DNA of 64,000 bases from Candidatus Altiarchaeia archaeon (GTDB taxonomy: Archaea; Altiarchaeota; Altiarchaeia; IMC4; QMZM01). Position numbers and translations under genes: made by a program. The stretch covers positions 71,709 to 135,708 of the forward strand of contig JBAQYF010000019.1 of the NCBI GenBank assembly GCA_049299895.1, read 5' to 3'. The first letter of the stretch is position 1. The number at the start of each line of letters is the position of its first letter. The notes below the pieces were generated by a model. That model did not search any database and was not told where the DNA came from. It saw only the letters and a list, made by a program, of their open reading frames with translations. This document shows positions 1 through 64,000 of the stretch, piece by piece.

Positions 1-805
1 TCAGTATCTCCCAGGGGAGTTGGCGCATGAAGTGGAATATTCCCGTTGATTCCCACTGGTGTTCTCCGAAGGTCTCGTAGTCCATGAAAAGATTGATAGT
101 GTTTCCGCTGCCGTTCACGGCGTTGACCCATGAGGTGAATTTTTCGCTCGTAAGGGGCCATTCCTTCCATGAGCGCTCCGAGAACCTGAAGGCTATGTCG
201 TCCGATAGCTTGTAGTTCTTCAGGAGGAGTTTTATCTTCTTTGTTCCCTTTGGACGGTACAGATAGTTGGGGCTCCTCCAGCCCAGGACGCGGTCTGCGC
301 CTTCTGCGAGTATGCCCTTGTAGCCCATGTCTTCCACAGTGTGAGCAACCTGGTTGTTGTACACGAGTTCCGTATTCCTGAATACCTGGGGCGTGTAGTC
401 GAAGAGCTCTTTTATCATCTTCCTGTGCATCTGGACCTGTCTACGGAATTCCTTCCTGGAATAGAGGAAGGCCATAGAGTGGTAATATGTCTCATCGAGG
501 AGCTCCACTGCACCCGTATCGACAAGCCTGCGGAAGCTCTCGATCACTTCGGGGGTGTATTCCTGGAACTGCTGCAGCGCCGCTCCGCTTATGCTGTAAC
601 TGACCCGGAAGCGCCCGCCGGTCTTTTTTATGAGTTCGAGTATCATATGATTTGTCGGGAGGTAGCATTTGTCCGCAACCTTGCGCATGATGGAGCGGTT
701 CTTTTCATGGTCCCAGTAGTCGCTGTTATGCCCTATGTCAAACACAGGGTATTTTCTCATCCTGTAAGGCTGATGTACCTGGAAATAAAAACACACTGAC
801 ACCAT
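1..805 (-). CDS. Glycoside hydrolase family 57 (alpha-amylase / 4-alpha-glucanotransferase / branching-enzyme-like), N-terminal ~268 codons. The C-terminus runs off the left edge of the window.
   Basis: Manual minus-strand translation from the ATG at 803-805 gives MVSVCFYFQVHQPYR..., the GH57 N-terminal signature, with no stop before position 1. The listed + strand ORF 341-799 is its shadow. The gene sits directly downstream of the glycogen-synthase-like gene on the same strand. Confidence 0.65.
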   Translation of the reverse strand, partial: MVSVCFYFQVHQPYRMRKYPVFDIGHNSDYWDHEKNRSIMRKVADKCYLPTNHMILELIKKTGGRFRVSYSISGAALQQFQEYTPEVIESFRRLVDTGAVELLDETYYHSMAFLYSRKEFRRQVQMHRKMIKELFDYTPQVFRNTELVYNNQVAHTVEDMGYKGILAEGADRVLGWRSPNYLYRPKGTKKIKLLLKNYKLSDDIAFRFSERSWKEWPLTSEKFTSWVNAVNGSGNTINLFMDYETFGEHQWESTGIFHFMRQLPWEIL

Positions 806-811
806 TTTTTT

Positions 812-2119
812 CTAATTGGCCTCGATGATTGCTTTGTTATACGCATCTATGCACTTTTTAGCCGGGTGATCCCATGAGAAGCCCTTTATTTCTTCCAGTC
901 CCTCATTCATCAGAGACTCTTTTAGGGCGGGGTATTTTAGGACTGCAAGTATTTTGTTTGCCATCTCGTCGACGTCCCAGAAGTCGGCTATGAGACAATT
1001 CTTAACGACCTCGGACACCCCAGACTGCTTTGACACTACGACGGGGGTCTTGTTCTTCATGGACTCGAGGACCGTTAAACCGAAGGGCTCGGATATCGAG
1101 GACATCACATATACGTCCGCCATGCGATAGGCCTTGTCTACTGCCGCCCCGCTGACGTGGTCAGTGAATAAGACCTTGTCTCCTATGCCCATGTCGGCCG
1201 AAGCCTCGACCACCCGGGAGAACATGTCTCCGCTGCCGGACATAACGAACCTGACCTCGGAATCGACCTCGGATATCCTTTTAGCTATCTTCAGGAAGTG
1301 ATCCGGGCCCTTCTGGATGGTCATTCTGCCCAGGAACAATACTACAGGATGATGCTCCTTCAGATGACCCTCATCTACCCCGGCAACAGGCGCACAATCA
1401 TAGTCAATGGAGTTATGGACGACCCGTACCTTGTGGGGGTTTATGGCGTAGTTATTCACTACGATGTTCTTGGTGTAGTTGCTGACCGCAAGGATCGAAT
1501 TAGCCCGGTGGAGGCCTTCGTACTCTATATGGGAGACCCGCCCGTCAGGATGTCCTCCGGTGCGATCGAACTCGGTTGCATGAACATGTGCCACAAGGGG
1601 GGCCTTTATTCCGCGCTCCCTGGCAACCTTTAGAGCGGCCATCCCCGCAGGATAGGTAAGCCAGTCGTGGCAGTGGATGACGTCATATTCCTCTTCGGAT
1701 GCTATCTTCCTTGCTTCACGCGAGTAGCGGTAGACCTCGTGGAAGAGGTCTTTCCCGTAGAGGCTGTGCTTGATATTCAGAGTCGACAGATCAGTTTTAA
1801 CCTTGGAGGACATGTACTGCTTGAAGGGTGTCCCGGCATTTTCCTCCAGGTCCAGATAACGTAGTTCGTCTATATATGATTCGCTCGTTACATAAGGTTT
1901 CAGGAGGGAATTGACAGTCCGGAATTTGAGGTTCTTGAAGACCCCCCCGGCCGAGAGGATCTTAAGGTAGGTATGGTCCGGTGTATCACCTATTCTAGGC
2001 AGTACAAGGGTTATCTCTACTCCCTGCCGCGTGAGACCCTTTGTTAATCCGTAACAAGCGGTTCCCAACCCACCCGTGTTAAACGGAGGAAACTCCCAAC
2101 CGAACATTAATACACGCAT
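812..2119 (-). CDS. Glycosyltransferase (GT4/GT5 fold), archaeal glycogen-synthase-like
   Basis: 435-aa ORF. N-terminus MRVLMFGWEFPPFNTGGLGTA matches the K/NTGGLG motif of glycogen/starch synthases. It forms a same-strand pair with the GH57 gene. Confidence 0.7.
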   Translation of the reverse strand: MRVLMFGWEFPPFNTGGLGTACYGLTKGLTRQGVEITLVLPRIGDTPDHTYLKILSAGGVFKNLKFRTVNSLLKPYVTSESYIDELRYLDLEENAGTPFKQYMSSKVKTDLSTLNIKHSLYGKDLFHEVYRYSREARKIASEEEYDVIHCHDWLTYPAGMAALKVARERGIKAPLVAHVHATEFDRTGGHPDGRVSHIEYEGLHRANSILAVSNYTKNIVVNNYAINPHKVRVVHNSIDYDCAPVAGVDEGHLKEHHPVVLFLGRMTIQKGPDHFLKIAKRISEVDSEVRFVMSGSGDMFSRVVEASADMGIGDKVLFTDHVSGAAVDKAYRMADVYVMSSISEPFGLTVLESMKNKTPVVVSKQSGVSEVVKNCLIADFWDVDEMANKILAVLKYPALKESLMNEGLEEIKGFSWDHPAKKCIDAYNKAIIEAN

Positions 2120-2900
2120 TTGGATTCAGGTCTAATTATATTTAGAGATGAGAAGGATTTTATGACAAAGATAAATTTTTGAGGCATTTTTTTGAACAAA
2201 AAACAATTTATAGATATTAAAACATGAATATAACAAAACATTAATATTATGGAAACACCACTATATAAATATATGCCATCCAGAGAATAAAAGCAAAAAA
2301 TGTGATCTGGCAGGCAAAATGCCGCAAATGGGAAATGCAAAAATGCAGTATGCCTAAAATTGAATATATAAAATTCTTAGACCTTATTGACTTATATCAG
2401 ATAAATTATATTTTTTAAAGACATATAAAATATGAATATTGTATATCCATGTTTTTCAAAGACAATTAATGCTTTAATTGCTAAAATACGTATTATTACG
2501 AGTTTAAATCACTATTAAAAGTTTATTAATACTTCTTTTTCTTTAATAAATATTAATATTATTTTTTTTGCTAAATTTAATTAAAATTTTAATTATAATA
2601 GATTTTTAAATAATTTAATTATTAAAATAGGCTTTTAAAATAAGAATTATTATTCAAAATGAGTTTATAGTTATATTTTACTTTTTTTTATTTAAAATGT
2701 CGTGTAATTTACTTTTTATTTACTTTATCAAATGAATTAATAGATTAAATAAGTTTCTAAAGATTAATCTTACTCCGTTTATCATTTTAAGCATTTTCAA
2801 GTCAAAAACCGCTTAAAACCATTTTTCTTATTTTTCCCCGGCTCTCTAGGACAAGAGCTTTTAAACCGCATCCACAACAATCCTATTCCGGAAAAACAAA
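2120..2900. other. Candidate replication origin (oriC): extremely AT-rich spacer between divergent genes, upstream of orc1/cdc6
   Basis: About 780 bp at well under 25% GC, with no credible ORF. Long A/T runs act as a possible DNA unwinding element. Short repeated words occur (AAATGC x4 at about 2310-2350; TGGAAACACCACT at about 2252). The position immediately 5' of orc1/cdc6 is the usual archaeal origin context. No canonical ORB box was confidently identified. Confidence 0.45.
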
Positions 2901-3123
2901 AAAAATAGGTGATCCACATGATATACCCAACAGTGAAGGAATGCTTGGATGCTTGCAGCAAAACAGGAGTGCTTAAGGTAGAAGGCTTGAGAAACGATGA
3001 ATACGTCCTGAAGGGTGCGGGCTTTACGCCCAGGTACTCAAGGGGCCCGGATAAATTGCCGGTCTCAAGGACACTGGCTAAATCAGCCGTCTTTTTTTCT
3101 CTGGTTCCCATAGTAATACTGCT

Positions 3124-4203
3124 ATGAAACCAGGAGACATCTTAATGGACGGGGAAACCCTCTTCCAGAACGAGAGCGTATTCACCCCTGCATACGTACC
3201 CAAGGACTTCATACACAGAGACTCTGAACTAGGGGAGATAATGCTTGCCTTAAAGCCGGGCCTACGGGGGGTTGCCCCGGTAAATGCCCTGGTCTATGGC
3301 CCCCCCGGAACAGGCAAGACCTCAGCGGTAAAATACGCCTTCGAGGAACTGAAACAGGCAAGTAAGAAGCTTTTGCCGGTATACATAAACTGCGAGGACA
3401 ACTCCACCCCTTATGCCATATTCGCAAAAATTTACGAAGCAGTCTACGGACTCTCCCCCCCAAGCACTGGAAAGCCCATAGAAGACGTAAAAGAGAGGGT
3501 GTTCTCCAGGCTGAAAAAAGAGGACAGAAGTCTTGTAGTAGCACTGGACGAACTAGACCGCCTGGCAGCCGACAGAACCATCGACAGGGTCCTTGTGGAT
3601 TTTCTAAAGGCCCATTCCACGTATGGATATGACAAAATAGGAATCATCGGCATAACCATCAAAGAAGACCTCCTTGCGGGCCTCGACGAAAAAACCCGAA
3701 GCGTATACAACCCCACGAGAATACTATTCCAGAGATACAAGAAGAACGAGATAAAAGACATCCTTGGAAACAGGGCAAGACACGGGTTCTACGACGGAGC
3801 CCTCAGTGACGGCCTGCTTACATACATCGCTGACAAGACCTATGACTCGGGAGACCTGCGCACGGGAATAGACCTCATGAGGAGAAGCGGCCTGCTCGCA
3901 GAAAAAGAGGCAGTCAGGGAGATAACAAAAGAACACGTAGAAAAAGCCCTCGGAAACCTCCCCCGGGAGCGCATACAAGAGGCTGAGGAAAAGCTCCTGG
4001 AAGAGGATAAAAGCCTGCTTGAAAGAATAAAGAAAAAAGAGTCCTGGACCTCGGGAGACCTCTACAAAAACCTGCACACAGAGAAAGAATGCTCCACCAG
4101 GAAATACAACGAGATACTCGCAAAACTGGAGAAGATGAAACTGATCACGACAGAATACCGCACAGGCATCCGCGGACGGAGCAGGGAAATAAAGGCTCTG
4201 TAA
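3124..4203 (+). CDS. cdc6: Orc1/Cdc6 replication initiator (AAA+ ATPase with C-terminal winged helix)
   Basis: Walker A GPPGTGKTS is present. LVVALDELD is Walker B-like. The overall Orc1/Cdc6 architecture is evident over 359 aa. The start could instead be the in-frame ATG at 3145. Confidence 0.9.
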   Translation: MKPGDILMDGETLFQNESVFTPAYVPKDFIHRDSELGEIMLALKPGLRGVAPVNALVYGPPGTGKTSAVKYAFEELKQASKKLLPVYINCEDNSTPYAIFAKIYEAVYGLSPPSTGKPIEDVKERVFSRLKKEDRSLVVALDELDRLAADRTIDRVLVDFLKAHSTYGYDKIGIIGITIKEDLLAGLDEKTRSVYNPTRILFQRYKKNEIKDILGNRARHGFYDGALSDGLLTYIADKTYDSGDLRTGIDLMRRSGLLAEKEAVREITKEHVEKALGNLPRERIQEAEEKLLEEDKSLLERIKKKESWTSGDLYKNLHTEKECSTRKYNEILAKLEKMKLITTEYRTGIRGRSREIKAL

Positions 4204-4762
4204 ATTAACAGACAAAAACCCCCGCTACCACTCAAAACCCCCATTACCCGGCCTTTCCTGCTTCAGCCATAAAACAGGTTATCCCGCTATGAACACGCCA
4301 AAGACAGCATACCCAAGGTTCTTCTAGACCCAATTTACCACGTAATCTCCAATATAAAGTCGCAGTATGCACCTATGCAGGATGCGATCACATCCACTAA
4401 TAGTGCTTGTTCCCTGCGCCGGAACATATGAAGACATGATCCGGGTGCGATTATTCTGCGGATGCGAGGCGGCCTTGTATCCGGGATCGGTTGCCTGTTT
4501 TACGCCCGGATTTTTTTATCGGGATCCGGATCGTCCATGAGTACGTCGAGGCTCTCCTGCACGAGCGGCAATAATTTCTTCCCTTCAGCGGTCGAAGCAT
4601 ACGTCTTCCTGTCCGGCTTCCCGCCTCCGGGAGTGCTCCCATGAGCATTCAATGAAACCGGGGCCCCGGGAAAAGCCCCTTTTATTCCTGTAATGAGCTT
4701 ATTTAATAAAACATTCATATAGCATTTATATAAACCGCAACTGGACCAGGCCTTTTTCAGGG

Positions 4763-7336
4763 GTGAAGAACATGCCGAAAGACTCGGAGTACAAAGCGCA
4801 GAAGACGGACTACGACTACCTGGGAGCGTCAAAGGAAGTCCTCTTCATCCGCTTCGGTACCTCGGAAAAAGGCCTCTCCGATGCAAGAGCAGAGCGCCGC
4901 CTCAGGGACTACGGCCCAAACGACGTCTCAAGCAGGAAGAATGCGAGCATATTATTCCAGTTCGTCTCCAAGGCCGCAGACCCGCTCGTAGTGGTCCTCC
5001 TCGCGATAGCCGCTATCTCCCTTTTCTTCGGCGAAAAGATCAACGCAGTATTCGTCTCCGCGATGGCTGCAATAAGCGTCGTCATATCATTTGTCCAGGA
5101 ATACCGCGCAGGAAGAGAAGCAGAGAAACTGAAAGAGATGGTTCACACCAGCGCGGAAGTCTGCAGAGGAGGGGAATTAAAGGAAAAGGACATATGGAGG
5201 ATAGTCCCCGGGGACATAATCGAACTGTCGGCAGGAGACATGGTTCCCGCAGACGTGAGGCTCATCTCCTCAAAGGACCTGTTCATCGACCAGTCCACCC
5301 TGACAGGGGAATCGTTCCCAGTGGAAAAGAACTCCAAGCCCGTGAAAACAGGAGGAACCATTCTCTCGGCACATACGAACGTCGCATTCATGGGCTCTTC
5401 CATAGTAAGCGGAACCGCAACAGGCATAGTCATCCGGACCGGGAGATACACCGAATTCGGAAAAATATCGGAACGCCTCGCAAGAAAAACCCCCGAGACG
5501 AGCTTTGACCGGGGCATAAAGGCATTCACCTGGTTCATGATAAGATCCATGCTCCTCCTGGTAGTGGCGGTGTTCGCCATAAACTCCGCCTTGAAAGGAG
5601 ACTACGTCGAAGCACTCCTCTTCTCCCTTGCAGTCGCGGTAGGCCTGACGCCCGAGATGCTCCCGATGCTCGTAACAGTGAACCTGTCCAAGGGAGCGCT
5701 GTCGATGGCAAAAAAGAAGGTCATAGTAAAGCGCCTGCACTCCATCCAGAACTTCGGAGCAATGGATACCCTCTGCACCGACAAAACAGGCACGCTCACA
5801 TTAAACGAGATAGTCCTTGAAAAACACGTAGACGTCCTCGGAAACGAGAACGAAGACGTCCTAAGATACGCATACATAAACAGCTTCTACCAGACGGGCC
5901 TAAAGAACCTGCTGGACATGGCCATCCTAAAACACCAAAAACTGCTTATAAAAGAATTCAACAAAATAGACGAGATACCCTACGACTTTGAAAGAAAATT
6001 AATGTCCGTCGTCGTGGAAAGCGAAGAACGCCGCGCCATAATAACAAAGGGCGCAGACGAGGAGATATTCAAAAGATGCAACAGGTACATCCTCGAAGGA
6101 GAGATAAAAAAGACAGACCCTGAAATGCTCAAACGCTTCAGGGAAGAAGTAGACAAACTGCAACTGGAAGGATTCCGGGTGCTTGCAGTCGCATACAAAG
6201 ACATAGAAACAAAGGGCCAATACTGCAAGACAGACGAAAGCAACCTGATACTAAAGGGATACGTCTCGTTCCTCGACCCGCCGAAACCGGATGCGGCAAA
6301 CGCGATAGAAGCACTAAAAAAAAGAGGCATAGACACGATAGTACTGACGGGCGACAACGAACTGGTCACAAAAAAGATATGCGGAGACGTAGGCCTCGAC
6401 GTAAAAGAGATAATAACCGGGGACAGGATAGAAAAAGCAAGCGAACAAGAACTCAGGGAACTGGTAAAAAAATCGAAAGTATTCGCAAGGCTCAGCCCGA
6501 TACAGAAAGAGAAGATAATAAAAGCCCTCCAGAAAAACGGCTGCGTAGTAGGATACCTCGGAGACGGCATAAACGACGCACCAAGCCTCAAAGCGGCAGA
6601 CGTGGGAATATCGGTGAACAACGCAGTGGACGTAGCAAAAGAATCCGCGGACATGATACTACTAGAAAAAAACCTCATGGTCCTCGAAGACGGAGTAATA
6701 GAAGGAAGAAAGACCTTCGGAAACATCCTCAAATACCTCAAGATGAGCTCTTCCTCCAACTACGGCAACATGTTCTCCATGATAGGCGCAAGCATATTCC
6801 TACCATTCCTCCCGATGACGCCGCTACAGATACTACTCAACAACTTCCTCTACGACACATCCCAGATAGCAATCCCGACAGACGAAGTAGACCCAGAATA
6901 CATAAACAGACCAAGACCGTGGAACGTAGGATACGTAAAAAAATACATGCTCACACTCGGCCCCATAAGCAGCATATTCGACTACGCAACATTCGCCGCA
7001 ATGTGGTTCATACTACAGGCGAACACATCATCCCAACAGGCACTCTTCCACACAGGATGGTTCATAGAATCACTCTGCACCCAAACACTCGTAGTATACA
7101 TAATAAGAACAGGAAAAAACCCGCTCAAAAGCACGCCAAGCAGATCGCTCATGCTAATGTCGGCAACAGTCATGGGAATAGCACTCATACTTCCATACAC
7201 GCCGCTAGCAGAACCATTCGGACTCGTCCCCATGCCGCAGGAATACTACATAATACTCGCAGCACTGACCGCAGCATACCTGCTCCTCGTGCAGGAGGTA
7301 AAGAACTGGTTCATAAAGAAATACGGATACGAATGA
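4763..7336 (+). CDS. P-type cation-transporting ATPase, MgtA-like (type IIIB)
   Basis: 857 aa. DKTGTLT phosphorylation motif. GDGINDAPSL hinge motif. N-terminal GLS..AE.RL..YGPN cation-ATPase-N segment. Ten predicted TM segments. A 560 bp upstream leader is present. Confidence 0.85.
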   Translation: MKNMPKDSEYKAQKTDYDYLGASKEVLFIRFGTSEKGLSDARAERRLRDYGPNDVSSRKNASILFQFVSKAADPLVVVLLAIAAISLFFGEKINAVFVSAMAAISVVISFVQEYRAGREAEKLKEMVHTSAEVCRGGELKEKDIWRIVPGDIIELSAGDMVPADVRLISSKDLFIDQSTLTGESFPVEKNSKPVKTGGTILSAHTNVAFMGSSIVSGTATGIVIRTGRYTEFGKISERLARKTPETSFDRGIKAFTWFMIRSMLLLVVAVFAINSALKGDYVEALLFSLAVAVGLTPEMLPMLVTVNLSKGALSMAKKKVIVKRLHSIQNFGAMDTLCTDKTGTLTLNEIVLEKHVDVLGNENEDVLRYAYINSFYQTGLKNLLDMAILKHQKLLIKEFNKIDEIPYDFERKLMSVVVESEERRAIITKGADEEIFKRCNRYILEGEIKKTDPEMLKRFREEVDKLQLEGFRVLAVAYKDIETKGQYCKTDESNLILKGYVSFLDPPKPDAANAIEALKKRGIDTIVLTGDNELVTKKICGDVGLDVKEIITGDRIEKASEQELRELVKKSKVFARLSPIQKEKIIKALQKNGCVVGYLGDGINDAPSLKAADVGISVNNAVDVAKESADMILLEKNLMVLEDGVIEGRKTFGNILKYLKMSSSSNYGNMFSMIGASIFLPFLPMTPLQILLNNFLYDTSQIAIPTDEVDPEYINRPRPWNVGYVKKYMLTLGPISSIFDYATFAAMWFILQANTSSQQALFHTGWFIESLCTQTLVVYIIRTGKNPLKSTPSRSLMLMSATVMGIALILPYTPLAEPFGLVPMPQEYYIILAALTAAYLLLVQEVKNWFIKKYGYE

Positions 7337-7794
7337 GCATGCACCGTTGGGCGCACCCCGGGGAAAGAAACCGCATACTCTTCGCTAGCGGCTCAGACGA
7401 CACAAAGCTATCAGACGCCGTCAAGGGGGCTCCTAACGTTCTTTATCAGTTGAGCAGATAGTCTCCTGCAATCCCCATCCAAACATATCCCCGGGGGAAT
7501 ACAAAACCACCTGCAGGAGAAAAGATGATAATATTGCCGTAGACACCCGGCTTCTGAGACAGATAAACGGTTCCGATGCCTGCGCAGGCCAAAATAGGAT
7601 CAACAAACAAAACGTTCCAGCCGGAATAAAAATTGCTGCTGACGCTTAATTGACCATTTCATACAATAAATATTCCCCCCCCCGGATGCAAACAAAGAAA
7701 CTCAGACGCCAAATACCAGAGTCAAACAAGACAGGCATCCAATAAACCCTTTTCTTAGCGCGGATGAACTAGATTCGCCTATGCGCATGCGCAT

Positions 7795-8058
7795 TCATCC
7801 GGGGGTTTTGTGGCTTATTTTCATTGCTGCAAGAATGAGGGATAATCCGATCAATCCTTCGGCGAGTTTTATTGCAAGAAGCGTTCCTGCCGAATACTCT
7901 GACAACTCCCGTATACACAGCCGGTATGCTTCCGGGGCATATTCCAGGCCCCACAGCATATACGTTTTACCCAGGGCCAGCGCCAAAACAGAATCCAGGA
8001 TAAGGAATGATCCAAGGAACAAAAGGACCCATTTGATATTCTTTGAGGAATCAGCCAC
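7795..8058 (-). CDS. Small membrane protein, two TM helices, hypothetical
   Basis: 87-aa ORF with two clear hydrophobic helices. It lies directly downstream of the DsbA-like gene on the same strand. No recognisable family. Confidence 0.3.
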   Translation of the reverse strand: MADSSKNIKWVLLFLGSFLILDSVLALALGKTYMLWGLEYAPEAYRLCIRELSEYSAGTLLAIKLAEGLIGLSLILAAMKISHKTPG

Positions 8059-8120
8059 TTTTTACTTCCCGGGCATAAAAACATATGAAAAGAAAAGAAA
8101 GAAAAGAAAAAGACCCGGGC

Positions 8121-9386
8121 TCAGCATGAGCCTGCAGATAGTCCGCCGGTGGACGAGTTTAGCACGACGTCGCATCCCGAGAGGCCGGCGTTATATTTGC
8201 AGAGGTTCGTCTTCACGGTCTCGGAATCTATTCCCCCGAACTCGTAGCGGTTGTTTGCAAGCCACGTAGGCGATCCGCTTATGCCCAGGGAGTCTGCTAT
8301 CTTGATATCGGCACTGAGGAGCTCTTTTCCTTTGGTTCCGTTGACGCATTTCTCTATGGTCTTTATTGCTACGCTGCTTATCCCGGAGTCTTCTGCACAT
8401 GTGTGCCAGTCTATTCCTTTTACTCCGTTGGTCGACCTGCAGAATAGATAGTCCAGGAGTTCGTCTGGGCTGTATGCTTTTACGCATAGCTGCACTATGT
8501 CTTCGTCGACTTCATATTGCCCGTGCAGGCTGCTGAATGCTCCATTCGCTTCGCTTGCTATGTAGTGGACGTCCCATGCTAGGGAGTCGCCGAAATTGTC
8601 AACGACAGGCTTCAAGGCCTGGATAGCCTGCCTTCCGTAGGGGCAGTCCGCCATTATGAAGACCTGTATGTCGTTCTTTTTCTCGGGTCTGCATTCGATC
8701 TTGCTTGCGCATTTGACGCAGTCTATCGTTCCGTCATCCTTGTAGCATGCTGGCTCGTACTGTGCGCCTATCCTCAGGGACTGGTATTTGCCGGCGGCTT
8801 CAAGGTAGTCTGATATGTCGGAGTATCCTGCGGCTGTTTTAGCGTCCTCCGAGAACAAAATGGCCGGCAGGTATTTTAATTGAGCGTCAGAGAATAATTT
8901 CGTTCCTTCCGTTGTGCTGTAATCCACGGTCGTTACGGTCAGCCCGGGGAAAACGTCCAGCAACTGGGTTATCACATCATCCACGAAAACACATTCTTCA
9001 CAGCGCTTGTCGGAGAGGACGATGACGTTGACCTTCTGGGCTGCCGAGGCTAATGTTGTAGTGGCGGCTGCCTTTTGCCCGGTAGTCGTTACAACTGAGA
9101 GGGGCATAGTAGTCGGGTTCTTGTCGGATGATCCGTTGGAGGGTATAATGCCGGCATTTTTCAGGGAGGTTATCTTTCCGCTCAGATTGTTTATCAGGAC
9201 TATCGAGTAGACGTTCAGGAGCAGTATCAGCACGGCCAGGCCGATTACGACGTATTGCATCGTATTATGGGAGACTTCTTTCGCATCATTTCTTCCGGTG
9301 GCTTCTTCCACGACCTGATCAAAGTTATTATCGTTCGAGATATCATCATTCATGTTTTTCTTCCTGTGCTTTGTTTCTTCATCCAT
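8121..9386 (-). CDS. Membrane-anchored thioredoxin-fold protein, DsbA-like thiol:disulfide oxidoreductase
   Basis: N-terminal TM anchor. CEEC (CxxC) motif. A second Trx-like half containing CPYG. C-terminal G.SGSPTW..N segment typical of DsbA family proteins. Confidence 0.5.
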   Translation of the reverse strand: MDEETKHRKKNMNDDISNDNNFDQVVEEATGRNDAKEVSHNTMQYVVIGLAVLILLLNVYSIVLINNLSGKITSLKNAGIIPSNGSSDKNPTTMPLSVVTTTGQKAAATTTLASAAQKVNVIVLSDKRCEECVFVDDVITQLLDVFPGLTVTTVDYSTTEGTKLFSDAQLKYLPAILFSEDAKTAAGYSDISDYLEAAGKYQSLRIGAQYEPACYKDDGTIDCVKCASKIECRPEKKNDIQVFIMADCPYGRQAIQALKPVVDNFGDSLAWDVHYIASEANGAFSSLHGQYEVDEDIVQLCVKAYSPDELLDYLFCRSTNGVKGIDWHTCAEDSGISSVAIKTIEKCVNGTKGKELLSADIKIADSLGISGSPTWLANNRYEFGGIDSETVKTNLCKYNAGLSGCDVVLNSSTGGLSAGSC

Positions 9387-9619
9387 TTTTCAGGCCTCAC
9401 ATCAACCCATTAAGAATATACTATACATTTGCTTCAAAAAAGCAATAAAGTTTAATAAAATTAAGGAACAGGGAATAAAATATGGGAATCCACGGGTCTC
9501 TTACATGATTATCCGGTATAGAAGGCATTTTTCCCGGGGACCAACGCATGGGAACCGTCCGGCCAATTTTTTAGGTGCGCCTAACATTTTTATAGGCGTA
9601 GGGCTAATTAGTTATCACT

Positions 9620-10264
9620 ATGCAAAGCGAGAATCGGGAGGAATACCTGGAAGCAATATACGGCCTTTTGGAGGAGGGATACGAGGTCTCTCCCACCAGG
9701 ATAGCAAGGAAGCTAGGCATTAATCCGTCGAGCGTTTCCGAGATGCTGAAAAAACTGGACGCCGAGGGCTTCGTGTTATGGAAGCCTTATGGGAACGTCG
9801 AACTGACGAAGAAAGGCTTCAAGAAGGCCTCGGGGATGAAGAGGAAGCACCGTCTCCTGGAAAGGTTCCTCTACGACGTACTCAAGATAGAGATCGGAAA
9901 AGTCCACGAACAGGCCTGCCGCATGGAGCACTCGCTCTCGGATGAAGCCGCCGAGGCGCTGTCAAAGTTCATGAACCACCCGGCGAAATGCCCGGACGAC
10001 AACAAGAGGATCCCGAAGGGAACGGAGCCAGAATCCCTGAGAACGCTTACGGACCTCAAGCAGGGGGAGACTGCATCCATCGTCTTCCTGGAAGGAGGAG
10101 ACGAGTTCAAGAACAGGATACGCTCGGTCGGAGTGGTGGAAGGAAAAATGGCAAAGGTAGTCGCAAAAGAACCCTTCGGAGGGCCCCTTGTGATAAAGGT
10201 CGGGAGCACGCAGATAACCCTCGGGAGGGGCATGGCATCCAAGGTGAGGGTGGTTGCAGGATGA
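9620..10264 (+). CDS. DtxR-family metal-dependent transcriptional repressor with C-terminal FeoA (SH3-like) domain
   Basis: N-terminal HTH (EEYLEAIYGLLEEGYEVSPTRIARKLGINPSSVSEMLKKL) is typical of DtxR/MntR. A C-terminal FeoA-like segment is present. The stop overlaps the feoB start in ATGA. Confidence 0.75.
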   Translation: MQSENREEYLEAIYGLLEEGYEVSPTRIARKLGINPSSVSEMLKKLDAEGFVLWKPYGNVELTKKGFKKASGMKRKHRLLERFLYDVLKIEIGKVHEQACRMEHSLSDEAAEALSKFMNHPAKCPDDNKRIPKGTEPESLRTLTDLKQGETASIVFLEGGDEFKNRIRSVGVVEGKMAKVVAKEPFGGPLVIKVGSTQITLGRGMASKVRVVAG

Positions 10265-11958
10265 AGATACTCCTAATAGGCAATCCGAACGTCGGGAAAA
10301 GCTCGCTTTTTTCAAGGCTCACGGGAGTGGAAGTAGTCTGCTCGAATTATCCCGGGACGACGGTCAACTATTCAACCGGAACAGTCAGATGCGCAGGGGA
10401 GAAGGCCGGGATAATAGACGTTCCCGGGACGTACTCTCTCAAGGCTGAGAACCCGGCGGAGAAGGTCGCAACAGACATGTTAAAGGACGGCGACGTCATA
10501 GTGAACGTCGTAGACGCAACGAACCTGGAAAGGAACCTCAACCTCACGCTGCAGGTACTGGAATACGGAAAACCCGCCATAATCGCCCTCAACATGAGCG
10601 ACGATGCAAGGCACCTCGGGATAGAGATAGACAAACAGGCGCTGGAAGAGGCCCTCGGAGTACCCGTGGTCGAAACAGTCGCATTAACGGGACAGGGACT
10701 AAAGGAATTGATAGAGAAAATACCCTACGCAAGAAGCGCTCCCCCAGCGAAAAGAACGGATGCCGACCGCTGGAAAGAGATAGGGAGAATACTTGAAAGA
10801 ACCCAGAAACGCCAGGACAAGCAGCACAGCCTCGCAGAACTCCTGGAAGACGCGACGATAAAACCGCTCACAGGAATACCCATCGCACTCCTCGTATTAT
10901 ACCTGCTATTCTCAGCCATCATAGGAGCAGGAGACGCCCTCACAGAATACGCTATCGACCCGTTCTTCCACACAATATACCTGCCCGCAGCCAAGGCGGC
11001 AGTCGAACCGCTCATACCCCGGGGATTGGCGCATAACCTCCTGCTCGGAACAAGCGACGATCCCGTGGCCGGCCTGGGCATGCTCACGACGGGATTATAC
11101 ATACCAATTGGAATGATCCTGCCGTTCGTCATATTGTTCTATCTGGCACTCGGCCTGCTCGAAGACATAGGATATCTTCCGAGGATCGCAACCCTCATGG
11201 ACAACGTGATGCACAGGATAGGCCTGCACGGCTCGGCCATAATCCCCGCCATACTTGGAATGGGATGCAAGGTCCCGGGGATACTTGCGACAAGGATACT
11301 GGAAACCGAGAAACAGAGATTTATTTCCGCAACGCTGATAGCAATATCCATACCGTGCCTTGCGCAGAACGCGGTGATAGTAAGCCTCCTCATGCGCTAC
11401 GGCATACAATACGTAGCGATAGTATACGCGACGCTGATAATAATACACATAGCAGTAGGGCTTCTCCTCAACAAAATGACGAAGGGCGAAAGCCCGGAGA
11501 TACTCCTGGAGATCCCCCCATACAGGAAACCCTCATTCGGGACGACTATCAAAAAGACCTGGATAAGGGTGAAATACTTCCTGAAAGAAGCCGTGCCTTA
11601 TATTATTATAGGTGTATTCATAGCAAACATATTATTCATCACCGGGACCACGCAGAAAATAGCCGAGACCGCAGGACCCACGTTGACCGCCGCCTTCGGG
11701 ATACCGGGAGACGCCGTTCTGGCGATACTCGTAGGCTTCATCAGAAAGGATGCGGCAGTCGGGATGCTCGCGGCAATACCTATGACCCCCATGCAGCTTA
11801 CGATAGCATGCATACTCCTCGTGACCTATTTCCCGTGCATAGCGACCCTTGTGGTATTATACAACGAGCTGGGAATAAAGAACTTCCTAAAGACGATAGC
11901 ATTGATGATTGTTGTAACGTTCGTCACAGGGGTTGTGTTGAAGATGCTTTTGTTGTAG
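10261..11958 (+). CDS. feoB: Ferrous iron transporter FeoB
   Basis: Starts MKILLIGNPNVGKSSLF (G1 box), followed by the G-domain and a polytopic gate domain. The ATG at 10261 overlaps the DtxR stop. The upstream part of ORF 9988-11958 is a non-coding extension overlapping the DtxR gene in another frame. Confidence 0.9.
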   Translation: MKILLIGNPNVGKSSLFSRLTGVEVVCSNYPGTTVNYSTGTVRCAGEKAGIIDVPGTYSLKAENPAEKVATDMLKDGDVIVNVVDATNLERNLNLTLQVLEYGKPAIIALNMSDDARHLGIEIDKQALEEALGVPVVETVALTGQGLKELIEKIPYARSAPPAKRTDADRWKEIGRILERTQKRQDKQHSLAELLEDATIKPLTGIPIALLVLYLLFSAIIGAGDALTEYAIDPFFHTIYLPAAKAAVEPLIPRGLAHNLLLGTSDDPVAGLGMLTTGLYIPIGMILPFVILFYLALGLLEDIGYLPRIATLMDNVMHRIGLHGSAIIPAILGMGCKVPGILATRILETEKQRFISATLIAISIPCLAQNAVIVSLLMRYGIQYVAIVYATLIIIHIAVGLLLNKMTKGESPEILLEIPPYRKPSFGTTIKKTWIRVKYFLKEAVPYIIIGVFIANILFITGTTQKIAETAGPTLTAAFGIPGDAVLAILVGFIRKDAAVGMLAAIPMTPMQLTIACILLVTYFPCIATLVVLYNELGIKNFLKTIALMIVVTFVTGVVLKMLLL

Positions 11959-12057
11959 TATATCAAATTCGACTTATCGAAATTTTAAAACTACTAAAAA
12001 TAAATATCCCCGCAGCAAGCTGCGGAGTATTTACGATGTAAACGTGTTAAGCTTCAT

Positions 12058-12880
12058 TTGAGAGTAATCTTCTTTCTCTTCAGGGGAACCTTGCTGCTCT
12101 ACATATCTTCTGATTATGTCCTCTGTTACGCCGTCTCCAACGGTCCCTATGTATCCCCCATCACTCCAAAACTCTGCTCCCCAAAGCGTTTTCCTAACCT
12201 CGGAAAACGCTCAAAAAGCATACGGGCAGATACGCTTTTCATCACCTGCATCACTCTGGACGGGGCATACCGGGGAGCAGCCCCAACGAAGTGGTTTTCA
12301 TGCTTTTAACGAGGCTGTCGGCTGGTTTCTTGCCTGCGAGCGGAAAAACCTCGATAGATGCGACAGGCTATGACCGAAGACATGCCAGCAAACACTATGT
12401 GAAAAGATGCAAAATGCAGTTGCAGAGCATGAAAACAACCTACTTGGTGGATACTGAATCACTGGCCATACTTGGAGTTCACACCACCGTAACCCGCAAA
12501 CACGACACCAAAATACTGCTGCCTGTCGTCAGGCAGGCAGAAGAACATTATTTTATAGAAAGCGTCCGCGCGGACAAAGGATACGATGACCAAAAAATAC
12601 GCAACACCCTGCGTGAGGCGGGCATACGCCCGCTCATAAAACACCGGGAATTCAAGCCTTTGGACAAGGCACACAACGCCCGCATGAAAAAAGAGGACTA
12701 CAACCAAAGAGCCATGAGCGAATCAGTAAACAGCATGACCAAACGCAAGCACGGAGACACACTACACACCAAAACTTACTGGACACAATTCAAAGAAATA
12801 CGCCTAAAAGCCATAACCCACAACATCGAAAGATGCATAAAAACAATGCATCAAATAAGGAATTCAATCAAGCTAATAAT
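12058..12880 (+). pseudogene. IS4/IS5-like DDE transposase, disrupted by at least two frameshifts
   Basis: Transposase-like segments are spread over three + strand frames: 12058-12309, 12116-12373, and 12291 to about 12870. Typical DDE_Tnp_1 pieces are present (IDATGYD, ADKGYDD, KHREFKP...HNARMKK). The 3' part of ORF 12291-13214 is a shadow of the opposite-strand ATPase. Confidence 0.5.
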
Positions 12881-12940
12881 TTTTAATTTTAATTCCTTCT
12901 TGGGGGAGTATGCCGTATTCGTGGACGAAATGTCCATTTT

Positions 12941-14194
12941 TTACATCATATACTTCCACAGCGGCACATATTCTATTTCTAATCCGTCTCTTGTCTCCTT
13001 TTTTTCCAGGTCTTTTGTTACGACGAGCAGATTTTTTGCATCCAAGGTTTTTGCTGCCTGCACGTTTTTTGTTATATCTGACTGGGGGTTTTCAGAGTAT
13101 TTGACTTCTATCGGGGTTTTGTCTTTTGTGATGAAGTCGATCTCGCCATGTTTTCTCCAGAAGTTTTCAGCCCCCGATCTCTCGGCTACTGCGTTTTCTG
13201 CTAGTTTGGTATAAATTCCCTGATAGTCTGTTTCGTTTTCGAGGGCTGATGCGGCGAGCGTCGTTGTGGTCAGGTATGCTTTTTTTGCTTTTCTCGTCCC
13301 TGCTGCCGCGCTTCCCGTATGGTTGTAGAGTAGTTTTATCAGGAAGGCTTTCTCAAGGTATTTTACGTATTTTGAAGCCGTCTGATACGTTACCCCGAGG
13401 TTTGATGCAAGGTTGCGGTATTCTATCATCATGCCGGGGTTTTTTGCTATCTGTCTGAATATTTCTGCGAGGACGTCTGGTTCTGCGGCATCGTACGTCT
13501 TTGGTATGTCCCCATATATTATTTTTTCGGTTATGCTTCTTACGTATTTTCTTACCTTGTCGTAGTCTGCCTCGTTGATTATTTCCGGGAATCCTCCCCG
13601 GATAAGATAGTTTACAAGCTCTTTTTTGAGGATATCTTTTTGTATTACTGTATCCTTTATTTCTATTCCCTTGAAGTAGAGATATTCCTGATAATTCAGC
13701 GGTTTTAGCTGGAAGTCATATATTCTGCCTGCGAGGCTTTCCTGGGCTTTTCGAATGTTTACGCCTGCCGACCCTGAGACGACGAATTTTATTCCTTTAT
13801 CGAGGTCGTAATATCTCTTGAGTATTATCTGCCAGTCTCTTACATGGCTTATCTCGTCAAGGAAAATGTATACATTCCTCAGGTCCTCTCTGAGTATACT
13901 CTCCTCGTAGGCCTGGATCAGTTTTTCTACTGCATCAGGATCTTTTGCAAAAATCTCGTCAAAGGAGAAGTACATAATCCTCAGGGGATTCGTCTTTTCC
14001 AGCAGGCGGTCTATGAACTGGTGCATGAGAACAGTCTTCCCCACTCTGCGTAGACCGGTAATACATAAGATTTGCTTGTCTTCTTGGTATCGGAGAACTA
14101 CTTCTAAAAGCCGCCTTTCCTTTGGAGGGCTCTGGAAAGCCTTTGAACCGCTCCACCAGGGGTTCTGCCTTACAAGATAATCAACAAGTTCCAT
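12941..14194 (-). CDS. AAA+ superfamily ATPase (COG1373 / DUF4143 type)
   Basis: 417 aa. Walker A GLRRVGKT. Architecture typical of the archaeal 'predicted ATPase (AAA+)' proteins often found next to mobile elements. Its promoter region 14195-14290 is very AT-rich. Confidence 0.75.
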   Translation of the reverse strand: MELVDYLVRQNPWWSGSKAFQSPPKERRLLEVVLRYQEDKQILCITGLRRVGKTVLMHQFIDRLLEKTNPLRIMYFSFDEIFAKDPDAVEKLIQAYEESILREDLRNVYIFLDEISHVRDWQIILKRYYDLDKGIKFVVSGSAGVNIRKAQESLAGRIYDFQLKPLNYQEYLYFKGIEIKDTVIQKDILKKELVNYLIRGGFPEIINEADYDKVRKYVRSITEKIIYGDIPKTYDAAEPDVLAEIFRQIAKNPGMMIEYRNLASNLGVTYQTASKYVKYLEKAFLIKLLYNHTGSAAAGTRKAKKAYLTTTTLAASALENETDYQGIYTKLAENAVAERSGAENFWRKHGEIDFITKDKTPIEVKYSENPQSDITKNVQAAKTLDAKNLLVVTKDLEKKETRDGLEIEYVPLWKYMM

Positions 14195-14314
14195 TTTAGT
14201 AATATAATTGGTTAATTATATATAAAAATCAATTAATACAATTATTAATTTTGTATTAATTACAATTAATACATTTAAAAAGAGTATCTGAAACCAGATA
14301 TATCCCATGGAAAA

Positions 14315-14407
14315 ATGGAGGGGACCTTGAACTACGCAAAGACGATAGGATTGATGCTTGTCGTAACATTCGTCACGGGAACGCTGCTGAAGGTCCTGCT
14401 GCTCTGA
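14315..14407 (+). other. Relict duplicate of the feoB 3' end (30-codon mini-ORF, MEGTLNYAKTIGLMLVVTFVTGTLLKVLLL*)
   Basis: The nucleotide stretch 14330-14407 aligns to feoB 11877-11958 (KNFLKTIALMIVVTFVTGVVLKMLLL*). It ends at a stop codon in the equivalent position. Similarity stops sharply upstream of about 14325. Confidence 0.6.
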
Positions 14408-14412
14408 CAGGC

Positions 14413-15657
14413 TCATTGGGTTACTTCCAGCGAAGCGACCCGGTAATCCTCTTTTACGCCCGGGGCAGTTCCTTTCTTCTGGTTGCGCTCGTATACGAAA
14501 GAGCCCACAGTAGCAATGATGTTGGTGAACACTATTATTATCAGCACCATGTCCGTGAAGCCTGCCGGAACCGCCCTCGTTATCAGGGGCGACGATGCGA
14601 GAACTGCTGCCGCAAGGCCTCTTGGCATCATGGTCCCGATGATTGTCCCGGAATCGGACAATTCTTTTCCGTTGCGCTTTATTATGAGGACCGTCGGTAT
14701 CGCCCTTGCGAGGATAAGAGCCAGGACTATGACGAAAGCCGTTATTAGAAGCGAGCCGTTGAGTATCTTCAGATTGAATAAAAGCCCCAGGTACACGAAG
14801 AAGAAGGTGCGGATGAAAAAGGAGACCTCTTCCTGGAATGCGCGTATGCTCGGATCCAGGACAAAGTTTTTGTCTATCCTGAGGATCCTTGCAAGGTCTG
14901 TCGAATTGCCGAGGACCAGGCCGAAACAGAATGCCGCTATTGCCCCGTTCCCCTGCGAGAATTCCACAAAAGAGTAAAGCAGGAATATGACGGCAACGGT
15001 CATAAGATACCCGAAAGGCAGGTGATGGAAACGCGCAAGTATCCTTATCCAGAATATCCCGAATATGAAAGCAAAAAATGCGCCGACCGCAAAGGCGGAG
15101 AACAGGCCGTTCGACACTTCGGACAGGTCCGCAGACCCGGAGACTATGATGCCGCTTATGGTGATCGCGCCTATTATGCTCAATACGTCAGTCAGGGTCG
15201 CCTCAAGCGTGAGCAGCACGCGGACGCACTCGTTTATGTTCAGCTTGGACGCAAGGGAGATAACGATAGCGGAACTCGGACCCCCGACGACGATCCCCAT
15301 AAGAAGCGCCGGCAGGAGGTCCCAGCCCATGAGATAAAGCGCCGCCATGACCAGTACGCCGTTGAGTGCGAAAACCGACACTGTGTAGACGGTCGCAGTC
15401 GGGAGCTCGTTTATGACCTTCTGGAACTTGAGATTTATCCCCCCGTCGAAGAGTATCATCATGAGAGCAAGTGCGCCGAAGTATTCTGCGAATGACAGGA
15501 AGACCTTGGAGTCGAAACCCGGGAAGCCGTTGGCGATTAGAACGCCTATGGACATTAGTATCAGGACGTCGGGTATCTTTGTCTTCTCGAAGAAAAGCAT
15601 GCTGAAAAAGCCCACGAAGATTATCAGCCCCATTGCGAAAAAGACGGTTTCTATCAT
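14413..15657 (-). CDS. Na+/H+ (cation:proton) antiporter, CPA1 family
   Basis: 414 aa with 11-12 TM segments. Na_H_Exchanger-like layout. A C-terminal cytoplasmic tail is present. Confidence 0.8.
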   Translation of the reverse strand: MIETVFFAMGLIIFVGFFSMLFFEKTKIPDVLILMSIGVLIANGFPGFDSKVFLSFAEYFGALALMMILFDGGINLKFQKVINELPTATVYTVSVFALNGVLVMAALYLMGWDLLPALLMGIVVGGPSSAIVISLASKLNINECVRVLLTLEATLTDVLSIIGAITISGIIVSGSADLSEVSNGLFSAFAVGAFFAFIFGIFWIRILARFHHLPFGYLMTVAVIFLLYSFVEFSQGNGAIAAFCFGLVLGNSTDLARILRIDKNFVLDPSIRAFQEEVSFFIRTFFFVYLGLLFNLKILNGSLLITAFVIVLALILARAIPTVLIIKRNGKELSDSGTIIGTMMPRGLAAAVLASSPLITRAVPAGFTDMVLIIIVFTNIIATVGSFVYERNQKKGTAPGVKEDYRVASLEVTQ

Positions 15658-15786
15658 TGTATCAGATCAAAAAAACAACCCGGCAATCATATATTTAGCG
15701 GATAAGACTATTTAAAACTTTTACCGCAGGAATAACGTCTTTTGCCCATGCGTTCCCTAAACATAAACCCATAAAAGGCGTTTTAC

Positions 15787-16312
15787 ATGCCAGAACAGAA
15801 AACCGATACCGGCACAGGGTTAAACTCGTCGGAGGCGGGAAAAAGGCTGCTCGAATACGGACCAAACAGGTTATCCAGGCCGTATGAAGTAAAGTTCCGG
15901 GATATCGTGAAAGAAGACCATCAGAGGGATACTCGCATCCGGGGCAAGCCTGTTTGCCGCTGTATGGATAGCGTACTACTATGCGGCGTCCATGAACCTG
16001 CCCCTGGCAGAGATACAGACCTACGCCTTCACGGCATGGATAACGGGACACCTGATACTCGCATACATCTCCAGATCCGAGACAGACCCGTTATACAAGC
16101 TCGGACTCTTCTCGAACGGGATAATGAACTATTGGGCGGCGCTGGTGGTGCCGTTCCTCGCACTCTTCATATACGTTCCCGCGGTAGGAACGCAGCTGAA
16201 AGCAACCTGGATACCTATTGGGGAGATAGCGGGCATCGCACTGATAGCCTTCCTTGCGATAATCTGGCAGGAAATAGGGAAAACTATAAAATACCTGAAG
16301 AACAATAGATAA
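15787..16312 (+). pseudogene. Internally deleted P-type cation ATPase: N-terminal ~35 codons joined out of frame to the C-terminal ~140 codons
   Basis: ORF 15787 starts with the cation-ATPase-N motif GLNSSEAGKRLLEYGPNRL and then loses similarity. A second frame (15896-16312, after an in-frame stop) reads ...ILASGASLFAAVWIAYYYAASMNLPLAEIQTYAFTAWITGHLILAYISRSE...FSN...YVPAVGTQLKATWIPIGEIAGIALIAFLAIIWQEIGK. This matches the last TM helices and the NARSE-like segment of type II P-type ATPases. About 2 kb of core sequence is missing. Confidence 0.55.
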
Positions 16313-16316
16313 CAAA

Positions 16317-16568
16317 ATGAAAATCGGCGTATGCGGCGTAGCCTGCGAAAAATGCCCCAAGATGACGAAAGGAACATGCCCCAACAAAGATACGGGAGGA
16401 TGCGTCCCAAAAGATAACCCGTTCTGCAAGATAGCAACATGCGCCCACCACAGGGGAGTCAAACTCTGCTTTGAATGCCCCGCATTCCCGTGCGCAACCT
16501 CAAAAACAGGCCCCCTCAACTACGGATACTGCCAGTATCTTGCAGGAAAAGACATCAACGGGCTGTAA
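16317..16568 (+). CDS. Small cysteine-rich protein (14 Cys in 83 aa), possible metal/FeS-binding, DUF3795-like
   Basis: Sequence MKIGVCGVACEKCPK...CP...C...C..C.FECPAFPC contains several CxxC pairs. Confidence 0.4.
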   Translation: MKIGVCGVACEKCPKMTKGTCPNKDTGGCVPKDNPFCKIATCAHHRGVKLCFECPAFPCATSKTGPLNYGYCQYLAGKDINGL

Positions 16569-16572
16569 AACC

Positions 16573-18072
16573 CTATTCGACTATCACGTGCGCGTCTTTC
16601 AGGTCCTTGTCCACCTTCAGGAAGAGCGCAAGGAATGCGCCGAATACAAGTATCAGGGACGCTATGTAAAAGTCCGTCCTGTATGCTATTATCTGCGCCT
16701 TGAGTACGACCAGATTCAACACCTGCGCGCGTATGACCGGATCAGCCGTGTTTATCACCGTGTTCTGCGAAAGGGCCAGGACCTGATCCTCGGTCGTGTA
16801 GCGGATGATGGTCGCAAAGAACGCTATCCCGAAGGCCCCCGCGATGTTCCTTGCGAGTGCGAGGATAGACGAGGATATGCCTATCTCATCTTCCGGGACG
16901 ACCGCAGCGATTATGTTCGTCCTCTGCGCCATGCCAAGACCCATCCCGAAAGCAAGGGTAAAGACCGCGAACATTATCTCAGGGGCAGTGGACCTTACGT
17001 CCAGCGTAACGAAAAGCGACATACCAAGAGCTGCAATCAGCGTGCTTAAGGCTATCACGTATCTGGGCTCGACTTTTCCTGTGAGGCTTCCCCCGAGGGG
17101 CGCTGCAAGCATCATCCCGAATGCCATGGGCATAAAGAGGTAACCGGTCGCAGTCGCGTCATACCCCAGGTATATCTGGGCGAAGAGCGGCAGTATGAAT
17201 ATCCCCCCCATCATCCCCATGAAGATAATAAAATTATTCAGCAATGCCCCAAGGAATATCTTCTCCCGCAGGTACTTGAAGTCCACTATCGGCTCCGGGT
17301 GCTTGTCGTCTATCAGATAGAACACGTAGAAGAACGTCAGCCCTATAAAGTAGCAGGCCATCGCTTCCGGGGAACCCCAGCCCCAGTCTACGCCCTTGTC
17401 GAGGACCAGGACGAGCGCAGACAGGGCAACACCCAGGGTTATAGCGCCCCACCAATCGAATTTCAGAGTCTTTCTCTCGGACGTAGATTCATTGATGAAC
17501 ATAAGAGCCATTACCAGGCCAAGGATACCTACAGGGAGATTGATCAAAAACACAGACCTCCAGCCGAAGGTATCTATCAATGGACCGCCTATCAAAGGCC
17601 CGAATACGGAGGCAACGGCAAACGAGGAAGACCATATGCCGAGAGCCATGGAACGCTCCCTCCCCTTCCTGAACGTGACGGCGATGATGGCCATCGCAGT
17701 CGGATAATCCGCGGACCCGGCAATTGCCTGTATGATCCGGAACACTATCATAGAATTAAGGTCCCAGGCAAGGCCAGCAAGGACGGAACCTATTATGAAA
17801 ATGGTAAAACCCATTATGTAGATCTTTTTCCTTCCAAGGGTGTCCCCCAATTTACCCCAGATGGGGACGAATATAGCGTTCGCAAGGATGTAGGCGGTCG
17901 CAATCCATCCTGCGGAGGATACGGTTATGTTAAAATCAGAGATAATCCTGGGCAGCGCCAGATTGACTATTGTCTGGTCTAATCGCCCCAGGAACGTTCC
18001 TACGATGACCGTCAGGAGTATCCACCATTTCAGGCTGCCGTTGCCGTTCTCCGCGCCTTTCCCGTTTTCCAT
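16573..18072 (-). CDS. MFS transporter, DHA2 (EmrB/QacA-like, 14 TM) efflux family
   Basis: 499 aa with MFS signature regions and 14 predicted helices. It is the last gene of the COG1361-MarR-HlyD-MFS same-strand cluster. Confidence 0.85.
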   Translation of the reverse strand: MENGKGAENGNGSLKWWILLTVIVGTFLGRLDQTIVNLALPRIISDFNITVSSAGWIATAYILANAIFVPIWGKLGDTLGRKKIYIMGFTIFIIGSVLAGLAWDLNSMIVFRIIQAIAGSADYPTAMAIIAVTFRKGRERSMALGIWSSSFAVASVFGPLIGGPLIDTFGWRSVFLINLPVGILGLVMALMFINESTSERKTLKFDWWGAITLGVALSALVLVLDKGVDWGWGSPEAMACYFIGLTFFYVFYLIDDKHPEPIVDFKYLREKIFLGALLNNFIIFMGMMGGIFILPLFAQIYLGYDATATGYLFMPMAFGMMLAAPLGGSLTGKVEPRYVIALSTLIAALGMSLFVTLDVRSTAPEIMFAVFTLAFGMGLGMAQRTNIIAAVVPEDEIGISSSILALARNIAGAFGIAFFATIIRYTTEDQVLALSQNTVINTADPVIRAQVLNLVVLKAQIIAYRTDFYIASLILVFGAFLALFLKVDKDLKDAHVIVE

Positions 18073-18088
18073 GATCCGCTTATTCTGT

Positions 18089-18766
18089 TTACTTGTGTAT
18101 CCACATCTTCGCGGACATCCCGTTCATCAGCTCGGGATAGGCGTATACGTCGTATTTCACCTTCACGTCGAACTGCTTCTGCTCCCTCTTGTCGGAGATG
18201 GAGAAAACAAGATCAGAGGACCTCGCCGTGGGGCTTATGCCGTCCACGACGCCGGAGTATTCTTTTGACGGGAACGCATCCACGGTGAACGATACTTTCT
18301 GGCCGACTCTCAGGTCGGATAAGCCTTTGTTCTCTTCCACGCGGCCGACTACCCGCAACTCCTTCGGATCTATTATCCTGACAATGGAATCCGCATTGCT
18401 GACAGCCTGCCCGGGGACGTTCTTCACGGAAAGGACTATGCCGTCTGCGCCCGCGCGTATCACCTGGCCGTCCCTCAGGCGCGCAACAACCTTATTCTTC
18501 GAGACCTTGTCTCCTTCCTTGACCAATACCTCATCCAATACGACCGGCGGAGACGTCGGAGCAAGCCTCGGGCCGAGAGATATCACGGGCGCCGATATCT
18601 CGGACTTTTCCACGTAGACCTTGCTCTGCTCGTCCTGCCAGTAGGCAAGACCCGCTACCGACGCCGCAAGAACGATGAAAGCGATAACGCCGAGCGCTAC
18701 CGGACTATTCCTTATCTTACGGAAAATATTCCTCTTAGGTTTAGCCCCATGACTTTTATTTGGCAT
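18089..18766 (-). CDS. HlyD-family membrane-fusion / periplasmic adaptor protein (EmrA-like)
   Basis: N-terminal TM anchor, then biotinyl-lipoyl-like and beta-barrel segments (VKEGDKVSKNKVVARL..., GQKVSFTVDAFP). It is coupled to the downstream MFS pump. Confidence 0.7.
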   Translation of the reverse strand: MPNKSHGAKPKRNIFRKIRNSPVALGVIAFIVLAASVAGLAYWQDEQSKVYVEKSEISAPVISLGPRLAPTSPPVVLDEVLVKEGDKVSKNKVVARLRDGQVIRAGADGIVLSVKNVPGQAVSNADSIVRIIDPKELRVVGRVEENKGLSDLRVGQKVSFTVDAFPSKEYSGVVDGISPTARSSDLVFSISDKREQKQFDVKVKYDVYAYPELMNGMSAKMWIHK

Positions 18767-19214
18767 TTTCTTCCTCCCCGCACACCCTCATGAATATCTC
18801 CCTGACTTTGTCGAGCGACGCGCACAGCGCCTCCAGATCCCCGTCGGAAAGTTTCGAAAGGTTTTTCTTTATCTCCTCCTTTTCTTCTACGCGATGCTTC
18901 AACATGAACGCCTTCCCGGCTTCGGTCAATGAGATATTTATTATCCTCCGATCGTTCGCATCATAAGTCCTCTCCAGCTTCCCGTCATTTATTAGGCGGT
19001 CGATAAGAAAGGTCGCCCCGGGCTTTGAGACGCAAATATTGCGCCCAAGCTCGGACATGGACATGGAACCCTTACGCAGAAGGATCCCCATTATCATGTA
19101 ATGGCCGGGATTTAGGCCCTCTGTATTCTTGTGCCAGGCCGTGACCTTCCGGTAAAAAAAAGGCAGGAACATATGCAGCCGGTCTGCGATCGCCTCAAGC
19201 TTTTCGTCGTCCAT
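18756..19214 (-). CDS. MarR-family transcriptional regulator
   Basis: Winged HTH ...HYMIMGILLRKGSMSMSELGRNICVSKPGATFLIDRLINDGKLER.... It overlaps the HlyD start by 11 bp. Confidence 0.8.
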   Translation of the reverse strand: MDDEKLEAIADRLHMFLPFFYRKVTAWHKNTEGLNPGHYMIMGILLRKGSMSMSELGRNICVSKPGATFLIDRLINDGKLERTYDANDRRIINISLTEAGKAFMLKHRVEEKEEIKKNLSKLSDGDLEALCASLDKVREIFMRVCGEEENAK

Positions 19215-19220
19215 CTTGCT

Positions 19221-20837
19221 TTATGCACCCTCTTTTTCAGGCAGCGCCTTTACGGCCTTGGACTTCTGCGCCCCAGACCGGGATAAGAATGACACGATGA
19301 GGCCCAGGGCAACGAGTGCCATCAGACCCTCCAGACCCATTATCAAAGGAGATACGCTCCCAGAGGATTGCCTGGCCGAATACTCCTGCCCTGAAAGAAC
19401 GTTCACATCGACGTCCGATAAAACGATCTGATCGACATTGCTGTTCGTCTCTTTATACTGCAGCCGGACCGTCAATGGGATCGTCCCGGACGACGCGTTT
19501 TTATTAACCGTTATCTCGTAGTCTTCTGTGACCGTCGCATCCGAACCAAGGTTCCCGACGTAGGATTCCGCAGGCAGGCTCACCGCATAGTTTTCCGTCG
19601 GCAGCAACCCGACGCTGAGGAACTTTACCTCGGCATAACCCTTGTTGACGACGCTTAAAGTGACGCGGCCCGTAGTCCCGGGGGCAAGGAGATCGCTCCT
19701 TTCCAGGAAGAGTTGCAACTCCGGCTTACCGTCCAGAGCAAGGCCGATGGTCTTCTTAACGGCGTACTTGACCCCTGCGGCATCGAAGTATTCTATCGTA
19801 AGAGGTATCTCGTAAGCCTTTACGTCGGCCTGCGAATCCACCAAAAGCCGGAAGGAAACGTCCTCCTTCCCGTGTTTTCCTATGTCCCCGATGAAGCGCT
19901 CGGACGAACCGATAGGAGTAAAGGGACTAGACAACTGGGCAGTAACGCTCACGTCATTTGCCTGCGCGCTTCCGAGGTTTTCCAGGGATACCGTGACGTT
20001 CACAGCAGTCCCCGGGCTTGCGCTCGTATACGAGACGTCCGATACCTTGAAGTCCGCATCGCTCCTCTGAACGTCGATACTCACGGGAAGATTCTCCTTC
20101 ATGGAATTCCCGGAGATATCCGAATAATCCATCAACAGGGAAAAAGAGCATACCCCAACATTAGAAGGCTTGATGTCATACTCCAGGCGGAAATCCTGCC
20201 CGCGGGAAACGTCCCCGACAAACACCTTGGACGAACCGATCACGGATGCGCACGCGGCCTGGGCCGGATCAGGGCCAAGCGTCGCAGAAACGCCCTTTGC
20301 CCCGTCCTGAGTCGAACCGGTGATGACCAATTTACCCGCGGAATCCTTGGAGAAAACATCCTTCACAACCGCTATCTGGAAGTTCGCACTCACATAGACC
20401 CTCACTGGAAAATCCCAGACAGTCTCCTGATCGTTCTCAAGCTTCCCTGAACTGTCATACCCGTCGTAATTGATCCTGACCTGTATGTTATGCAAGCCTA
20501 TGTACGCGTCCTTTGAAACGGTCAACGTCGAAGATACCGTCTTGATGGAGTAGGGCTCCATCTTCCCAAGATCCCACTTCTTATTGACCGCGATGCTCCC
20601 GGTCTCGGGAACAGACAACTGGACATCCTCTGCCGCCTGAGGCCCCACGTTCCTGATAACTATCTGCAGCACCCCGGAATCGCCAGGTTTCAGGTTCGAA
20701 TCCACGTGCGTCAGATCGTAGTCCAGCACGACGTTCGTCGGGCTGACGCTCTTATCATCGGCAGCATAAGCAGTCATGCTCGATAATACAAACAAGATCG
20801 CCAAAAATATTCCAAAAAAGTTCCGTTTATTTTCCAT
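19221..20837 (-). CDS. Secreted, C-terminally membrane-anchored beta-sandwich repeat surface protein (COG1361 / CARDB-like), paralog 1
   Basis: Signal peptide MENKRNFFGIFLAILFVLSSMTAYA. Repeated approximately 100-aa beta-rich units. C-terminal TM (LIMGLEGLMALVALGLIVSFL) plus a basic tail. Clear paralog of 24178-25749. Confidence 0.6.
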   Translation of the reverse strand: MENKRNFFGIFLAILFVLSSMTAYAADDKSVSPTNVVLDYDLTHVDSNLKPGDSGVLQIVIRNVGPQAAEDVQLSVPETGSIAVNKKWDLGKMEPYSIKTVSSTLTVSKDAYIGLHNIQVRINYDGYDSSGKLENDQETVWDFPVRVYVSANFQIAVVKDVFSKDSAGKLVITGSTQDGAKGVSATLGPDPAQAACASVIGSSKVFVGDVSRGQDFRLEYDIKPSNVGVCSFSLLMDYSDISGNSMKENLPVSIDVQRSDADFKVSDVSYTSASPGTAVNVTVSLENLGSAQANDVSVTAQLSSPFTPIGSSERFIGDIGKHGKEDVSFRLLVDSQADVKAYEIPLTIEYFDAAGVKYAVKKTIGLALDGKPELQLFLERSDLLAPGTTGRVTLSVVNKGYAEVKFLSVGLLPTENYAVSLPAESYVGNLGSDATVTEDYEITVNKNASSGTIPLTVRLQYKETNSNVDQIVLSDVDVNVLSGQEYSARQSSGSVSPLIMGLEGLMALVALGLIVSFLSRSGAQKSKAVKALPEKEGA

Positions 20838-20843
20838 TTTTAT

Positions 20844-20893
20844 AGTTCAACTGTAAAATAGTTCAATATTTGAACTGTTATTTAGTTGAACTA
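20844..20893. promoter_or_regulatory. Operator-like array of AGTTCAA(C/T) half-sites (four copies, two forming the palindrome AGTTCAAtatTTGAACT) in the promoter of the COG1361-marR-hlyD-MFS cluster
   Basis: Sequence tAGTTCAACtgtaaaatAGTTCAAtatTTGAACTgttatttAGTTGAACta lies immediately 5' of the 20837 start codon on the minus strand. Confidence 0.4.
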
Positions 20894-21072
20894 ATTATCC
20901 GCACTAGAAGTTTATAAATAAGAAAAAAAGATCAGATGGTTCACATAATATACCCATAACAGGTTTTATGCGAAGAAAACTTCGCATAAAAACTAGTTAT
21001 ATGAAATTTCAGTTTTGGCTTGTTTTCTTCTTTTTCCGGCGATATATATGCGAAAAAGCCGCTATTCCTATT

Positions 21073-21300
21073 ATGAGAGGCGATAAAATCCAAACCTTTA
21101 CGGCTGTCTTGCATAAAGAAGAAGACATGTATGTCGCCGAATGTCCCGAGGTTGGCACGGTCAGCCAGGGAGAGACCATAGAAGAGGCAGTAAGCAATCT
21201 TAAAGAAGCTACCGAGCTTTATCTCTGTGAATTTCCCCTAAAAGAAAAGACCAAGACCTTGATGACGACTTTCGAGGTCGCCTACAGTGCCAGCGCTTAG
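21073..21300 (+). CDS. hicB: HicB-family antitoxin (UPF0150 / RNase H-like fold)
   Basis: MRGDKIQTFTAVLHKEEDMYVAECPEVGTVSQGETIEEAVSNLKEATELYL is typical of HicB. It is immediately followed by the HicA toxin. The perfect palindrome TTATGCGAAGaaaaCTTCGCATAA at 20966-20989 lies about 85 bp upstream. Confidence 0.65.
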   Translation: MRGDKIQTFTAVLHKEEDMYVAECPEVGTVSQGETIEEAVSNLKEATELYLCEFPLKEKTKTLMTTFEVAYSASA

Positions 21301-21517
21301 AAAAGTTTCAGGAGAAAAGGCCATTAAGATTCTATGCAACAAACTGGGCTTCCAAGTAACAGGCAGAACAGGAAGCCACGTACGACTATCTAAAATGACA
21401 CCAGACGGAAAAATAGGAACCGTCGTACCCATGCACAACGAATTAAAGATCGGAACACTCAAAAGCGTACTAAAACTGGCGAAGATCGACGAAGAAGAAT
21501 TCTCAAAATATTTATAA
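21287..21517 (+). CDS. hicA: HicA-family mRNA interferase toxin (YcfA-like)
   Basis: 76 aa. ...KAIKILCNKLGFQVTGRTGSHVRLSK... is the HicA dsRBD-like motif. It overlaps the hicB stop. Confidence 0.7.
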   Translation: MPALRKVSGEKAIKILCNKLGFQVTGRTGSHVRLSKMTPDGKIGTVVPMHNELKIGTLKSVLKLAKIDEEEFSKYL

Positions 21518-21574
21518 GAAGCCAAAATCGAAACTCTCGCGAGCGCGCTCGGTGCTGATCGCACTCACATAACA

Positions 21575-21646
21575 CGCATTTAACGGCTCACTCGCTTCGC
21601 TCGTTCGGCCCAAATTCTGGCTACGGCCAGAACTTCGTTAAATGCG
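21575..21646. repeat. Intergenic repeat copy A (core GCTCGTTCGGCC...CAAATTC...CTTCG) bounded by a perfect 11-bp inverted repeat CGCATTTAACG / CGTTAAATGCG
   Basis: Direct reading. The inner arms ATTTAAC / GTTAAAT fit the RYYYAAC / GTTRRRY integron attC core consensus. An inner hairpin AATTCTGG-ctacgg-CCAGAACT is present. Confidence 0.5.
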
Positions 21647-21737
21647 GGACGTTATACGCAATTCAAAAATCCTGTCGTTTTCCGTCGACCGACGGTTTAT
21701 TAACTCGTAAGACCAATCTTATCATAGGTGATTTGAA

Positions 21738-22007
21738 ATGATAAACGTCGATTTTACCAAGATGAGCTCCAAAGGCCAGATAGTCATACCTCAGGAGATG
21801 AGAAAAGGGCTAGATGTTGGAGACCGGTTCATCATAATCCGCAGAGACAACGAGATCATATTGAAACCAGCAGACGATCTTGAAGAGAATTTCTTGGAAG
21901 ACCTAAATTTCGCAAAAAAGACCCTGGCGTCGCTCGATAAGTACGGCAAGGGCAAGTTCAAGGAGATTGAGGGCAAAGATTTCCTAAAAGAACTTGAGAA
22001 ATGGTAA
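21738..22007 (+). CDS. AbrB/MazE/SpoVT-type antitoxin
   Basis: The N-terminus (SKGQIVIPQEMRKGLDVGDRFIIIRRDNEIILKP) is a swapped-hairpin AbrB-type domain. Its stop overlaps the start of the RelE-like gene. Confidence 0.65.
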   Translation: MINVDFTKMSSKGQIVIPQEMRKGLDVGDRFIIIRRDNEIILKPADDLEENFLEDLNFAKKTLASLDKYGKGKFKEIEGKDFLKELEKW

Positions 22008-22249
22008 CAGTCGCGTACGACAAAAGGTTCGAGCGGACCATCAAAAAAATAAAAGACGAGGGACTAAAGGAAAGAGTTAAGAAGCAGATAGCAAAGGTGG
22101 TAGAAAACCCTGAAACGGGAAAACCGATGCGCTTCATCCGAAAAGACACACGAGAAGTATACGTTCCACCATTTCGTCTATCGTATGCATACCTGAAAGA
22201 AGAGGACAAAATAATATTCCTCGAATTATACCACAAAGACGAACAATAG
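22001..22249 (+). CDS. relE: RelE/ParE-family type II toxin
   Basis: 82 aa. ...PETGKPMRFIRKDTREVYVPPFRLSYAYLKEEDKIIFLELYHKDEQ is the RelE/StbE-like fold pattern. Paired with the upstream AbrB-type antitoxin. Confidence 0.65.
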   Translation: MVTVAYDKRFERTIKKIKDEGLKERVKKQIAKVVENPETGKPMRFIRKDTREVYVPPFRLSYAYLKEEDKIIFLELYHKDEQ

Positions 22250-22420
22250 GAACAGGATTTTTGAACTTCTCGTAGCCTACGGCTCCTCGACCTTTACAGG
22301 GCGCATAACAAAGGACGCTGTCTCATAATTCGGTTTTTTATCATTTTAATTTAAAAGGGTTTTTTAAGCCGTATAAACTGCAATTCGTAACGTGATTTTT
22401 AATTATGGGACAGCCTGAGG

Positions 22421-22487
22421 CATTTAAACGGCTCGTTCGGCCTGCGGCCTCACTTGGCTCAAATCCCCTTAGGGGACTTCGTTAAAT
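22421..22487. repeat. Intergenic repeat copy B (CATTTAAACGGCTCGTTCGGCC...GGCTCAAATCCCC...CTTCGTTAAAT)
   Basis: Shares GGCTCGTTCGGCC, a CAAATCC motif and CTTCGTTAAAT with copy A. Terminal ATTTAAAC / GTTAAAT is an imperfect inverted repeat. It lies directly 3' of the relE cassette. Confidence 0.5.
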
Positions 22488-22551
22488 CACATACATTATA
22501 TTCAATAAATCTGGAGCCCTCAGCATTCAGAAAAATATTTAATATCCAAAG

Positions 22552-23244
22552 TTGTATTATAAGATAAGATATATGATGGAAAATAAAAATTTGGGTAATA
22601 AGATTTTTCAGATCATACTAATTATCGAAGTAATTGCAGTCGCTTTGGTGATTATCTTTGATTTCTTTCTTCCGACATTGGTTATCCTTGCTCTGGCTGC
22701 TTTTTCCCTTTTAATTCGTAAAGAAAACATTAAAGCGCTCGGGTTCAAAAAAATAGACAAGCCATTAAAAATGGTTGGAACTATATTTCTGCTCTCTCTT
22801 ATATGGTCGGTTATCTTGTTGGCATTTATTATGCCGGTTCTTAATCATTTACTTGGAACGACACAGGACTTATCTGCTTTTGAAGACCTGAAAGGCAATA
22901 TTGGAAAACTGATCCCTCTTTTGTTGCTTTCATGGACCCTGGCAGCCTTAGGTGAAGAGACTGCGTATAGGGGTTATCTGCAAAAAATTCTTTATGATCT
23001 TTTTGGAAAAAATAAAATAGGAATTGTTTTAACAATCGCAATCTCTTCGATTCTATTTGGTCTTGCACATACCGAACAAGGCATTATCGGAGTTGTTTTA
23101 ACTACATTTGATGCGGTCATTCTCAGCTTGGTGAAGAGGCATTATAATGACAATTTATGGGCACCAGTATTTTTTCATGGGATAAACAACACTGTCGGTA
23201 TGATAACCTTCTTTTTTATTGGACCAATTTATGGATTTTGGTGA
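22552..23244 (+). CDS. CPBP-family intramembrane metalloprotease (CAAX protease / Abi domain)
   Basis: The EExxxR (EETAYRG), FxxxH (LFGLAHTEQG) and FFHGINN motifs of the CPBP family are present, across 6-7 TM helices. Confidence 0.75.
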   Translation: MYYKIRYMMENKNLGNKIFQIILIIEVIAVALVIIFDFFLPTLVILALAAFSLLIRKENIKALGFKKIDKPLKMVGTIFLLSLIWSVILLAFIMPVLNHLLGTTQDLSAFEDLKGNIGKLIPLLLLSWTLAALGEETAYRGYLQKILYDLFGKNKIGIVLTIAISSILFGLAHTEQGIIGVVLTTFDAVILSLVKRHYNDNLWAPVFFHGINNTVGMITFFFIGPIYGFW

Positions 23245-23342
23245 TAATTTAAACTATTGAAGAGTTCCGGGCTCCAGATTTACTCTGAAATTTCCCTTCA
23301 GGACGTTGCACTAAATTTCAGCCTGCAGGGAATAAAACAGCG

Positions 23343-23410
23343 AGTTGAACGGCTCGTTCGGCTGCGCTTCGCTCGGTCCAAATCCTCGCTTCGGTCGGAC
23401 TACGCATAAT
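23343..23410. repeat. Intergenic repeat copy C (GAGTTGAACGGCTCGTTCGGCTGCGCTTCGCTCGGTCCAAATCCTCGCTTCGGTCGGAC)
   Basis: Shares AACGGCTCGTTCGGC, CCAAATCC and CTTCGG with copies A and B. The right end is degenerate. It lies directly 3' of the CPBP gene. Confidence 0.45.
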
Positions 23411-23485
23411 CCGGTATGTTTAGCGCAATATAAGCACTGCCCAAAAGAAATGTTTATATATTTATTAAAAAACTAATTCATTATC

Positions 23486-23752
23486 ATGAAACTTAATGAC
23501 CAGACGATTATTTCCCTTGTTGCGGGAGCTTGTTTGCTTGGTTTAGTCGTAGTTCTTAAAAATGTGTTATTGATTACGCCGGAGATCTTATCAAGAGACG
23601 TTATCCTTTATATTATCTGCTATACCGGTTTCATAGCTTCTTTTTCTGCAAAAGATAAAACTAAAAAACAATTCAAACAGGATACGCCTTTATTCTGGAG
23701 CATATTGATCGTACTGATAACGCTGGCAATTATTGCGGTGTATGCTTTATAG
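23486..23752 (+). CDS. Small membrane protein (3 TM), hypothetical
   Basis: 88-aa ORF with three hydrophobic helices. It is the last + strand unit before the strand switch. Confidence 0.35.
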   Translation: MKLNDQTIISLVAGACLLGLVVVLKNVLLITPEILSRDVILYIICYTGFIASFSAKDKTKKQFKQDTPLFWSILIVLITLAIIAVYAL

Positions 23753-24181
23753 ACCGGACGGGCTTGCATCTTCCTCCTTCTGGAACAGGGTCAGCCCTTG
23801 GTCGCAGCTTTTGACCGAGATGTTCTTTACAAGGCAGAGCAGGCGCTCTTTTACTTCCAGCAGGAATTCCTCCCCTTTGGAAGTGAGTGCGTAGGTCTTC
23901 TTCCCGGGTTTTCCTTCGGTATACGCCCATTCGCCTTTTATGTATTCCTTGTCTTCGAGCCACTGGAGGACGGGATATATCTTTCCCGGGCTTATTTTGA
24001 CGTTGTATGTCTTCTCAAAGAACTTGATTATGTCGTAGCCGTGGGTGTGGCCCTTCGAGATCAGGGAGAGGCACTGCACTATGGCAAAGGATTTCAGGAA
24101 GTGCTCGTCTATCCACGCAAGCAGGGATCCTTCGTCGATCCCGGCGCATTCACCGCCTTTTGAAGCTGCCGGTTCTTTCAT
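23747..24181 (-). CDS. PadR-family transcriptional regulator
   Basis: PadR winged helix (...YDIIKFFEKTYNVKISPGKIYPVLQWLEDKEYIKGEW...). 4-bp overlap with the upstream COG1361 gene. Confidence 0.8.
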   Translation of the reverse strand: MKEPAASKGGECAGIDEGSLLAWIDEHFLKSFAIVQCLSLISKGHTHGYDIIKFFEKTYNVKISPGKIYPVLQWLEDKEYIKGEWAYTEGKPGKKTYALTSKGEEFLLEVKERLLCLVKNISVKSCDQGLTLFQKEEDASPSGL

Positions 24182-25749
24182 TCCTCTTTATCTTTGTTCT
24201 TTTTCTTGCCTTTGGTTAGAGTATATGCGCCTAGCAATAAAACCAAAACAATAACCCCTGCAAGGACATACGTCATAGTGTTGCCGCTTTCTCCTGCCTG
24301 GACGCTTACTCGCGCAGTCTTGGAGAATACGAGCACTACGCCGTCTTTCGTGCAGCGTATCTCGACAGGAAGGAGGTATTCCTTGACCTTCGCATCGCCG
24401 TCTACTGTGAAACGGATCACTGCGTCTCCTTTCTCGCCCTTGTCCAGGTCGCCTATGTATTCGCTTTTGTCGACGAATTCAAAGGGCTGCTCGCTCTTTT
24501 TCAGGATCCATACTGTCACTGAATCGCATTTGCTTCCCTTGTTTTCTACGTTCACCCGGAGTTCCGCGGAGGCTCCCGCCTTTGCCTGCGTGACCTCTGA
24601 GGACAGGTTGAAGTCCGGGTAGTCCATGACGTCTACTGGAACAATTATCGAAGCATTCTTGTCCGCGTTGTCCGTCTCGTAGCTCAGGGAGAATACCTGC
24701 CCGGTTCTTGCAGGCACTGCGTCCTTGTTTATGTTCGCGTAAAAGGACATTATGCTGTTTGCCCCGGATTTTATCGTTCCAAGATCCTGGGCCTGGACAT
24801 ATGATTTGCTGTTCTCGAAGGGCGCCTGGGGAACATAGACCACGCGCACGTTCTTTATGTCCGTCGTTCCCTGGTTGTCTATCTTGATCTTCAATTGGAC
24901 GTCTGCGTCGCCTGCATGTATCTCTTTTGGGTCGGTCTCGGAAACGGTTATCGATATCTTCGTGTCTCCGACGACTTGCAGCCCAAGAGGCAGGGTCGCG
25001 CTTGCAGGGTTGTGGTTCTTGTCCTTGTAGCTTATGCTCAAGGGGAGAGAGTATGCGCCTGTCGGCAGGCTCTTGTCCAGGTATACCGCGTACTCCAATT
25101 CCTTTTTGCCCCCTGACGCGATATCCCCGAGGAACTGTTTCTCTGAGCCTATCACTTTGATGAGGGCGCTGCCGGTTCCAAGCTGGCCTTCGGAGTCATA
25201 CGCCTCCGCTATTCCCATGTTCTTTATCCTGACTTTGAGGCTTATCGTATCCCCGGGCCGGGGAACGGCATTTGTATTTATTGCTTCGACCACGAATATT
25301 GATTCGCCTTTGACGTTGACGTTTATCTCCCATGCATCGCTCTTGTCGTTCTCCGCTTTTCCGCGCACGTTGTAGCCGTCGTAGGCGGCGGTTACCCGGA
25401 TTGTGTGCAGGCCGATCTGCGCGTTGTCTGCGATGTTGAATTTAGTGGATATGGTTTTGACTTCCCCGGGGAGCATCGTACCCACGTATTCTCTTTTGGA
25501 TATTTTTATGTCTCCTGCGTCGGGTATGTATATCTCCACGTGTTCGGCATTCTGTCCGCCTATGTTCTTTATGACCAACGACATCACTCCCGAGTCTCCG
25601 GGCTGCAGGTTCGTCTGTATCTGGCTGAGCGTGTAGTCCAGCGCGAGCTTCGTCTCGGTCACCGACTGCGCGTATCCCGCAGATACAAAAAGCATCAACA
25701 ATACGCCGTAGAGCATTATCTTTCCCGTTGTTTTATCCGTCTTATCCAT
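24178..25749 (-). CDS. Secreted, C-terminally anchored beta-sandwich repeat surface protein (COG1361 / CARDB-like), paralog 2
   Basis: Signal peptide and C-terminal TM plus a lysine-rich tail. Alignable to paralog 1 (LDYTLSQIQTNLQPGDSGVMSLVIKNIGGQNAEHVEIYIPDAGDI versus LDYDLTHVDSNLKPGDSGVLQIVIRNVGPQAAEDVQLSVPETGSI). Confidence 0.6.
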   Translation of the reverse strand: MDKTDKTTGKIMLYGVLLMLFVSAGYAQSVTETKLALDYTLSQIQTNLQPGDSGVMSLVIKNIGGQNAEHVEIYIPDAGDIKISKREYVGTMLPGEVKTISTKFNIADNAQIGLHTIRVTAAYDGYNVRGKAENDKSDAWEINVNVKGESIFVVEAINTNAVPRPGDTISLKVRIKNMGIAEAYDSEGQLGTGSALIKVIGSEKQFLGDIASGGKKELEYAVYLDKSLPTGAYSLPLSISYKDKNHNPASATLPLGLQVVGDTKISITVSETDPKEIHAGDADVQLKIKIDNQGTTDIKNVRVVYVPQAPFENSKSYVQAQDLGTIKSGANSIMSFYANINKDAVPARTGQVFSLSYETDNADKNASIIVPVDVMDYPDFNLSSEVTQAKAGASAELRVNVENKGSKCDSVTVWILKKSEQPFEFVDKSEYIGDLDKGEKGDAVIRFTVDGDAKVKEYLLPVEIRCTKDGVVLVFSKTARVSVQAGESGNTMTYVLAGVIVLVLLLGAYTLTKGKKKNKDKEE

Positions 25750-26884
25750 TTTGTTTCACCGATTTTTTTGAATTAAAATATTTTTCGAATATTACAAGGA
25801 GCGAAGGAACAATCGTCATCGCCGCAACCATGCACAGGAAGACCCCGAGGGACATTATCGTGCCCATCTCGGCCATCATCGTAAGCCTTCCAAGGGACAT
25901 CGCACGGAAACCGATGAGCGCTGCTATCGTCGTCGTAAGCATGGGGACCGTGACCCCGCATATGGTCGCAACCATCGCTTCGTCGTAACGGCCTCTCTTG
26001 AGCTCCTGGCGGAATCTTGCGACTATCTGTATCCCGAAGTCTATCCCTATCCCCATTATCATAGAGAGGACGCCTGCGCTCATAGAACTCATGGTCATGT
26101 GGAAGGTTCCAAGTATGCCGAAAGTCCAGACGTTCCCGAACAATATTGCCATCAGGGATATGCCGCTGTATTTGATCGATCTGAAGAGCAATAATATGAC
26201 GAATATTATCCCTATCAGGGAGTACGTGGAGGTTCTTTCCATGTCGGGCATCGTCTTTTCCTGCATTACAACGGTTGTTGCAAAGCTTCCCGTGACCTCT
26301 GCCTTTATTCCCGCGGGAACAGGCGTCTCCTCCAGTACGTCGTTTACTTCATCCATCAGTTTCTCTTCGTCTGCGCCGTCCGTCAGCCCGAATCTGACCA
26401 ATGCCATATCATAGTCTTTGCTTATGTAAGTCTGCGTCTGAGTTGTTGCGGAGAGCAGTGATTCGATAGTTTTTCTCTCCTGGGGGATCCTTCCGTCACT
26501 GGAGGACTTCAGGAGGTCTGCCGCGCTTTTCGAGCTGGATACCCCGTCCAGTTTGAAAATCTTCTGCGATAGTACGTCCATGTACGAAATGACCCTGTAG
26601 TCTCTTACGTCGCGCGCTTCGTCGGAGCCGTTCTCTTTCGGGTCTATCTGCACAACTATCATCCCGGAGTCTGTTCCGCCGAATTCCCCCTCAAGGTAAT
26701 CCATCGCTTCGACTACTTCTACGCCTTTCGGGAGCAATGTCTTTGTCTCCATCGACGTCATCGTAAGATTCGATACCTGGGTCGATACCGCAAGCGTGAA
26801 GACGAGCATTATTGCGATTATCAGGAACGGGCGATTTGTGATGAGCCGCCCGTACCACGTCAGGATGTCTTTTACAACGCTCAT
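25742..26884 (-). CDS. MMPL/RND-superfamily half-transporter (6 TM plus extracytoplasmic loop), subunit 2
   Basis: 380 aa. N-terminal TM, a large loop, then a 5-TM bundle with RND/MMPL-like glycine-rich helices. Overlaps neighbours by 4-8 bp, so translation is probably coupled. Confidence 0.7.
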   Translation of the reverse strand: MSVVKDILTWYGRLITNRPFLIIAIMLVFTLAVSTQVSNLTMTSMETKTLLPKGVEVVEAMDYLEGEFGGTDSGMIVVQIDPKENGSDEARDVRDYRVISYMDVLSQKIFKLDGVSSSKSAADLLKSSSDGRIPQERKTIESLLSATTQTQTYISKDYDMALVRFGLTDGADEEKLMDEVNDVLEETPVPAGIKAEVTGSFATTVVMQEKTMPDMERTSTYSLIGIIFVILLLFRSIKYSGISLMAILFGNVWTFGILGTFHMTMSSMSAGVLSMIMGIGIDFGIQIVARFRQELKRGRYDEAMVATICGVTVPMLTTTIAALIGFRAMSLGRLTMMAEMGTIMSLGVFLCMVAAMTIVPSLLVIFEKYFNSKKSVKQNG

Positions 26885-28062
26885 TTTGTCGCCTCCTTAT
26901 GTTTCCTGATCCTGTGGTCCAATTCTTTGTGCTTTCTTACGTCCAGATAGTGCATCACGTTTTCGTGCACCACCATAAGCGCGGGGTTTAATCCGATCGC
27001 TGCGACTACGCAGTAGAATATCCCTATTGCAAGGGTTGCGCCCAGGTGCTGGAGCATCGGCATGGATGCGAGCATGAGTGCCAGGAACCCCATTATCACT
27101 GTCGACGAAGAGCCGATTATAGCGCCTCCGACTTCTTTCATCGCAAGCCTCATCGATTTTATCTGCGCGTATCCCTTCTCTCTTTCCTCGTTGTATCTTT
27201 CTATGTAGAAGACGCTGTATTCGACTCCCAGCCCAAGGATCATCGCGCCGACCCCGACTGTTGCTATCGAGAGCGCTATGTTAAGCCATCCCATCGTTCC
27301 CATCGTCCATATCAGGCCGAATACGAGGGGTGCGAATACAACGACTCCGTCGCTTCTGGGATTGCTGATAATCAGGAGAACTATAAGTATCGAAAGCGCC
27401 GCAAGGCATATCGTGAATACGGCGTCGCTTTGCAGAGTATCCATCAGGACCACTCGTATCGGCGGCATGCCGGTCAGTTGGACCTTTACCCCCGGAGGCA
27501 CGGGCGATGAATCGATGTCTTTTCGGATGGCTTCTTCAAGGTTCCTGACGGTCTGTTCCTGGCTTCCGAGGTTGGCATTTACCTGGATTATCGTTGCGCT
27601 GTAGTCTTTATTGAATGCGCTTTTTGATTCCGGCACCCTGTCCAGGATGGCCCGTACGCCGGCTGACGTCTGGGGTATGCCCGTTTGTTTGAATATCTGC
27701 GCAAGAGAGTTTACGCTGTCCACTGAGTTCTCGCTTCCTATCTGGTCGCCGAGTTCGGTTATAAGTTTTATCACCCTCGGGTCGCGTATGTCCTGCACTG
27801 CGTCTTTCTGCGTTGCAGAATGGTCTAGACTGATCACCACTATAACTACGTCGTAGCCGCCGAAGGTCTCGCTCACTTTATCCTGGAGCTTCATAATCGG
27901 CATGTCCTTGGGCATCTCTTTGGCCAGGTCCGTTTCCATGCGGATGTTTCCTACCCCCATGCCCAGGAGTAAAGTCAATACCAGAGCCACTATGACTATT
28001 GCATTGGCGTGCCTGCCCTGGAATTCGCCGATCCCTTCTAGCATATCTTCAAAGCCCGACAT
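26881..28062 (-). CDS. MMPL/RND-superfamily half-transporter, subunit 1
   Basis: 393 aa with the same topology. Together the two genes resemble a split 12-TM RND/MMPL exporter. Confidence 0.7.
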   Translation of the reverse strand: MSGFEDMLEGIGEFQGRHANAIVIVALVLTLLLGMGVGNIRMETDLAKEMPKDMPIMKLQDKVSETFGGYDVVIVVISLDHSATQKDAVQDIRDPRVIKLITELGDQIGSENSVDSVNSLAQIFKQTGIPQTSAGVRAILDRVPESKSAFNKDYSATIIQVNANLGSQEQTVRNLEEAIRKDIDSSPVPPGVKVQLTGMPPIRVVLMDTLQSDAVFTICLAALSILIVLLIISNPRSDGVVVFAPLVFGLIWTMGTMGWLNIALSIATVGVGAMILGLGVEYSVFYIERYNEEREKGYAQIKSMRLAMKEVGGAIIGSSSTVIMGFLALMLASMPMLQHLGATLAIGIFYCVVAAIGLNPALMVVHENVMHYLDVRKHKELDHRIRKHKEATK

Positions 28063-28338
28063 TTTGAATAGGAATTATCATAGACTATGTAAATAAAAAT
28101 AGTATATCAGATTTTGATATATATTGTTTTTTAAAGTAACGATTGAGAAATGAGGGCATATGCGCCAGTTGCCACTCCCGGGGGAATGCCAACACATTCG
28201 CAAAAAACTGAGGACTTAATTCCAGAATTCAGACGCGCTTACCTATCAGGCCGGTTTATCGTTTATTCAATAACAGCTCTCAAAATTCAACGTCTACCCA
28301 TCCCCCAAATTTACTGCCTACTTCTTTGAACCGGGCAA

Positions 28339-28756
28339 CTATTTCAAAACCAAGATTCTCATGTAGCCGCTGGCTTCTTTCATTGGGTATGCGATCGCTC
28401 CGAGTACGGCATGTATCCCTCTTTTTCTTAAGTCATCCAGCAATGACGCATATAATAAAAAATCCGATGCCTTTTCCAACAAGATCATTCTTAAGGTATA
28501 TAGTTGATTCGACGGTGTAACGATAGGCGCATCGCCCCCTCCATCTACTGGCATACGCATAGCCGATCAATTTTCCATGGTCTAAATAAACATACCATGG
28601 AAATGAGGCAGTAACGTCTTTTATCCGTTCTCCCATCTCCCGGGAAGACACTGGATCTTCCTCAAAGATGATGCTTGTGTTCTTAACATAAAAGTTATAG
28701 ATATCGCATATCTGTTGGATATCCTCTTTTCTTACCTCTCTCACCCCCCGTTGCAT
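28339..28756 (-). pseudogene. GNAT N-acetyltransferase split by a frameshift
   Basis: ORF 28433-28756 carries the N-terminal GNAT half. The overlapping ORF 28339-28560 carries the C-terminal half (...RKRGIHAVLGAI...). Confidence 0.5.
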
Positions 28757-29137
28757 TAATATTCAATGCCTTGTGGTTCGGTGTTTCTCCTTTATTTTTC
28801 ATTCTTTTGCAAAGGGAATTTTGGAGGTTATTACGGTTCTTTCGCTTTCATATTCTAACCGGGCTATTACTTGCGAGTCTTAGGCTGTGTGCCAGTATTA
28901 TGAGTATTGCGTCTTGTCTTTGAGCGTTTTTTTCTGGCTCTTATGGCGCTGTCATATCGTCTTTTTATCATGCCGTTTACTGTTTCGCTTTTGCTTCCTG
29001 CCGGTATTACTCTTCGGGAAACGCTTTCTTTAGGCGATCGGTTCCCGGTAAGTCTAATGAGGGTTTAATAGATATTCAGGCAATCAAATAACATTGACGC
29101 ATGTCAATCAATCTCACCCATCGGGGGTTTTAGTAAG

Positions 29138-30244
29138 ATGAGCGAAGTGAGAGGGAACAGGGAGGAAGGCCAGAATGATGCGGAACGTTCTTCTTTTAGA
29201 GCCTCCAGCGTGTTTGAATCCTCAGGAGATGTTACTCCGCCTGCTTCGGGGATTTTTGCCGGCGTATTGGGCATAACGGCGCCTTTGATCGTTGGAGCGT
29301 TGATGGAACAACCAGGGGCGGGAATGATCGTTTCTCTCGGAGGTCTTGCGTTGAGCGGCAGCGGCTCTGTAGGCGCGTTCCGGGAGAGATTTTCTGATCT
29401 TGCCTGCGCTTTTGCCGCGACAAGCCTTGCTATTGCCTGCGGTGTTCTGGTGGCGGCAGATCTTTGGTTTTCCGTATTCTTAATACCGTTGATCGCTTTT
29501 TTCTCGGGGTTGTTCGGGGGGATCAGCCGGCCGCTTGCGCGGGCGTCGGGCCAGTTTATTGTCTTTATGATAATTGCCGCCGGTTTGAACGTGGGCGGCG
29601 GCGGTCTGGTCATTACGGTCTTGCTATTCTGCTTGGGGGCTGCCTGGACTGCGGTTTTATCATTGGTCTTGTATCCCGTTTTTCAGAATAGGGGAACCGG
29701 CGGCGTATATCAGCCTGCGAGAAGGCATACCGCAGAACAGTTGTTGAGCCGGTGGCGGCGTACGCTTGCGCATTTTGGCGGCTGGTTTTATCCCCTGAGG
29801 ATAGGCCTGTGCCTGCTTGTTGCAGGTTTCTTCCAGATGAACTGGCCTTACGGGCACGGTTACTGGATATTGATCACGGTTGCGATCGTCGTGCAGCGCA
29901 GTGTCCACGCGCTTTTGAAGCGGATGCTTCAGCGTGCGTTGGGGACGTTTGCAGGCATCCTTTTTGCAAGCATTTTTTTGTTCTGCGTTCCTCCTCTCTG
30001 GATTGTGATATTAGTCATCGGAGTATTGGCCGCCCTAAGGTCTGCGTACAAAGAGTCGAACTATGCCGCTTACTCGGCAGTTATGACTCTTCTTGTGTTG
30101 TTGCTGCTTGATTACGGCAAAGAGGCCGGTTTGGAGGTTATTATCGACCGTCTATTTTCCACTCTCACGGGTTGCGTAATCGCCCTGGTCTTTGGGTATT
30201 TGTTATGGCCCCGGTCTGTCGGAGAGGAGAAACCCTTAGAATAA
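29138..30244 (+). CDS. Polytopic membrane protein, FUSC/ArAE-like (aromatic acid exporter family) N-terminal module
   Basis: About 10 TM helices. The C-terminal DRLFSTLTGCVIALVFGYLLWP resembles the FUSC family signature. Confidence 0.45.
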   Translation: MSEVRGNREEGQNDAERSSFRASSVFESSGDVTPPASGIFAGVLGITAPLIVGALMEQPGAGMIVSLGGLALSGSGSVGAFRERFSDLACAFAATSLAIACGVLVAADLWFSVFLIPLIAFFSGLFGGISRPLARASGQFIVFMIIAAGLNVGGGGLVITVLLFCLGAAWTAVLSLVLYPVFQNRGTGGVYQPARRHTAEQLLSRWRRTLAHFGGWFYPLRIGLCLLVAGFFQMNWPYGHGYWILITVAIVVQRSVHALLKRMLQRALGTFAGILFASIFLFCVPPLWIVILVIGVLAALRSAYKESNYAAYSAVMTLLVLLLLDYGKEAGLEVIIDRLFSTLTGCVIALVFGYLLWPRSVGEEKPLE

Positions 30245-30442
30245 CCTTTATTAGCCGTCAGTGCCATATAGTAACGTGGATATATTATTTGCGAGACATT
30301 AACTGCTTTGGCCGCCCGGCTTACGTGCGCGGTCTTTTTTGCATGCCTTAGAATGGGTGCTGTTCAGACGGGATGCTTTCTTTTGTGAAGTATCTTCAGC
30401 CGCTTTTGTGTTTTATAAAAAAAGAGGTTATTTCAAAAAAAA

Positions 30443-31180
30443 ATGGATAAAGTGTTTTATGAAGTATTCGAGTCTTTGCCCAGGCAGGGTCCGGGCGACG
30501 ACTATTCAACAAAAAAGGCTTACATGAAATTGGCGCTCCCAAAGAAGCCCGACATCCTCGATATCGGATGCGGGTCCGGGAAGCAGACATTGGCCCTCGC
30601 GGCCCTGTCTGCGGGAAGCATAACGGCAGTCGACATACACAAGCCGTTCCTGGAATCCCTGAGAAGGGAATATAAAAAGGGCAAGTACCCTGCGAGAGTG
30701 AAGATAGAGGAAGGAGACATGTCGTCTCTTAAATACGCCGATGGGAGTTTCGACCTCATATGGTCCGAGGGATCTTGTTTCATCATGGGATTCCAAAACG
30801 CCATCGCATCATGGAGGAGGCTCCTGCGACCAGGGGGTTATCTTGTCGTAAGCGATCTCGTGTGGTTCCGCAAAAATCAGCCGAAAGAAGTTAGAGACTA
30901 CTTTGCAAAAATCTGCGTAGTTCGGTACTACAGGGACCTGTATGCGGAAATCGACTCCGCAGGATACGATCTTGTGCATTACTTCAAACTTCCGCACGAT
31001 TCCTGGTGGACAAGCTACTGCGTGCCGATGGAAAAGGAGGTAACGGAATTGGAGCACAAGTACCCGGCAGATGCCAAAGAGAGGGAGACATTGAATGCCC
31101 TGCAGGAGGAAATAGAGATCCACAGGAGATACCATAGTTACTACGGCTACGGCTTTTACCTGATGAGAAAACGGGATTGA
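30443..31180 (+). CDS. Class I SAM-dependent methyltransferase
   Basis: LDIGCGSGKQT is motif I. Motif II is the acidic residue (VD) following ITA. Rossmann fold. Confidence 0.8.
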   Translation: MDKVFYEVFESLPRQGPGDDYSTKKAYMKLALPKKPDILDIGCGSGKQTLALAALSAGSITAVDIHKPFLESLRREYKKGKYPARVKIEEGDMSSLKYADGSFDLIWSEGSCFIMGFQNAIASWRRLLRPGGYLVVSDLVWFRKNQPKEVRDYFAKICVVRYYRDLYAEIDSAGYDLVHYFKLPHDSWWTSYCVPMEKEVTELEHKYPADAKERETLNALQEEIEIHRRYHSYYGYGFYLMRKRD

Positions 31181-31290
31181 GGGACCAGGGGGGAGAAAAT
31201 AGGCATTGTATTCGAGGATCTTAGCGTGAGCTATTTAATCCCCCCTTTTTTATTATTTACGTAAAGAAGACGTAAGATTCCGAGGAACAC

Positions 31291-31800
31291 ATGAAAACAA
31301 AAAAAACACTCATAGTCTGCCAGTCTATCCATCATGGAAATACTATGAAAATAGCGGAAGTTCTTGCCGGTGAATTAAACGCGGAGATCAAAAAGCCTTC
31401 CGAAGTAGAAAATGAAGGATTAGAGGGATATGATCTGATCGGTTTCGGTTCGGGGATATACGACGATAAGCATCATGTCAGTTTGCTTAATCTCGCGGAC
31501 AGGTTGCCGGATGGTGCAGGCAAAAAAGCGTTTATCTTTTCAACCAGCGGGGCGCCTGTTGCCATACTGGGAAATAAGTTTTTAAGCAATTATTCGGCAA
31601 AAGCTCACGCCCCGCTCAAAAACAAGCTGGAATCCAGGGGTTACAGGATACTTGGCGATCTTATCCTGCCGGGCTTTAATACCAATAGTTTTCTTAAATA
31701 TTTCGGCGGGTTGAACAAGAACAGGCCGGATCACAAAGATATCGAGAGGGCAAAAGTATTCGCATCGAAAATATCGGAAGTTTTTAAAAATACTCCGTAA
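31291..31800 (+). CDS. Flavodoxin-like fold protein
   Basis: KKTLIVCQSIHHGNTMKIAEVLAGEL...YDLIGFGSGIY is the flavodoxin-like NAD(P)H-dependent FMN reductase pattern. Confidence 0.65.
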   Translation: MKTKKTLIVCQSIHHGNTMKIAEVLAGELNAEIKKPSEVENEGLEGYDLIGFGSGIYDDKHHVSLLNLADRLPDGAGKKAFIFSTSGAPVAILGNKFLSNYSAKAHAPLKNKLESRGYRILGDLILPGFNTNSFLKYFGGLNKNRPDHKDIERAKVFASKISEVFKNTP

Positions 31801-31903
31801 AAACAAAGATTATACCCTTGGCTGTGCCGAGATCCCGCTTCGTCCGGATATCATTGATTTTTTATGCCTTCAATTCGTTTATTAAACTGCCGGCGACCGA
31901 AAG

Positions 31904-32248
31904 ATGAAAGATTTCCCAGATTTCATGAAGAACAAAAAGAACGCGATAGCAGAAGGCAGCCAGAGCAGCGGAATAGAGGGCTACGTTTATGACGGCGCAG
32001 ACGGGAGCCAGATGATACACTGGACGTGCGGTGCGGACGGCGTATCAAAAGAGCATGCGCACAATTACGACGAATACATGGTTGTCGTATCCGGCAGATA
32101 CGACATGCTGATCGGCGGGAAAAAGACAGGCCTTGCTGCCGGCGACGAATATTATATACCAAAAGGCGTCCCGCACGCGGGCGCATTCATCGCGGGGACG
32201 AGAACCATCCACTGCTTCGGGGGGAAGAGGGCGGAAAGGAAAGGCTAA
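31904..32248 (+). CDS. Cupin-domain protein
   Basis: Small beta-barrel protein with HxH...E...H-like spacing (HAHNYDEYMVVVSGRYDMLIGGK...GVPHAG). Confidence 0.6.
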   Translation: MKDFPDFMKNKKNAIAEGSQSSGIEGYVYDGADGSQMIHWTCGADGVSKEHAHNYDEYMVVVSGRYDMLIGGKKTGLAAGDEYYIPKGVPHAGAFIAGTRTIHCFGGKRAERKG

Positions 32249-32916
32249 GGTTCTATGAGGCCGTCTTTCAACCTGATCACCCGGTCGAATTTCGTATGCG
32301 CAAGATGCCATTCCTCGTGCGTGACCATCACTATCGTCTGGCTGTATTCCAGGTTGAAGTTCTTGAAGAGGTCCAGTATGTGCTTCGACGATTCGCTGTC
32401 GAGGTTCGCGCAAGGCTCGTCCGCGTAGAGTATCTTGGGTTTGTGCACAAGCGCCCGGGCGATCGACACGCGTTGCTGCTGCCCGCCCGACAGTTCCGCA
32501 GGCAGGTGGTCCGTTCTCCCGGAGAGGCCGACTACTCCGAGGATCTTTTCTGCTTCCTGCGCGCATCTTTTCTTTGATGCTCCCTGCATGAGGAGAGGAA
32601 GGTATACATTTTCCAGAGCCGTGAGTTCCGGCAGAAGCGCGTAGTCCTGGAATACGTAGCCAAGGTTCTTCAGGCGGAAGTCTATTTTTTTCTTGTCGGA
32701 AAGAGCGCAGGTATGGACCCCGTCCAATATGACGTCTCCGTTCGTCGGTTTGTCGAGTATCCCGAGCTGGTGGAGCAAAGTGCTTTTACCGCTTCCGGAT
32801 GGTCCCATCAACGCTACGTATTCCCCTTTGTCGATTGAGAGGTTCACTCCTTTAAGAGCTTCCAATCTTGTTTTCCCCATTATATAAGTCTTTGTAACGT
32901 CTACTGCATCTATCAA
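32245..32916 (-). CDS. ABC transporter ATP-binding protein (MacB/LolD-type)
   Basis: Walker A GPSGSGKST. Signature LSGGQQQRVSIARAL. Walker B ILYADEP. H-loop present. Confidence 0.9.
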   Translation of the reverse strand: MIDAVDVTKTYIMGKTRLEALKGVNLSIDKGEYVALMGPSGSGKSTLLHQLGILDKPTNGDVILDGVHTCALSDKKKIDFRLKNLGYVFQDYALLPELTALENVYLPLLMQGASKKRCAQEAEKILGVVGLSGRTDHLPAELSGGQQQRVSIARALVHKPKILYADEPCANLDSESSKHILDLFKNFNLEYSQTIVMVTHEEWHLAHTKFDRVIRLKDGLIEP

Positions 32917-32920
32917 GTTC

Positions 32921-34117
32921 TCACCCCCTGATCAGATCTAGTGCATCCCTTTTGGCCATCTGGTAAGCCGGGATCGCCGAGCCTATTACCGCCGCGATGA
33001 ATAGCAGGGACGCCCTACCGATTGCTTCCGAGTCGGATAGCTGCAGGCTGATATTGCCTATCGGAAAGGGTATCGGGTGTTCTTTTGTATAAGGCGATAG
33101 AACGTACTGCATGAAGGAATATCCGAGGATCATCCCGAGCAAGGCATAGAACGCCGCCTGGAAGATGAATGACATGATTATCGCATCCCTGTCTATGCCT
33201 ATTGCCTTTTCCACGCCTATCTGGCGCTTCTTTCCGACGATGCTGACGAATATGACGACGAATATCACTATGAATGCTACGATGATGCCTATCAGGCTGA
33301 ATATGTCCCTGATCCTGCTTAACGTGTCTTCTATCATCCTGAGTATCCCCGCATAGTCTCTCCAGGTACGGATCTCTTCTCTTACGCCCGCAGACATGAG
33401 CTGAATCCTTGCGCCTTCTGCCGCCAGGCCCGACGTAGTCTTGAGCGCTATTTCGTTTGCCGCATCCTCCGTTCCGAGCACCTCTTCAAGGTCTTTTATG
33501 TTGACGTATGCGGCTGCGTCTGATGCAAAAAAATTTGTTGTGTATATTCCTTTGACGCGAAAGTCCTTTGTTATCCCGCCCATCGAGAGGGACACGGTAT
33601 CGCCGACTACAACTCCGCCGAGGGACCTTGCTTCCATCAGGGCTCCGTACCCGCCGGAAACCTCGCGGCCGAGGACTATCTCGTCCCGGTCGAGGCGGCT
33701 TATGAATTCGCCCGACAGGACGGAGGAGTGTATCTTTGTCACGGAGGATTCGTCCCTTGCGTCAACGCCGTAGACGGTCACTCCGGTGTTCTTGTCTTTG
33801 TAGTACACCGAGGCCTGTGTCTTCAGCCTGGGAGAGACCCCGAGGACATAGGGCAGATGTTCAAGCTTCGCCTTCAAGCCGGATACGCCGTCTATATAAC
33901 GAGCCCCGACACCGGGCTCTATCATGACGTTGCCGGTCTGGTAGTCTATCATCTGCTCATTGAATTTTGCGGTCACGCCCCCAAGGATGCTCGAAACGAA
34001 TACTATCTGGAGGTAGACGAGCGACAGCACGAATACCGTGAACACGTTTATCCCGACGCTTCCCCTTTGGACCGACCTGTATGCGAGGAAGGACGCGACC
34101 CGCAGCCGAGAGAACAT
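32921..34117 (-). CDS. ABC transporter permease, FtsX/MacB-like (4 TM with large extracytoplasmic domain)
   Basis: N-terminal TM, an approximately 230-aa extracytoplasmic domain, then a 3-TM FtsX-like C-terminus. Probable start MFSRLRVASF. Confidence 0.75.
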   Translation of the reverse strand: MFSRLRVASFLAYRSVQRGSVGINVFTVFVLSLVYLQIVFVSSILGGVTAKFNEQMIDYQTGNVMIEPGVGARYIDGVSGLKAKLEHLPYVLGVSPRLKTQASVYYKDKNTGVTVYGVDARDESSVTKIHSSVLSGEFISRLDRDEIVLGREVSGGYGALMEARSLGGVVVGDTVSLSMGGITKDFRVKGIYTTNFFASDAAAYVNIKDLEEVLGTEDAANEIALKTTSGLAAEGARIQLMSAGVREEIRTWRDYAGILRMIEDTLSRIRDIFSLIGIIVAFIVIFVVIFVSIVGKKRQIGVEKAIGIDRDAIIMSFIFQAAFYALLGMILGYSFMQYVLSPYTKEHPIPFPIGNISLQLSDSEAIGRASLLFIAAVIGSAIPAYQMAKRDALDLIRG

Positions 34118-34121
34118 TTTT

Positions 34122-35294
34122 TTACTTCCTGCGAATAAACAGAAGGACCAGGGCAATGACGGCGACTGCTGCGACTACGGCGATATATCCCGTATTCCCG
34201 CCGCTCTTCTCCAACACGCGCACCGGGATAACCTCTTCCAGGACGTGGGGGCCTAAGCCGTCCTCGTAGCGTATCTCCAGAGAGTAACTGTGATTTCCCG
34301 GAGCTTTCGGAACGTAGGAGAACACCGCAGGAGCATCGTCGTCGGGCTTGAGCTTGCCGAGGTAGGAAACAAGGCTTGTTCCGTCCGGCAGAGACAGCGT
34401 CGCACGCACATTCTCCGCATCCCCGTCCCCCATGTTCTCGACGCGCATCTGTATCTCCGCAGGTTCGCCCGCAACGAATCCGGCGTCCGGAGACCTTTTC
34501 AGGCTTTCTATCCCGAGTTTTGCGGGGTTCTCGACCATCACGCCTATCTGCCCGGCGGATGAATAGCTCTTGCCTCTCTCGTCCACGTAAGACACTTGGA
34601 GCGGTATCGAATACGAACCGGTCGCAACTGATTCGTCGACGACAAAAGACAACTCCAGCAACGTCTCGTTCCCCGGAGGCAGGGATTCTATGACCTTCTG
34701 GCCCGCACCGAGTATTATGAATTTATCGGAAGAAGCGGACACTTTAACGTTCCTCGCAGTGCCGGTGCCGATGTTTCTGTAAGACGCGCGGACGGAAAAA
34801 ACGCCCCCCGAACTGCCGGCCGATCCCATCGCAGGAACATTGTAGACCACGTCCGGGACCCCTACGACTTTTACGTTTATATCATACTCCCGCTCGATTG
34901 CGCCGCGCGATATTTTCACCGTTAGGGGGTACACACCTGACACTGCGCCCGCATCCACCGCAAGGTAATAAGCGTAGTCCTTGGAGCATCCCATGCATAT
35001 CTGCGGCTCGTCCATGTTGCGACCGGTCTTCAGGTAAAAGGGGTACTTCACGTCCAGGGAAACGATAGCGTTATCCATGCTTGCGTTCCCGTAGCCCGGG
35101 ACGCCGTATATGTAGTCGTTATAGACGCGGACCTTCACTGTCACGTCCCGGCCCGGCTCTACCGGTTCGGGAGAAACCTCTTCTGAGACTACCCGCATGG
35201 ACGGAGAATCCTTTATCAACGCGTCCGCCTCCGAGTACGCAGTGAGCGCAAAAAGCGCAGCCAGCAAAAATACAAATAAAACAGGGTTTTTCAT
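34122..35294 (-). CDS. Secreted, C-terminally anchored beta-sandwich surface protein (COG1361/CARDB-like), third module partner
   Basis: Signal peptide MKNPVLFVFLLAALFALTAYS. C-terminal TM (YIAVVAAVAVIALVLLFIRRK). Same architecture as the two COG1361-like paralogs, and first gene of the ABC cluster. Confidence 0.55.
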   Translation of the reverse strand: MKNPVLFVFLLAALFALTAYSEADALIKDSPSMRVVSEEVSPEPVEPGRDVTVKVRVYNDYIYGVPGYGNASMDNAIVSLDVKYPFYLKTGRNMDEPQICMGCSKDYAYYLAVDAGAVSGVYPLTVKISRGAIEREYDINVKVVGVPDVVYNVPAMGSAGSSGGVFSVRASYRNIGTGTARNVKVSASSDKFIILGAGQKVIESLPPGNETLLELSFVVDESVATGSYSIPLQVSYVDERGKSYSSAGQIGVMVENPAKLGIESLKRSPDAGFVAGEPAEIQMRVENMGDGDAENVRATLSLPDGTSLVSYLGKLKPDDDAPAVFSYVPKAPGNHSYSLEIRYEDGLGPHVLEEVIPVRVLEKSGGNTGYIAVVAAVAVIALVLLFIRRK

Positions 35295-35408
35295 TTTTTA
35301 ATGTAAACAACCAATTAGTTGTTTATAATAGAAAAAGATGAGTTAATAAGCCACAGCACACAGAAAAGAACCAAGAGACGGTTTATTTGCAATGCGCAGC
35401 AAAGAGAC

Positions 35409-36236
35409 ATGGACAACAAAAAGCTCCTACAGGACATCGGGCTGAACAAATATGAAGCCGCATCGTACCTGTTCCTTGCGGAAAACGGCGTAAGCGACGC
35501 GAACACGGTGAGCGAATGCGCAAACGTCCCGCTTGGAAAGATGTATGCGACGCTGACCAGCCTGAAATCCATGGGGCTTATCGAAGTGCAGGAGAGCCGC
35601 CCGAAAAAGTATAAGGCGATCCCTCCGGAAAAGGCCTTTAAAGAGGTCTACGAACAGAAGAAAAAAGACTCCGAAAAAGAGCTGGGGAGATACCGGGAAA
35701 CCATCGAGAAACTGAGAAAAGATATCAGGCCCGAAAAGAAAGGAAAGGAGCCGGACACATTCTGGACGCTCCTCACAGCCGACAAAGAAAGGGTCGCGGC
35801 CCTGAAGAATGTGATAGACGAATGCGAAAAAGAGTTCTGCTTCCTGATGCCGGCAAAGGTCATCAGGCGCAGAGGAATAGTCGAAGAAGTCGCGCCAAGG
35901 ATCACAAGACACTTCTTCAGCAATATCAAGTCGGGCGTGAGAGCGAGAATAATCTTCCCGGAAAAAGAGTTCATAAGAGAAAAACATCCGCTACCGGACG
36001 ATGCGGACCTCTCCAAGGTGGAGGCAAGGATCCTCCCGAGCGAGAACGGCTATTACCTGGTGGACAACAAGCTGGTGATGATCCCGGTATTCGATCCCTC
36101 CGAGGAGAACAGCATATTCGGGATGATAAAGATAAGCGACTCGAATTATGCATCAAGGGTTAAAAAGAGGTTCGAGGAAGCATGGAAGAAAGCAGCGCCC
36201 ATAGACCTTGAAAAGGAATTGGGCAGGGAGCAATAA
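35409..36236 (+). CDS. TrmB-family transcriptional regulator
   Basis: N-terminal TrmB HTH (LLQDIGLNKYEAASYLFLAENGVSDANTVSECANVPLGKMYATLTSLKSMGLIEV). It is divergent from the COG1361-ABC cluster. The inverted repeat TAAACAAC-caatta-GTTGTTTA at 35304-35325 lies in the shared promoter. Confidence 0.75.
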   Translation: MDNKKLLQDIGLNKYEAASYLFLAENGVSDANTVSECANVPLGKMYATLTSLKSMGLIEVQESRPKKYKAIPPEKAFKEVYEQKKKDSEKELGRYRETIEKLRKDIRPEKKGKEPDTFWTLLTADKERVAALKNVIDECEKEFCFLMPAKVIRRRGIVEEVAPRITRHFFSNIKSGVRARIIFPEKEFIREKHPLPDDADLSKVEARILPSENGYYLVDNKLVMIPVFDPSEENSIFGMIKISDSNYASRVKKRFEEAWKKAAPIDLEKELGREQ

Positions 36237-36408
36237 ACCGGCAGGTGATAAAAAATGAGTTGCTATATGCGGCATTTAACGGACATAATAGAGGAGCTTG
36301 GGATAGAAAATAACATAGACACGCGCAGGATAATCGACCGGCAGATCCGCTCGATACTGAAAAAACAGGACGCTAATTGTCCGGAGGTCTGGAAGGACGT
36401 AAAGGAGA

Positions 36409-37245
36409 TCATACATGACCCGGAACAGAAGAAGAAACTTGTATCGGAGCTGAGAAAGACATTATCCAAAGGTTGATTGCGCCCTCCATATAGAGGACCG
36501 CCTTCCCGGACAAGAGGACCCGGTCACCCATGTCCTTGCATAATATCTCTCCGCCTCTTTTTGAAAGCTGGATTGCCCGCATCTCCTTTTTTCCAAGCTT
36601 TTTGGACCAGTAAGGCGCAAGTTCGCAATGTGATGAACCAGTCACGGGGTCTTCGTTTATCCCGTACTTCGGGACAAAGAATCTGGACACAAAATCCGCA
36701 TCTTTGCCTTTGGCCGTGACTGCAACGCCTCTTAGATCCAGTTTTTTTAGCAGTTCCATGTCTGGTTCAATGTTCTTTACGCAGGATTCATCAGGCAATA
36801 CGACAATGTAGTCTGCGGCCTTCAATACCTGCACGGGTTCGTAATCCAATGCTGAAAGCAGTTCTTTGGGCGCAATGCATTCTATGGGCGCCTGCGACGG
36901 GAAATCCATTACAAGCAGATCGTCTTCCTTTTTCACTTTGAGTACGCCGCTTCTCGTATCAAACACGACCTCTTTAAGGGACGTGTCTATGTGGTTGAAA
37001 ATAACGTATGCGGATGCAAGGGTCGCATGGCCGCAGAGGTCTATCTCTGAAAAGGGGGTGAACCACCTGAGAAGGTACCTGCCATTTGATCCCGTGAAGA
37101 ACGCAGTCTCAGGCAGATTGTTCTCAGCAGCTATTGATTGCAGGGTTACATCAGGGATGGATCCTTCCAGGGGGCATACGCCCGCCTGATTTCCGGAAAA
37201 CAATTCCTCTGCGAATGCATCGACATAGTAAACCTTTATTTTCAT
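36409..37245 (-). CDS. PhzF-family (phenazine biosynthesis-like) isomerase
   Basis: MKIKVYYVDAFAEELFSGNQAGVCPLEG...PETAFF...DLCGHATLASA is the PhzF/DAP-epimerase-fold signature. Confidence 0.8.
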   Translation of the reverse strand: MKIKVYYVDAFAEELFSGNQAGVCPLEGSIPDVTLQSIAAENNLPETAFFTGSNGRYLLRWFTPFSEIDLCGHATLASAYVIFNHIDTSLKEVVFDTRSGVLKVKKEDDLLVMDFPSQAPIECIAPKELLSALDYEPVQVLKAADYIVVLPDESCVKNIEPDMELLKKLDLRGVAVTAKGKDADFVSRFFVPKYGINEDPVTGSSHCELAPYWSKKLGKKEMRAIQLSKRGGEILCKDMGDRVLLSGKAVLYMEGAINLWIMSFSAPIQVSSSVPGHV

Positions 37246-37307
37246 ATATTTATTATTTTGAAAAGCATAACTAAAATAGGATGATTCCTTGAGGCACGAT
37301 AATCGAT

Positions 37308-38177
37308 ATGAAATACATACAGGCTAAATCCCTTCTTTCACCGCTTAAGGAGGACCCGTTCTTCGGCTTATCCTACAGCATGAACCTGTACCGGGGCTGC
37401 CAGCACCAGTGCATATACTGCGACTCCAGGAGCACATGCTACGGCATAAAGGATTTTACGCAGATAGAAGTAAAAGAGAATGCAATCGCCCTCCTGGAAA
37501 AAGAGCTGCACAAGAAAAAGAGAGGGACGATCGGGACCGGCTCTATGAACGATTGCTACATGCCCCTTGAAAAAGAACTGGGAATGACGAGAAGAGCGCT
37601 TGAAATAATCGCAAAGCATAAGTTCCCCGTGCACGTTCTGACAAAGAGCGATTACGTTACGAGGGATATCGACCTGCTTAAAGAGATAAGCAATGTTTAT
37701 GCCGCTGTCTCATTCACGGTAACAGCGGCTTCGGACGGCATGTCTTCAAAAATAGAGCCCTGCGCCCCTGTTTCTTCGAGGCGCTTTGCGGCGGTAAAAA
37801 GATTCGCTGATGAAAACATCTATACGGGAATAATCCTGACCCCGGTCCTGCCTTACATAACGGATACTGAGGAGAACATCAGGGCGATCGTCGAAAAAGC
37901 GGCTGATGCGGGAGCAAAATATATCCTCTGCTGGACTGGAATGACTATCAGGGAGGGGCAGAGAGAATATTTCTATGAAAAACTTGATGAGCTCTTCCCG
38001 GGCTTGAAAAAGAAATACATAGAGCGTTATGGGAATTCTTACGGCTGCTCAGTTCCCGATCACGAGAAGCTGGAAAAAGCATTCAAGGAAGAATGCAGGA
38101 AACATGATATCGCGACCCGGATGAAGTTTTACGTTCCGGGAGAGGACAATAGGAAACTTTCGGAGTATATTGGATAA
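37308..38177 (+). CDS. Radical SAM protein, SplB-like (COG1533 DNA-repair photolyase family)
   Basis: CxxxCxxC cluster motif CQHQCIYCDS near the N-terminus. Overall COG1533 layout. Confidence 0.7.
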   Translation: MKYIQAKSLLSPLKEDPFFGLSYSMNLYRGCQHQCIYCDSRSTCYGIKDFTQIEVKENAIALLEKELHKKKRGTIGTGSMNDCYMPLEKELGMTRRALEIIAKHKFPVHVLTKSDYVTRDIDLLKEISNVYAAVSFTVTAASDGMSSKIEPCAPVSSRRFAAVKRFADENIYTGIILTPVLPYITDTEENIRAIVEKAADAGAKYILCWTGMTIREGQREYFYEKLDELFPGLKKKYIERYGNSYGCSVPDHEKLEKAFKEECRKHDIATRMKFYVPGEDNRKLSEYIG

Positions 38178-38181
38178 CCGG

Positions 38182-38970
38182 CTATTTCAGCTCCTTATTC
38201 AGTATGTTCTGGAACCGCGTTGTCGAGATATAATGATCGGCGAGCAGTTTCCCGTTCCAGATCAAACTGAACGATGCGTATATCGCAGGCGCATTCTGCG
38301 CTTCCTTCGGCGTTTTCAGCTCCGTTACTTTAAGTTTCACGCCTTTTTTCTTTGCCGTTTCCTCTAATTCAGGAATGGATCTTGCGACCCACGGGCATTG
38401 ATTGGAATAGACGATGTTTAGTCCCTTGTATCCGGCCAACCGTTTTTCGGTTTCCTTGAAGTTTGGCAGGGGCCCCTTTTTAAGGGATTTTACCATCAGT
38501 TCAAATGATGGCTTTGCATGCGCAACAGACACAAATCCGTTCTTTTTGAACAGGTCGATACCCGCCATGAAAGACCCTTCGCTGGTAACTGCTGCGACGC
38601 CGTATTTCCCCGCCTCCTTCGCTTCCTTTACGCATTCGTCCAATAGAAGCGACCCGTAGCCCTTGTTCTTGTATTTGTTCGGCGTAACCCAGATGCAATG
38701 GATGAACAGGTAGCCGGGCGCATCAACAGCCCTCCAGGCATTCTCCCCGGGTGCGTATTCGATGAAACCTATGCTCTTCTTTTCCTTTTCAGAGTAGAGA
38801 GCCTTGATCTTGAGGCCCTCTGAAAAGCGCTTTTTCAGCCAGTCCCTCTTTAAGACGTATCCGTCGTTTTTGGGATTCAGAAAACAAACGGGGGGATACT
38901 CCGATATATTGTTTTCATCGATCCCGACGATCCTTGTTTCAGGCATGATAAATATTATCAATCCGTTCAA
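38182..38970 (-). CDS. GNAT N-acetyltransferase fused to a C-terminal YoaP-like domain
   Basis: GNAT core (GYLFIHCIWV...KNKGYGSLLLDECVKEA). The C-terminal approximately 90 aa resemble YoaP-like domains. Confidence 0.6.
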   Translation of the reverse strand: MNGLIIFIMPETRIVGIDENNISEYPPVCFLNPKNDGYVLKRDWLKKRFSEGLKIKALYSEKEKKSIGFIEYAPGENAWRAVDAPGYLFIHCIWVTPNKYKNKGYGSLLLDECVKEAKEAGKYGVAAVTSEGSFMAGIDLFKKNGFVSVAHAKPSFELMVKSLKKGPLPNFKETEKRLAGYKGLNIVYSNQCPWVARSIPELEETAKKKGVKLKVTELKTPKEAQNAPAIYASFSLIWNGKLLADHYISTTRFQNILNKELK

Positions 38971-39002
38971 TAAAACACTTGAAAGACGTAATACAGGAGT
39001 CG

Positions 39003-40190
39003 TTAGACGTCGACGTATACCTCTGTCAGTTTGGAATTGTTCAATAGAACTACTTTTGAATCGACGATCCCCGTATTGCAGGGAAGGTCCCCGGGATAAT
39101 AGCCGCAGGTCGTATCGAGCGTTATCCAGTTGCCGTATTCGTCCGGGAGGCTGACGACGTAGGGCACGTCATAGGTCTTTCGGATGTCCTGCTTGATCTT
39201 TTCAGTCGACTCGTTGTCCCCGGAGTAGAATGCAGCGAACATATGATCGTCGGAGTAATACAGTTTTGTCGTCCCGCCTATGGATTCAACTAGCGAAGAG
39301 AGGAGGAATGCCTGGTCCTCGCAGTCCCCGACTCCCGAATCGAGCGTCTCGTCAGGCATCATCCAGTAGTCCTTTCCCCTGGGATCGTTTACATAAGCTA
39401 TGTTCGCCCGTACCCAGTCGTACAGGGCGTATATCTGCGCAGTATTGTATTCCCCGGAATGTTCCGATGCCGTCTCGCCGACGACGGAGCGCACGGGGGA
39501 GCTTACGGGCGTAACGTACCGGTTGACCTTCGCCGAAACAATGAGGCCCGGTTTTTCCATTTTGAGGGCCTTATAGCTATCGAATTTTTCAGGTATGGAG
39601 ACGTTCACGGTCTTTGGACATACCACCCCGAGATCTGCCCATGAGACGTTATCTGTGTCTGCGCTTTCCGGTCCGGGGGATGTGACCCGGGCCATGAGCC
39701 CCGTGCAAACCTCGTATTCCACGTCTCCACCCAGGCCTGAGACGTCCAGATAAACGGCGCCGAGCGGGACCGATCCGTCCCATGTGTAGAGGTAATCGTA
39801 CGCCATATATTCGGCAGACGCCGCCGCGTCCATATCTGATCCTGCGCGCCTTAAGCCGTAGGAATAAACAAACAGGGTGTCGTTGCCCATGTTCTCCGCG
39901 GAGACGGCAGCTACGCCGACGCCGGGCTCGTACAGCTTCATTCCGCTGACGTCGAACATGATGTCGTAATCTGCCTGCGCATTTTTGGCATCCGGTCTGG
40001 AAGCCGGCCGCCCCTGGCGGAAGCTCTCGACAACCGGAACCGTGAACTCGGAGGAATTGACGGAAGGGTCCGTTCCCGTCAGAGAGAAGCCCCGGGTCGA
40101 GAAATGGTATAGCAAGGCGAGCACCGGAATCGCGAGGAGGACTATTGTCGTAAACAGCAAGGCTGCATAAAATTTCGTATTGGAAGACAT
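39003..40190 (-). CDS. Transglutaminase-like cysteine protease-fold protein, membrane anchored
   Basis: N-terminal TM. Transglutaminase-core cysteine motif GVGDCEDQAFLLSSL. Confidence 0.6.
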   Translation of the reverse strand: MSSNTKFYAALLFTTIVLLAIPVLALLYHFSTRGFSLTGTDPSVNSSEFTVPVVESFRQGRPASRPDAKNAQADYDIMFDVSGMKLYEPGVGVAAVSAENMGNDTLFVYSYGLRRAGSDMDAAASAEYMAYDYLYTWDGSVPLGAVYLDVSGLGGDVEYEVCTGLMARVTSPGPESADTDNVSWADLGVVCPKTVNVSIPEKFDSYKALKMEKPGLIVSAKVNRYVTPVSSPVRSVVGETASEHSGEYNTAQIYALYDWVRANIAYVNDPRGKDYWMMPDETLDSGVGDCEDQAFLLSSLVESIGGTTKLYYSDDHMFAAFYSGDNESTEKIKQDIRKTYDVPYVVSLPDEYGNWITLDTTCGYYPGDLPCNTGIVDSKVVLLNNSKLTEVYVDV

Positions 40191-40225
40191 CTTGTTATAT
40201 ATTATAGGAGATATTAATAACTATC

Positions 40226-40702
40226 TTGAATACATTTAAAAACATGGACATATCAATAAAGGTTTATCTCTGCGGCATGCTCGTATTGTCGGTCCTCGGG
40301 CCTGCAAGCATAGGATTGCTGCTCGTAAAAGAATCCTGGGCTGGCGGTTTAGGCCTTGTCATAAGCATAATAGAGATATTCTGGATGCTTGTATCTGTCC
40401 TGCTATTCCTTTATGCATTGCTCAAACCGCAAAAAGAGAGCAGGTCCGCCGCACTTGCATTGTATTACATAATATACAGTGGCTCGCTGATGGTCATCCT
40501 CTTCATTGGAGCAATCGGAGGGGTCGATACAAAAGACCTGAACAGTCCAGTCACGCAGGCGTCTTATGCATCCTACGTTCTATTCTATCTATCGGTCGCA
40601 GTATTCTCTGTTTATCTCTTGCGCGGCAGGGAGGATCCCGGGGAAAAGAAAAAAGCGCTCAGGCAGGGCAGGAAAAAGGTCGGCCTGTTTGCCGCGAGAT
40701 AA
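40226..40702 (+). CDS. Membrane protein, 4 TM, hypothetical
   Basis: 158-aa hydrophobic ORF with a basic C-terminal tail. Confidence 0.35.
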   Translation: MNTFKNMDISIKVYLCGMLVLSVLGPASIGLLLVKESWAGGLGLVISIIEIFWMLVSVLLFLYALLKPQKESRSAALALYYIIYSGSLMVILFIGAIGGVDTKDLNSPVTQASYASYVLFYLSVAVFSVYLLRGREDPGEKKKALRQGRKKVGLFAAR

Positions 40703-40749
40703 CAGCATCAAAAGGATATTTTTTCTCCCCGTCCAATATATCTCATAAG

Positions 40750-41304
40750 ATGAAAGTCCTGTTCGCAACGAGCAACCCCCACAAGGTCAAAGAGGCCGTA
40801 GGCGTGGGAAAAGATTATGGGATAGAGTTCGTCCAGCTCAAAGAGAGCTATCCTGAGATCAGGGACGAGGACGTTGCCAAAATAGCAGAGGACGGGGCAA
40901 GGCATATCCATGACAACACAAAGAAGCCAGTCGTTGTCGACGACACAGGATTATATATCGATGCGCTCAACGGATTTCCCGGGCCTTTTTCCGCTTATAC
41001 CTTCAAGAAGGTCGGCTGCCAGGGCATCCTGCGCCTCATGGACGGCATGAATAACAGGGACGCCGTGTTCGTTTCCGCCGTCGGGTACTGCGACGGGAAA
41101 AAGCTTCTCACTTTCAGGGGCGAATGCAAAGGGACCATTACGAGCGCCATGCGCGGGCCTCCGGTCTTCGGCTATGACCCGATCTTTCTGCCTGAGGGGC
41201 AGGATAAGACGTTTGCGGAAGACGGGCAGATGAAGGATCGCGTCTCCCACCGGAGGAAGTCATTTGACGCCTTCTGCAGGTGGTTCGTATCAAAAAACAA
41301 ATAA
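40750..41304 (+). CDS. Non-canonical purine NTP pyrophosphatase (HAM1/RdgB ITPase family)
   Basis: MKVLFATSNPHKVKE... start. FxxxGxxxSxxxxD-type motifs. About 185 aa. Confidence 0.85.
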   Translation: MKVLFATSNPHKVKEAVGVGKDYGIEFVQLKESYPEIRDEDVAKIAEDGARHIHDNTKKPVVVDDTGLYIDALNGFPGPFSAYTFKKVGCQGILRLMDGMNNRDAVFVSAVGYCDGKKLLTFRGECKGTITSAMRGPPVFGYDPIFLPEGQDKTFAEDGQMKDRVSHRRKSFDAFCRWFVSKNK

Positions 41305-41314
41305 TTCAAAGAAA

Positions 41315-41992
41315 ATGGAATACAAGATAAGAGGCAGTATAATGCAGGTAGTCGACGTTGAATTGAATGCTGGCGAATCTGTGTACACCGAATCAGGCGG
41401 CATGGTCTGGATGTCTCCGAATATGGAGATGTCGACGAACACCAAAGGGGGATTGATGAAGGGCCTGGGCAGGATGCTTGCAGGCGAGTCGCTTTTCATG
41501 ACATCTTACAAGTGCACGGAAGGAAAGGGCTTGATCGCATTCTCCAACGAGTTCCCGGGAAAGGTCGTGGAATTGAATCTAGCCGCGGGGCAGGAAATAA
41601 TAGCGCAGAAAGACGCGTTCATGTTCGCGGAAAGCACAGTCACGATGGCTATGCATTTTCGTAAGAAGCTCGGAGCGGGCCTGTTCGGAGGCGAGGGATT
41701 CATAATGCAGAAGCTCACAGGCCCGGGTAAAGCGTTCCTTGAACTCGGAGGCGAGATAACGGAATACACGCTGAAAGAGGGCCAGGTCCTCAAAGTAGAC
41801 CCCGGGCACGTCGGCGCATTCGAGCCCACGGTCAATTTCGACGTATCGATGGTCAAGGGCGTGACCAACATGTTCTTTGGCGGAGAAGGACTGTTCCTCG
41901 CGCAGCTCACAGGCCCTGGGAAGGTGTGGCTGCAGTCGATGACAGTGAACAATCTTGCATCGAGAATAATTGCATCCATGCCCGGCAAGTAA
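41315..41992 (+). CDS. AIM24/DUF124 (TIGR00266) family protein
   Basis: Repeated beta-helix-like segments (...NAGESVYTESGGMVWMSPNMEM...GEGFIMQKLTGPGKAFLELGGEI...) are typical of the AIM24 family. Likely start MEYKIRGS. Confidence 0.65.
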   Translation: MEYKIRGSIMQVVDVELNAGESVYTESGGMVWMSPNMEMSTNTKGGLMKGLGRMLAGESLFMTSYKCTEGKGLIAFSNEFPGKVVELNLAAGQEIIAQKDAFMFAESTVTMAMHFRKKLGAGLFGGEGFIMQKLTGPGKAFLELGGEITEYTLKEGQVLKVDPGHVGAFEPTVNFDVSMVKGVTNMFFGGEGLFLAQLTGPGKVWLQSMTVNNLASRIIASMPGK

Positions 41993-42207
41993 ACCAATTA
42001 AAGCAAAAATGGATCTTTTTTCCATTCTTTTATTTCTTTTTATCGGGGCGGGGGTAATAGGCTTGGCGCTCTCCCTGCTCACCGGATTCGGGGTATGGCT
42101 CGTGCAATTGTTCTACGCCGTATACCATGCGCTCTTCGTAAAAGAGGATAAGAGCAAGGGCAAGAATATGGATTACAGCATAGAACAGGGAAAAGAGATC
42201 AAATAGA

Positions 42208-42840
42208 TTAGAATTCCGCGAGCAGGCTGGTTACTTCCACGTCTCTCATGTCGTGGAAGTCTTCGTAGAATGACGCTACAGCGAAACTGCTGGTGCGTTT
42301 CTCCCAGAACGTGACCACTTCGTCTGCGTATTTTCTTATCTTGTCTGCCGCATCTTTAGGGGATACGGGAACTGCTGCTATCACCTTTTTAGGCCCCTGC
42401 TTTCTTACGGATTCGATAGCCGCTATCATCGTGTAGCCGGTCGCCAGGCCGTCGTCCGTGATTATGACCGTCTTTTCGCGCAGCGCGGGCAGGGGTTTGT
42501 TCCCGCGGTATATCTTCATGCGGCGCCGTATCTCTTTGTAGACTCCGTCTGCTATCTTCCGTATCTCTGATTCATCGAGGCGCAATTCTTCTGCTATCCC
42601 GGGATTCAGTATGACGTCGCCCGCCGAGGTTACGGCGCCGAATCCCACTTCCGGGCTCCAGGGGATCGGGAGCTTGCGGGGTATTATCACGTCAAGAGGT
42701 GCGTTAAGCGCTTTTGCTATCGGGTAACCTACCGGCACCCCTCCCCGGGGTATGCCCAGGACTATCACGTCCTCCCCTTTGTATTTTTCCAGGGGCTTTA
42801 TCAGCGCTTTCCCTGCATCCAGCCGGTCTTTGAACAGCAT
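42208..42840 (-). CDS. Predicted phosphoribosyltransferase (COG1926)
   Basis: PRTase type I fold with the PRPP-binding loop VIITDDGLATGYT. Confidence 0.7.
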   Translation of the reverse strand: MLFKDRLDAGKALIKPLEKYKGEDVIVLGIPRGGVPVGYPIAKALNAPLDVIIPRKLPIPWSPEVGFGAVTSAGDVILNPGIAEELRLDESEIRKIADGVYKEIRRRMKIYRGNKPLPALREKTVIITDDGLATGYTMIAAIESVRKQGPKKVIAAVPVSPKDAADKIRKYADEVVTFWEKRTSSFAVASFYEDFHDMRDVEVTSLLAEF

Positions 42841-42948
42841 GTTTTTCGTTTATCAATTGTTTTTTATTCCTTATTACATGGTCCAAAGCGTACCCGGAGA
42901 AGATAATAAACATAGGAGCAATCAGTTATCCGCCGGAGGGATAACGTA

Positions 42949-43719
42949 TCAGATTCTCAGGAGTTCGAGCAATTCCTTATGCACCAGGCCGTTCGAGGCG
43001 ACGGCGTCCTTCGATTTCAGGTTGAAGGATTTTCCGTCTATGTCCGATACTATGCCGCCTGCCTCTCTTACGATGAGTGTCCCGGAGGCTATGTCCCATG
43101 GATTCTGTTTCAGCATAAAGAATGCGTCGACCCTGCCGCAGCCGAGGTAGGATAGTTCCAGCTCCGATGCGCCTATCTGCCGCATCCGGTCGGTCACGGG
43201 CTTTATTTTAGAGTACGCAATGATCGCCTTATTCACTGTCTCCGGGTCGTGGCCGTGGCAGAAGCAGACGAACGCGTCGCGGATACTGGCTTTTGCAGAT
43301 ACCCTTATTTTTTGGTCATTCAGATACGCTCCCATCCCGTCAACTGCATGGAAGAGTTCGTCCTGGAAGGGGTAATATACTACGCCCAGAACGGGCACGT
43401 CGTTCTTTGCAAGGGCAATGGATACGTTAAAGAATGGATTCCTTATGGAGTAATTGGTTGTCCCGTCCAGGGGATCTATCACCCATTCGTATTCCGAACC
43501 GGTGTCTTCGAGGCCGGATTCCTCTGCAAGAAAAGAGTATTCAGGGAATTCTTTTTTCAGGGCCTCTTTTATCAGTTTTTCTGAAGCCAGGTCCGAGTCT
43601 GTCACTATGCTGCGGTCTTTCTTGTATCGGACAGAGACCCTTCCGTAGTTTGCCATGAGTATCTTTCCAGATTCATATGCGGCTTCTTTGGCAGCCTTTA
43701 GTTCTTTTTCCAGCATCAT
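42949..43719 (-). CDS. Inositol monophosphatase / FBPase family protein (SuhB-like)
   Basis: WVIDPLDGTTNY metal-binding motif and the IMPase family layout. Confidence 0.85.
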   Translation of the reverse strand: MMLEKELKAAKEAAYESGKILMANYGRVSVRYKKDRSIVTDSDLASEKLIKEALKKEFPEYSFLAEESGLEDTGSEYEWVIDPLDGTTNYSIRNPFFNVSIALAKNDVPVLGVVYYPFQDELFHAVDGMGAYLNDQKIRVSAKASIRDAFVCFCHGHDPETVNKAIIAYSKIKPVTDRMRQIGASELELSYLGCGRVDAFFMLKQNPWDIASGTLIVREAGGIVSDIDGKSFNLKSKDAVASNGLVHKELLELLRI

Positions 43720-43854
43720 CCTAATTTTTTACAAGCAGCTCCGCTCTTTTTTTCATCGCATCGTACAATCGGTTTCCCTGATAAAACATATGGAAAAGAG
43801 TATTTAAGATTCACGCGCGCACATATAGGCCTAAAAACCCAAATAGTTGACCTT

Positions 43855-45564
43855 ATGGCAAAAGAGATATCCTTCGAGATAAAAGACAAGGACATAGCAG
43901 GGAGGATCGCAAGGCTCAGGATAGGGGAGCACGAGCTTGAGACACCCACTATTATGCCGGTCTACAGCCCGATTAGGCCGCTTATAACCCCAAAAGAGCT
44001 TTGGGACACGTTCGGCTGCAGGGCCCTTATGACGAATTCTTATATCATACTCAAAAACCCGCAGTTGAAGGAGGACATCCTGAAAAGAGGGATACATGAT
44101 TACCTGGGCTTCGAAGGGGTCATAGCGACGGATTCGGGCTCCTACCAGCTTATGGAATACGGGAACGTTACTGTCACGAACAAGGAGATCATAGAATTCC
44201 AGGAGAACATAGGCTCGGACATAGCTTCTTTCCTGGACATCCCAAGCCTGCCCGATGCATATAAGCCGAGAGCCGAAGAGCAGCTTGAGATAACGCTTGA
44301 GAGGGCAAAAGAAGCAATCGATGCGAAATTTTTGGTCAACGCAGGGGTGCAGGGCTCAACGCACCTAGATTTAAGAGAGAAGGCGGCAAAAGAGCTTGGA
44401 AAGGATTACAGGCTTTGCGCAGTCGGGGGAATAGTCCGCCTTATGGAGATGTACCGCTTCTCAGACCTTGTAGATATAATATCCACGGTAAAACAGAATC
44501 TTCCGGCTAACACGATAGTGCACGCATTCGGCCTCGGGCACCCGATGGTATTCTCCCTTGCCGTCGCCATGGGATGCGACCTGTTCGACTCCGCAGCCTA
44601 TGCGCTGTACGCGGAGGGCATGCGTTACCTGACGCCTACGGGCACTATGAGACTGGAGGAATTAAGCTATCTGCCGTGTAGTTGTCCCGTCTGTTCAAAG
44701 CACGGGATGGGCATAAAGGAACTGCCCCAGGAAGAAATAGTAAGAGAACTAGCACGCCACAACCTTTATATCAGCATGCAGGAAATAAACACGATTAAGC
44801 AGGCGATAAAGGAGAACGCGCTATGGGAGCTTGTGAACATGAGATGCAGGGCGCATCCGCAGCTCTACAAGGGCCTGCTCACATTGCTGGAACAGGAGTA
44901 CCTCGCGGAATACGACCCGATAACAAAGAGGTCTGCGTTCTACTACCAGGGCATCGAGTCGGAGAAAAGGACCGAGGTAACCAACGTGAAGAAGAGGATA
45001 GCAGGCATCCAGTCGAACAACAAGGCGGAGATAGCGCCCTTCGGAGCGGTTCCCTGGGAACTCTCGGACATTTACCCGTTCAACTCCTTCAGGGACGAAA
45101 TAGAGTACACAGGCTGCAAGATATCGGATCTATCCAAGGTCCGCGCCATAATGGAATACCAGTTCGGAACAGGCGCAGGAGAGCTGATACCCGACAAGGC
45201 AGTGATAAAGAAATCCAAAGCGACCAGGAGGATACGGGGGATATACGTCGGAGGAGAATTGATCGCCGCGGTAAGGGCATCCGATCATTTCATAATACCC
45301 CATGAGAGGCTCGCAGAACAGCTACATGCCAAATTCCCTTATCCCAGGTTGCGCGTAAAGATAGACGATGAAGCAGTCGAGTTCGTAAAAGACGGGAAGA
45401 GCGTCTTTGCAAAATTCGTTACCGACATAGACCCGGACCTGAGAGCAGGAGACGAAATACTCGTAGTCGACAAAGACGACAAACTACTGAGGACGGCAAC
45501 ACTCGTCATGTCCCCGAAAGAGGCACTCGACTTCGAGCGGGGAGTAGCGGCAATAACAAGATAA
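43855..45564 (+). CDS. tgtA: Archaeosine tRNA-guanine transglycosylase (ArcTGT) with C-terminal PUA domain
   Basis: 569 aa. TIM-barrel TGT core. Zinc motif CSCPVCS...H. C-terminal extension and PUA-like end. Archaea-specific. Confidence 0.85.
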   Translation: MAKEISFEIKDKDIAGRIARLRIGEHELETPTIMPVYSPIRPLITPKELWDTFGCRALMTNSYIILKNPQLKEDILKRGIHDYLGFEGVIATDSGSYQLMEYGNVTVTNKEIIEFQENIGSDIASFLDIPSLPDAYKPRAEEQLEITLERAKEAIDAKFLVNAGVQGSTHLDLREKAAKELGKDYRLCAVGGIVRLMEMYRFSDLVDIISTVKQNLPANTIVHAFGLGHPMVFSLAVAMGCDLFDSAAYALYAEGMRYLTPTGTMRLEELSYLPCSCPVCSKHGMGIKELPQEEIVRELARHNLYISMQEINTIKQAIKENALWELVNMRCRAHPQLYKGLLTLLEQEYLAEYDPITKRSAFYYQGIESEKRTEVTNVKKRIAGIQSNNKAEIAPFGAVPWELSDIYPFNSFRDEIEYTGCKISDLSKVRAIMEYQFGTGAGELIPDKAVIKKSKATRRIRGIYVGGELIAAVRASDHFIIPHERLAEQLHAKFPYPRLRVKIDDEAVEFVKDGKSVFAKFVTDIDPDLRAGDEILVVDKDDKLLRTATLVMSPKEALDFERGVAAITR

Positions 45565-45831
45565 TATCCCGTATCCGGCGGTCTGGCAGCATTATCAGAT
45601 AACAACATAGTATTATGCTTTCGTAGTGCCTAACTTTTATAGGTTATCACATAATGATATAACATGGTCTACGTGCGCGCAAAGAAGATAAAGGGCCAGA
45701 CGTATTACTATCTGGTTAAATCTGTCCGCGAGGGCGAAAGGATCAGGCAGGTGTCCCTGGAATACCTCGGAGGGGATCGGCCAAGCGGCGAAAAACTGCG
45801 AAGACTCGAGAAAAAATACCGCAGGAGCGCA

Positions 45832-46431
45832 TCAACGGGCCCATGAGTAGCATAGTTCCTTCAGATCGACGTCATCTATCCTGGGGCACAAACCAGGGTT
45901 CCTGGACTGGATCGCAACGGTCCTGAAACATTCGTCCTTTTTGCTCTGTGTAACAACCATGTCGCATATCGTGGCATTCCTGCCCTGCGACGCGACCTCT
46001 ACGTAGCAGGCGTCCGTCTGAGCGGGATCGCTTATCTTATCGCACAGGGTTATATTCGACATGGTTCTTGCTATCCAGTAATAACAGAGGTCTCTTCCGT
46101 TCAGGACTTTGGCATCCTCGCAAAACGAGGAATCCCCGCGGACCCAGGCGACGCAATAATACTGGTATCCCTCGTCAGGTATCTCGCCGCATATCCTCTG
46201 GTTCCCGGAATACTTGGCGACTTTCACATAACAGATGGATTTGGTATCGTTCACCTGTATCCGGTCGCATGGGGAGGTATCAACGTGCATGAGAGCCGCG
46301 TCCATGTAGCAGCGGTCCAGGTCCACGGTGTCGGAATTCTCCTCGCATATGGCTATCAGATCGGACTTCTTGCTCATGCAGCAGGAGAACAGGATAATGA
46401 ACACTACCAGGATATAAGCCAACTTGTTCAT
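45832..46431 (-). CDS. Cysteine-rich repeat lipoprotein/secreted protein (about eight approximately 25-aa C..D....CY repeats)
   Basis: Probable start MNKLAYILVVFIILFSCC (signal peptide plus lipobox-like). Repeated D..CY...A...D...C units follow. The upstream part of the listed ORF is non-coding. Confidence 0.45.
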   Translation of the reverse strand: MNKLAYILVVFIILFSCCMSKKSDLIAICEENSDTVDLDRCYMDAALMHVDTSPCDRIQVNDTKSICYVKVAKYSGNQRICGEIPDEGYQYYCVAWVRGDSSFCEDAKVLNGRDLCYYWIARTMSNITLCDKISDPAQTDACYVEVASQGRNATICDMVVTQSKKDECFRTVAIQSRNPGLCPRIDDVDLKELCYSWAR

Positions 46432-46703
46432 CGTATAAAGGATTAAACTACAAGGAGATAAATAAACATTTAGATCAATCATGTTATCGCCGCTATTACA
46501 GTTATGGTATTGTTGCATACCCAGCGCACTCCGGAGGGGATCTATATAGTCTAGTATTCGTTCTTGGTAGAAGGCTGACCGTTTACCGTAACAATCTCCC
46601 TCAATCCCCGGATTAAAAGCAGTTCTCAGTCTGCTAACCGGTCGACGCAAGCTTTTTGTCTACATCGCCGAATAATCCCCGGAGGAGACGGTCCCGGAGT
46701 GAT

Positions 46704-47432
46704 TTACGTCTTTATCATGAATCTCACCGCCAGAAACGGCTCCATATTCTGGTGCGGCACTCCTTCCCCGGTGTTGTTGATCTCTATGCTGTAGTCGGAC
46801 ATGTTGAGATCCGGGGGCGGAGCAGCATATAGATTTGTCCGGGTTATTTTGCCCGGGACTGCACCTGTCGGATCGGCGGTAGTTCCGGTATCAGACCCAA
46901 CCAACCAGGCATCGTGCTTGTGGACAGGCATCTGTTCCAGGGTTATGTTAATTGTCTCGTTTCCGCCCCTGGAGCCCTGGGCTCGGTTGATAAGCCCGTC
47001 TCCCTGGCCTTTTCCGATGGGCACCCTGCTACGCATGTCAGGCAACTTGAAAGTAGTGGCACCGTTTCCCCCATACAGGATGCCGATATAAAAATATAAG
47101 GCAGGATAATCCACTATGTTCAGCTCCTGGCCCTCGCACGCAAGCCACCCGGAAGGCACGGTATCCCCGGCAAACATCCTGATCTCCCCGGTATAGACCG
47201 ACGGCCAGCTTGTCCGGCAATCCCCTGCCAGGCATATCCCCGGGGAGGATAACCTGCTGCCCGCGCCTGATATATTTATGTCCCCAGCAAGGCTGACACC
47301 GCCGGACGCATTGACCCCTCCGTTTTTTATTATGACGCTACCGCTCTGGGCCATGAGCATCGCGGAAATCATAAACACTGCGACTACGGACGCAATTTCC
47401 AAACCTCCTGAAGCCTTAAAATTGAATTCCAC
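46704..47432 (-). CDS. Phage tail collar domain protein (MdpB / COG4675-like), paralog 3 of 3, N-terminal TM or signal
   Basis: GEIRMFAGDTVPSGWLACEGQELNIVDYPALYFYIGILYGGNGATTFKLPDMRSRVPIGKGQGDGL...GGNETINITLEQMPVHKHDA matches the tail-collar (PF07484) consensus almost position by position. Confidence 0.7.
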   Translation of the reverse strand: MEFNFKASGGLEIASVVAVFMISAMLMAQSGSVIIKNGGVNASGGVSLAGDINISGAGSRLSSPGICLAGDCRTSWPSVYTGEIRMFAGDTVPSGWLACEGQELNIVDYPALYFYIGILYGGNGATTFKLPDMRSRVPIGKGQGDGLINRAQGSRGGNETINITLEQMPVHKHDAWLVGSDTGTTADPTGAVPGKITRTNLYAAPPPDLNMSDYSIEINNTGEGVPHQNMEPFLAVRFMIKT

Positions 47433-47435
47433 TTT

Positions 47436-48173
47436 TTAAGTTTTTATGATATACGCGATCACCAAGTATGGTTGCATGTTCTCGTGCGAATACCCACTTC
47501 CGGCATTTAGTGTTTCAATAGAACCGTTGGCCATGGATAAGGAGCCCTCCAAGAGAGAATACCGATTGCGGCTGGGATCTATTCCAAAAACATTCCCGCT
47601 TGGAGTACTCGAATCCCCGTTCCCCGCAGCATAAGCCTTCAGCATCCCGGTGTGAGTGTGAAGCGGCATCTGGCTTAAGGTCAAGTTCTCCGACTCGTTG
47701 CCCCCCATCTCGCCAAGGCTTCTATCGGTCAGCCCGTCTCCCTGACCTCCCCCAATAGGAGATCTACCCCTCAGGTCGGGCAGCTTGAAAGTAGTATCAC
47801 CGTCTCCGCCGTATGCGATCCCGATCACGGCGTACAATGCAGGGTAGTCAGCGATGTTCAGCTCCTGGCCCTCGCACGCAAGCCACCCGGAAGGCACATT
47901 ATTCCGTGCAAACATCCTTACTTCTCCAGTTAGGCCCCCGGACCAGGTTGTCCTGCATGTCCCGGCGATGCACAGCTCGGGCGCATATACCTTTGACCCC
48001 GACCCGTAAACGTTTATGTCTCCGGCCGTCTCAATGCTGTCTGAAAGCAACACCTGCCCGTCGCGCACTGTAAAGTTCCCGCTGCAAATCAATGCAGATA
48101 CGAGACAGAACAATAAGACAAATGGAACGATATGCATTTTCTTCAACTTACGCGATTTGTTTTTCAATTTCAC
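47436..48173 (-). CDS. Phage tail collar domain protein (MdpB-like), paralog 2
   Basis: GEVRMFARNNVPSGWLACEGQELNIADYPALYAVIGIAYGGDGDTTFKLPDLRGRSPIGGGQGDGL...NESENLTLSQMPLHTHT. Confidence 0.7.
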   Translation of the reverse strand: MKLKNKSRKLKKMHIVPFVLLFCLVSALICSGNFTVRDGQVLLSDSIETAGDINVYGSGSKVYAPELCIAGTCRTTWSGGLTGEVRMFARNNVPSGWLACEGQELNIADYPALYAVIGIAYGGDGDTTFKLPDLRGRSPIGGGQGDGLTDRSLGEMGGNESENLTLSQMPLHTHTGMLKAYAAGNGDSSTPSGNVFGIDPSRNRYSLLEGSLSMANGSIETLNAGSGYSHENMQPYLVIAYIIKT

Positions 48174-48908
48174 TCAGGTTTTGATCATGTAATTCAATAC
48201 GACATAAGGTTTCATATTATTATGAGGCAGCCCCCCTCCAACAGCAGAAATGTTGGCTCCGGTTGAGGACATGTTTACAAGAACGGTCGTGTTGCTGCTG
48301 TAGCGGAGTGCTCCACCCTGGCTTCCTGGCACGTTCCCGCCAGGGTTATCTCTGTTGGAGGTGCTACTACCGATTGAATGGGCGCTGTGATTATGCACAG
48401 GCAGGTTGACTGCCGAGAGGGTCACGCTCTCGTTCCCTCCGGAAACGCCAAGATCCCACTCCGTCAGACCCTCGCCCTGTCCGGCCGCTATCGGCGCCCT
48501 GCCCCGGAAGTCCGGTATCTTGAACGACGACACGCCGTCTCCGCCATACGTTGTACCTATCACGACAAAGAGATCCGGGTAAGCGGAGGGATCAAGCGAC
48601 GTTCCGTTGCAAAAGAGCCATCCCACAGGCTCATTAGATCCCGCATATAGACGTATCTCGCCAGTGTTGGCCCCGGACGAATCCCAAGCAGTCGTGCAGC
48701 TTCCCGCCAGGCATACCTTCGACGCATATATCTTTGCGCCCGCGCCGGACAAGTTGAGCAAGGAATTTGCCTCTATGCCTCCGGACACGTTAAGGGTTCC
48801 GTTGCGCAGATTAACCTCCCAACTCTGAACGAGATATGATACCAATATCCCTGATGCCGCAGCGAGCAGCAAGTAATATTTCAGCCTGCTTTGACGGAAT
48901 TTACTCAT
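48174..48908 (-). CDS. Phage tail collar domain protein (MdpB-like), paralog 1
   Basis: GEIRLYAGSNEPVGWLFCNGTSLDPSAYPDLFVVIGTTYGGDGVSSFKIPDFRGRAPIAAGQGEGL...NESVTLSAVNLPVHNHSAH. Confidence 0.7.
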   Translation of the reverse strand: MSKFRQSRLKYYLLLAAASGILVSYLVQSWEVNLRNGTLNVSGGIEANSLLNLSGAGAKIYASKVCLAGSCTTAWDSSGANTGEIRLYAGSNEPVGWLFCNGTSLDPSAYPDLFVVIGTTYGGDGVSSFKIPDFRGRAPIAAGQGEGLTEWDLGVSGGNESVTLSAVNLPVHNHSAHSIGSSTSNRDNPGGNVPGSQGGALRYSSNTTVLVNMSSTGANISAVGGGLPHNNMKPYVVLNYMIKT

Positions 48909-48947
48909 TTTCTAAGTAGATAATAATTATATGGGAGTCAATAAATT

Positions 48948-50987
48948 TCATAATAGGGTGTTCGACGCAAGCTTGCCCCGCATGCAAAGGCTGCCCGCCG
49001 AATCGATATAAGCCATATTCGTTCCTGCGCTGTTTTGCACCACAAAAGAGCCCTCCCCGGGATACGAGCAATCCAGATCGTAGTCGCTGCAAGTCGTATC
49101 CTGTATGCAGAGGTTGCCCCATTCGTCTATATATGACACGGTCGCATCGCTGCTGTTTTGCACCAGGAACGTCCCGTCCGGCGGAGCACTGCACGACCCG
49201 CCCGCGATGCAGGATCCAGTCAAACGGATCTCTCCAGCATCGCTAAATGATGCAACCTTGTCGCCCGAACTGTTACGAACATAGAAATACGTAATCTGCG
49301 AACCATCGTCCAAAACCGCCAAAACAGTTACAGTATTATTGCACGAACCGCTAACGCCAAAGGGGATGACAATAGCCCAATACTCTTTCCTGGCTGACGC
49401 AACGCCTTCAGACGTTTCAATGCCTTCAACGCCCAGATCGAAGGCAGACTCATTTACATAACCCGTCGACAGTTTCTTTGCAGACATGCTATCATAGTTT
49501 CCCGGGAATACGCCGTAACTGATATTCCCCGCGCCGATCACACCCGCCCCGGAACATGACATGTCCGCGTTGGCGGCAACCTGTATGTCGATCATTACGT
49601 TCCCCATGTTCGTGATATTGGTGCTGTTGGCAGAACTGCTATTCTGCCCAGGACTCATAGAACCAAAACTTACGCTATCCTCCAAGACCGACAAAGCGAC
49701 CAATTGATCGACGATACTATCCCCTGCAGAAGAATTTGAATTATCAATTGAATCACTGGCAGAAACATTACAGGTCCAGGTCCCGTTCAAAGCCTCATGA
49801 TGCAAAGTGAACGCACAGGATACGTTCCGTTCATTTCCGCTCTCGCTTGTAAAAGAGCAGCTTGAATTAGTATAATGAACGTTGTAATCGTCCGGGTCTG
49901 GCGAGGAAACGGTCTGGTGATAAAGGGTCGCGTCGGCAGAAACGATATCCTGGTACCCATTGACGTCCGTGACCGAAGCGTTGCACAAGACAATGGTATC
50001 GTCTGCCACAGACAGGCCGATATTCCCGCCGTCAGAATCGGAAAGAGAGACTCCGTCAACCACGGGAGCCTCGTTAGACCCTGACAGGTTGAAAGGATAG
50101 CTTGCATTCATCGCCCCGCCGTCGTCGCTTACAAGCACGTTGCCCTCGTTGTCGCACAATTCCGCGTAGGCCCTGTACTCCCCTGCGGGATTGTCGGAAG
50201 TATTCCATGCGCCGGAATTCCACCACACCTGATCAAGCGCAAGCCCGGAGCCTGCCGTAATGATCCTCGGGGAAGAGTCGTTGACTATCGTAGCCTCGTC
50301 GATCCACGCCCCCTGTTCATTCTTCTTTTGCACGACCATGCGCAGGTATGCAAGTATGGAAGTAGACCCGGAGTTGTTCACCTCGGATTTGTCCACGCCG
50401 AAATAAGAGGACCCGGATAACATGAGGCCGCCGGTATTATTGACGTATACGTTCACAGTCCATATCTCCTTGTATTCGTCCCCGTAGGGGATAGTGTAAT
50501 TGTATTCGTAGGTCAATCCGCTGGAAATAGACCCTGCGGGAGTCATCGAGGCGTTGTTCACTGCCGCGGTCCCACCCTTCAGGAGAAGCGTGATCACTGC
50601 CGAATCGAGGCTGGATGCTCCGCCGATGTCGGTCGCGTTGACCCGTATCCTTATATCCTGCCCCTGGGTGAAAGAGGCAGATGCGCCCAGGGAGGAATCG
50701 TATGTCAGGGGCGAGGAGACAGTCATCTGTATGTCGGCTATGGTAATGACCCTTACCTCGCTTACTTCATACGTCCCGGCGGAGGAACAATTAACCCACC
50801 AATAATAGTCTCCCAGATCAAGGGACTCGTTTATGGTCAGGGACTGCTCCGTATTATTCGCTATCTCGCAGGAATCGCAGGCAAAGGCCGGACCTGAAAG
50901 CAGAAAGACGCAGAGACAAACGTAAATGGAACAAACGATTCCATGCGCTCGCATCGTGCGCCCAATCTTCTTTCTATTCGCTTTCAT
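48948..50987 (-). CDS. Large secreted/surface protein, about 680 aa, rich in N-glycosylation sequons and Cys, no recognised domain
   Basis: Likely start MKANRKK with a signal peptide (IVCSIYVCLCVFLLSGPAFA). Many N-x-S/T sequons. Cys-rich C-terminal region. Confidence 0.5.
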   Translation of the reverse strand: MKANRKKIGRTMRAHGIVCSIYVCLCVFLLSGPAFACDSCEIANNTEQSLTINESLDLGDYYWWVNCSSAGTYEVSEVRVITIADIQMTVSSPLTYDSSLGASASFTQGQDIRIRVNATDIGGASSLDSAVITLLLKGGTAAVNNASMTPAGSISSGLTYEYNYTIPYGDEYKEIWTVNVYVNNTGGLMLSGSSYFGVDKSEVNNSGSTSILAYLRMVVQKKNEQGAWIDEATIVNDSSPRIITAGSGLALDQVWWNSGAWNTSDNPAGEYRAYAELCDNEGNVLVSDDGGAMNASYPFNLSGSNEAPVVDGVSLSDSDGGNIGLSVADDTIVLCNASVTDVNGYQDIVSADATLYHQTVSSPDPDDYNVHYTNSSCSFTSESGNERNVSCAFTLHHEALNGTWTCNVSASDSIDNSNSSAGDSIVDQLVALSVLEDSVSFGSMSPGQNSSSANSTNITNMGNVMIDIQVAANADMSCSGAGVIGAGNISYGVFPGNYDSMSAKKLSTGYVNESAFDLGVEGIETSEGVASARKEYWAIVIPFGVSGSCNNTVTVLAVLDDGSQITYFYVRNSSGDKVASFSDAGEIRLTGSCIAGGSCSAPPDGTFLVQNSSDATVSYIDEWGNLCIQDTTCSDYDLDCSYPGEGSFVVQNSAGTNMAYIDSAGSLCMRGKLASNTLL

Positions 50988-51021
50988 AGACCATCTTCGC
51001 ATGATAAATGGATAAAGTAGC

Positions 51022-52923
51022 TCAGCTGACACTGCCAAACCTGACGCAGTTGATATAGTAGGCAGAAGTCTTAGTCCTGCTATATGAGTCGGTTGGGTAT
51101 TGAACAGTCTTCATTGTAGCATAATTCGTATCAACCCCATCATTCGACCAAGTCTGGTAGTAAGACCCTGAGACCCCGAAACAAGTCCTGGCAGCGGAAT
51201 CACATATGTTGGTATTAGCGAACAAAATATTGTAAGGTATTATCGCCGGAAGAGTCCAGTCATTCCACCCTGCATAAGACAACGTATCGCAGTAGTTGCA
51301 TGCAGGATAACTGCTGCCTTGATTGTCGCACGTACCCATGCTTGTTCCCGTAGGGCCCCAGGTATAAGTCGATGCGGAACCCGGGGTCCAGCACTTGTCT
51401 GGCTGGCCTGAATAAGTCGTGCATTGCAGGTAAACAGTCTGCCCCTGGATACTCAGGACGGAGTAGCTGTTGTCGCCTGAACCGCACGTACAGTCCTCGC
51501 ATCCGGCATCGGACGCGTCAGAGTATCCGTCGCAGTCGTTGTCTAAGCCGTCCCCGCAGTTCCCGTTCGCGATGGTCTCCGCAGTGTTGTATCCGCCGCA
51601 GGAACACGAACAGTCGCTGCATGAATCGCAGTTGTAATCCGTATTGCAGCTACCTGCACCGTTACATGTATGCTGGCAGTTGCTGGTCCCGGCGCAATGC
51701 CATGTACCGTCGCACGCACCGGAGTTGCACGAACCGGACGAACAATACGTATTGGAACCGCAGTTGGCGGTCGCATCGTTAGCATCGCAAGCACCTGCAC
51801 CATCGCAATAACCGTCGCCTCCCTGCTGGACGCAGACGCTGGAACAGGCAGTATAACTGGCAGTGCACTGGGTGAAAAGATCTTCATTATCCGCCTGATT
51901 CGCACAACTGCCGCTGGAACACTTCTTGCAGGTTCCGCTGCATGTACTGGAACCCTCGGTATCCTGGGTATTATCCGTTATGCTCACAGGATCAAAAGAA
52001 CTGCCGGAACAACGCTTACAGGAAGGCTGAGAGTCCTCGCCAGCAGACAAGTAGGCGCAGGCATAACCTGAACCGCTGCATGTGTCCGCCCTGCACGAAT
52101 TAGCAGCAGGCGCACCAGCAGTAGAACACTGACTCCACAGATCCTGAGCAGCAGTCTGATAAGTGCACGCCCCGCCAAAACAACGATAACATGTACCGGT
52201 AGAAGAATTACAAATATTAGAACCCTCGGAATCAGCACTATTATCCGCAACACTCACAGGATCAAAAGAACTGCCGGAACAACGCTTACAGGAAGGCTGG
52301 GACTGCTCGCCCGAAGAGAGATATGAGCACGCACCTGAGCCGTCGCATGTCTCCGCCTTGCACGAATCGGCCGACGGAGGAGCAGCAGTTGTGCACTGGC
52401 TGAACAGATCCTGGCCCGCTTCCTCGTTCTGGCAGGATGATCCGTTGACGCATCCCTTGCAGGTAGAACACGCCGCGCCCGAACCATAACACCCGCTGCC
52501 GGCGGTGCACCCGGCATAGGGATGACTGGCGTCATAGCAATAAGCGGCGCAATTTGTTCCGCTGCCGGAGCACCCGAAAGGATCCTGGCATTCTGAAGAG
52601 GTATACGTAGAATTATAGCATGCCAGCGAGCAGTCGGTTACAGTATGATTGCAGCTCCCGGTCATGTTGCAGGAATACAGGCTGTACAGCGAAGCGCTGC
52701 ACCTGCCGAGAAACAGCGTGCAGTTATAACAGGGCTCGGATCCCGAAACCATGAAATTAAAAGTGGGACTACGGCTGCCGGAGGTGGCGTTTTCAGGAGA
52801 AACAAGGTTTACCGAAAACAGCGTCTGCGCATAAACGAATAACATAAGGGCAAGCGCAAGTATGAAAGAGGACAATACCGCATATCCTACGATCCGTCTC
52901 CCGTTTTCTCCTTTTGTTTCCAT
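51022..52923 (-). CDS. Cys-rich secreted protein with internal approximately 90-aa tandem repeats, MopE-like CxDGxDNDCDG metal-binding motif and DUF1566 (Lcl C-terminal)-like end
   Basis: N-terminal TM or signal. Repeats ...SQCTTAAPPSADSCKAETCDGSGACSYLSSGEQSQPSCKRCSGSSFDPVS... occur at least twice. NGNCGDGLDNDCDGYSDASDAGC is present. The C-terminal ...WNDWTLPAI...YYINCVRFG resembles DUF1566. Confidence 0.5.
   Translation of the reverse strand: METKGENGRRIVGYAVLSSFILALALMLFVYAQTLFSVNLVSPENATSGSRSPTFNFMVSGSEPCYNCTLFLGRCSASLYSLYSCNMTGSCNHTVTDCSLACYNSTYTSSECQDPFGCSGSGTNCAAYCYDASHPYAGCTAGSGCYGSGAACSTCKGCVNGSSCQNEEAGQDLFSQCTTAAPPSADSCKAETCDGSGACSYLSSGEQSQPSCKRCSGSSFDPVSVADNSADSEGSNICNSSTGTCYRCFGGACTYQTAAQDLWSQCSTAGAPAANSCRADTCSGSGYACAYLSAGEDSQPSCKRCSGSSFDPVSITDNTQDTEGSSTCSGTCKKCSSGSCANQADNEDLFTQCTASYTACSSVCVQQGGDGYCDGAGACDANDATANCGSNTYCSSGSCNSGACDGTWHCAGTSNCQHTCNGAGSCNTDYNCDSCSDCSCSCGGYNTAETIANGNCGDGLDNDCDGYSDASDAGCEDCTCGSGDNSYSVLSIQGQTVYLQCTTYSGQPDKCWTPGSASTYTWGPTGTSMGTCDNQGSSYPACNYCDTLSYAGWNDWTLPAIIPYNILFANTNICDSAARTCFGVSGSYYQTWSNDGVDTNYATMKTVQYPTDSYSRTKTSAYYINCVRFGSVS
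51981..52300. repeat. Intragenic tandem duplication, about 270-bp period. The 44-bp segment ACAGGATCAAAAGAACTGCCGGAACAACGCTTACAGGAAGGCTG is identical at about 51983 and about 52254.
   Basis: Direct comparison of the two segments. They correspond to the protein-level repeat of the Cys-rich gene. Confidence 0.7.
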
Positions 52924-52971
52924 TATTTTTTTCGTTGGTTTACAAATCCCGGCATGCTTGGATCAATGCGA

Positions 52972-55900
52972 TCAAACGCCTGCCGGAGGATCCGTGAGAT
53001 TCACTATCTCATTTGGCCCGTATGAATCTTTTTTGGTTGCGACCGTCAGGGAAACGTTCGCTTTGACGCTGAATGAACCGTTAGTCCAATTAATATTATT
53101 TGCAGAGTCATTAACATAAATCGTGTAATTATAAGTCCCCCATTTCCAGGTTCCAGTATAGTTGTATTGCCATAGGTCCGAGACATTAGTCATCGAGTAA
53201 TTGGTCTCCAAGCCTCCAGGAGGCGTTATGCCTATCCAGACCGTGCTTATCCCGAATGACGAAGATGCAGAAGCATTTATGGAAACGTTGTAGCCGTAGC
53301 CTAACGGATCCGGCCCGTCGACGACGTCTGTTATATTCGGATTAAGCCAATCAGATGATACGCTCAGGTTATAATCGTCCGAGCGCCCGCTGTGCCCCTC
53401 AGAATCCGAGCAGTTAACAGACCAGTTATAAATTCCGTCAGGCAGGAATAAATTGAAATACTGATCCGTGTTTTTTGTTACCAACGTGTTTGTTTGGCCG
53501 ACTACATCATTTAGCAAAAGATCGCAGAAAACGATATCATAGCCCCCGCTCACGTTGTAGGTGAAATTCACAGTCCTTGATTCAGTCCATTCAGAGTTAT
53601 TGGCCGGCGCGATTAAAGACACATAAGGCGGCGAGCGAGCAATCGTAAGATACCTTGAGTTCGAAGAATCAGTATAATTCGAGTTTCCTGCAGAGTCGTT
53701 GGCCCAGCCGTAATACGAATAAGTCCCGCTTGACAGGTTCGTAACATTGACATAGAACAGATAAGTAGAGCTATTGTACTTCTGGAATTCAGACCGGTAC
53801 TGAAACCAAATTTCCCGGGAGGACAAAGTACGATTATATAACCTAACCTCGTCGATAGATCCGTTGAAATCGAAATAAAGAGGATACGCGAAGGACATAA
53901 CGCCAACGGCAAATCTATCCCCCTGGGCAGCCCGGTAAACAATCGGACCGGTTAGGACCGAACTAGTCTCGTTGACGCCGTTTAGATATAACTGCGCTCC
54001 GCTGGATGAATTATAAGTCAAAGCCACGTAATACCAAACATCGGTTGTGACCGAGGAAACAGATTGAATATTTATCTCATTCGAATTGTTAAGATCATCC
54101 AGATTAATCGACACCCATATCTTGTTATTGAGCGAATACACATTGTAGCCCGACCCCCAATTATTCCTGCCCCGGCTAAGGATAAACTGAGTACCGGAAA
54201 CCATATTAAACTTGACCCACGCCGAAACCGTGAGATAATCGCTTGGAGCCAAAACCGAAGAATTACCAAACAACACATAATCGTTATCCCCGTCAAAACT
54301 CAAAGCCGAACCAAACCTCCCGGAAGAATTCCAAACAGCATCCAGGACAGTACCGTTATTCCCATACCGGGAAACATCCACAGCAAAAGTAGAATTCTCA
54401 CCGATCGCCGAATTATTATTGAAATTCATATCCAATACGAGCGAGTTATCGTATATCGAATAATTCGAGCCATTCCAATTGAATTTGAAGAAATCAAGAT
54501 TCTGCTCGGTGATCGATATATTGACCTGCGTCGAATTAACGGTAATCGTCGACCCGTTCCCGGCAGTCGGGAAAGAGAAGTTAAGGGCAGGAGCAATCGT
54601 GTCCGCCGAAACGGTCAGATACCTTGGACTCGCCGCAGTATACGTGTTCGTATAATTCGAATTCCCTGACGTGTCGTTCGCCCAGCCGTAGTATGTGTAC
54701 GTGCCGGAGGATAGATTAGTCAGGTTCGCGTAGAACCGGTACTGTGTCGAATTGTATTTCATAAACTCCGACTGGTAGTGCATCCAGACCTCCTGCGCGG
54801 ACAGCGAGCGGTTGTACACGCGGACCTCGTCGATGGAGCCGTTCCAGTACCAGTTCGTCCATTTGTTCGCACCTATCTCCAGAGGAGCTGCAGACGAAAA
54901 ATCGCCAATGCTGCCCGAGGCGCTATTAGCCAAAACACCATTTATATAAAGACGTATAGTATTGGAGCCGTTATAGACCCCCGTCAAATGAACCCATCTA
55001 TTCGTAGCCGAAGAATCTAACTTCTCAGCATATAAATAGACGCCCCCGTGGTAAGTAAGAAAACGCCACTGCAAAGAATCCCTTTTATAATACAAACTAA
55101 AATAGCCAGTTGAAACACCCTTGCTAACAATACCCAAATGAGCACTACCCGAAACATCCACAAGATAAACCCAAGCCTCCACCGTAAAAGCAGTAGCGTT
55201 CGAAAAATTAACAGAAGGATTATGAGAAACATTAAAATAAACAGCAGACCGATTATACTTAAAAGCACCACCAAACCGCCCAGACGCATTCCACACAGGA
55301 CAAGAAGACAAAAAACAAGAAGCATTATTACCATATCCGGAAGAATCAACCACATAAGACGAATTATCACCCAAAACAGAATTATTATTGAAATTCAACG
55401 CCAAAACAAGCGAATCATCATAGAAGGTATAATTCGTACCGTTCCAGTTGAACTTGAAGGAATCAAGGTTCTGCTCTTCTATCGAAATATTCACCTGGGT
55501 CCAGTTGACGGTGATCGTTGATCCGTTCCCGGCGGTCGGGGAGGAAAAATTTAGGGCAGGCGCCATTGTGTCTGGTTCAATCAATGAAATGGTCAGATAC
55601 CTCGGGCTCGACGCATTATACCCATTCGTATAATTGGAATTCCCGGCGGAGTCGTTGGCCCAGCCGTAATACGAATAACTCCCGCTTGAAAGGTTCGACA
55701 GGTTGGCGTAGAAACGATAAGTCGTCGAATTGTACTTCGCAAACTCCGCCTGATAATGCATCCAGACCTCCTGCGCGGACAACGCACGATCATACACGCG
55801 GACCTCGTCGATCATCGACTTCGTATCGCTCTGAGCGATGTGAACATACGCTGACATAAAGCCAGGCCAGCCGTCAACATACGAACCGACCAAAACGCCA

Positions 55901-58900
55901 TCCCGATAACTGACCCTGGACCCGGAAACATTGGAGAAAACAACCGCATAATGATGGAATCCTTCCTCCAGAACGATAGAAGGAGAATCAAAATAAGAAC
56001 CCTCCACGCGCGCCACAGGCATAACCATCGACACACCGCTGTCGTTATAATACTCAAAAGTAATACGACTAGACCCATCCATGTCAAAATTCAAATAATC
56101 ACCCCAATCAACAGAAGAATCATCATCCCTCAACCAAAACTCAAAAGTAGACGAAGAAGTATTAATACCGACAACACAACTCACACCGTCATCACTGTCC
56201 AAAAACTGATAAGCACCGCCAAACCTACCAGAAGAATTCCACACAGCCCCACCAGACACATCACAAACAAAACCATTACCAGAAACATCCAAAACCAGAG
56301 TCGAATTCTCCCCGATAGCTGAATTGTTGTTGAAATTCAAAGCCAACACAAGCGAATCATCATAGAGAGAATAATTCGATCCGTTCCAGTCGAACATGAA
56401 CGAATCAAGATTAGGCTCGTCAATGGAAATATTCACCCGAGTCCAATTGACACTGATCGTCGAACCGTTCCCGGCGGTGGGATCTTCAAACGATAACACG
56501 GGAGCGGTACTGTCTGCTTCTATTGTGAATCCGTCGGCCGCGGATAGGTTGTCGTATCCTGTGTTGTGGTCGACGCAGCTTATGTTGTAATAGTAGGTGC
56601 CGCCCGACGCAAAAGACCTATTGTATTCGTAGACGCCGGAAGATGCGTTATAAGACATGTTCACGGCCTCGCTCCAGGACCCGGAGCTGTTCTCTGAATA
56701 CTCGCAGTATATACCCGTGCCATTTACAGGATCCCCCGAAGTGCCATTCGTATAGTTGGCATAGAAGAGCACCTGCTCCCCAGCATACTTGCTCTCAAGG
56801 TCGGTGTCATCCCATATAGTAAGGTTGCTGTTATAGCCCATGCCGCCGGCATAAGCCGTGAATGACGCCACAGTAAACCAGAAATGAGTCCCATTCTCCC
56901 CGTAGGAGTAATCGCCGGTTGAATTCTTCTCCCATGAACCACAGACCCCGGAGGAATAATTCCAATCCGTGCAGTGATAGATATAATCGATCCTGAAACT
57001 CTTAGGGAGGGTGATGAGCGCGTTCTGCATACTGAACTGCGTAGTATCCAACGCAACTATCGTCGAGATGTTACGGGCATCAGAAGGAAGACCCCCCTCA
57101 AGGGATGCGAACTGCGGGCCCACTGATACATTACCCAAAGTAAGATTCACACCACGCAAGACCATGCTCCCGATCCCGGACGAAATGTTAATATCATATA
57201 GGTCGTAGAGCGCAGCATACCTGCTAATCCTCGAATCAGCCAGAGAAAAGTTCTTTGACTCCAAAAGATAACCATTCCGATCAAAAACATCGGCAGAAGA
57301 ATCCAGAACACCCAGCGAAGAATTATACGCAGTCACGTTCAAGAACGCAGTCGAAGGATCCACAAATAAATCAGCGTGAGTAGAAGAACTCATGTTCTCC
57401 GAATAATTAGAGACATACACACACCAGTGTATGTCCGACTCAGAAGAAAGAACAGTCCTGGAAAGATACGAACCAATACCCCTACGCTCAATATCCCCGG
57501 GATAAGTATGAACAGAAATCTCACCCCCATCCACAGAACAAGACATACCAGTATTCTTCACCTTAACAGTCAGATTAGCCGCATCAACCCAACCAAAATC
57601 ATCCTCAACTGATATGTTCAATACAGCAGCATCCCCCGCCATATAACGCGAATTACCGCGCAGATTAATAGCATCAAGATCCGTACGCACCCGAACCAAA
57701 CGGAAGATAATAGAGGAATTCCCTTGAGCAGCAGAGTAATTAACGCCCGCATCCGAATAATTGACCGAGAGATTATAATAACCAGGCGCATAAACAGTCT
57801 TATCAAATGACAGGCCACAATGACCCGATGAATTGGTCGCGTTCATGCCCAGGTATGAGCCGTTCAGATAGAACGAACAATTCGCAAGGACACCCACAGA
57901 GGAATTATAAAACAGGTAGACTCTGCCCTGCACAGTCAAATTATTACCAACTATGCCCAACACATCCTCATGAGGAAGAGAACTGGTATAATTACCCCGG
58001 AAAACACTTCCACCATTAACCGGACTGATCAAATCCGCACACGCATACCAAGACACATTCACAGACAAAGAAACGTTGTTGTTCGATTCGCCGGACTCCG
58101 CAAAGGAGCCATCCGAGTCAACCGCCCAGAGGAACGAATGACTGCCTCCTGAAGCAGTCCAGTTAAAAACGATCACATGAGACGCATTTCTCGCAATATC
58201 CACCACGACCGATGAATTCAGGACCGAATCCACATAGAAAGACAAATTCAAACCGGACACATTCACAACGTCATTATTATGAACCGTCAGATTAAAACTC
58301 ACATTATCAAACTCCCCGGCAGAAACAGGAACATAAGAGAGGTCACTGACATTCACCGAGAAATCAAAGGCATTACCCGCAACCAGAACATCGTAGGCGG
58401 AAGTGAAATTAACGTTACCCGCAGCATCCTGCACGTAGGCAGTATAATTATAATAACCGTCAGAGAGGTTTGTGAAATTCCGATACAACCGGTTTAGACC
58501 TGCGTTGTATGAGGCATTGATCTCCTCGGGGGAGAGTGCGCGATTCCAGATGCGCACTTCGTCGATGGAACCGTTGAATTGCTCCCCGCTTCTCCCGCCG
58601 ATCCTGAAAGACGACGCCGGCCAGTCGAAGCTCTTATAAGCGCAAGAAGACACACTGGTGCCGTTAAGATATATCGAGATATTTGTAGAGTTGGACGTTA
58701 CCGTCACATAATTCCAGGAATTGCAGGGCATGGGGCTAAATGAACATATAGAAGTATAAGTACCATTGATGAATGCACCCACATAAAAAAGGCTCACGTT
58801 ATTCATTCTAATACTGGGTTTATGGTCTGCTCCTTCAAAGATGTTTCTTGTAGAATCGCCTGCAGACCGTGGATTCAGCCAGGCAGAAAAAGACCAGTCT

Positions 58901-61900
58901 GAGTCATTAAAAACACCGTCAAATGCAGGGGAATAAGGAACGGAAATAAAATCATCCAAGCCGTCAAAAACATATGCTCCTCCAAATTTACCTGAAGAAA
59001 CAAACAGGGGGCATGAATTATCAGAGCAAGTACCATTGTTCCCATAACTGCTCCAGTCCCGGACAAACGTAGAATTCTCCCCTGCCTCATTATTGAACCT
59101 CCACCACCCGACAAGCGACCGGTTAAAATCAATGAACGCCGTCCCCGCGGGGGATGAGCCGTTCACCGACACGTTCACATACAACGAGTTCACGTTCGTC
59201 GACGCATTAGATAACAGCGTCGGCGAAGCAAAGCCGATAAGAGGATATATCGTATCAACAGCCAAAGTCCTCGCGCCTGTTTCGCTGATGTTTCCTGCCG
59301 AATCGTTCGCCCAGCCGTAATATATATACGTGCCGGACGACAGATTCGTCAGATTCGCATAGAACCTGTACTCGGATGTATTGTATTTTGAGAATTCTGA
59401 TTGATAATGGAGCCATATCTCCTGCGGGGAGAGGGAACGATTATAGATGCGGACTACGTCGATGGATCCGTTAAAAGGAAATCCGTCGCCTCTCTTGCCT
59501 ACATAAAGACTCTGATAAGATTTAGTCAGGCCATGTGCGAGAGTCTTGTTGTTTTCCAGCCGGCCATCGAGATAAACATCAGCTTCAAGAGTTGAATTCA
59601 CGTAGGTGAAGGCGACATGATGCCAGGACGTATCCACACTGGTCGATCCCGTGACGGCATCATCGTTAATACCATAGTTGATATATCCTTTCAAAACATC
59701 GTTTACCACGCAGAAACCGTATGAAGCAGTATATGCTTTATCGACCATGCAGTGAACCGTTCCTGTTGAAGACCTCTTGATCCACGCCTCAATGGTCAAG
59801 GCTTCCAGGATGTCCAGGCTGGACGCGTTCCCGCAGCTGGCATAGTCCAGCAGGCCGTTGAATGTATAAGCTCCGGAATACTTGCCATTGAGGGTATATA
59901 GCGGCCGCCCATAGGTCGTCCAACCGGAATTATGCGTGTCTCCGTACGCGGCTGACTTGTCTGAGAAACCGATCAGCATTCCGTTGTTTCCTGCCCCGGA
60001 GAGGTCTGATGCAAGGCTTCCTGATGCGTTGACAAAAGGGATATAAAGGACGAGACCGGTTTCGTTGCTGTAATTGCCCAAATACTGCTGGTACGCCTCT
60101 TCTCCGGAAACCGACCGGTTATATACTCGTACCTCGTCTACAGAGCCGTTAAATAACCTGTTAGGGGAGATAGCAGAATGAGTCCCAATGCTCAGGGGGA
60201 TCTCGTTTATTGAAGCATTGATCGTCTGAAGCGCGTCATCCTTCAGCGCGCCGTCTACGTACAGCATGACATGAGTCCCATTCCACGTGCCCAGAATATG
60301 ATACCAGCGATTGGTGCTATATACGTCGCCTGTATTTGTCGAAATCTGTCCGACGCTATTGGCTATGACAAACCAGAAATTACCGACAGAATCACTAGTA
60401 GAAGTCGTCGAAATAGTGTAACTGGAGTTCTTGAAAAAATCGTCAAATGATTTGCCCACCATGCTGGCCCCGTATTTGAATGCCCTCACATAGACCCATG
60501 CAGAGACCGTCCCTGTGGAAGACAAATGAAGGGACTCGCTATCCGAGACATTGACCCAGTCATTGCTTCCGTCAAACTTGAGGGCAGACCCTCTCACAGT
60601 ACAGTTATTCCCGTATGGAGAGACATCATTTGCGCCTGTGGAATTCTCCCCGATCGCAGAATTATTGTCGAAGTTTAACGCCAGCACAAGAGAATCATCG
60701 TATATCGAATAATTCGTCCCGTTCCAGTTGAATTTGAACGTATCAAGGTTCTGCTCGTCTATCGAGATATTCACCTGCGTCCAGTCTCTGTTGATAGTCG
60801 TCCCGTTCTCCCCGGTCGGGGACGAAAAATTCAGGAACGGCGCCGTCGTATCCGCCGCTGCAAAAGAAACCGTCAAATATCTTGGACTTGTCGCAGTGTA
60901 CGTATTCGTGTAGGCGGAATTACCTATCGTGTCATTGGCCCAGCCGTAGTAACTGTATGTGCCGTCAACAAGGCCTGTAACATTCGAGTAGAACTGCCAC
61001 TGCGTAGCGTCGTACTTTTTCAGGGTGGAAAGATAATGGACTTTTATTTCCTGAACGGATAGAGAGCGGTTGTATATTCTTACGTCGTCTATGCTCCCGT
61101 TGAAATACCTGGAACCGCAGCTATATCCTATTTTCAGGGAGTTGTTTGTTTCTTTCAGGGGGCCTAGGGCGGCAGTGCAGTTCTTGGTAAGCACCCCGTT
61201 AAGATAATGATAAACCTGGGTTCCGCTCCTCTGAACGACGAAATTCTGCCAAACCTCGCTCGTGAGCTGCGTTGAACTGTTACTTGCTTCATTGCAATAA
61301 CCGGTTACGCCGATAAGTAATGAAAAAGTGAACGCATTGGTAATGGCTCCATCCTGCTGGATGGTAAATCCTTCAAGATGGCAGTTATGCCTGTCCAAGA
61401 GGCCGGCATAAGTAGCTGATTGGTTTGCCCCGGGCTTAACCCACATTGAAATGGTCATGTCATTGACCGCAGAATCCAGACTGGCCGAATCGTTCACAGA
61501 GGCATAATCATCGAAGCCATTAAACCTCATCCCAAATCCCTCTTTACCGGGGTAAGTCCATAAAGGCCTGCCGTAAGTAGTCCATCCGCTTGCAGAGGTG
61601 TCGCCTGCTCCTGCGGTTGTGTTGGCATAGTTCGTGAGGTTCCCGTGGTTGTTCATTCCGGACTTGTCTGAGGCGTTCGTGCCGGAGGCGTCTGAGAACG
61701 GGAGGTATAGAACAAGTCCCGTATCGTTGCTGTAGACGCCTTTGTATTGTTCGACGATCTCCGCTGCTGTCAGTGCGCGATTGTAGATGCGCACGTCGTC
61801 GATGGAGCCGTTGTAGTATCCAACGTTCTCCTTGCTTTTTCCGATATACAGCGTCGATGCCCCGGTGGAAAGCGCGTGAGGAGCGGATATGTCAGGCGTG

Positions 61901-64000
61901 GTGTTGCCGTTGATATAAACATTCAGGATCGAACCATTGTATGTTACCGCCACATAATTCCACTCATTTCTTATTATCGTATTGGTATTCCCGGCAGTAT
62001 CATCGGCATAAGCCCCCCAGTAGAGCCCTTCGTCAGCCTCGGAATAGTCATAAAGCAGGTTGAACATCTGGCTTGTTGCCGTCGCCCCGAACGAAAACAT
62101 ATCCTGCCTTCCCTGCTTTCCGGAAGGCTTGAACCATAAAGTCACTGTCCTCGCCTGAGAGCCGGTGATGCCGACATTGCCAACCGTATCGATATAATCG
62201 TCCAAGCCGTCAAACTTCAGCGCAGAACCCCTTATGGTCCCGTTGTTCTTGTAGCTTGAATATTCATAAGACACATTTCCCGTGCCTTCATTCATCGGAA
62301 GAGCCAAAACCAGATCAGAGTAATTGCCGCTGTATACCGGCGTTGAATTGCCGGCGCTTCCAAAGAAAGTATAATTCGTGCCGTTCCAGTTGAAAATAAA
62401 AGTGTCCAGATTACTCCCATTTATCGAGATATTCACCTGCGACGAATTCACGTTAATGATCGAGCCGTTTCCTGCAGTCGGAGCAGAGAAATTAAGCGCC
62501 ATAGCGACAGAATCGATCGTAATATATCTTGTATCGGTCATTCCCGTCCCTGCTGCCGTGTCATTGACCCAGCCGTAGTAACTGTATGTGCCGTCAACAA
62601 GGCCTGTAACATTCGAGTAGAACTGCCACTGGGTCGAATTATACCTGGCAAGGCTTGAAGAGTATTGGAATCGTATTTCTTCTGTGGTAAGAGAACGGTT
62701 ATAGACGCGGACATCGTCGATAAGACCGTTATAGCAGGCGGTTTTTGCCAAATTGCATCCGACTGCATACTGAGTGGGAGCAATGTTTGTAACCATCGTC
62801 TTGTTGCCCACAGAAATCCCGTTCTCATACAGAGTGTACATTGAACCGTCGTAGGTTGTTGAAACAAACAGCCACTGGCCTTCGACCGGGATATTGCCAA
62901 CTAAAGCATCGCCATACTGGCTCACATAAAGGTTTTTATTCCCAGACAATAAGCCTATGTGGAATGAACTAGAAAAAGAATCAACTCCATCATTATACAT
63001 TATATGATAGGAGTCTGTTGTTATGACCCCCGGCTTAGTCCAAAAACTGACTGTGCGAGACTGGTTCCCGCCCGGAAAAGCAGAATTATTTCCAGAGACA
63101 TAATCGTCATAACCGTTGAAACTAGCACCGTAAGAGTACTTCCCCCGGTTAGTCCACATGGGACGGCCGTACGTAGTCCAGCCTGAGCCGGAGTTGTCTC
63201 CTGCGCCGGCAGAGGTGTCGGCAAAGCTTGTTAAGGTGCCGTGATTGTTTTGGCCCGACTTGTCTGAGGCGTTCGTTCCAGAAAGATCGGAGAATGGGAT
63301 GTACAGCACAAGCCCGGTATTGTTGCTGAATATCCCGTTATAATGTTCAGCTATCTCAGTTGCGCCAAGAGACCGGTTATAAATGCGAAACTCGTCGATG
63401 GTGCCGTTGAATGCTCTTCCGGCGCCATACCCCCTGCCGATCATGTAGTTTAATCCGGTATTCGGCGTAACGGGGGTAGTGCATGAATCGGTTATGTTGG
63501 GCACTCCGTTCAGGTATATAGTACATGCGCTGGAATTTTTGACGACCGTCAAGTATTGCCACAAATCTGAGCTAAGATGTAGTTTGTTCGACGTTGCAGG
63601 CACCCATGCGGTTCCGTTTCCATAGGCAAAGGAATAGTTATTTAGATTGGTTGAATCCTGCTGGAATACTATCCCCAGATAACTTCCACCGTGGTTTCCA
63701 AAAATGTCCGCATATTGAACCTGCGCAGAACCAGGCTTCACCCACAGTCCTATTGAGAAATTGTCCGTTAACAGAGGAAAGTACGTACCGGTATTAACAT
63801 AATCATCGCTCCCATCAAACTTCAACGCGGAACCCCTTGTAATCCCGCTGTTTCCATAGAAAGAATAATCATAAGACGTGTTTCCCGTTCCTTCATTCAT
63901 CGGAAGAGCCAAAACCAGATCAGAGTAATTGCCGCTATAAGTCGGACTTGCATTACCGGCAGACCCGAGGAACGTATAATTCGTCCCGTCCCAGTTGAAC
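52972..64000 (-). CDS. Giant surface protein, at least 3646 aa, built from Ig-like plus LamG (concanavalin-A-like lectin, Laminin_G_3) repeat units. The 5' end lies beyond the right edge of the window.
   Basis: At least 12 copies of the LamG_3 hallmark ...NGSIDEVR(I/V)YNR(A/S)LS..EI...Y. Repeated SDLVLALPMNEGTGN and DDSLVLALNFNNNSAIGENS modules. The listed start at 63912 is a TTG read as M. Translation continues in frame (...DLVLALPMNEG) to position 64000 with no stop, so the gene is partial. Sequon density is extreme. Confidence 0.8.
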   Translation of the reverse strand, partial: FNWDGTNYTFLGSAGNASPTYSGNYSDLVLALPMNEGTGNTSYDYSFYGNSGITRGSALKFDGSDDYVNTGTYFPLLTDNFSIGLWVKPGSAQVQYADIFGNHGGSYLGIVFQQDSTNLNNYSFAYGNGTAWVPATSNKLHLSSDLWQYLTVVKNSSACTIYLNGVPNITDSCTTPVTPNTGLNYMIGRGYGAGRAFNGTIDEFRIYNRSLGATEIAEHYNGIFSNNTGLVLYIPFSDLSGTNASDKSGQNNHGTLTSFADTSAGAGDNSGSGWTTYGRPMWTNRGKYSYGASFNGYDDYVSGNNSAFPGGNQSRTVSFWTKPGVITTDSYHIMYNDGVDSFSSSFHIGLLSGNKNLYVSQYGDALVGNIPVEGQWLFVSTTYDGSMYTLYENGISVGNKTMVTNIAPTQYAVGCNLAKTACYNGLIDDVRVYNRSLTTEEIRFQYSSSLARYNSTQWQFYSNVTGLVDGTYSYYGWVNDTAAGTGMTDTRYITIDSVAMALNFSAPTAGNGSIINVNSSQVNISINGSNLDTFIFNWNGTNYTFFGSAGNSTPVYSGNYSDLVLALPMNEGTGNVSYEYSSYKNNGTIRGSALKFDGLDDYIDTVGNVGITGSQARTVTLWFKPSGKQGRQDMFSFGATATSQMFNLLYDYSEADEGLYWGAYADDTAGNTNTIIRNEWNYVAVTYNGSILNVYINGNTTPDISAPHALSTGASTLYIGKSKENVGYYNGSIDDVRIYNRALTAAEIVEQYKGVYSNDTGLVLYLPFSDASGTNASDKSGMNNHGNLTNYANTTAGAGDTSASGWTTYGRPLWTYPGKEGFGMRFNGFDDYASVNDSASLDSAVNDMTISMWVKPGANQSATYAGLLDRHNCHLEGFTIQQDGAITNAFTFSLLIGVTGYCNEASNSSTQLTSEVWQNFVVQRSGTQVYHYLNGVLTKNCTAALGPLKETNNSLKIGYSCGSRYFNGSIDDVRIYNRSLSVQEIKVHYLSTLKKYDATQWQFYSNVTGLVDGTYSYYGWANDTIGNSAYTNTYTATSPRYLTVSFAAADTTAPFLNFSSPTGENGTTINRDWTQVNISIDEQNLDTFKFNWNGTNYSIYDDSLVLALNFDNNSAIGENSTGANDVSPYGNNCTVRGSALKFDGSNDWVNVSDSESLHLSSTGTVSAWVYVRAFKYGASMVGKSFDDFFKNSSYTISTTSTSDSVGNFWFVIANSVGQISTNTGDVYSTNRWYHILGTWNGTHVMLYVDGALKDDALQTINASINEIPLSIGTHSAISPNRLFNGSVDEVRVYNRSVSGEEAYQQYLGNYSNETGLVLYIPFVNASGSLASDLSGAGNNGMLIGFSDKSAAYGDTHNSGWTTYGRPLYTLNGKYSGAYTFNGLLDYASCGNASSLDILEALTIEAWIKRSSTGTVHCMVDKAYTASYGFCVVNDVLKGYINYGINDDAVTGSTSVDTSWHHVAFTYVNSTLEADVYLDGRLENNKTLAHGLTKSYQSLYVGKRGDGFPFNGSIDVVRIYNRSLSPQEIWLHYQSEFSKYNTSEYRFYANLTNLSSGTYIYYGWANDSAGNISETGARTLAVDTIYPLIGFASPTLLSNASTNVNSLYVNVSVNGSSPAGTAFIDFNRSLVGWWRFNNEAGENSTFVRDWSSYGNNGTCSDNSCPLFVSSGKFGGAYVFDGLDDFISVPYSPAFDGVFNDSDWSFSAWLNPRSAGDSTRNIFEGADHKPSIRMNNVSLFYVGAFINGTYTSICSFSPMPCNSWNYVTVTSNSTNISIYLNGTSVSSCAYKSFDWPASSFRIGGRSGEQFNGSIDEVRIWNRALSPEEINASYNAGLNRLYRNFTNLSDGYYNYTAYVQDAAGNVNFTSAYDVLVAGNAFDFSVNVSDLSYVPVSAGEFDNVSFNLTVHNNDVVNVSGLNLSFYVDSVLNSSVVVDIARNASHVIVFNWTASGGSHSFLWAVDSDGSFAESGESNNNVSLSVNVSWYACADLISPVNGGSVFRGNYTSSLPHEDVLGIVGNNLTVQGRVYLFYNSSVGVLANCSFYLNGSYLGMNATNSSGHCGLSFDKTVYAPGYYNLSVNYSDAGVNYSAAQGNSSIIFRLVRVRTDLDAINLRGNSRYMAGDAAVLNISVEDDFGWVDAANLTVKVKNTGMSCSVDGGEISVHTYPGDIERRGIGSYLSRTVLSSESDIHWCVYVSNYSENMSSSTHADLFVDPSTAFLNVTAYNSSLGVLDSSADVFDRNGYLLESKNFSLADSRISRYAALYDLYDINISSGIGSMVLRGVNLTLGNVSVGPQFASLEGGLPSDARNISTIVALDTTQFSMQNALITLPKSFRIDYIYHCTDWNYSSGVCGSWEKNSTGDYSYGENGTHFWFTVASFTAYAGGMGYNSNLTIWDDTDLESKYAGEQVLFYANYTNGTSGDPVNGTGIYCEYSENSSGSWSEAVNMSYNASSGVYEYNRSFASGGTYYYNISCVDHNTGYDNLSAADGFTIEADSTAPVLSFEDPTAGNGSTISVNWTRVNISIDEPNLDSFMFDWNGSNYSLYDDSLVLALNFNNNSAIGENSTLVLDVSGNGFVCDVSGGAVWNSSGRFGGAYQFLDSDDGVSCVVGINTSSSTFEFWLRDDDSSVDWGDYLNFDMDGSSRITFEYYNDSGVSMVMPVARVEGSYFDSPSIVLEEGFHHYAVVFSNVSGSRVSYRDGVLVGSYVDGWPGFMSAYVHIAQSDTKSMIDEVRVYDRALSAQEVWMHYQAEFAKYNSTTYRFYANLSNLSSGSYSYYGWANDSAGNSNYTNGYNASSPRYLTISLIEPDTMAPALNFSSPTAGNGSTITVNWTQVNISIEEQNLDSFKFNWNGTNYTFYDDSLVLALNFNNNSVLGDNSSYVVDSSGYGNNASCFLSSCPVWNASGRFGGAFKYNRSAVYFNVSHNPSVNFSNATAFTVEAWVYLVDVSGSAHLGIVSKGVSTGYFSLYYKRDSLQWRFLTYHGGVYLYAEKLDSSATNRWVHLTGVYNGSNTIRLYINGVLANSASGSIGDFSSAAPLEIGANKWTNWYWNGSIDEVRVYNRSLSAQEVWMHYQSEFMKYNSTQYRFYANLTNLSSGTYTYYGWANDTSGNSNYTNTYTAASPRYLTVSADTIAPALNFSFPTAGNGSTITVNSTQVNISITEQNLDFFKFNWNGSNYSIYDNSLVLDMNFNNNSAIGENSTFAVDVSRYGNNGTVLDAVWNSSGRFGSALSFDGDNDYVLFGNSSVLAPSDYLTVSAWVKFNMVSGTQFILSRGRNNWGSGYNVYSLNNKIWVSINLDDLNNSNEINIQSVSSVTTDVWYYVALTYNSSSGAQLYLNGVNETSSVLTGPIVYRAAQGDRFAVGVMSFAYPLYFDFNGSIDEVRLYNRTLSSREIWFQYRSEFQKYNSSTYLFYVNVTNLSSGTYSYYGWANDSAGNSNYTDSSNSRYLTIARSPPYVSLIAPANNSEWTESRTVNFTYNVSGGYDIVFCDLLLNDVVGQTNTLVTKNTDQYFNLFLPDGIYNWSVNCSDSEGHSGRSDDYNLSVSSDWLNPNITDVVDGPDPLGYGYNVSINASASSSFGISTVWIGITPPGGLETNYSMTNVSDLWQYNYTGTWKWGTYNYTIYVNDSANNINWTNGSFSVKANVSLTVATKKDSYGPNEIVNLTDPPAGV
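54400..63950. repeat. Large near-identical intragenic DNA repeats inside the giant LamG gene. Unit is about 0.95 kb in the middle and about 1.6 kb toward the 5' end, with about 80-100% identity between copies.
   Basis: The motif GAATTATTATTGAAATTCA...GTTCCCGGCGGTCGGG recurs at about 54410, 55378, 56320, 60658, 62345 and 63960. A 64-bp exact match CCCAGCCGTAGTAACTGTATGTGCCGTCAACAAGGCCTGTAACATTCGAGTAGAACTGCCACTG lies at 60940-61003 and 62569-62632. Confidence 0.75.

Follow-up and report, generated by a model that had tools for sequence, protein, structure and literature searches.

We propose, with moderate confidence, that the seven genes at the right-hand end of the 64,000-nucleotide stretch of DNA analyzed here (the window) form a flexible surface-adhesion island, in which a multivalent, lectin-like giant adhesin is combined with an exported heterotrimeric fiber tip. 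The genes span ~18 kb (positions 45832 to 64000) of a Candidatus Altiarchaeia MAG with a GC content of ~50% (Table 1). A preliminary description of this DNA had placed all genes rightward of 45832 on the minus strand, and this was confirmed, with the coordinates given there, for all the long ORFs. The same description had called the products exported, adhesion-type, and Cys or sequon rich. Consistent with this, a hydrophobicity scan detected a single N-terminal hydrophobic segment in each complete protein and none at any C terminus; LamG, Ig-like, gp12-type fiber tip, and Lcl_C-like folds, all of adhesion type, are represented among the proteins; and NxS/T sequons exceed compositional expectation 2.9-fold in the giant protein and 2.5-fold in the 679-aa protein.

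Table 1. Genes of the island and segments of the giant protein, with positions in the window
Feature	Position	Strand	Evidence
Giant LamG/Ig-like surface protein	52972..64000	-	Open frame, Pfam, unit map
Giant aa 1-1615: LamG-LamG-Ig supra-unit x3, period ~543 aa	59155..63999	-	HMM mapping, 1629-nt DNA period
Giant aa 1640-2447: one LamG, Ig-like, CARDB, ~470-aa beta-rich region	56659..59082	-	Pfam, HMM mapping
Giant aa 2448-3675: Ig-LamG x3, period ~326 aa, then Ig-like C-terminal domains	52975..56658	-	HMM mapping, DNA periods
Cys-rich exported protein, 633 aa	51022..52923	-	Translation, Pfam
Ig-like exported protein, 679 aa	48948..50987	-	Nine homologues, AF2, Foldseek
col3, collar protein position 1, 244 aa	48174..48908	-	Pfam Collar
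col2, collar protein position 2, 245 aa	47436..48173	-	Pfam Collar, AF2, Foldseek
col1, collar protein position 3, 242 aa	46704..47432	-	Pfam Collar
Cys-repeat putative lipoprotein, 199 aa	45832..46431	-	Translation

The giant gene has 3675 stop-free codons, with a stop codon at 52974-52972 and a frame still open at base 64000. The visible part is thus the C-terminal 3675 residues of a protein whose N terminus lies beyond the window edge; the length of more than 3646 aa given previously was counted from the first TTG. Its description as a LamG and Ig-like protein running past the edge was upheld by Pfam and HMM analyses. Laminin_G_3 (PF13385) matched 10 stretches (704.5 bits; E value, 1e-214), and Big_13 and CARDB were also matched. 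HMM mapping resolved 10 LamG units and ~9 Ig-like units, with E values of 1e-52 to 1e-79 per domain unit. Ahead of the three N-terminal supra-units of the visible part, the window edge truncates one more Ig-like unit. The CARDB domain (aa 1886 to 1977) is present in a single copy, and the unique, central beta-rich region of ~470 aa had no family match. There are 215 NxS/T sequons in the visible residues. We found no C-terminal membrane anchor or sorting signal: none of the 3675 visible residues falls in a hydrophobic 19-mer, and the C terminus reads ...LTDPPAGV, without a hydrophobic tail. DNA repeats within the gene have periods of 978 and 1629 nt and are 60 to 80% identical. Because no two copies exceed 80% identity, assembly collapse is unlikely. 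The closest relatives of aa 1 to 1615 are two-LamG proteins of ~700 aa, mostly from Patescibacteria and some with pilin-type N termini; when the first 450 aa served as the query, no homologue longer than 786 aa was returned. Exact 41-mer scans of genome and metagenome contig collections, aimed at the flank beyond base 64000, gave no match.

Giant proteins of this kind are familiar from DPANN archaea and Patescibacteria. Like the island giant, nanohaloarchaeal SVXNc_0801-0831 and Undinarchaeales arCOG07813 combine LamG/concanavalin with Ig-like domains; DPANN LamG proteins cluster with adhesin-like genes, including phage-fiber-like ones, and have a proposed role in attachment. In nanohaloarchaea, LamG proteins share an operon with phage-fiber-like adhesins (PMC10266531), so the mix of LamG and phage-fiber-like modules noted in the preliminary description has a precedent in DPANN surface operons. 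The island giant differs in its host, an altiarchaeian, in having neither a SPEARE-type VirB4-like ATPase nor a C-terminal anchor in the visible part, and in its unit order (LamG-LamG-Ig three times, then Ig-LamG three times), which is its own. Its LamG units also resemble the LamG domain of TafC (model positions ~167 to 360). TafC is a minor component of haloarchaeal Tat-fimbriae that has been detected experimentally; its tip position comes from AlphaFold modelling, and its adhesive role was deduced from the laminin-G domain (PMC11821415). We rejected an assignment of the giant to TafC (NF052521), since it scored 252.7 bits over nine stretches, in the LamG part only, against a cut-off of 410. 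No match to a TafA-like donor-strand N-domain was found in the giant, and no taf genes were found near it. Ca. Altiarchaeum hamiconexum, from the same archaeal lineage, makes the hamus, whose protein (A0A098E857) has S_layer_N, NosD, and FKBP_C domains (PMC4975002). Both the hamus and the island comprise exported surface proteins, the hamus protein being a glycosylated appendage protein. In Pfam searches, S_layer_N, NosD, and FKBP_C were absent from all island proteins, and we therefore rejected the island as a hamus (grappling-hook) locus.

The preliminary description had recognized three MdpB-like tail-collar proteins, and PF07484 (Collar) was indeed far above the cut-off in each. E values were 5e-24 for col3, 5.6e-27 for col2, and 5.3e-25 for col1, with scores of 84.5 to 93.9 bits against a cut-off of 24 bits and 57 of 57 model positions matched in all three. 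The proteins (242 to 245 aa) share an architecture of a predicted signal peptide, a Cys-loop stalk of ~50 aa, and a gp12-type collar/HxH head. The HxH motif of col3 is LPVHNH. In col2 numbering, H172, H174, and P235 are invariant in an alignment of 56 sequences (alignment A2), and H230 and N232 are at least 90% conserved; HxH and the C-terminal strand residues H-x-N-M-x-P-[YF] are kept in all six archaeal collar proteins. The least conserved stretch directly follows HxH. The col2 and col3 products correspond to MFZ2456172.1 (100% identical) and MFZ2456173.1, for which NCBI uses the name "tail fiber protein." Distances between genes within the trio are 0 to 3 nt, with col1 starting 3 nt past the col2 stop; an AT-rich stretch upstream of col3 could be a separate promoter. 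Orthologues in a related contig, L004, are 81 to 83% identical (83% for col3 and 81% for col1), and the paralogues are 42 to 50% identical between themselves. With dN/dS values of 0.24 (col1) to 0.36 (col3), all three collar paralogues are maintained under purifying selection.

PDB sequence matches and Foldseek both pointed to T4 gp12. For col2, whose AF2 monomer model reaches high confidence in the collar alone (pLDDT, 89 to 95), the best Foldseek matches were T4 gp12 and the fiber of cyanophage A-1(L). In profile alignments, the HxH of the collar family ("HtH") fell on gp12 HKH (1ocy residues 116 to 118) and on HQH of the A-1(L) fiber. Thomassen et al. in 2003 reportedly found His445 and His447 of gp12 to be zinc ligands. 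The gp12 receptor-binding domain (1OCY/1H6W) and the A-1(L) fiber (8KEC) thus align with the island proteins over collar and HxH, and both have the same order of collar, HxH, variable head, and C-terminal strand. Unlike gp12, the island proteins have no long N-terminal shaft or baseplate-binding part; instead, each starts with a signal peptide and continues with a Cys-loop stalk of 50 aa. They are also three distinct paralogues encoded by cellular genes rather than the product of one homotrimer-forming viral gene.

A closer parallel for a trio comes from virophage DSLV2, whose three PF07484 proteins form a 1:1:1 heterotrimeric fiber of ~16 nm that binds Synechococcus cells, as demonstrated experimentally; LPS was proposed as the receptor from docking and a cell-binding ELISA (PMC12724248). 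As in the island, the DSLV2 genes are consecutive and co-oriented, and encode collar modules of ~170 aa with a variable post-collar region, and the paralogues group by position (PMC12724248). The DSLV2 trio, in contrast, adjoins capsid genes and has no signal peptides, and the heterotrimer and its binding were shown there directly (PMC12724248). For the island, we infer the heterotrimer, metal binding, the ligand, and a physical link between trio and giant.

The collars match many phage tail-fiber/collar PHROGs, one of which (phrog_9116) also covers part of the stalk. Their nearest relatives are nonetheless cellular bacterial cassettes and not IMG/VR contigs, among which the best viral match was a 40-residue segment. 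A col2 scan for archaeal relatives among GTDB species representatives gave bacteria only. The family, COG4675, comprises more than 4000 clusters at an E value of 1e-5 or less. Three tandem modules are the commonest array (51 of 101 surveyed), and triplication of collar modules appears to have arisen more than once. Bacterial MdpB/COG4675 cassettes share the family and the triplet arrangement with the island, often with an adjacent giant surface adhesin. They differ from the island collars in that the bacterial proteins (36 to 54% identity) have no signal peptide and no stalk and begin directly at the collar. This comparison suggests that a bacterial-type cassette was adapted for Sec export by gaining a signal peptide and a disulfide-looped stalk. 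As the bacterial collar proteins have no signal peptide, any extracellular role of the family is putative. Our literature search turned up neither a report connecting tail-collar triplets with adhesins nor a tested function for bacterial MdpB.

Among 41 bacterial loci whose flanks span at least 4 kb, picked as best matches and without a matched random-gene control, 17 have an open frame of at least 1000 aa within 1.5 kb of the array (at least 1500 aa in 15); giant genes are frequent further out in the same flanks too. Pfam classified seven of the flanking giants as two autotransporters, one T9SS substrate, one RTX-repeat protein, two cadherin-type proteins, and one protein with a weak Ig-like match. 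The pairing of giant and trio occurs in Proteobacteria, Bacteroidota, and other bacteria, which differ in their secretion routes; carriers include Stenotrophomonas acidaminiphila, Massilia oculi, and Hymenobacter. It is a candidate for a shared adhesion module that has so far gone undescribed. We put forward tentatively, as a possibility that falls well short of probable, that three-gene PF07484/MdpB cassettes are a conserved accessory module of giant adhesins in Bacteria and at least one archaeal lineage, acting as a heterotrimeric, phage-fiber-like lectin tip or a docking factor. Read this way, such cassettes may serve giants exported by T1SS, T5SS, T9SS, or archaeal Sec.

Two exported proteins are encoded between the giant and the trio in the window. 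The Ig-like protein had been described as a 680-aa orphan, but it begins at MKANRKK, which gives 679 aa, and has nine homologues, all from Altiarchaeota except one from Woesearchaeota (alignment A1). It has several Ig-like domains, including a conserved two-domain module (aa ~295 to 553). Behind this module lies a C-terminal extension of 120 aa, which contains three repeats of ~28 aa. The AF2 model is all-beta, with an overall pLDDT of 53 and values of 70 to 88 only for aa ~300 to 490, and its Foldseek matches are Ig/FN3 domain strings such as SiiE. The dN/dS of the gene is 0.24. A distant relative of the module, P0247, carries a NosD domain. By eye, the three C-terminal repeats look like collar stalks; the extension and downstream stalk-bearing genes are found together in three of three contigs, and the single contig without such genes lacks the extension. 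Homology of the extension to the stalks was unsupported, and we take the co-occurrence as anecdotal: an HMM of the repeats hit no stalk, and a stalk HMM missed the extension. The stalk HMM matched the N terminus of a Hint-domain protein in contig L005 marginally (E value, 0.02).

The other protein between giant and trio contains 68 Cys (10.7%), with an N-terminal hydrophobic segment and internal Cys-pattern repeats. Two earlier suggestions for it held in part. The MopE-like motif occurs literally once, as CGDGLDNDCDG, but PF11617, the MopE-type putative metal-binding motif of ~30 aa, was not detected even at an E value of 10 or less. Its C terminus (aa 530 to 628) resembles Lcl_C/DUF1566 (PF07603) in sequence, at 22.6 bits (E value, 1.3e-4) and hence below the 34.9-bit cut-off for membership. 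Relatives of the protein number 173 among 1.84 billion representatives, and some of them carry PF11617 or Lcl_C; P0251 and P0253 pass PF11617 (47 and 41 bits; cut-off, 27), and in P0250 and P0252 Lcl_C is again below threshold (28.1 bits).

For the putative lipoprotein, the description of a Cys-repeat protein stood, with seven C-x10-11-CY (Cys-pair) repeats and a lipobox-like ILFSC; the start was corrected to MNKLAY, giving 199 aa. By eye, MNKLAYILVVFIILFS-C in the product of 45832-46431 fits what we take to be the PROSITE-style lipobox pattern. We know of no defined lipidation machinery in archaea. Pfam and other profile searches gave no family match. A 270-nt gap upstream of the gene has AT-rich, TATA-like stretches, its sole relative (22% identity) is a gene 7 kb away in L004, and linkage to the cluster is not seen in relatives. 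Probably, the gene forms a transcription unit of its own, outside the conserved cluster.

Related contigs retain different parts of the island. In L004, a related giant lies directly ahead of three collar genes, in the same order as in the window, and the giant ends in a fused copy of the module of the 679-aa protein. L027 has genes for the giant, the Cys-rich protein (62% identical and at the same position), and a 679-aa-type protein, and has no collars; the C-terminal part of its giant is 51% identical. L005 has a 679-aa-type gene, the Hint-domain protein gene, and toxin-antitoxin genes. The flanks vary also, with ArcTGT in the window and L005 and CobA/LemA/GIDE in L004, L026, and L027. Judged by the gene content of L027 and L005, the collar trio is dispensable for the remaining cluster. 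That related contigs keep subsets of the genes, with the lipoprotein unlinked and behind an upstream region of its own, lends no support to the single attachment "apparatus" of all seven genes that had been suggested. Host contact by a symbiont, also suggested, was found to have no basis, as Altiarchaeia have been described as free living and as the host of Huberarchaeota, and not as episymbionts.

In the adhesion island that we favor, the giant would be a multivalent lectin-like adhesin, predicted to be heavily N-glycosylated, with its ten LamG domains spaced by Ig-like units; presumably, it is tethered or secreted via the N terminus outside the window. The Cys-rich protein with its Lcl_C-like end and the Ig-like rod of 679 aa would be two further exported proteins encoded downstream. 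The collar trio would add a feature unique to this lineage, in that its gp12-type tail-collar proteins combine a signal peptide of the Sec type with a short stalk looped by disulfides. We envisage that col1, col2, and col3 assemble 1:1:1 into one heterotrimeric fiber tip, that the six HxH histidines of the trimer staple the tip around a metal ion, and that the variable stretch past HxH forms a glycan- or surface-binding head. The tip may act together with the giant, in the way that equivalent three-gene cassettes seem to partner the giant adhesins of bacteria.

The island genes could instead be merely co-located in a hypervariable "surface-ome" of envelope glycoproteins that differs among strains and is shaped by virus pressure, with the giant, the middle proteins, and the trio each acting alone. 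We consider this doubtful, while giving it real weight. Locus content is mosaic among relatives (the L004 fusion, the absence of collars from L027, and the L005 Hint-domain protein), flanks differ between contigs, and there are possible internal promoters. However, the window lineage and L004 share the order of a giant followed by three collars in orthologous positions, and without some functional coupling, recurrence of the pairing in unrelated bacteria with other secretion systems would be difficult to account for. It is unlikely that the fiber tips serve defense or competition, rather than adhesion, either as decoys or blockers that occupy virus receptors or as lectins that build or remodel an envelope matrix by binding surface glycans of neighboring cells, the organism's own glycosylated giant included. 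No defense-system signature was noticed, and the sequences do not separate binding of self-glycans from binding of foreign surfaces, even though surface glycans, LPS among them, are targets of gp12-type heads (established in T4 and proposed for DSLV2), the giant offers 215 potential N-glycan sites, and the variability of the island fits virus-driven diversification.

Less probable still is that the collars are provirus or tailocin-like remnants and that the rest of the island is unrelated to them. The many tail-fiber/collar PHROG matches and the "tail fiber protein" naming would fit such an origin, but Pfam and PHROGs searches gave no capsid, terminase, integrase, sheath, or baseplate match within the island. 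Moreover, the collars have predicted signal peptides and are under purifying selection, their nearest relatives are bacterial cellular cassettes, they have no close IMG/VR relatives, and their synteny with surface-protein genes is conserved. Finally, only its repetitive nature would suggest that the giant ORF is a decaying pseudogene or a collapsed-repeat assembly artifact. The preliminary description had named interruption by frameshifts as a refutation of its reading; the frame is intact over 3675 codons. Together with repeat copies only 60 to 80% identical in DNA, strong unit scores, the 51%-identical C-terminal orthologue in L027, and the related giant in L004, this effectively refutes decay or collapse.

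LamG giants are routinely invoked as attachment factors of DPANN/CPR organisms, but a conserved gene neighborhood has rarely been described for them. If cassettes of this type do act as an accessory module of giant adhesins, they would represent a domesticated phage receptor-binding fold put to cellular use, and the signal peptide and stalk of the Altiarchaeia proteins would be the best indication of an extracellular action of the family. Should the trio prove to be a heterotrimeric tip that binds glycans, it would give a widespread, uncharacterized family (COG4675) a testable role and would be a candidate surface-attachment system for Altiarchaeia without a hamus gene.

All open reading frames of at least 200 aa between position 45832 and the right edge of the window lie on the minus strand, as the preliminary description had stated. 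The frame at the edge starts outside the window and, from base 63999, runs for 3,675 codons without a stop before terminating at 52972-52974; the earlier size of 3,646 aa was counted from the first TTG. TATA-like AT-rich stretches lie upstream of col3, the third of the collar genes (col1 to col3), and of the putative lipoprotein gene, and we therefore regard a single operon for the first genes of the island as at most possible. To the left, the island adjoins a gene for archaeosine tRNA-guanine transglycosylase (ArcTGT) with TGT, C2, and PUA domains. The col2 product is 100% identical to MFZ2456172.1, a "tail fiber protein" of Candidatus Altiarchaeia archaeon from a 137-kb NCBI contig, on which MFZ2456173.1 is col3 and MFZ2456174.1 is the 679-aa secreted protein. 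The GC content of the window, about 50%, is near the highest value reported for draft Altiarchaeales genomes (48.5%) and far above the lowest (PMC4975002). The putative lipoprotein is built from seven repeats of ~26 aa, and every repeat has one C-x(10-11)-C-[YF] pair; searches of Pfam, NCBIfam, and PHROGs gave no match, and its single relative, in related contig L004, is 22% identical.

Features of the island, of the rest of the window, and of compared contigs (window positions unless a contig is named)
Feature	Position	Strand	Spacing to next gene
Giant protein gene	52972-64000	-	48 nt
Cys-rich protein gene	51022-52923	-	about 30 nt if next start is MKANRKK (50987)
679-aa protein gene	48948-50987	-	39 nt
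col3	48174-48908	-	0 nt
col2	47436-48173	-	3 nt
col1	46704-47432	-	about 270 nt to likely start (46431)
Putative lipoprotein gene	45832-46431	-	
AT-rich intergenic region and following Orc1/Cdc6 gene	2100-4203		
25-nt tandem repeat	2524-2581		
Orc1/Cdc6 gene	3124-4203		
Regions of the exported CARDB/NPCBM_assoc/DUF11-type proteins and paired permeases	19221-20837; 24178-28062; 32921-35294		
MMPL permease	25742-26884		
FtsX permease	32921-34156		
Low-GC region	20968-24181		
~85-nt repeat	21579-21662; 22424-22506; 23345-23429		
CPBP/CAAX-type intramembrane protease	22552-23244		
L004 giant	L004:3-8036		
314-aa Hint-domain protein	L005:3439-4383		
Woesearchaeota homologue of the 679-aa protein	L006-L008, around 10001-11785		

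Elsewhere in the window there are three more exported CARDB/NPCBM_assoc/DUF11-type proteins, two of them paired with membrane permeases (MMPL and FtsX); hence, the window is rich in surface proteins beyond the island too. The low-GC region (0.395) encodes, as judged by eye from translations, toxin-antitoxin-like small proteins (HicB/HicA-like and AbrB-like plus RelE/ParE-like), the CPBP/CAAX-type protease, and a PadR-like regulator, and an ~85-nt repeat occurs as three spaced copies. The AT-rich region (GC, 0.39) directly upstream of Orc1/Cdc6, which contains a 25-nt tandem repeat, is a candidate replication origin.

Pfam matched Laminin_G_3 to the giant across 10 stretches (E value, 1e-214), together with Big_13 and CARDB. 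Using iterated HMMs seeded from one unit, we mapped a cut Ig-like unit, three LamG-LamG-Ig supra-units, LamG-Ig-CARDB, roughly 470 aa without a family match, three Ig-LamG units, and Ig-like C-terminal domains. The proposal of a LamG and Ig-like giant continuing past the window stands. DNA repeat periods of 1,629 and 978 nt agree with these units. The copies are only 60 to 80% identical, indicating neither a collapsed assembly nor recent amplification; with 3,675 stop-free codons, this excludes a pseudogene or artefact, including the frameshifted gene against which the preliminary description had cautioned. No hydrophobic segment was found throughout the visible 3,675 codons, and a C-terminal anchor is therefore absent. 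Sequons are abundant: the 215 NxS/T sites (5.9 per 100 aa) are 2.9 times as many as composition predicts. Closest to the first 450 residues are two-LamG proteins of roughly 700 aa; the few of these with a named source come from Patescibacteria, and some have prepilin-type N termini. TafC is the LamG subunit of haloarchaeal Tat-fimbriae, placed at the tip by modelling. We rejected this identity for the giant, since the NCBIfam model matches through the LamG part alone, with a score under the cutoff.

The Cys-rich protein (633 aa, 68 cysteines) has a single N-terminal hydrophobic segment and one literal CGDGLDNDCDG motif. The PF11617 model missed this motif, although two of the protein's 173 relatives (among 1.84 billion representatives) pass it, and the C-terminal Lcl_C/DUF1566 match is sub-threshold. 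The 679-aa protein, previously called an orphan, has nine homologues, eight from its own lineage (two labelled Altiarchaeia/Altiarchaeota by NCBI). Their alignment reveals a conserved two-domain module (aa ~295 to 553), at which most homologues stop; in four, a 120-aa extension of three repeats follows. In relatives the module is joined to LamG (P0246) or NosD (P0247), and in L004 it forms the end of a giant RCC1/LamG protein. An AF2 model is all-beta, with moderate confidence at best for the module, and Foldseek matched it to strings of Ig/FN3 domains, e.g., adhesin SiiE. The ninth homologue, the only non-Altiarchaeal one (29% identity), lies on Woesearchaeota contigs, flanked by giant genes (2,505, ~990, and 2,185 to 2,778 aa) without Pfam annotation; a second DPANN lineage thus also has the module in association with giant surface genes.

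Each collar protein starts with a hydrophobic segment, continues with a stalk of ~50 aa that contains a conserved C-x-A-G-x-C-x-T-x-W loop, and ends in a ~165-aa module matching PF07484 over its full length. The short tail fibre tip of T4 (gp12) and the fibre of cyanophage A-1(L) were indicated both by PDB sequence searches and by Foldseek on an AF2 model. A family profile aligned the invariant HxH to gp12 "HKH" (1ocy residues 116 to 118); in the gp12 structure these are His445/His447, ligands of a zinc ion on the trimer axis. Conservation is lowest after HxH, where gp12-type tips are expected to carry the receptor-binding head. Among 4,112 homologues, only three Altiarchaeal clusters cover signal and stalk; the rest start at the collar. 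Orthologues in L004 keep their order at 81 to 83% identity (dN/dS, 0.24 to 0.36), and paralogues are 42 to 50% identical.

The 679-aa protein of the window itself carries the extension. In related contigs L004 and L026, a giant fused to the module and extension is followed by col3, col2, col1, and CobA; L027 has the giant C terminus (51%), the Cys-rich protein (62%), the 679-aa protein without extension (71%), and CobA, with no collars. L005 (Altiarchaeota MAG GCA_016933855.1) has the extended homologue (57%) and, where collars would be, a 314-aa protein with a signal peptide, GxVGIGT-type fibre motifs, a stalk start resembling collar stalks (HMM E value, 0.02), and, at its C terminus, a Hint/Vint autoprocessing domain; toxin-antitoxin genes spanning about 6 kb, and ArcTGT, follow. 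The L004 giant also carries RCC1-like repeats (CALLTNGSLMCWGxNxxGQLG) besides LamG, and its in-frame C-terminal fusion is domain shuffling among island genes. We conclude that the locus is old and its gene content mosaic, as is typical for surface-protein islands.

A genome scan with col2 returned bacterial loci only (27 to 64% identity; 36 to 54% for full-length matches), most with three tandem ~170-aa modules. Since several of these arrays adjoin giants, we counted arrays in metagenome contigs by a family-profile scan. Three modules were present in 51 of 101 arrays. Of the 41 loci whose flank spans at least 4 kb, 17 had an open frame of at least 1,000 aa within 1.5 kb, reaching at least 1,500 aa in 15; L014 is a sixteenth. 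These giants (1,500 to 3,100 aa) adjoin signal-less PF07484/MdpB three-gene cassettes at L009, L010, L014, L015, L019, L024, L032, L042, L043, L054, L056, L079, L085, L086, L091, and L102. The seven scanned with Pfam differ in secretion type (autotransporter, RTX/T1SS-like, T9SS, and cadherin-type): He_PIG autotransporters in Dyella (L009) and Stenotrophomonas (L019), a Big_12 plus LamG T9SS substrate in Hymenobacter (L010), DUF4347 plus Big_12 plus RTX in Massilia (L014), DUF4347 plus cadherin in Rivihabitans (L024), a 2,151-aa cadherin/Big_9 protein followed by three collar genes on the same strand in a metagenome (L032), and, in a Betaproteobacteria MAG (L015), a 1,633-aa frame whose sole match, to Big_3_5 (Ig-like), is weak and sub-threshold. 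Proteins of this size account for well below 1% of a bacterial proteome; by that measure the co-location far exceeds chance, for loci that were picked as best matches and without a matched control. In a rough neighbour-joining tree, proteobacterial triplets show positional orthology, whereas those of Bacteroidota and the archaeon cluster within lineages, suggesting repeated triplication or concerted evolution.

The mosaic gene content and possible internal promoters make it plausible that the surface genes act independently of one another within a hypervariable island. Derivation of the collar genes from a provirus is unlikely, given their signal peptides and the absence of other viral families and of close IMG/VR relatives. 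A decoy or defence role, or binding of self glycans, is a minor possibility. The hami locus was also ruled out: the hamus protein has S_layer_N, NosD, and FKBP_C domains (PMC4975002), and Pfam found none of these in the island.

The earlier observation of the island is upheld with small corrections. Its interpretation as an attachment apparatus is supported in part: homology and context ground an adhesion-type function well, but support neither a symbiont lifestyle nor one single apparatus. Experimental evidence on such a trio comes from one precedent only, virophage DSLV2: its three PF07484 proteins, which are consecutive, co-purify at a ratio of 1:1:1, form fibres about 16 nm long, and bind Synechococcus cells, with LPS proposed as receptor from docking (PMC12724248). 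By analogy, we infer that col1, col2, and col3 would assemble into an exported tip, a single heterotrimer in which HxH binds metal and a variable head binds glycans, and that the LamG giant may be a multivalent lectin-like adhesin contacting the trio in a shared attachment process. A similar combination occurs in nanohaloarchaea, where one operon encodes LamG proteins, a trimeric-autotransporter-like protein, and a pyocin-knob protein (PMC10266531). We found no description in the literature of a trio and giant adhesin associated across domains. Every component is of a known kind; the collar trio in its exported archaeal form, and the association of such trios with giant adhesins across domains, appear to be new.

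What the first reader, a model, noticed from the sequence alone, without database searches (positions are those of the whole stretch)
46704..48908. Three tandem phage-tail-collar (MdpB-like) proteins in an archaeal genome
Three adjacent paralogous genes of about 245 aa each carry an N-terminal hydrophobic anchor or signal, a Gly-rich beta-helix-like stem with paired cysteines (C.AG.C.T.W), and a C-terminal domain. That C-terminal domain matches the phage tail collar / microcystin-dependent protein consensus nearly residue for residue (GEIR.FAG...P.GWL.C.GQ.L....YP.L...IG..YGG.G.T.FKLPD.R.R.PIG.GQG.GL). The family is typical of phage tail fibres and bacterial secreted proteins and is uncommon in archaea. 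Here it is triplicated directly beside a giant adhesin island. This suggests horizontally acquired receptor-binding modules that were later amplified.
Basis: partly seen in the sequence, partly recalled or inferred. Interest (0 to 1): 0.6.

Follow-up and report, generated by a model that had tools for sequence, protein, structure and literature searches.

The report
Archaeal three-gene phage-fibre-like adhesin cassette
Three adjacent genes in an uncultivated archaeon encode secreted proteins built like the receptor-binding tip of a phage tail fibre; they most likely assemble into one three-chain knob, and they sit on a 2.8-kb cassette inserted at the end of a surface-protein gene.

Summary
Three tightly packed minus-strand genes (242/245/244 aa) each encode a signal peptide, a 50-aa stem with a C-x4-C hairpin, and a T4 gp12-type Collar/HxH/head domain (Pfam Collar 84-94 bits). 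The host is a Candidatus Altiarchaeia MAG.

A triplet is the family's usual cellular unit, not a local oddity. Across 34 complete clusters, 17 hold three modules and one holds six, arranged as 1+1+1, 2+1, 1+2 or three-in-one fusions. Giant adhesins often lie beside them. Three consecutive Collar proteins of a virophage have been shown to form a 1:1:1 heterotrimer, so a heterotrimeric, metal-clamped binding knob is the best reading here (inferred, not shown).

The archaeal copies form their own clade (86-99.7% bootstrap) and share a stem that bacterial triads lack. One stem-bearing gene was therefore probably triplicated before two archaeal lineages split.

The triad travels with a new three-repeat C-terminal extension of the upstream surface protein. 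Together they form a ~2.8-kb cassette that displaced the old gene end; a related genome has the empty site. Codon usage is host-like and dN/dS is 0.24-0.36.

Verdict: new variant of a known kind, moderately interesting.

The parts
48174..48908 (-). Collar gene p1 (244 aa): signal about res 1-30 (48819-48908), stem res 31-82 (48663-48818) with CLAGSC at 48696-48713, Collar res 83-139 (48492-48662), HNH res 172-174 (48387-48395), variable head res 175-228 (48225-48386), HNNMKP strand (48207-48224)
47436..48173 (-). Collar gene p2 (245 aa; identical to NCBI MFZ2456172.1 from its TTG start): signal 48084-48173, stem 47928-48083 with CIAGTC at 47955-47972, Collar 47757-47927, HTH 47652-47660, head 47487-47651, HENMQP 47469-47486
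46704..47432 (-). Collar gene p3 (242 aa): signal 47343-47432, stem 47190-47342 with CLAGDC at 47217-47234, Collar 47019-47189, HKH 46914-46922, head 46755-46913, HQNMEP 46737-46754
48951..49292 (-). C-terminal extension of the 696-aa surface protein (res 583-696): three ~38-aa repeats 'F.V.NS.G..(V/M)(A/S).(I/F)D..G.L'. Present only where the triad is present, and the most conserved part of the block (94% nt identity to L001)
46575..49324 (-). Inferred inserted cassette (~2.75 kb): extension + 39-nt spacer + three Collar genes + ~130 bp
49325..49410 (-). Repeat copy 1: in-frame gene segment encoding ...EYWAIVIPFGVSGSCNNTVTVLAVL, at the cassette's 5' junction
46490..46574 (-). Repeat copy 2: degraded remnant of the displaced original 3' end of the gene (in-frame TAG). 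It resembles the L053 gene end
48909..48947 (-). 39-nt spacer upstream of p1 with AT-rich CATATAATTATTAT; a possible archaeal TATA box (not tested)
48948..51038 (-). 696-aa secreted surface protein. Residues 286-696 are 75% identical to the C-terminus of the L001 giant protein
51022..52923 (-). 633-aa Cys-rich surface protein with a weak Lcl_C/DUF1566 match; island context
52972..63912 (-). 3646-aa giant adhesin-like protein (10x Laminin_G_3, CARDB, Big_13); island context

Best explanation
The three genes form one operon for three paralogous secreted proteins. Each has a cleavable Sec-type signal, one copy of a fibre-shaft repeat closed by a C-x4-C hairpin, and a T4 gp12-type receptor-binding domain. 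That domain consists of a Collar, an HxH metal site on the trimer axis, a variable head and a conserved C-terminal strand.

The most likely mechanism is that one chain of each paralog co-assembles into a single 1:1:1 heterotrimeric knob on a short stalk. The six histidines would clamp a metal ion, and three different head loops would form an asymmetric binding face for a surface glycan or similar ligand. The knob would act in cell-surface adhesion together with the adjacent adhesin island.

In evolutionary terms, one stem-bearing Collar gene, ultimately of bacterial or phage type, was triplicated before the window and L001 lineages split. The triad now travels with a new three-repeat C-terminal extension of the upstream surface protein, as a ~2.8-kb cassette. 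The cassette was recombined into the 3' end of that gene and displaced the old gene end.

Shown: the domain identities, the operon packing, the conserved HxH aligned to the gp12 zinc ligands, the variable head, purifying selection, cassette presence/absence with a remnant, and the prevalence of triads and fusions. Inferred: heterotrimer formation, extracellular display, glycan binding, and any docking to the extension.
For: Domain: Collar at 84-94 bits. PDB sequence hits to T4 gp12 (1ocy, 1pdi, 5iv5) and to the cyanophage A-1(L) fibre 8kec. Foldseek top hits are gp12 5iv5 at E 2e-6 and 8kec, plus 84 viral models at E<=1e-3.

Metal site: HxH is invariant in 56 family members. It aligns with gp12 'YHKHA' at 1ocy positions 116-118, which correspond to His445/447 by the offset to 5iv5.

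Three-per-unit rule: among 34 complete clusters, 17 have 3 modules and 1 has 6. Architectures are 1+1+1 (15 cases), 2+1, 1+2 and (1+2)x2, and there are about 10 three-in-one fusions.

Experimental precedent: three consecutive PF07484 proteins of virophage DSLV2 co-purify as a 1:1:1 heterotrimer of about 55 kDa, form ~16-nm fibres and bind Synechococcus cells (PMC12724248).

Operon: 0 and 3 nt between genes, same frame.

Export: a K/R n-region, a hydrophobic core and an invariant Ser, and 5-9 N-x-S/T sequons per protein. The stem belongs to a fibre-shaft repeat found in giant DPANN/CPR proteins.

Binding tip: the head is the most variable region (paralogs 22-30% identical, orthologs 69-79%), while Collar and the C-terminal strand are conserved.

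Maintained function: dN/dS is 0.24-0.36 for all three genes.

Cassette: one 3.4-kb block is 85.6% identical between the window and L001. The gene end is duplicated, and the copy after the triad is degraded. L053 is an empty site with the same flanks.

Adhesin linkage: an ORF of >=1000 aa lies within 3 kb in 11 of 21 triad loci, against about 10% background. These neighbours are identified as autotransporter, T9SS, RTX, cadherin and SLH adhesins.
Against: No multimer prediction or experiment was possible, so the heterotrimer rests on comparative genomics and one virophage study. T4 gp12 and most phage fibres are homotrimers, and 13 of 34 clusters are singletons, so homotrimers are viable in this family. 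The monomer model is confident only in the Collar core (overall pLDDT 68.7). The natural triple-fusion model failed (pLDDT 48). Bacterial triad proteins lack signal peptides, so 'surface knob' may not generalise across the family. The p696 C-terminal module occurs without Collar genes in L053-L055, so the triad is not an obligate partner of that protein. The signal-peptide call is by inspection, not by a trained predictor, and a retained N-terminal anchor is possible. The phylogeny is NJ only.
Confidence: 0.55

Rival explanations
1. Three separate homotrimeric knobs: each paralog forms its own gp12-like homotrimer. The triplication then simply broadens the range of ligands the cell can bind.
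For: gp12 and the cyanophage fibre are homotrimers (PDB entries). The head regions differ strongly between paralogs (22-30% identity). Singletons are common in the family (13 of 34 clusters). L031 has 5-6 tandem copies, which is not a multiple-of-three logic in that locus.
Against: It does not explain why exactly three modules recur in unrelated lineages, why two-domain fusions always sit next to one single-domain gene, or why three-in-one fusions exist. The virophage homotrimers were less stable than the heterotrimer (PMC12724248).
Confidence: 0.27
2. A bacterial-type triad was acquired en bloc by the archaeon. The apparent monophyly of the three copies then reflects gene conversion or long-branch artefact.
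For: Triads are common in bacteria. The weak sister group is a bacterial triad, L029 (support 0.39). Identity of p1 to p2/p3 (43-44%) is about the same as its identity to the best bacterial copies (42%).
Against: The six archaeal copies are monophyletic at 99.7% (33 taxa) and 86.5% (81 taxa). All three share the same 55-aa stem and signal layout, which no bacterial triad member has. An en bloc origin would need three independent additions or conversion.
Confidence: 0.12
3. Remnant tail-fibre genes of an integrated archaeal virus or tailocin.
For: The proteins hit many PHROG tail-fibre families (phrog_9116 at 92-111 bits) and 579 phage records.
Against: No other viral genes are present. The flanks are housekeeping genes (PhzF, radical SAM, Ham1, AIM24, IMPase, TgtA) and adhesins. 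Viral contigs hold no close relative. The proteins have signal peptides, which virion proteins assembled in the cytoplasm do not need. All three genes are under purifying selection.
Confidence: 0.03
4. Freely secreted lectin- or bacteriocin-like trimers that act on other cells, unrelated to the adjacent adhesins.
For: Cleavable-looking signals and no recognisable anchor after cleavage. The triad is dispensable for the p696 module.
Against: No toxin or defence domain was found. The triad is strictly co-inherited with a new C-terminal extension of the upstream surface protein. Linkage to giant adhesins recurs in bacteria.
Confidence: 0.1

Closest known systems
T4 gp12 short tail fibre receptor-binding domain (PDB 1OCY/1H6W/5IV5) and the cyanophage A-1(L) tail fibre (8KEC)
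   Same: Collar domain, HxH aligned with the gp12 zinc ligands, conserved C-terminal strand, variable head.
   Different: The known proteins are homotrimeric virion parts with long N-terminal shafts. Here the proteins are short (about 215 aa mature), have a signal peptide, are chromosomal, and come as three paralogs in an operon.
Tripartite PF07484 tail proteins of virophage DSLV2 / Aquatic Virophage 1 lineage (PMC12724248)
   Same: Three consecutive, co-oriented Collar genes of similar size. Shown there to form a 1:1:1 heterotrimeric fibre with a variable head patch.
   Different: The virophage proteins are capsid-attached and lie next to capsid genes. They have no signal peptide and no C-x4-C stem. 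Homology between the two triads was not compared directly.
Bacterial COG4675 / 'microcystin-dependent protein' MdpB-type small Collar proteins (relatives of Microcystis MrpB and Rhizobium RhiB)
   Same: 42-50% identity over the whole Collar-HxH-head domain. Same tandem triad organisation. Frequent adjacency to giant adhesins.
   Different: Bacterial members start at the GEIR motif with no signal or stem. The archaeal copies form their own clade and carry an ~80-aa N-terminal extension.
C-terminal cassette displacement in polymorphic toxin loci (Rhs/CdiA 'orphan' ends), from general knowledge
   Same: A new 3' gene end plus accessory genes is recombined in, and the old 3' end is left as a degraded remnant downstream.
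   Different: No toxin or immunity domains are present. The payload is a three-repeat extension plus three fibre-tip genes. This is an analogy of process, not family membership.

Membership tests
Pfam PF07484 Collar / gp12-type receptor-binding domain | Profile match above the gathering score over the whole model | tested here: met
   84.5-93.9 bits against a cutoff of 24, model positions 1-57/57, in all three proteins
Pfam PF07484 Collar / gp12-type receptor-binding domain | HxH metal-binding pair on the trimer axis, downstream of Collar | tested here: met
   Invariant in the 56-sequence alignment. It aligns to gp12 H-K-H at 1ocy positions 116-118 and to 8kec H-Q-H. Metal binding itself was not tested.
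Pfam PF07484 Collar / gp12-type receptor-binding domain | Fold similarity to solved gp12-type structures | tested here: met
   Foldseek probability 1.00, E 2e-6 to 2.5e-4, to 5iv5, 8kec, 1pdi, 5lye and 1ocy. TM-scores are low (about 0.3) because a monomer model of an intertwined trimer is compared.
Pfam PF07484 Collar / gp12-type receptor-binding domain | Trimeric assembly | not testable with these tools
Phage, virophage or tailocin tail fibre (virion component) | Encoded among virion structural genes | tested here: not met
   Flanks are housekeeping and adhesin genes. PHROG hits are limited to the three proteins. Viral contigs hold no close relative.
Virophage-type tripartite heterotrimeric Collar fibre (PMC12724248) | Three consecutive co-oriented PF07484 genes | tested here: met
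Virophage-type tripartite heterotrimeric Collar fibre (PMC12724248) | 1:1:1 heterotrimer | not testable with these tools
   Supported only indirectly, by the three-module rule and natural fusions.
Bacterial MdpB-type (COG4675) cellular Collar triads | Full-length homology of Collar + HxH + C-terminal strand | tested here: met
   4112 hits at E<1e-5, with 42-50% identity over residues ~80-245.
Bacterial MdpB-type (COG4675) cellular Collar triads | Protein of ~170-200 aa that starts at the GEIR motif (no N-terminal extension) | tested here: not met
   The archaeal copies have a 77-79-aa extension, whereas the domain starts at residue 2-4 in L003, L006, L009 and L029.
Bacterial MdpB-type (COG4675) cellular Collar triads | Orthology of each copy to a bacterial positional class | tested here: not met
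   The archaeal six are monophyletic at 99.7% and 86.5%.
DPANN/CPR fibre-shaft repeat (unnamed; no Pfam model) | Motif ..D(V/I)NG.IN.SG...K(I/V)Y.PE.C(L/I).G.C(K/R)T.W | tested here: met
   The stem profile hits 135 clusters at E<=1e-3, up to 152 bits and usually multi-copy. Sequences are, and no Pfam model covers the repeat.

The most novel reading that the evidence does not exclude
Cellular Collar triads may be a widespread, undescribed class of heterotrimeric receptor-binding knobs that serve as exchangeable tips for giant surface adhesins in bacteria and archaea. In this archaeon, the knob and a matching three-repeat docking extension would be delivered together as a swappable 3' cassette. 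That would be a tip-swapping system for cellular adhesins, analogous to tail-fibre tip exchange in phages.
Probability: 0.2. Interest if true: 0.8.

Novelty: new variant of a known kind. Interest (0 to 1): 0.6.

Why it matters
Phage receptor-binding domains are normally studied as homotrimeric virion parts. This locus, and the comparative pattern behind it, suggests something different. Cells in both prokaryotic domains keep the same fold as a three-gene unit, probably a heterotrimer, linked to giant adhesins. Such a heterotrimer would give an asymmetric binding face with three independently evolving loops, a simple route to new specificities.

For archaea, it adds a concrete and testable component to the poorly understood surface and adhesion apparatus of Altiarchaeia. 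It also shows a cassette mechanism by which surface-protein ends are rewritten. In addition, it flags two unannotated modules for curation: the C-x4-C shaft repeat and the three-repeat extension.

Tried and rejected
1. A shared stem motif between the Collar proteins and the C-terminus of the 696-aa neighbour (CIAGGSC versus CLAGxC). The stem HMM finds nothing outside the six archaeal Collar proteins, so this is rejected.
2. Concatenating the three in-frame genes for a pseudo-multimer prediction. The tools refuse translations that contain stop codons.
3. Modelling a natural three-in-one fusion (P0004) to see pseudo-trimer packing. The model has pLDDT 48 and is unusable.
4. Homology search with the 125-aa extension alone. 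No scored hits.
5. Looking for archaeal relatives in GTDB species genomes, IMG/VR and JGI metagenome contigs. None were found, but these scans are limited to exact peptide patterns of p2.
6. Class III (pilin-type) signal peptides. By inspection there is no [KR]-[GA] cleavage motif before the hydrophobic stretch, so this is rejected.
7. Defence-system models (PADLOC). No hits.
8. A recent-HGT compositional signal. None was found.
9. *Microbacterium* phage minor tail proteins that align from residue 26. The stem part is weak and lacks the cysteines, so they are not the source of the stem.
10. The p696 C-terminal module as an obligate partner of the triad. Rejected, because the module occurs without Collar genes in L053-L055. 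Only the 125-aa extension co-occurs with the triad.
11. Two literature searches returned mostly irrelevant papers.
Full report
OBSERVATION

The three ORFs exist as described. They lie on the minus strand at 48174-48908 (p1, 244 aa), 47436-48173 (p2, 245 aa) and 46704-47432 (p3, 242 aa). They share one reading frame and are separated only by TGA|GTG and TAA-aaa-GTG, that is 0 and 3 nt, so this is an operon with tight coupling.

Each protein matches Pfam PF07484 (Collar) over the whole model at 84.5-93.9 bits, against a cutoff of 24. The paralogs are 40-50% identical, so the duplication is old.

Each starts with a K/R-rich segment and a 19-residue hydrophobic core (mean Kyte-Doolittle 1.65-2.35) that ends at an invariant Ser. 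I read this as a cleavable Sec-type signal. That is by inspection, since no predictor was available.

The motif C-[LI]-A-G-x-C-x-T-x-W is invariant. The host is archaeal. The next gene is archaeosine TgtA (TIGR00432, 508 bits), and p2 is identical to MFZ2456172.1, 'tail fiber protein [Candidatus Altiarchaeia archaeon]', on a 137-kb contig.

ANATOMY OF THE PROTEINS

Collar is not the C-terminal domain. It spans residues ~83-139 and is followed by:
- a neck with an invariant HxH (172-174 in p2);
- a variable head (~175-229);
- a conserved H-x-N-M-x-P-Y strand.

The family profile aligns 'lPaHtHt' with T4 gp12 'MSYHKHA' at 1ocy positions 116-118. By the offset to the full-length entry 5iv5 this is His445/His447. 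It also aligns with 'LPSHQHG' of the cyanophage A-1(L) fibre 8kec. From established knowledge of gp12 (Thomassen et al. 2003, recalled, not read here), those histidines from three chains coordinate a zinc ion on the trimer axis.

HxH is invariant in 56 aligned family members. An AF2 monomer model is confident in the Collar core (pLDDT 89-95) and only moderate elsewhere (mean 68.7), as expected for an intertwined trimer. Foldseek puts gp12 (5iv5, 1pdi, 5lye, 1ocy) and 8kec on top (E 2e-6 to 2.5e-4), and 84 viral models match at E<=1e-3.

Between paralogs the head is 22-30% identical, against 52-78% in Collar. Between window and L001 orthologs the head is also the least conserved part (69-79%). 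The proteins carry 5-9 N-x-S/T sequons each, which fits an extracellular archaeal glycoprotein.

THE STEM IS A REUSABLE FIBRE-SHAFT REPEAT

A 55-residue profile of the stem was searched exhaustively against 1.84 billion representatives. It hits 135 clusters at E<=1e-3. Many are giant and multi-copy: 3504 aa with six copies, 2024 aa with six copies, 982 aa with three.

The consensus is '...KLDVNGsINISG..KIYtPEICLAGDCKTsWP'. No Pfam model covers it. Named members come from Woesearchaeota and Parcubacteria. The archaeal Collar proteins are therefore a fusion of signal + one shaft repeat + gp12-type tip. Bacterial relatives lack this N-terminal part; their domain starts at residue 2-4.

THE TRIPLET IS THE FAMILY'S NORMAL CELLULAR UNIT

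The first bacterial homolog I looked up (P0083) sits in a 166/172/174-aa triad directly after a giant cadherin-repeat protein. I scanned all fetched loci with a domain HMM. Clusters not cut by a contig edge hold the following numbers of modules:

| Modules per cluster | Clusters |
|---|---|
| 3 | 17 |
| 6 | 1 |
| 2 | 3 |
| 1 | 13 |

One of the doubles has a third copy 1.3 kb away.

Every two-domain fusion I checked lies next to one single-domain gene: L022 is 2+1, L023 (*Cellulomonas*) is 1+2, and L024 (*Fusibacter*) is (1+2)x2. About ten proteins carry three Collar modules in one chain, several with PEP-CTERM-like tails.

A 2025 study showed that three consecutive PF07484 proteins of virophage DSLV2 co-purify as a 1:1:1 heterotrimer, form ~16-nm fibres and bind *Synechococcus* cells. 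It also found the triad conserved in 45 virophages (PMC12724248). In the searchable library this is the only paper linking heterotrimers with Collar fibres. I found nothing on cellular triads.

Together these results make 'one chain of each paralog per trimer' the best explanation for the number three. It remains an inference for this locus.

LINK TO GIANT ADHESINS

An ORF of at least 1000 aa lies within 3 kb of the triad in 11 of 21 loci, and several of the negatives have short flanks. The background in distal parts of the same loci is about 10%. The neighbours are adhesins with different export routes:
- He_PIG + autotransporter (*Dyella*, *Stenotrophomonas*);
- LamG + T9SS tail (*Hymenobacter*);
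- Big_12 + RTX (*Massilia*);
- cadherin;
- SLH.

The loci are not independent, and some long ORFs in GC-rich DNA may be spurious, so the ratio is indicative only. Bacterial triad proteins have no signal peptide, which leaves their export route unexplained.

ORIGIN OF THE ARCHAEAL TRIAD

In bootstrapped NJ trees the six archaeal copies (window + L001) are monophyletic in 99.7% of replicates (33 taxa) and 86.5% (81 modules). Window and L001 pair by position in 100% of replicates, with topology ((p2,p3),p1).

By contrast, proteobacterial triads show positional orthology across genomes, and other triads (L029, L031) are lineage-specific. Because all three archaeal copies share the signal + stem, the simplest history is that one stem-bearing gene was triplicated before the two archaeal lineages split.

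Phage proteins are not closer than cellular bacterial ones. GC (52-55%), GC3 (60-63%) and codon usage fall within the host range, so nothing marks a recent transfer. dN/dS between the window and L001 is 0.24-0.36 for all three genes.

THE TRIAD IS PART OF AN INSERTED CASSETTE

The window and L001 share a single contiguous block: window 49896-46507 matches L001 7088-10477 at 85.6% nt identity. Sequence outside the block is unrelated (32-46%).

L053, from a related genome, has the upstream genes of the window (an Lcl_C-like protein and a p696 homolog, ~74% nt identity) and the downstream genes of L001 (CobA, a 320-aa gene, LemA, GIDE). It has no Collar genes: its p696 homolog ends 34 nt before CobA.

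The last ~85-110 bp of the L053 gene matches twice in both the window and L001. One match is in frame inside p696 (window 49410-49325). The other is just after the triad (window 46574-46490), where it is degraded, with an in-frame TAG in the window and a 1-nt gap in L001. In L001 that copy runs into the original TAA and the same downstream sequence as L053. L053 resembles the remnant type across the whole repeat, so it looks like a never-occupied site rather than a deletion hybrid.

The cassette (~46575-49324) encodes a new 125-aa C-terminal extension of p696 plus the three Collar genes. The extension has exactly three ~38-aa repeats (residues 583-696), and these are found only here and in L001. 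It is the best conserved part of the block (94% nt). Homologs of the p696 module that lack the triad also lack the extension (60-71% coverage).

The process resembles displacement of C-terminal ends in polymorphic toxin loci (general knowledge), but no toxin or defence domain is present. Whether the three-repeat extension is a docking site for the three-chain knob is an attractive but untested idea.

WHAT IT IS NOT

It is not a prophage or tailocin remnant. The flanks are PhzF-like, radical SAM, GNAT, transglutaminase-like, Ham1, AIM24, PRTase, IMPase and TgtA genes. PHROG hits are confined to the three proteins, and viral contigs hold no close relative.

FUNCTIONAL HINTS FROM KNOWN CELLULAR RELATIVES

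These are thin. *Microcystis* mrpA/mrpB are co-transcribed, and MrpB resembles RhiB, the Collar-bearing protein of the quorum-regulated rhiABC operon. MrpC is an extracellular glycoprotein implicated in cell-cell contacts (PMC3328848, PMC13133039).

LIMITS

- No multimer modelling was possible.
- The phylogeny is NJ only.
- The collection scans depend on exact peptide patterns of p2, so 'rare in archaea' is supported but not measured.
- The loci are partly redundant.
- The signal-peptide assignment is by eye.

VERDICT

This is a known domain in a new variant: an archaeal, secreted, stem-fused Collar triad carried on a gene-end cassette. It is an instance of a broader, essentially undescribed three-module rule for cellular Collar proteins.

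Noticed in passing
window 47928-48083, 47190-47342, 48663-48818 (stems); proteins P0121-P0254: The stem is one copy of an unannotated fibre-shaft repeat (..KLDVNGsINISG..KIYtPEICLAGDCKTsWP). It occurs in multiple copies in giant proteins of Woesearchaeota, Parcubacteria and unnamed metagenome organisms. No Pfam model covers it.
   Followed up: partly
L003, L005, L006, L009, L011, L014, L015, L029, L035, L036, L038, L041 (bacterial loci): Tandem triads of ~170-200-aa Collar genes are common in bacteria. The proteins have no signal peptide, yet they sit beside exported giant adhesins (T5SS, T9SS, T1SS). How or whether they reach the surface is unexplained.
   Followed up: partly
P0003, P0004, P0019, P0033, P0050, L018:97-2295: Single polypeptides carry three Collar modules with shortened heads, several ending in PEP-CTERM-like anchors. 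One (P0050) is labelled as coming from a Rotaria (rotifer) assembly, which suggests contamination or transfer.
   Followed up: no
L003:7644-7952, L004:4966-5274, L023:4052-4414; P0111: DUF6916 (PF21880) genes recur next to bacterial triads and are fused to a Collar domain in P0111. GNAT acetyltransferase genes also recur (L003, L004, L029).
   Followed up: no
window 48909-48947 (minus strand); L001 8037-8075: The 39-nt spacer between p696 and Collar p1 contains AT-rich CATATAATTATTAT, and L001 has AAATATAATCGAC at the same position. This is a possible archaeal TATA box that would give the triad its own promoter.
   Followed up: no
window 46400-50300 versus L001 6680-10600: Nucleotide identity varies along the shared block: extension 94%, Collar genes 85-88%, pre-junction p696 77%, remnant 73%, and unrelated beyond both ends. 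The block sits in different contexts in the two genomes, so this gene end looks like a recombination hot spot.
   Followed up: partly
window 51022-52923: The 633-aa protein is extremely Cys-rich, with internal repeats (..QPSCKRCSGSSFDPVS..) and a weak Lcl_C/DUF1566 C-terminal match (22.6 bits, below cutoff). A homolog precedes the p696 homolog in L053.
   Followed up: no
window 45832-46650: The listed 272-aa ORF overlaps the cassette remnant at its 5' end. The real start is probably the internal MNKLAYILVVF... (lipoprotein- or signal-like). It is Cys-rich with repeated 'C(Y/F)..VA' units and has only a 23% identical relative in L001, which is not adjacent to the triad.
   Followed up: no
window 1-4000 and 21000-24000: GC content drops to about 0.39-0.41, against about 0.50 elsewhere in the window. 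Not examined.
   Followed up: no
window 32921-35294: A CARDB-domain protein (390 aa) lies next to an FtsX-like permease gene. This is another surface-related pair, outside the island.
   Followed up: no
L031:3129-6273: A metagenome contig has five to six tandem single-module Collar genes that are each other's closest relatives (96.5% bootstrap). This is an exception to the three-module pattern.
   Followed up: no

Follow-up and report, generated by a model that had tools for sequence, protein, structure and literature searches.

The window, that is the whole stretch of 64,000 nucleotides analysed here, ends inside a giant gene on the minus strand, which is followed downstream by six further genes in the same orientation:

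52972..64000, minus strand: 3´ part of the giant open reading frame, stop codon at 52972-52974, at least 3,675 codons, with Laminin_G_3, CARDB and weak Big_13 matches in Pfam
45832..52923, minus strand: six co-directional genes downstream of the giant gene, encoding secreted or membrane-anchored products, with gaps of -17 to 53 nucleotides

The initial annotation had proposed a giant minus-strand gene, and translation confirmed that it is real: one frame is open without interruption from the stop codon to the window edge. The 5´ end of the gene and the N-terminus of the protein lie beyond position 64000, and all protein figures given here refer to the 3,675 amino acids read; the start at 63912 in the ORF list is merely the first start codon within the window. 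An exact 60-nucleotide pattern from this end (63700-63759) matched nothing in the genome and metagenome contig collections, and no longer contig covering the 5´ end was found. The encoded protein is all-beta, acidic and dense in N-glycosylation sequons, and a hydropathy scan revealed no hydrophobic anchor in the part read (maximum 1.24 over 19 amino acids at any position). The plus strand ORFs overlapping the gene, regarded previously as its shadows, do exist; four of the five occupy the antisense frame that is aligned by codons with the gene, and Pfam matched none of them, which supports their reading as antisense shadows. Horizontal transfer of the giant gene was considered, but its GC3 of 0.53, although low within the range of the window (0.49-0.70), is not a clear outlier, and we make no such claim.

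Judged by its marker proteins, the host is an Altiarchaeota archaeon: the ArcTGT encoded in the window shares 87% identity with the ArcTGT of an Altiarchaeales MAG, the next 15 matches are all from Altiarchaeota, and the presence of Orc1/Cdc6 fits an archaeal host. The six downstream genes encode a 633 amino acid Cys-rich protein, a 696 amino acid sequon-rich protein, three paralogues with a phage-tail-collar domain and a protein of 272 amino acids, and together with the giant gene they probably form one operon-like surface-protein cluster. Synteny with the nearest genome, Altiarchaeales nzgw1, stops at about 45820, placing the cluster at a synteny breakpoint; neither the giant gene nor its neighbours have a homologue at the ArcTGT locus of nzgw1 or at the 15 further Altiarchaeota loci compared around ArcTGT. 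An exact-protein look-up with the 633 amino acid neighbour gave no match, and the look-up with ArcTGT returned one Logan contig (SRR28062479), which ends before the cluster.

Pfam Laminin_G_3 (PF13385) matched the giant protein in ten stretches (E 1.1e-214, 704.5 bits, cut-off 27.6). Local HMMs built on alignment A1, together with an alignment of the units, allowed us to place ten LamG domains in seven units, three of the type IgN-LamG-LamG-IgC and four of the type IgN-LamG-IgC. The order is strict, each run of units opening with IgN and closing with IgC. Along the protein three double-LamG units and one single-LamG unit are followed by a near-orphan central region, three further single-LamG units and an Ig-like C-terminus:

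62512..63999, minus strand: unit S1, cut by the window edge, aa 1-496 (IgN tail, LamG1 28-222, LamG2 242-448, IgC 450-496)
60865..62508, minus strand: unit S2, aa 498-1045 (IgN 498-548, LamG3 562-754, LamG4 766-991, IgC 993-1045)
59254..60846, minus strand: unit S3, aa 1052-1582 (IgN, LamG5 1103-1308, LamG6 1316-1534, IgC)
58378..59250, minus strand: single-LamG unit, aa 1584-1874 (IgN, LamG7 1628-1833, IgC)
56509..58377, minus strand: non-repetitive central region, aa 1875-2497, with a CARDB-like Ig domain at aa 1886-1977 (Pfam CARDB)
55585..56508, minus strand: unit T1, aa 2498-2805 (IgN, LamG8 2549-2751, IgC)
54607..55566, minus strand: unit T2, aa 2812-3131 (IgN, LamG9 2863-3077, IgC), holding the peptide chosen previously as an example of dense sequons
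53638..54597, minus strand: unit T3, aa 3135-3454 (IgN, LamG10 3186-3403, IgC)
52975..53637, minus strand: C-terminal region, aa 3455-3675, Ig-like by similarity to the homologues P0012 and P0017 (A1 columns 800-1000), without a hydrophobic anchor

The central region of about 620 amino acids has one single homologue among 5.8 billion proteins (P0121, 40% identity); in the PDB it matched cell-surface CARDB proteins of archaea weakly.

The AlphaFold2 model of unit T2 was of high confidence (pLDDT 89.6, pTM 0.89), with the IgN and IgC halves each above 90. Foldseek searches matched the LamG part of the model to lectin-like jelly rolls (E down to 2e-12, probability 1.00), and according to this model the LamG part is a beta-jelly-roll with a lectin-like fold. 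The best matches were receptor-binding domains. When the LamG domains were excised from the units, 10 of 17 constructs matched Big_13 (PF19077) at E <= 1, the best at 3.3e-4 and all below the Pfam threshold; one LamG-excised construct covers positions 14-102 of the 102 in Big_13 (E 0.0015, 19.4 bits, cut-off 27). The LamG-excised profile also aligned weakly, in N-to-C order, across one BIg domain of SiiE (E 0.008), and the C-terminal half of Big_13 was matched by Pfam at aa 1827-1872 in the single-LamG unit that precedes the central region. In homologues with a single unit, a signal or transmembrane segment immediately precedes IgN, and some of these proteins terminate just past IgC. From these data we infer that LamG is nested inside an Ig-like domain, with IgN and IgC forming one sandwich.

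The repeat units had been noted previously as being about 0.95 kb and about 1.6 kb long, and the direct-repeat periods agree with this (942-978 nucleotides at 53.6-56.6 kb and 1596-1662 nucleotides at 59.2-64.0 kb). The longer units are indeed found in the 5´ part of the gene, whereas the shorter ones, previously assigned to the middle, occupy the 3´ third; the middle (56.5-58.4 kb) is non-repetitive. The claims that the units are roughly 80% identical and arose recently were contradicted. Whole units, aligned by codons, share 48-56% (1.6-kb units) and 52-62% (0.95-kb units) of their nucleotides, and 75-84% identity is reached only by patches of 140-300 nucleotides. S1 and S2 are 56% identical with a dS of 1.8, S3 is 48% identical to both with saturated dS, and between whole units dS ranges from 0.92 to saturation; low values are confined to two tracts, one about 22 and the other about 14 codons long. 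In addition, the LamG cores of the giant protein are only 27-40% identical to each other, and those of five units (5, 7, 8, 9 and 10, thus including all three 0.95-kb units) match proteins of other organisms better than their sister units. Since synonymous sites are near or at saturation and several LamG cores are closer to proteins of other organisms, the duplications have to be old. The high identity of the linker pieces reflects a module conserved across archaeal phyla and not recency. For the same units an assembly artefact is unlikely, since they are too diverged for collapsed or duplicated reads. In parts of the T1 and T2 LamG cores dN exceeds dS; the alignment there is only 11-45% identical and this value was not interpreted.

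The two tracts with low dS coincide with exact direct repeats between S1 and S2, the two 5´-most units:

60939..61002, no strand assigned: 64-nucleotide exact direct repeat, S2 copy, codons of aa 1000-1021 in the IgC half, found by k-mer scan
62568..62631, no strand assigned: 64-nucleotide exact direct repeat, S1 copy, aa 457-478, at a spacing of 1629 nucleotides or 543 codons
62285..62331, no strand assigned: 47-nucleotide exact direct repeat, S2 copy, at the start of LamG3
63890..63936, no strand assigned: 47-nucleotide exact direct repeat, S1 copy, at the start of LamG1, at a spacing of 1605 nucleotides or 535 codons

The 64-nucleotide repeat had been described before with coordinates one nucleotide off, at which the 64-mers differ in their last base; the exact repeat itself exists. 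At this repeat S1 and S2 share a run of 22 identical synonymous-capable codons (permutation P = 3.5e-5), at the 47-nucleotide repeat one of 14 identical codons (P = 1e-5). These runs point to short-tract gene conversion between S1 and S2 in two tracts, and such tracts were found in this pair of units only. Of the ongoing unequal recombination or gene conversion suggested previously, some conversion is thereby supported. Both spacings are multiples of three, and an in-frame gain or loss of one unit through the two repeats would be mechanistically possible. The suggested phase variation found no support, since the part of the gene that was read contains no simple-sequence or homopolymer tracts (Tandem Repeats Finder reported only a 9-nucleotide match of 2.1 copies); the promoter region lies beyond the window. 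A diversity-generating retroelement was also considered and rejected: mismatches around both exact tracts are distributed over all four bases without an adenine-specific pattern, and the ORFs scanned included no reverse transcriptase.

The protein contains 215 N-x(not P)-S/T sequons in 3,675 amino acids (5.85 per 100), 2.9-fold more than in composition shuffles (74.6 +/- 7.5, z about 19.7), in agreement with the very dense sequons described before. Control motifs were flat (reverse 0.8x, adjacent 0.92x, N-x-x-S/T 0.94x), showing that the enrichment is specific to spacing and direction. Compared with the other ORFs of the window (about 0.5 per 100 amino acids) the density is about 10-fold higher; a count against the proteome background had been proposed as a check. 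It is highest among the large regions in the central one (7.4 per 100) and reaches 8.4 in the short C-terminal region. The example peptide in unit T2 is present at aa 2817 with a length of 58 amino acids and contains seven sequons instead of the eight counted previously. T2 as a whole carries 22 sequons in 329 amino acids, about 13 of which are conserved in at least 60% of the external homologues, including those in DPANN archaea. With their motif-specific enrichment and positional conservation, the sequons are best explained by heavy N-glycosylation, as already suggested by the initial annotation. The other secreted CARDB proteins encoded in the window are not sequon-rich, so that dense glycosylation would not be general in the exoproteome of this organism. 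AglB is almost universal in Archaea (PMC11407970); its gene is absent from the 64-kb window.

Taken together, we consider it probable (about 75%) that the gene encodes a giant exported surface glycoprotein, most likely a fibrous multivalent adhesin, the units of which arose by old duplication. The protein, whose N-terminus lies beyond the window, would be translocated across the membrane, and the archaeal oligosaccharyltransferase AglB would N-glycosylate many of the 215 sites, with the glycans coating and stabilising the fibre. With its ten diverged LamG cores it would offer a range of binding surfaces, whose ligands may be carbohydrates or glycoproteins of other cells, of particles or of the biofilm matrix. 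The repeat structure would go back to old duplications combined with a shuffling of modules, and purifying selection across archaeal phyla would keep the Ig halves and their sequons, while recent homogenisation by gene conversion appears limited to the two short S1/S2 tracts. A more far-reaching proposal, which we regard as tentative and rather less likely than not, is that the building block found here and in thousands of giant DPANN-type proteins is an undescribed insertion module in which one or two nested LamG domains interrupt an Ig-like sandwich and around a dozen N-glycan sites are conserved across archaeal phyla as an integral part of the structure; here short-tract conversion between neighbours with in-frame spacing would allow units to be lost or gained.

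It might also be possible that the locus acts as a contingency locus, in which recent repeats actively expand, contract or switch by unequal recombination and thereby cause length or phase variation. The exact repeats with their in-frame spacings, the significant clustering of identical codons between S1 and S2 and the location of the cluster at a synteny breakpoint would fit such a scenario. We nevertheless regard it as unlikely: whole units are far too diverged in nucleotides and dS, the LamG cores of units 5 and 7-10 are nearer to proteins of other organisms than to their sisters, conversion is confined to one unit pair, and neither simple-sequence repeats nor the adenine-specific pattern of a diversity-generating retroelement were found.

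Two other explanations accept the protein as an exported one and assign it a different role. A component of the envelope, such as an S-layer-like sheet, a sheath or a subunit of a hamus-type filament, with glycans serving mainly as protective coat, would be in line with an Altiarchaeota host, in which the known appendage protein is a probably glycosylated beta-sandwich (PMC4460559), with the all-beta, acidic and sequon-dense character of the giant protein and with the co-directional cluster of other secreted proteins. Pfam and NCBIfam, however, revealed no S-layer or DUF1608-type domain in the 3,675 amino acids, which led us to reject an identity as hamus or S-layer protein; ten diverged lectin-fold domains suit binding more than lattice formation, and the nearest genome lacks the gene at the syntenic position, which one would not expect of a core envelope component. 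This role is therefore quite improbable. Even less is to be said for an extracellular enzyme of the concanavalin-A-like glucanase superfamily that degrades polysaccharides and in which the LamG domains are catalytic or accessory modules. Glucanases do belong to the Pfam clan, weak Pfam matches to the 3keto-disac_hyd and Sialidase N-terminal domains were obtained, and Foldseek also matched the accessory domain of the GH43 arabinanase AbnA, but no catalytic domain of a glycoside hydrolase, lyase or esterase was found in the 3,675 amino acids (Pfam, NCBIfam). The domains matched are lectin-like and non-catalytic, with receptor-binding ones as the best structural matches, and we consider an enzyme very improbable. 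A multivalent adhesin is the reading we prefer.

Laminin_G_3 is the commonest domain of the huge proteins of archaea, and the function of these giant LamG-repeat proteins is not understood (PMC11573180). To this family our analysis adds a clean domain map with a strict IgN-LamG(-LamG)-IgC grammar, shows dense sequons as a conserved and motif-specific trait, and places it in Altiarchaeota, beside a secreted-protein cluster at a synteny breakpoint. It also presents a worked case in which the identity of repeats at the DNA level reflects the constraint acting on a scaffold module, and not that units were duplicated recently. Glycoproteomics and binding studies gain concrete targets; no new kind of biology is opened.

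Several known systems resemble the giant protein in part. [quoted passage not shown] The LamG domains found here can be aligned to that of TafC, but an identity as TafC (NCBIfam NF052521) was rejected: 252.7 bits summed over nine stretches compare with a cut-off of 410, and the best stretch is limited to the LamG part of the profile (positions 167-360). TafC has about 370 amino acids, with an N-terminal donor-strand pilin-like domain and a Tat signal, neither of which is seen in the part of the giant protein read. The giant BIg-repeat adhesin SiiE of Salmonella is likewise a beads-on-a-string fibre of Ig-like domains, reflected in the weak similarity mentioned above; it comes from another domain of life, has no nested LamG, is not N-glycosylated and uses type I secretion. 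The best Foldseek match of the LamG part was the lectin-like Hcn subdomain, N-terminal in the receptor-binding domains of clostridial neurotoxins (E 2e-12 to 1e-9, TM about 0.5, about 230 residues), and homologues carry precomputed PF07953 matches. This likeness is at fold level only (13-23% identity), and the giant protein lacks a toxin translocation domain, a protease domain and a beta-trefoil Hcc partner. The hamus subunit of Ca. Altiarchaeum hamiconexum, from the same phylum as our host, is also secreted, beta-rich and probably glycosylated; according to its description it has 97 kDa, an S-layer/DUF1608-like fold and about seven predicted glycosylation sites (PMC4460559), against at least 400 kDa and 215 sequons here.

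The closest relatives are the giant LamG proteins of DPANN archaea ('LamG domain-containing protein', arCOG07813-type), which share the IgN-LamG-IgC unit at about 34-49% identity. The family comprises 59,665 proteins at E <= 1e-30, with named members from Nanoarchaeota, Woesearchaeota, Aenigmarchaeota, Micrarchaeota and Altiarchaeales. The top 150 matches are 1.2-7.8 kaa long and mostly contain several matched stretches (up to 33), for many the best stretch being the LamG part only. T2 is 42-49% identical to proteins of Aenigmarchaeota and Altiarchaeales A3, and collinear three-unit matches of 34-39% identity were found with the giants P0124, P0132, P0142 and P0136. Like the protein described here, the DPANN proteins are giant, with many unit copies and a high motif-specific sequon density; they are uncharacterised, and a role as adhesins has been proposed (PMC7414124, PMC11573180). 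Homologues begin with a hydrophobic N-terminus. What sets the giant protein apart are its Altiarchaeota host, the combination of double- and single-LamG units and the 620 amino acid central region with a single homologue; in sequon density it ranks within the top 6% of the family's 150 best representatives. It is thus a further example of a known, uncharacterised kind of protein, of which comparable giants, reaching about 7,800 amino acids, are abundant.

The giant gene is a real gene, and its product is probably a heavily N-glycosylated LamG-repeat surface protein of an altiarchaeote. It runs uninterrupted for 3,675 codons on the minus strand, from the last complete codon at 63997-63999 to the stop codon at 52972-52974. 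Position 63912, its start in the ORF list, is just the first start codon to fall within the window; since the repeat homology (family D6) extends up to 63999, the true 5´ end lies off-window. Five plus-strand ORFs of at least 100 aa are found within the gene. A Pfam search with all five gave no match and four of them are in the codon-aligned antisense frame, where sense TTA, CTA and TCA codons are the sole source of stops, confirming that they are shadows of the giant gene, as initially annotated.

In the Pfam scan of the protein, Laminin_G_3 matched in ten stretches (E 1.1e-214); a CARDB domain was found once, and the Ig-like Big_13 gave a weak match over half of the domain. One unit was aligned with database homologues (alignment A1), and local HMMs for the LamG core and for the N- and C-terminal Ig-like pieces flanking it (IgN and IgC) were then mapped on the giant protein.

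Units (located with the local HMMs) and other regions of the giant protein
aa 1-496, unit S1, cut by the window edge, IgN-LamG-LamG-IgC
aa 498-1045, unit S2, IgN-LamG-LamG-IgC
aa 1052-1582, unit S3, IgN-LamG-LamG-IgC
aa 1584-1874, single-LamG unit, IgN-LamG-IgC
aa 1875-2497, central region, non-repetitive
aa 2498-2805, unit T1, IgN-LamG-IgC
aa 2812-3131, unit T2, IgN-LamG-IgC
aa 3135-3454, unit T3, IgN-LamG-IgC
aa 3455-3675, C-terminal region, Ig-like

The order of the pieces is strict, with IgN first and IgC last in every run of units. In single-unit homologues (A1) IgN immediately follows the hydrophobic N-terminus, and some of these proteins terminate just past IgC. The AlphaFold2 model of T2 is confident throughout (pLDDT 89.6, pTM 0.89; IgN and IgC halves each above 90). 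With the LamG part excised, 10 of 17 sequences matched Big_13, at best with a below-threshold E of 3e-4, and their profile spans one BIg domain of SiiE, an adhesin of Salmonella, in N-to-C order. These observations argue that IgN and IgC together would form one Ig-like sandwich, split at a loop into which one or two LamG domains are inserted, a nesting that we infer from sequence and model. In structure, the LamG part matches the lectin-like jelly rolls found in receptor-binding domains of clostridial neurotoxins, as well as an accessory domain of a GH43 arabinanase. Neither a catalytic domain nor a hydrophobic anchor was detected across the 3,675 aa, and the central 620 aa have one detectable homologue among 5.8 billion proteins.

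Internal direct repeats are present as initially annotated, with start-to-start spacings of 942-978 nt at 53.6-56.6 kb and 1596-1662 nt at 59.2-64.0 kb. They had been described as recent and about 80% identical, and neither holds. In codon alignments, whole units share 48-56% of nucleotides and 37-50% of amino acids among the 1.6-kb units S1-S3 (dS 1.8 to saturated), and 52-62% and 42-54% among the 0.95-kb units T1-T3 (dS 0.9-2.6). Identities of 75-84% are found only in the IgN pieces, the IgC pieces and the LamG start. There dN is low (0.07-0.2) and dS mostly 0.7 to saturated, which reads as the signature of protein-level constraint; these pieces are 56-68% identical to homologues of other archaeal phyla (alignment A2). 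The LamG cores are 27-40% identical to each other, and five of them (LamG5 and LamG7-10, numbered from the N-terminal side), among them those of all three 0.95-kb units, find their best match in a LamG core of another organism's protein and not in the sister unit. Other giants also have three such units in collinear order, at 34-39% identity. The unit divergence, the constraint pattern and the LamG cores closer to proteins of other organisms thus indicate that the duplications are old.

Superimposed on these units are two exact repeats, one of 64 nt (60939-61002 and 62568-62631) and one of 47 nt (copies at 62285 and 63890). The former had been noticed initially, with a 1-nt offset at which the 64-mers differ at their last base. 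S1 and S2 use identical codons at 52% of the 248 aligned positions sharing the same degenerate amino acid, other pairs at 38-44%. Identical codons are concentrated in two runs, one of 22 and one of 14 (permutation P 3.5e-5 and 1e-5), that coincide with the 64-nt and 47-nt repeats. Short-tract gene conversion between S1 and S2 is the simplest explanation, and the conversion proposed initially is supported in part, for this pair. A diversity-generating retroelement was rejected, because the mismatches around the exact tracts are not adenine-specific. The copies of the exact repeats are spaced by 1629 and 1605 nt, both divisible by three, so recombination between them could possibly lead to loss or gain of one unit without a frameshift. 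Phase variation, also suggested initially, is without support since the giant gene contains no simple-sequence repeat.

Downstream of the giant gene, six genes for secreted or anchored proteins follow on the same strand, spaced by -17 to 53 nt, including:

46704-48908, minus strand, three tandem paralogues of 242-245 aa, 39-50% identical
48948-51038, minus strand, 696-aa secreted protein with 26 sequons
51022-52923, minus strand, 633-aa protein, 68 of its residues cysteine (10.7%), transmembrane segment at the N-terminus

In each paralogue, a hydrophobic anchor at the N-terminus is accompanied by a Phage Tail Collar domain (PF07484, E 5e-24 to 6e-27). The 696-aa protein has no Pfam or NCBIfam family, and its gene shares 17 nt with the gene upstream. 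The 633-aa protein contains a Cys-rich internal repeat of ~90 aa, with copies at ~aa 171 and ~aa 260, and matches the Lcl C-terminal domain below threshold.

The window also encodes Orc1/Cdc6 and the archaeosine tRNA-guanine transglycosylase ArcTGT (TGT, C2 and PUA), which is 87% identical to its counterpart in 'Candidatus Altiarchaeales archaeon nzgw1'; the next 15 matches are all from Altiarchaeota. Synteny with the nzgw1 locus (L002, 12100-21707) consists of several blocks and ends at ~45820, directly past ArcTGT. The surface-protein cluster (45820-64000) is missing from the corresponding nzgw1 position, and neither the giant gene nor its neighbours have a homologue there or at the other Altiarchaeota loci examined. 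Relative to L002, the window has extra blocks at ~20.8-31.9 kb and 32.2-40.7 kb. In a public run, one short-read contig (L001, Logan SRR28062479_8984) encodes ArcTGT, IMPase and the 272-aa protein at 100% protein identity and stops within the 272-aa gene, so that it reaches neither the collar genes nor the giant gene. Elsewhere, a DDE_Tnp_1 transposase ORF (12291-13214, plus strand) is overlapped by an AAA_14/DUF4143 ATPase gene (12941-14194, minus strand) with the lowest GC3 of the window (0.49), and this pair may be a mobile-element remnant. The Orc1/Cdc6 gene (3124-4203, plus strand) adjoins the stretch of lowest GC (39% at 2001-4000); 2001-4203 may be a replication origin.

The extreme sequon density was confirmed: the giant protein contains 215 N-x(not P)-S/T sites (5.85 per 100 aa) that take up 57% of its Asn residues, 2.9-fold more than the 74.5 +/- 7.1 in composition-preserving shuffles (z 19.7). 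Control motifs are flat (S/T-x-N 0.80x, N-S/T 0.92x, N-x-x-S/T 0.94x, D-x-S/T 1.25x), thus the enrichment is specific to the glycosylation motif. The only other enriched ORFs are downstream neighbours, namely the 696-aa protein, at 3.7 per 100 aa (z 6), and, more mildly, the three tail-collar proteins (2-3.7, z 2.4-3.6), the 633-aa protein not being among them. The background of the other 49 plausible window ORFs is ~0.5 per 100 aa, without enrichment. Three secreted CARDB/NPCBM_assoc proteins (19221-20837, 24178-25749 and 34122-35294, minus strand) have 2-3 sequons each and are unenriched, so dense sequons are specific to the 46.7-64 kb cluster and not to the whole exported set of the organism. 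In T2, ~13 of 22 sequons are positionally conserved in 60% or more of the external homologues. AglB-dependent N-glycosylation is nearly universal across Archaea (PMC11407970), and no aglB gene lies within the 64-kb window. Motif-specific enrichment and positional conservation suggest that the giant protein is probably heavily N-glycosylated, as proposed initially.

A profile search with the unit found 59,665 proteins at E <= 1e-30. The best 150 are 1.2-7.8 kaa long; most of them are matched in several stretches (3 to 33), and in many the best stretch is restricted to the LamG part. Named members come from Nanoarchaeota and Woesearchaeota, and also from Aenigmarchaeota, Micrarchaeota and Altiarchaeales A3. 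Sequon density among these 150 representatives is bimodal (~50 unenriched, ~85 at 1.75- to 3.25-fold), so dense sequons are a family trait; the giant gene is near the upper end, as the median density is 3.7 per 100 aa and 5.85 is reached by 9 of the 150. Three giant members (P0122, P0123 and P0129) start with a hydrophobic R-G-Q-(S/T)-x-x-E-F-L N-terminus, which we take to resemble archaeal type IV pilin-like (class III) signal peptides, a hint that some giants of the family might be processed like pilins.

The hamus subunit of Ca. Altiarchaeum (PMC4460559) is different from the giant protein and much smaller, and TafC, a subunit with a LamG tip in the Tat-fimbriae of haloarchaea (PMC11821415), is matched through the LamG part only and below the cut-off. 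Laminin_G_3 is dominant in archaeal huge proteins, the function of which is not understood (PMC11573180), and LamG proteins were proposed to be adhesion factors in DPANN (PMC7414124, PMC9563170). The giant protein is a new member of this already known yet uncharacterised kind.
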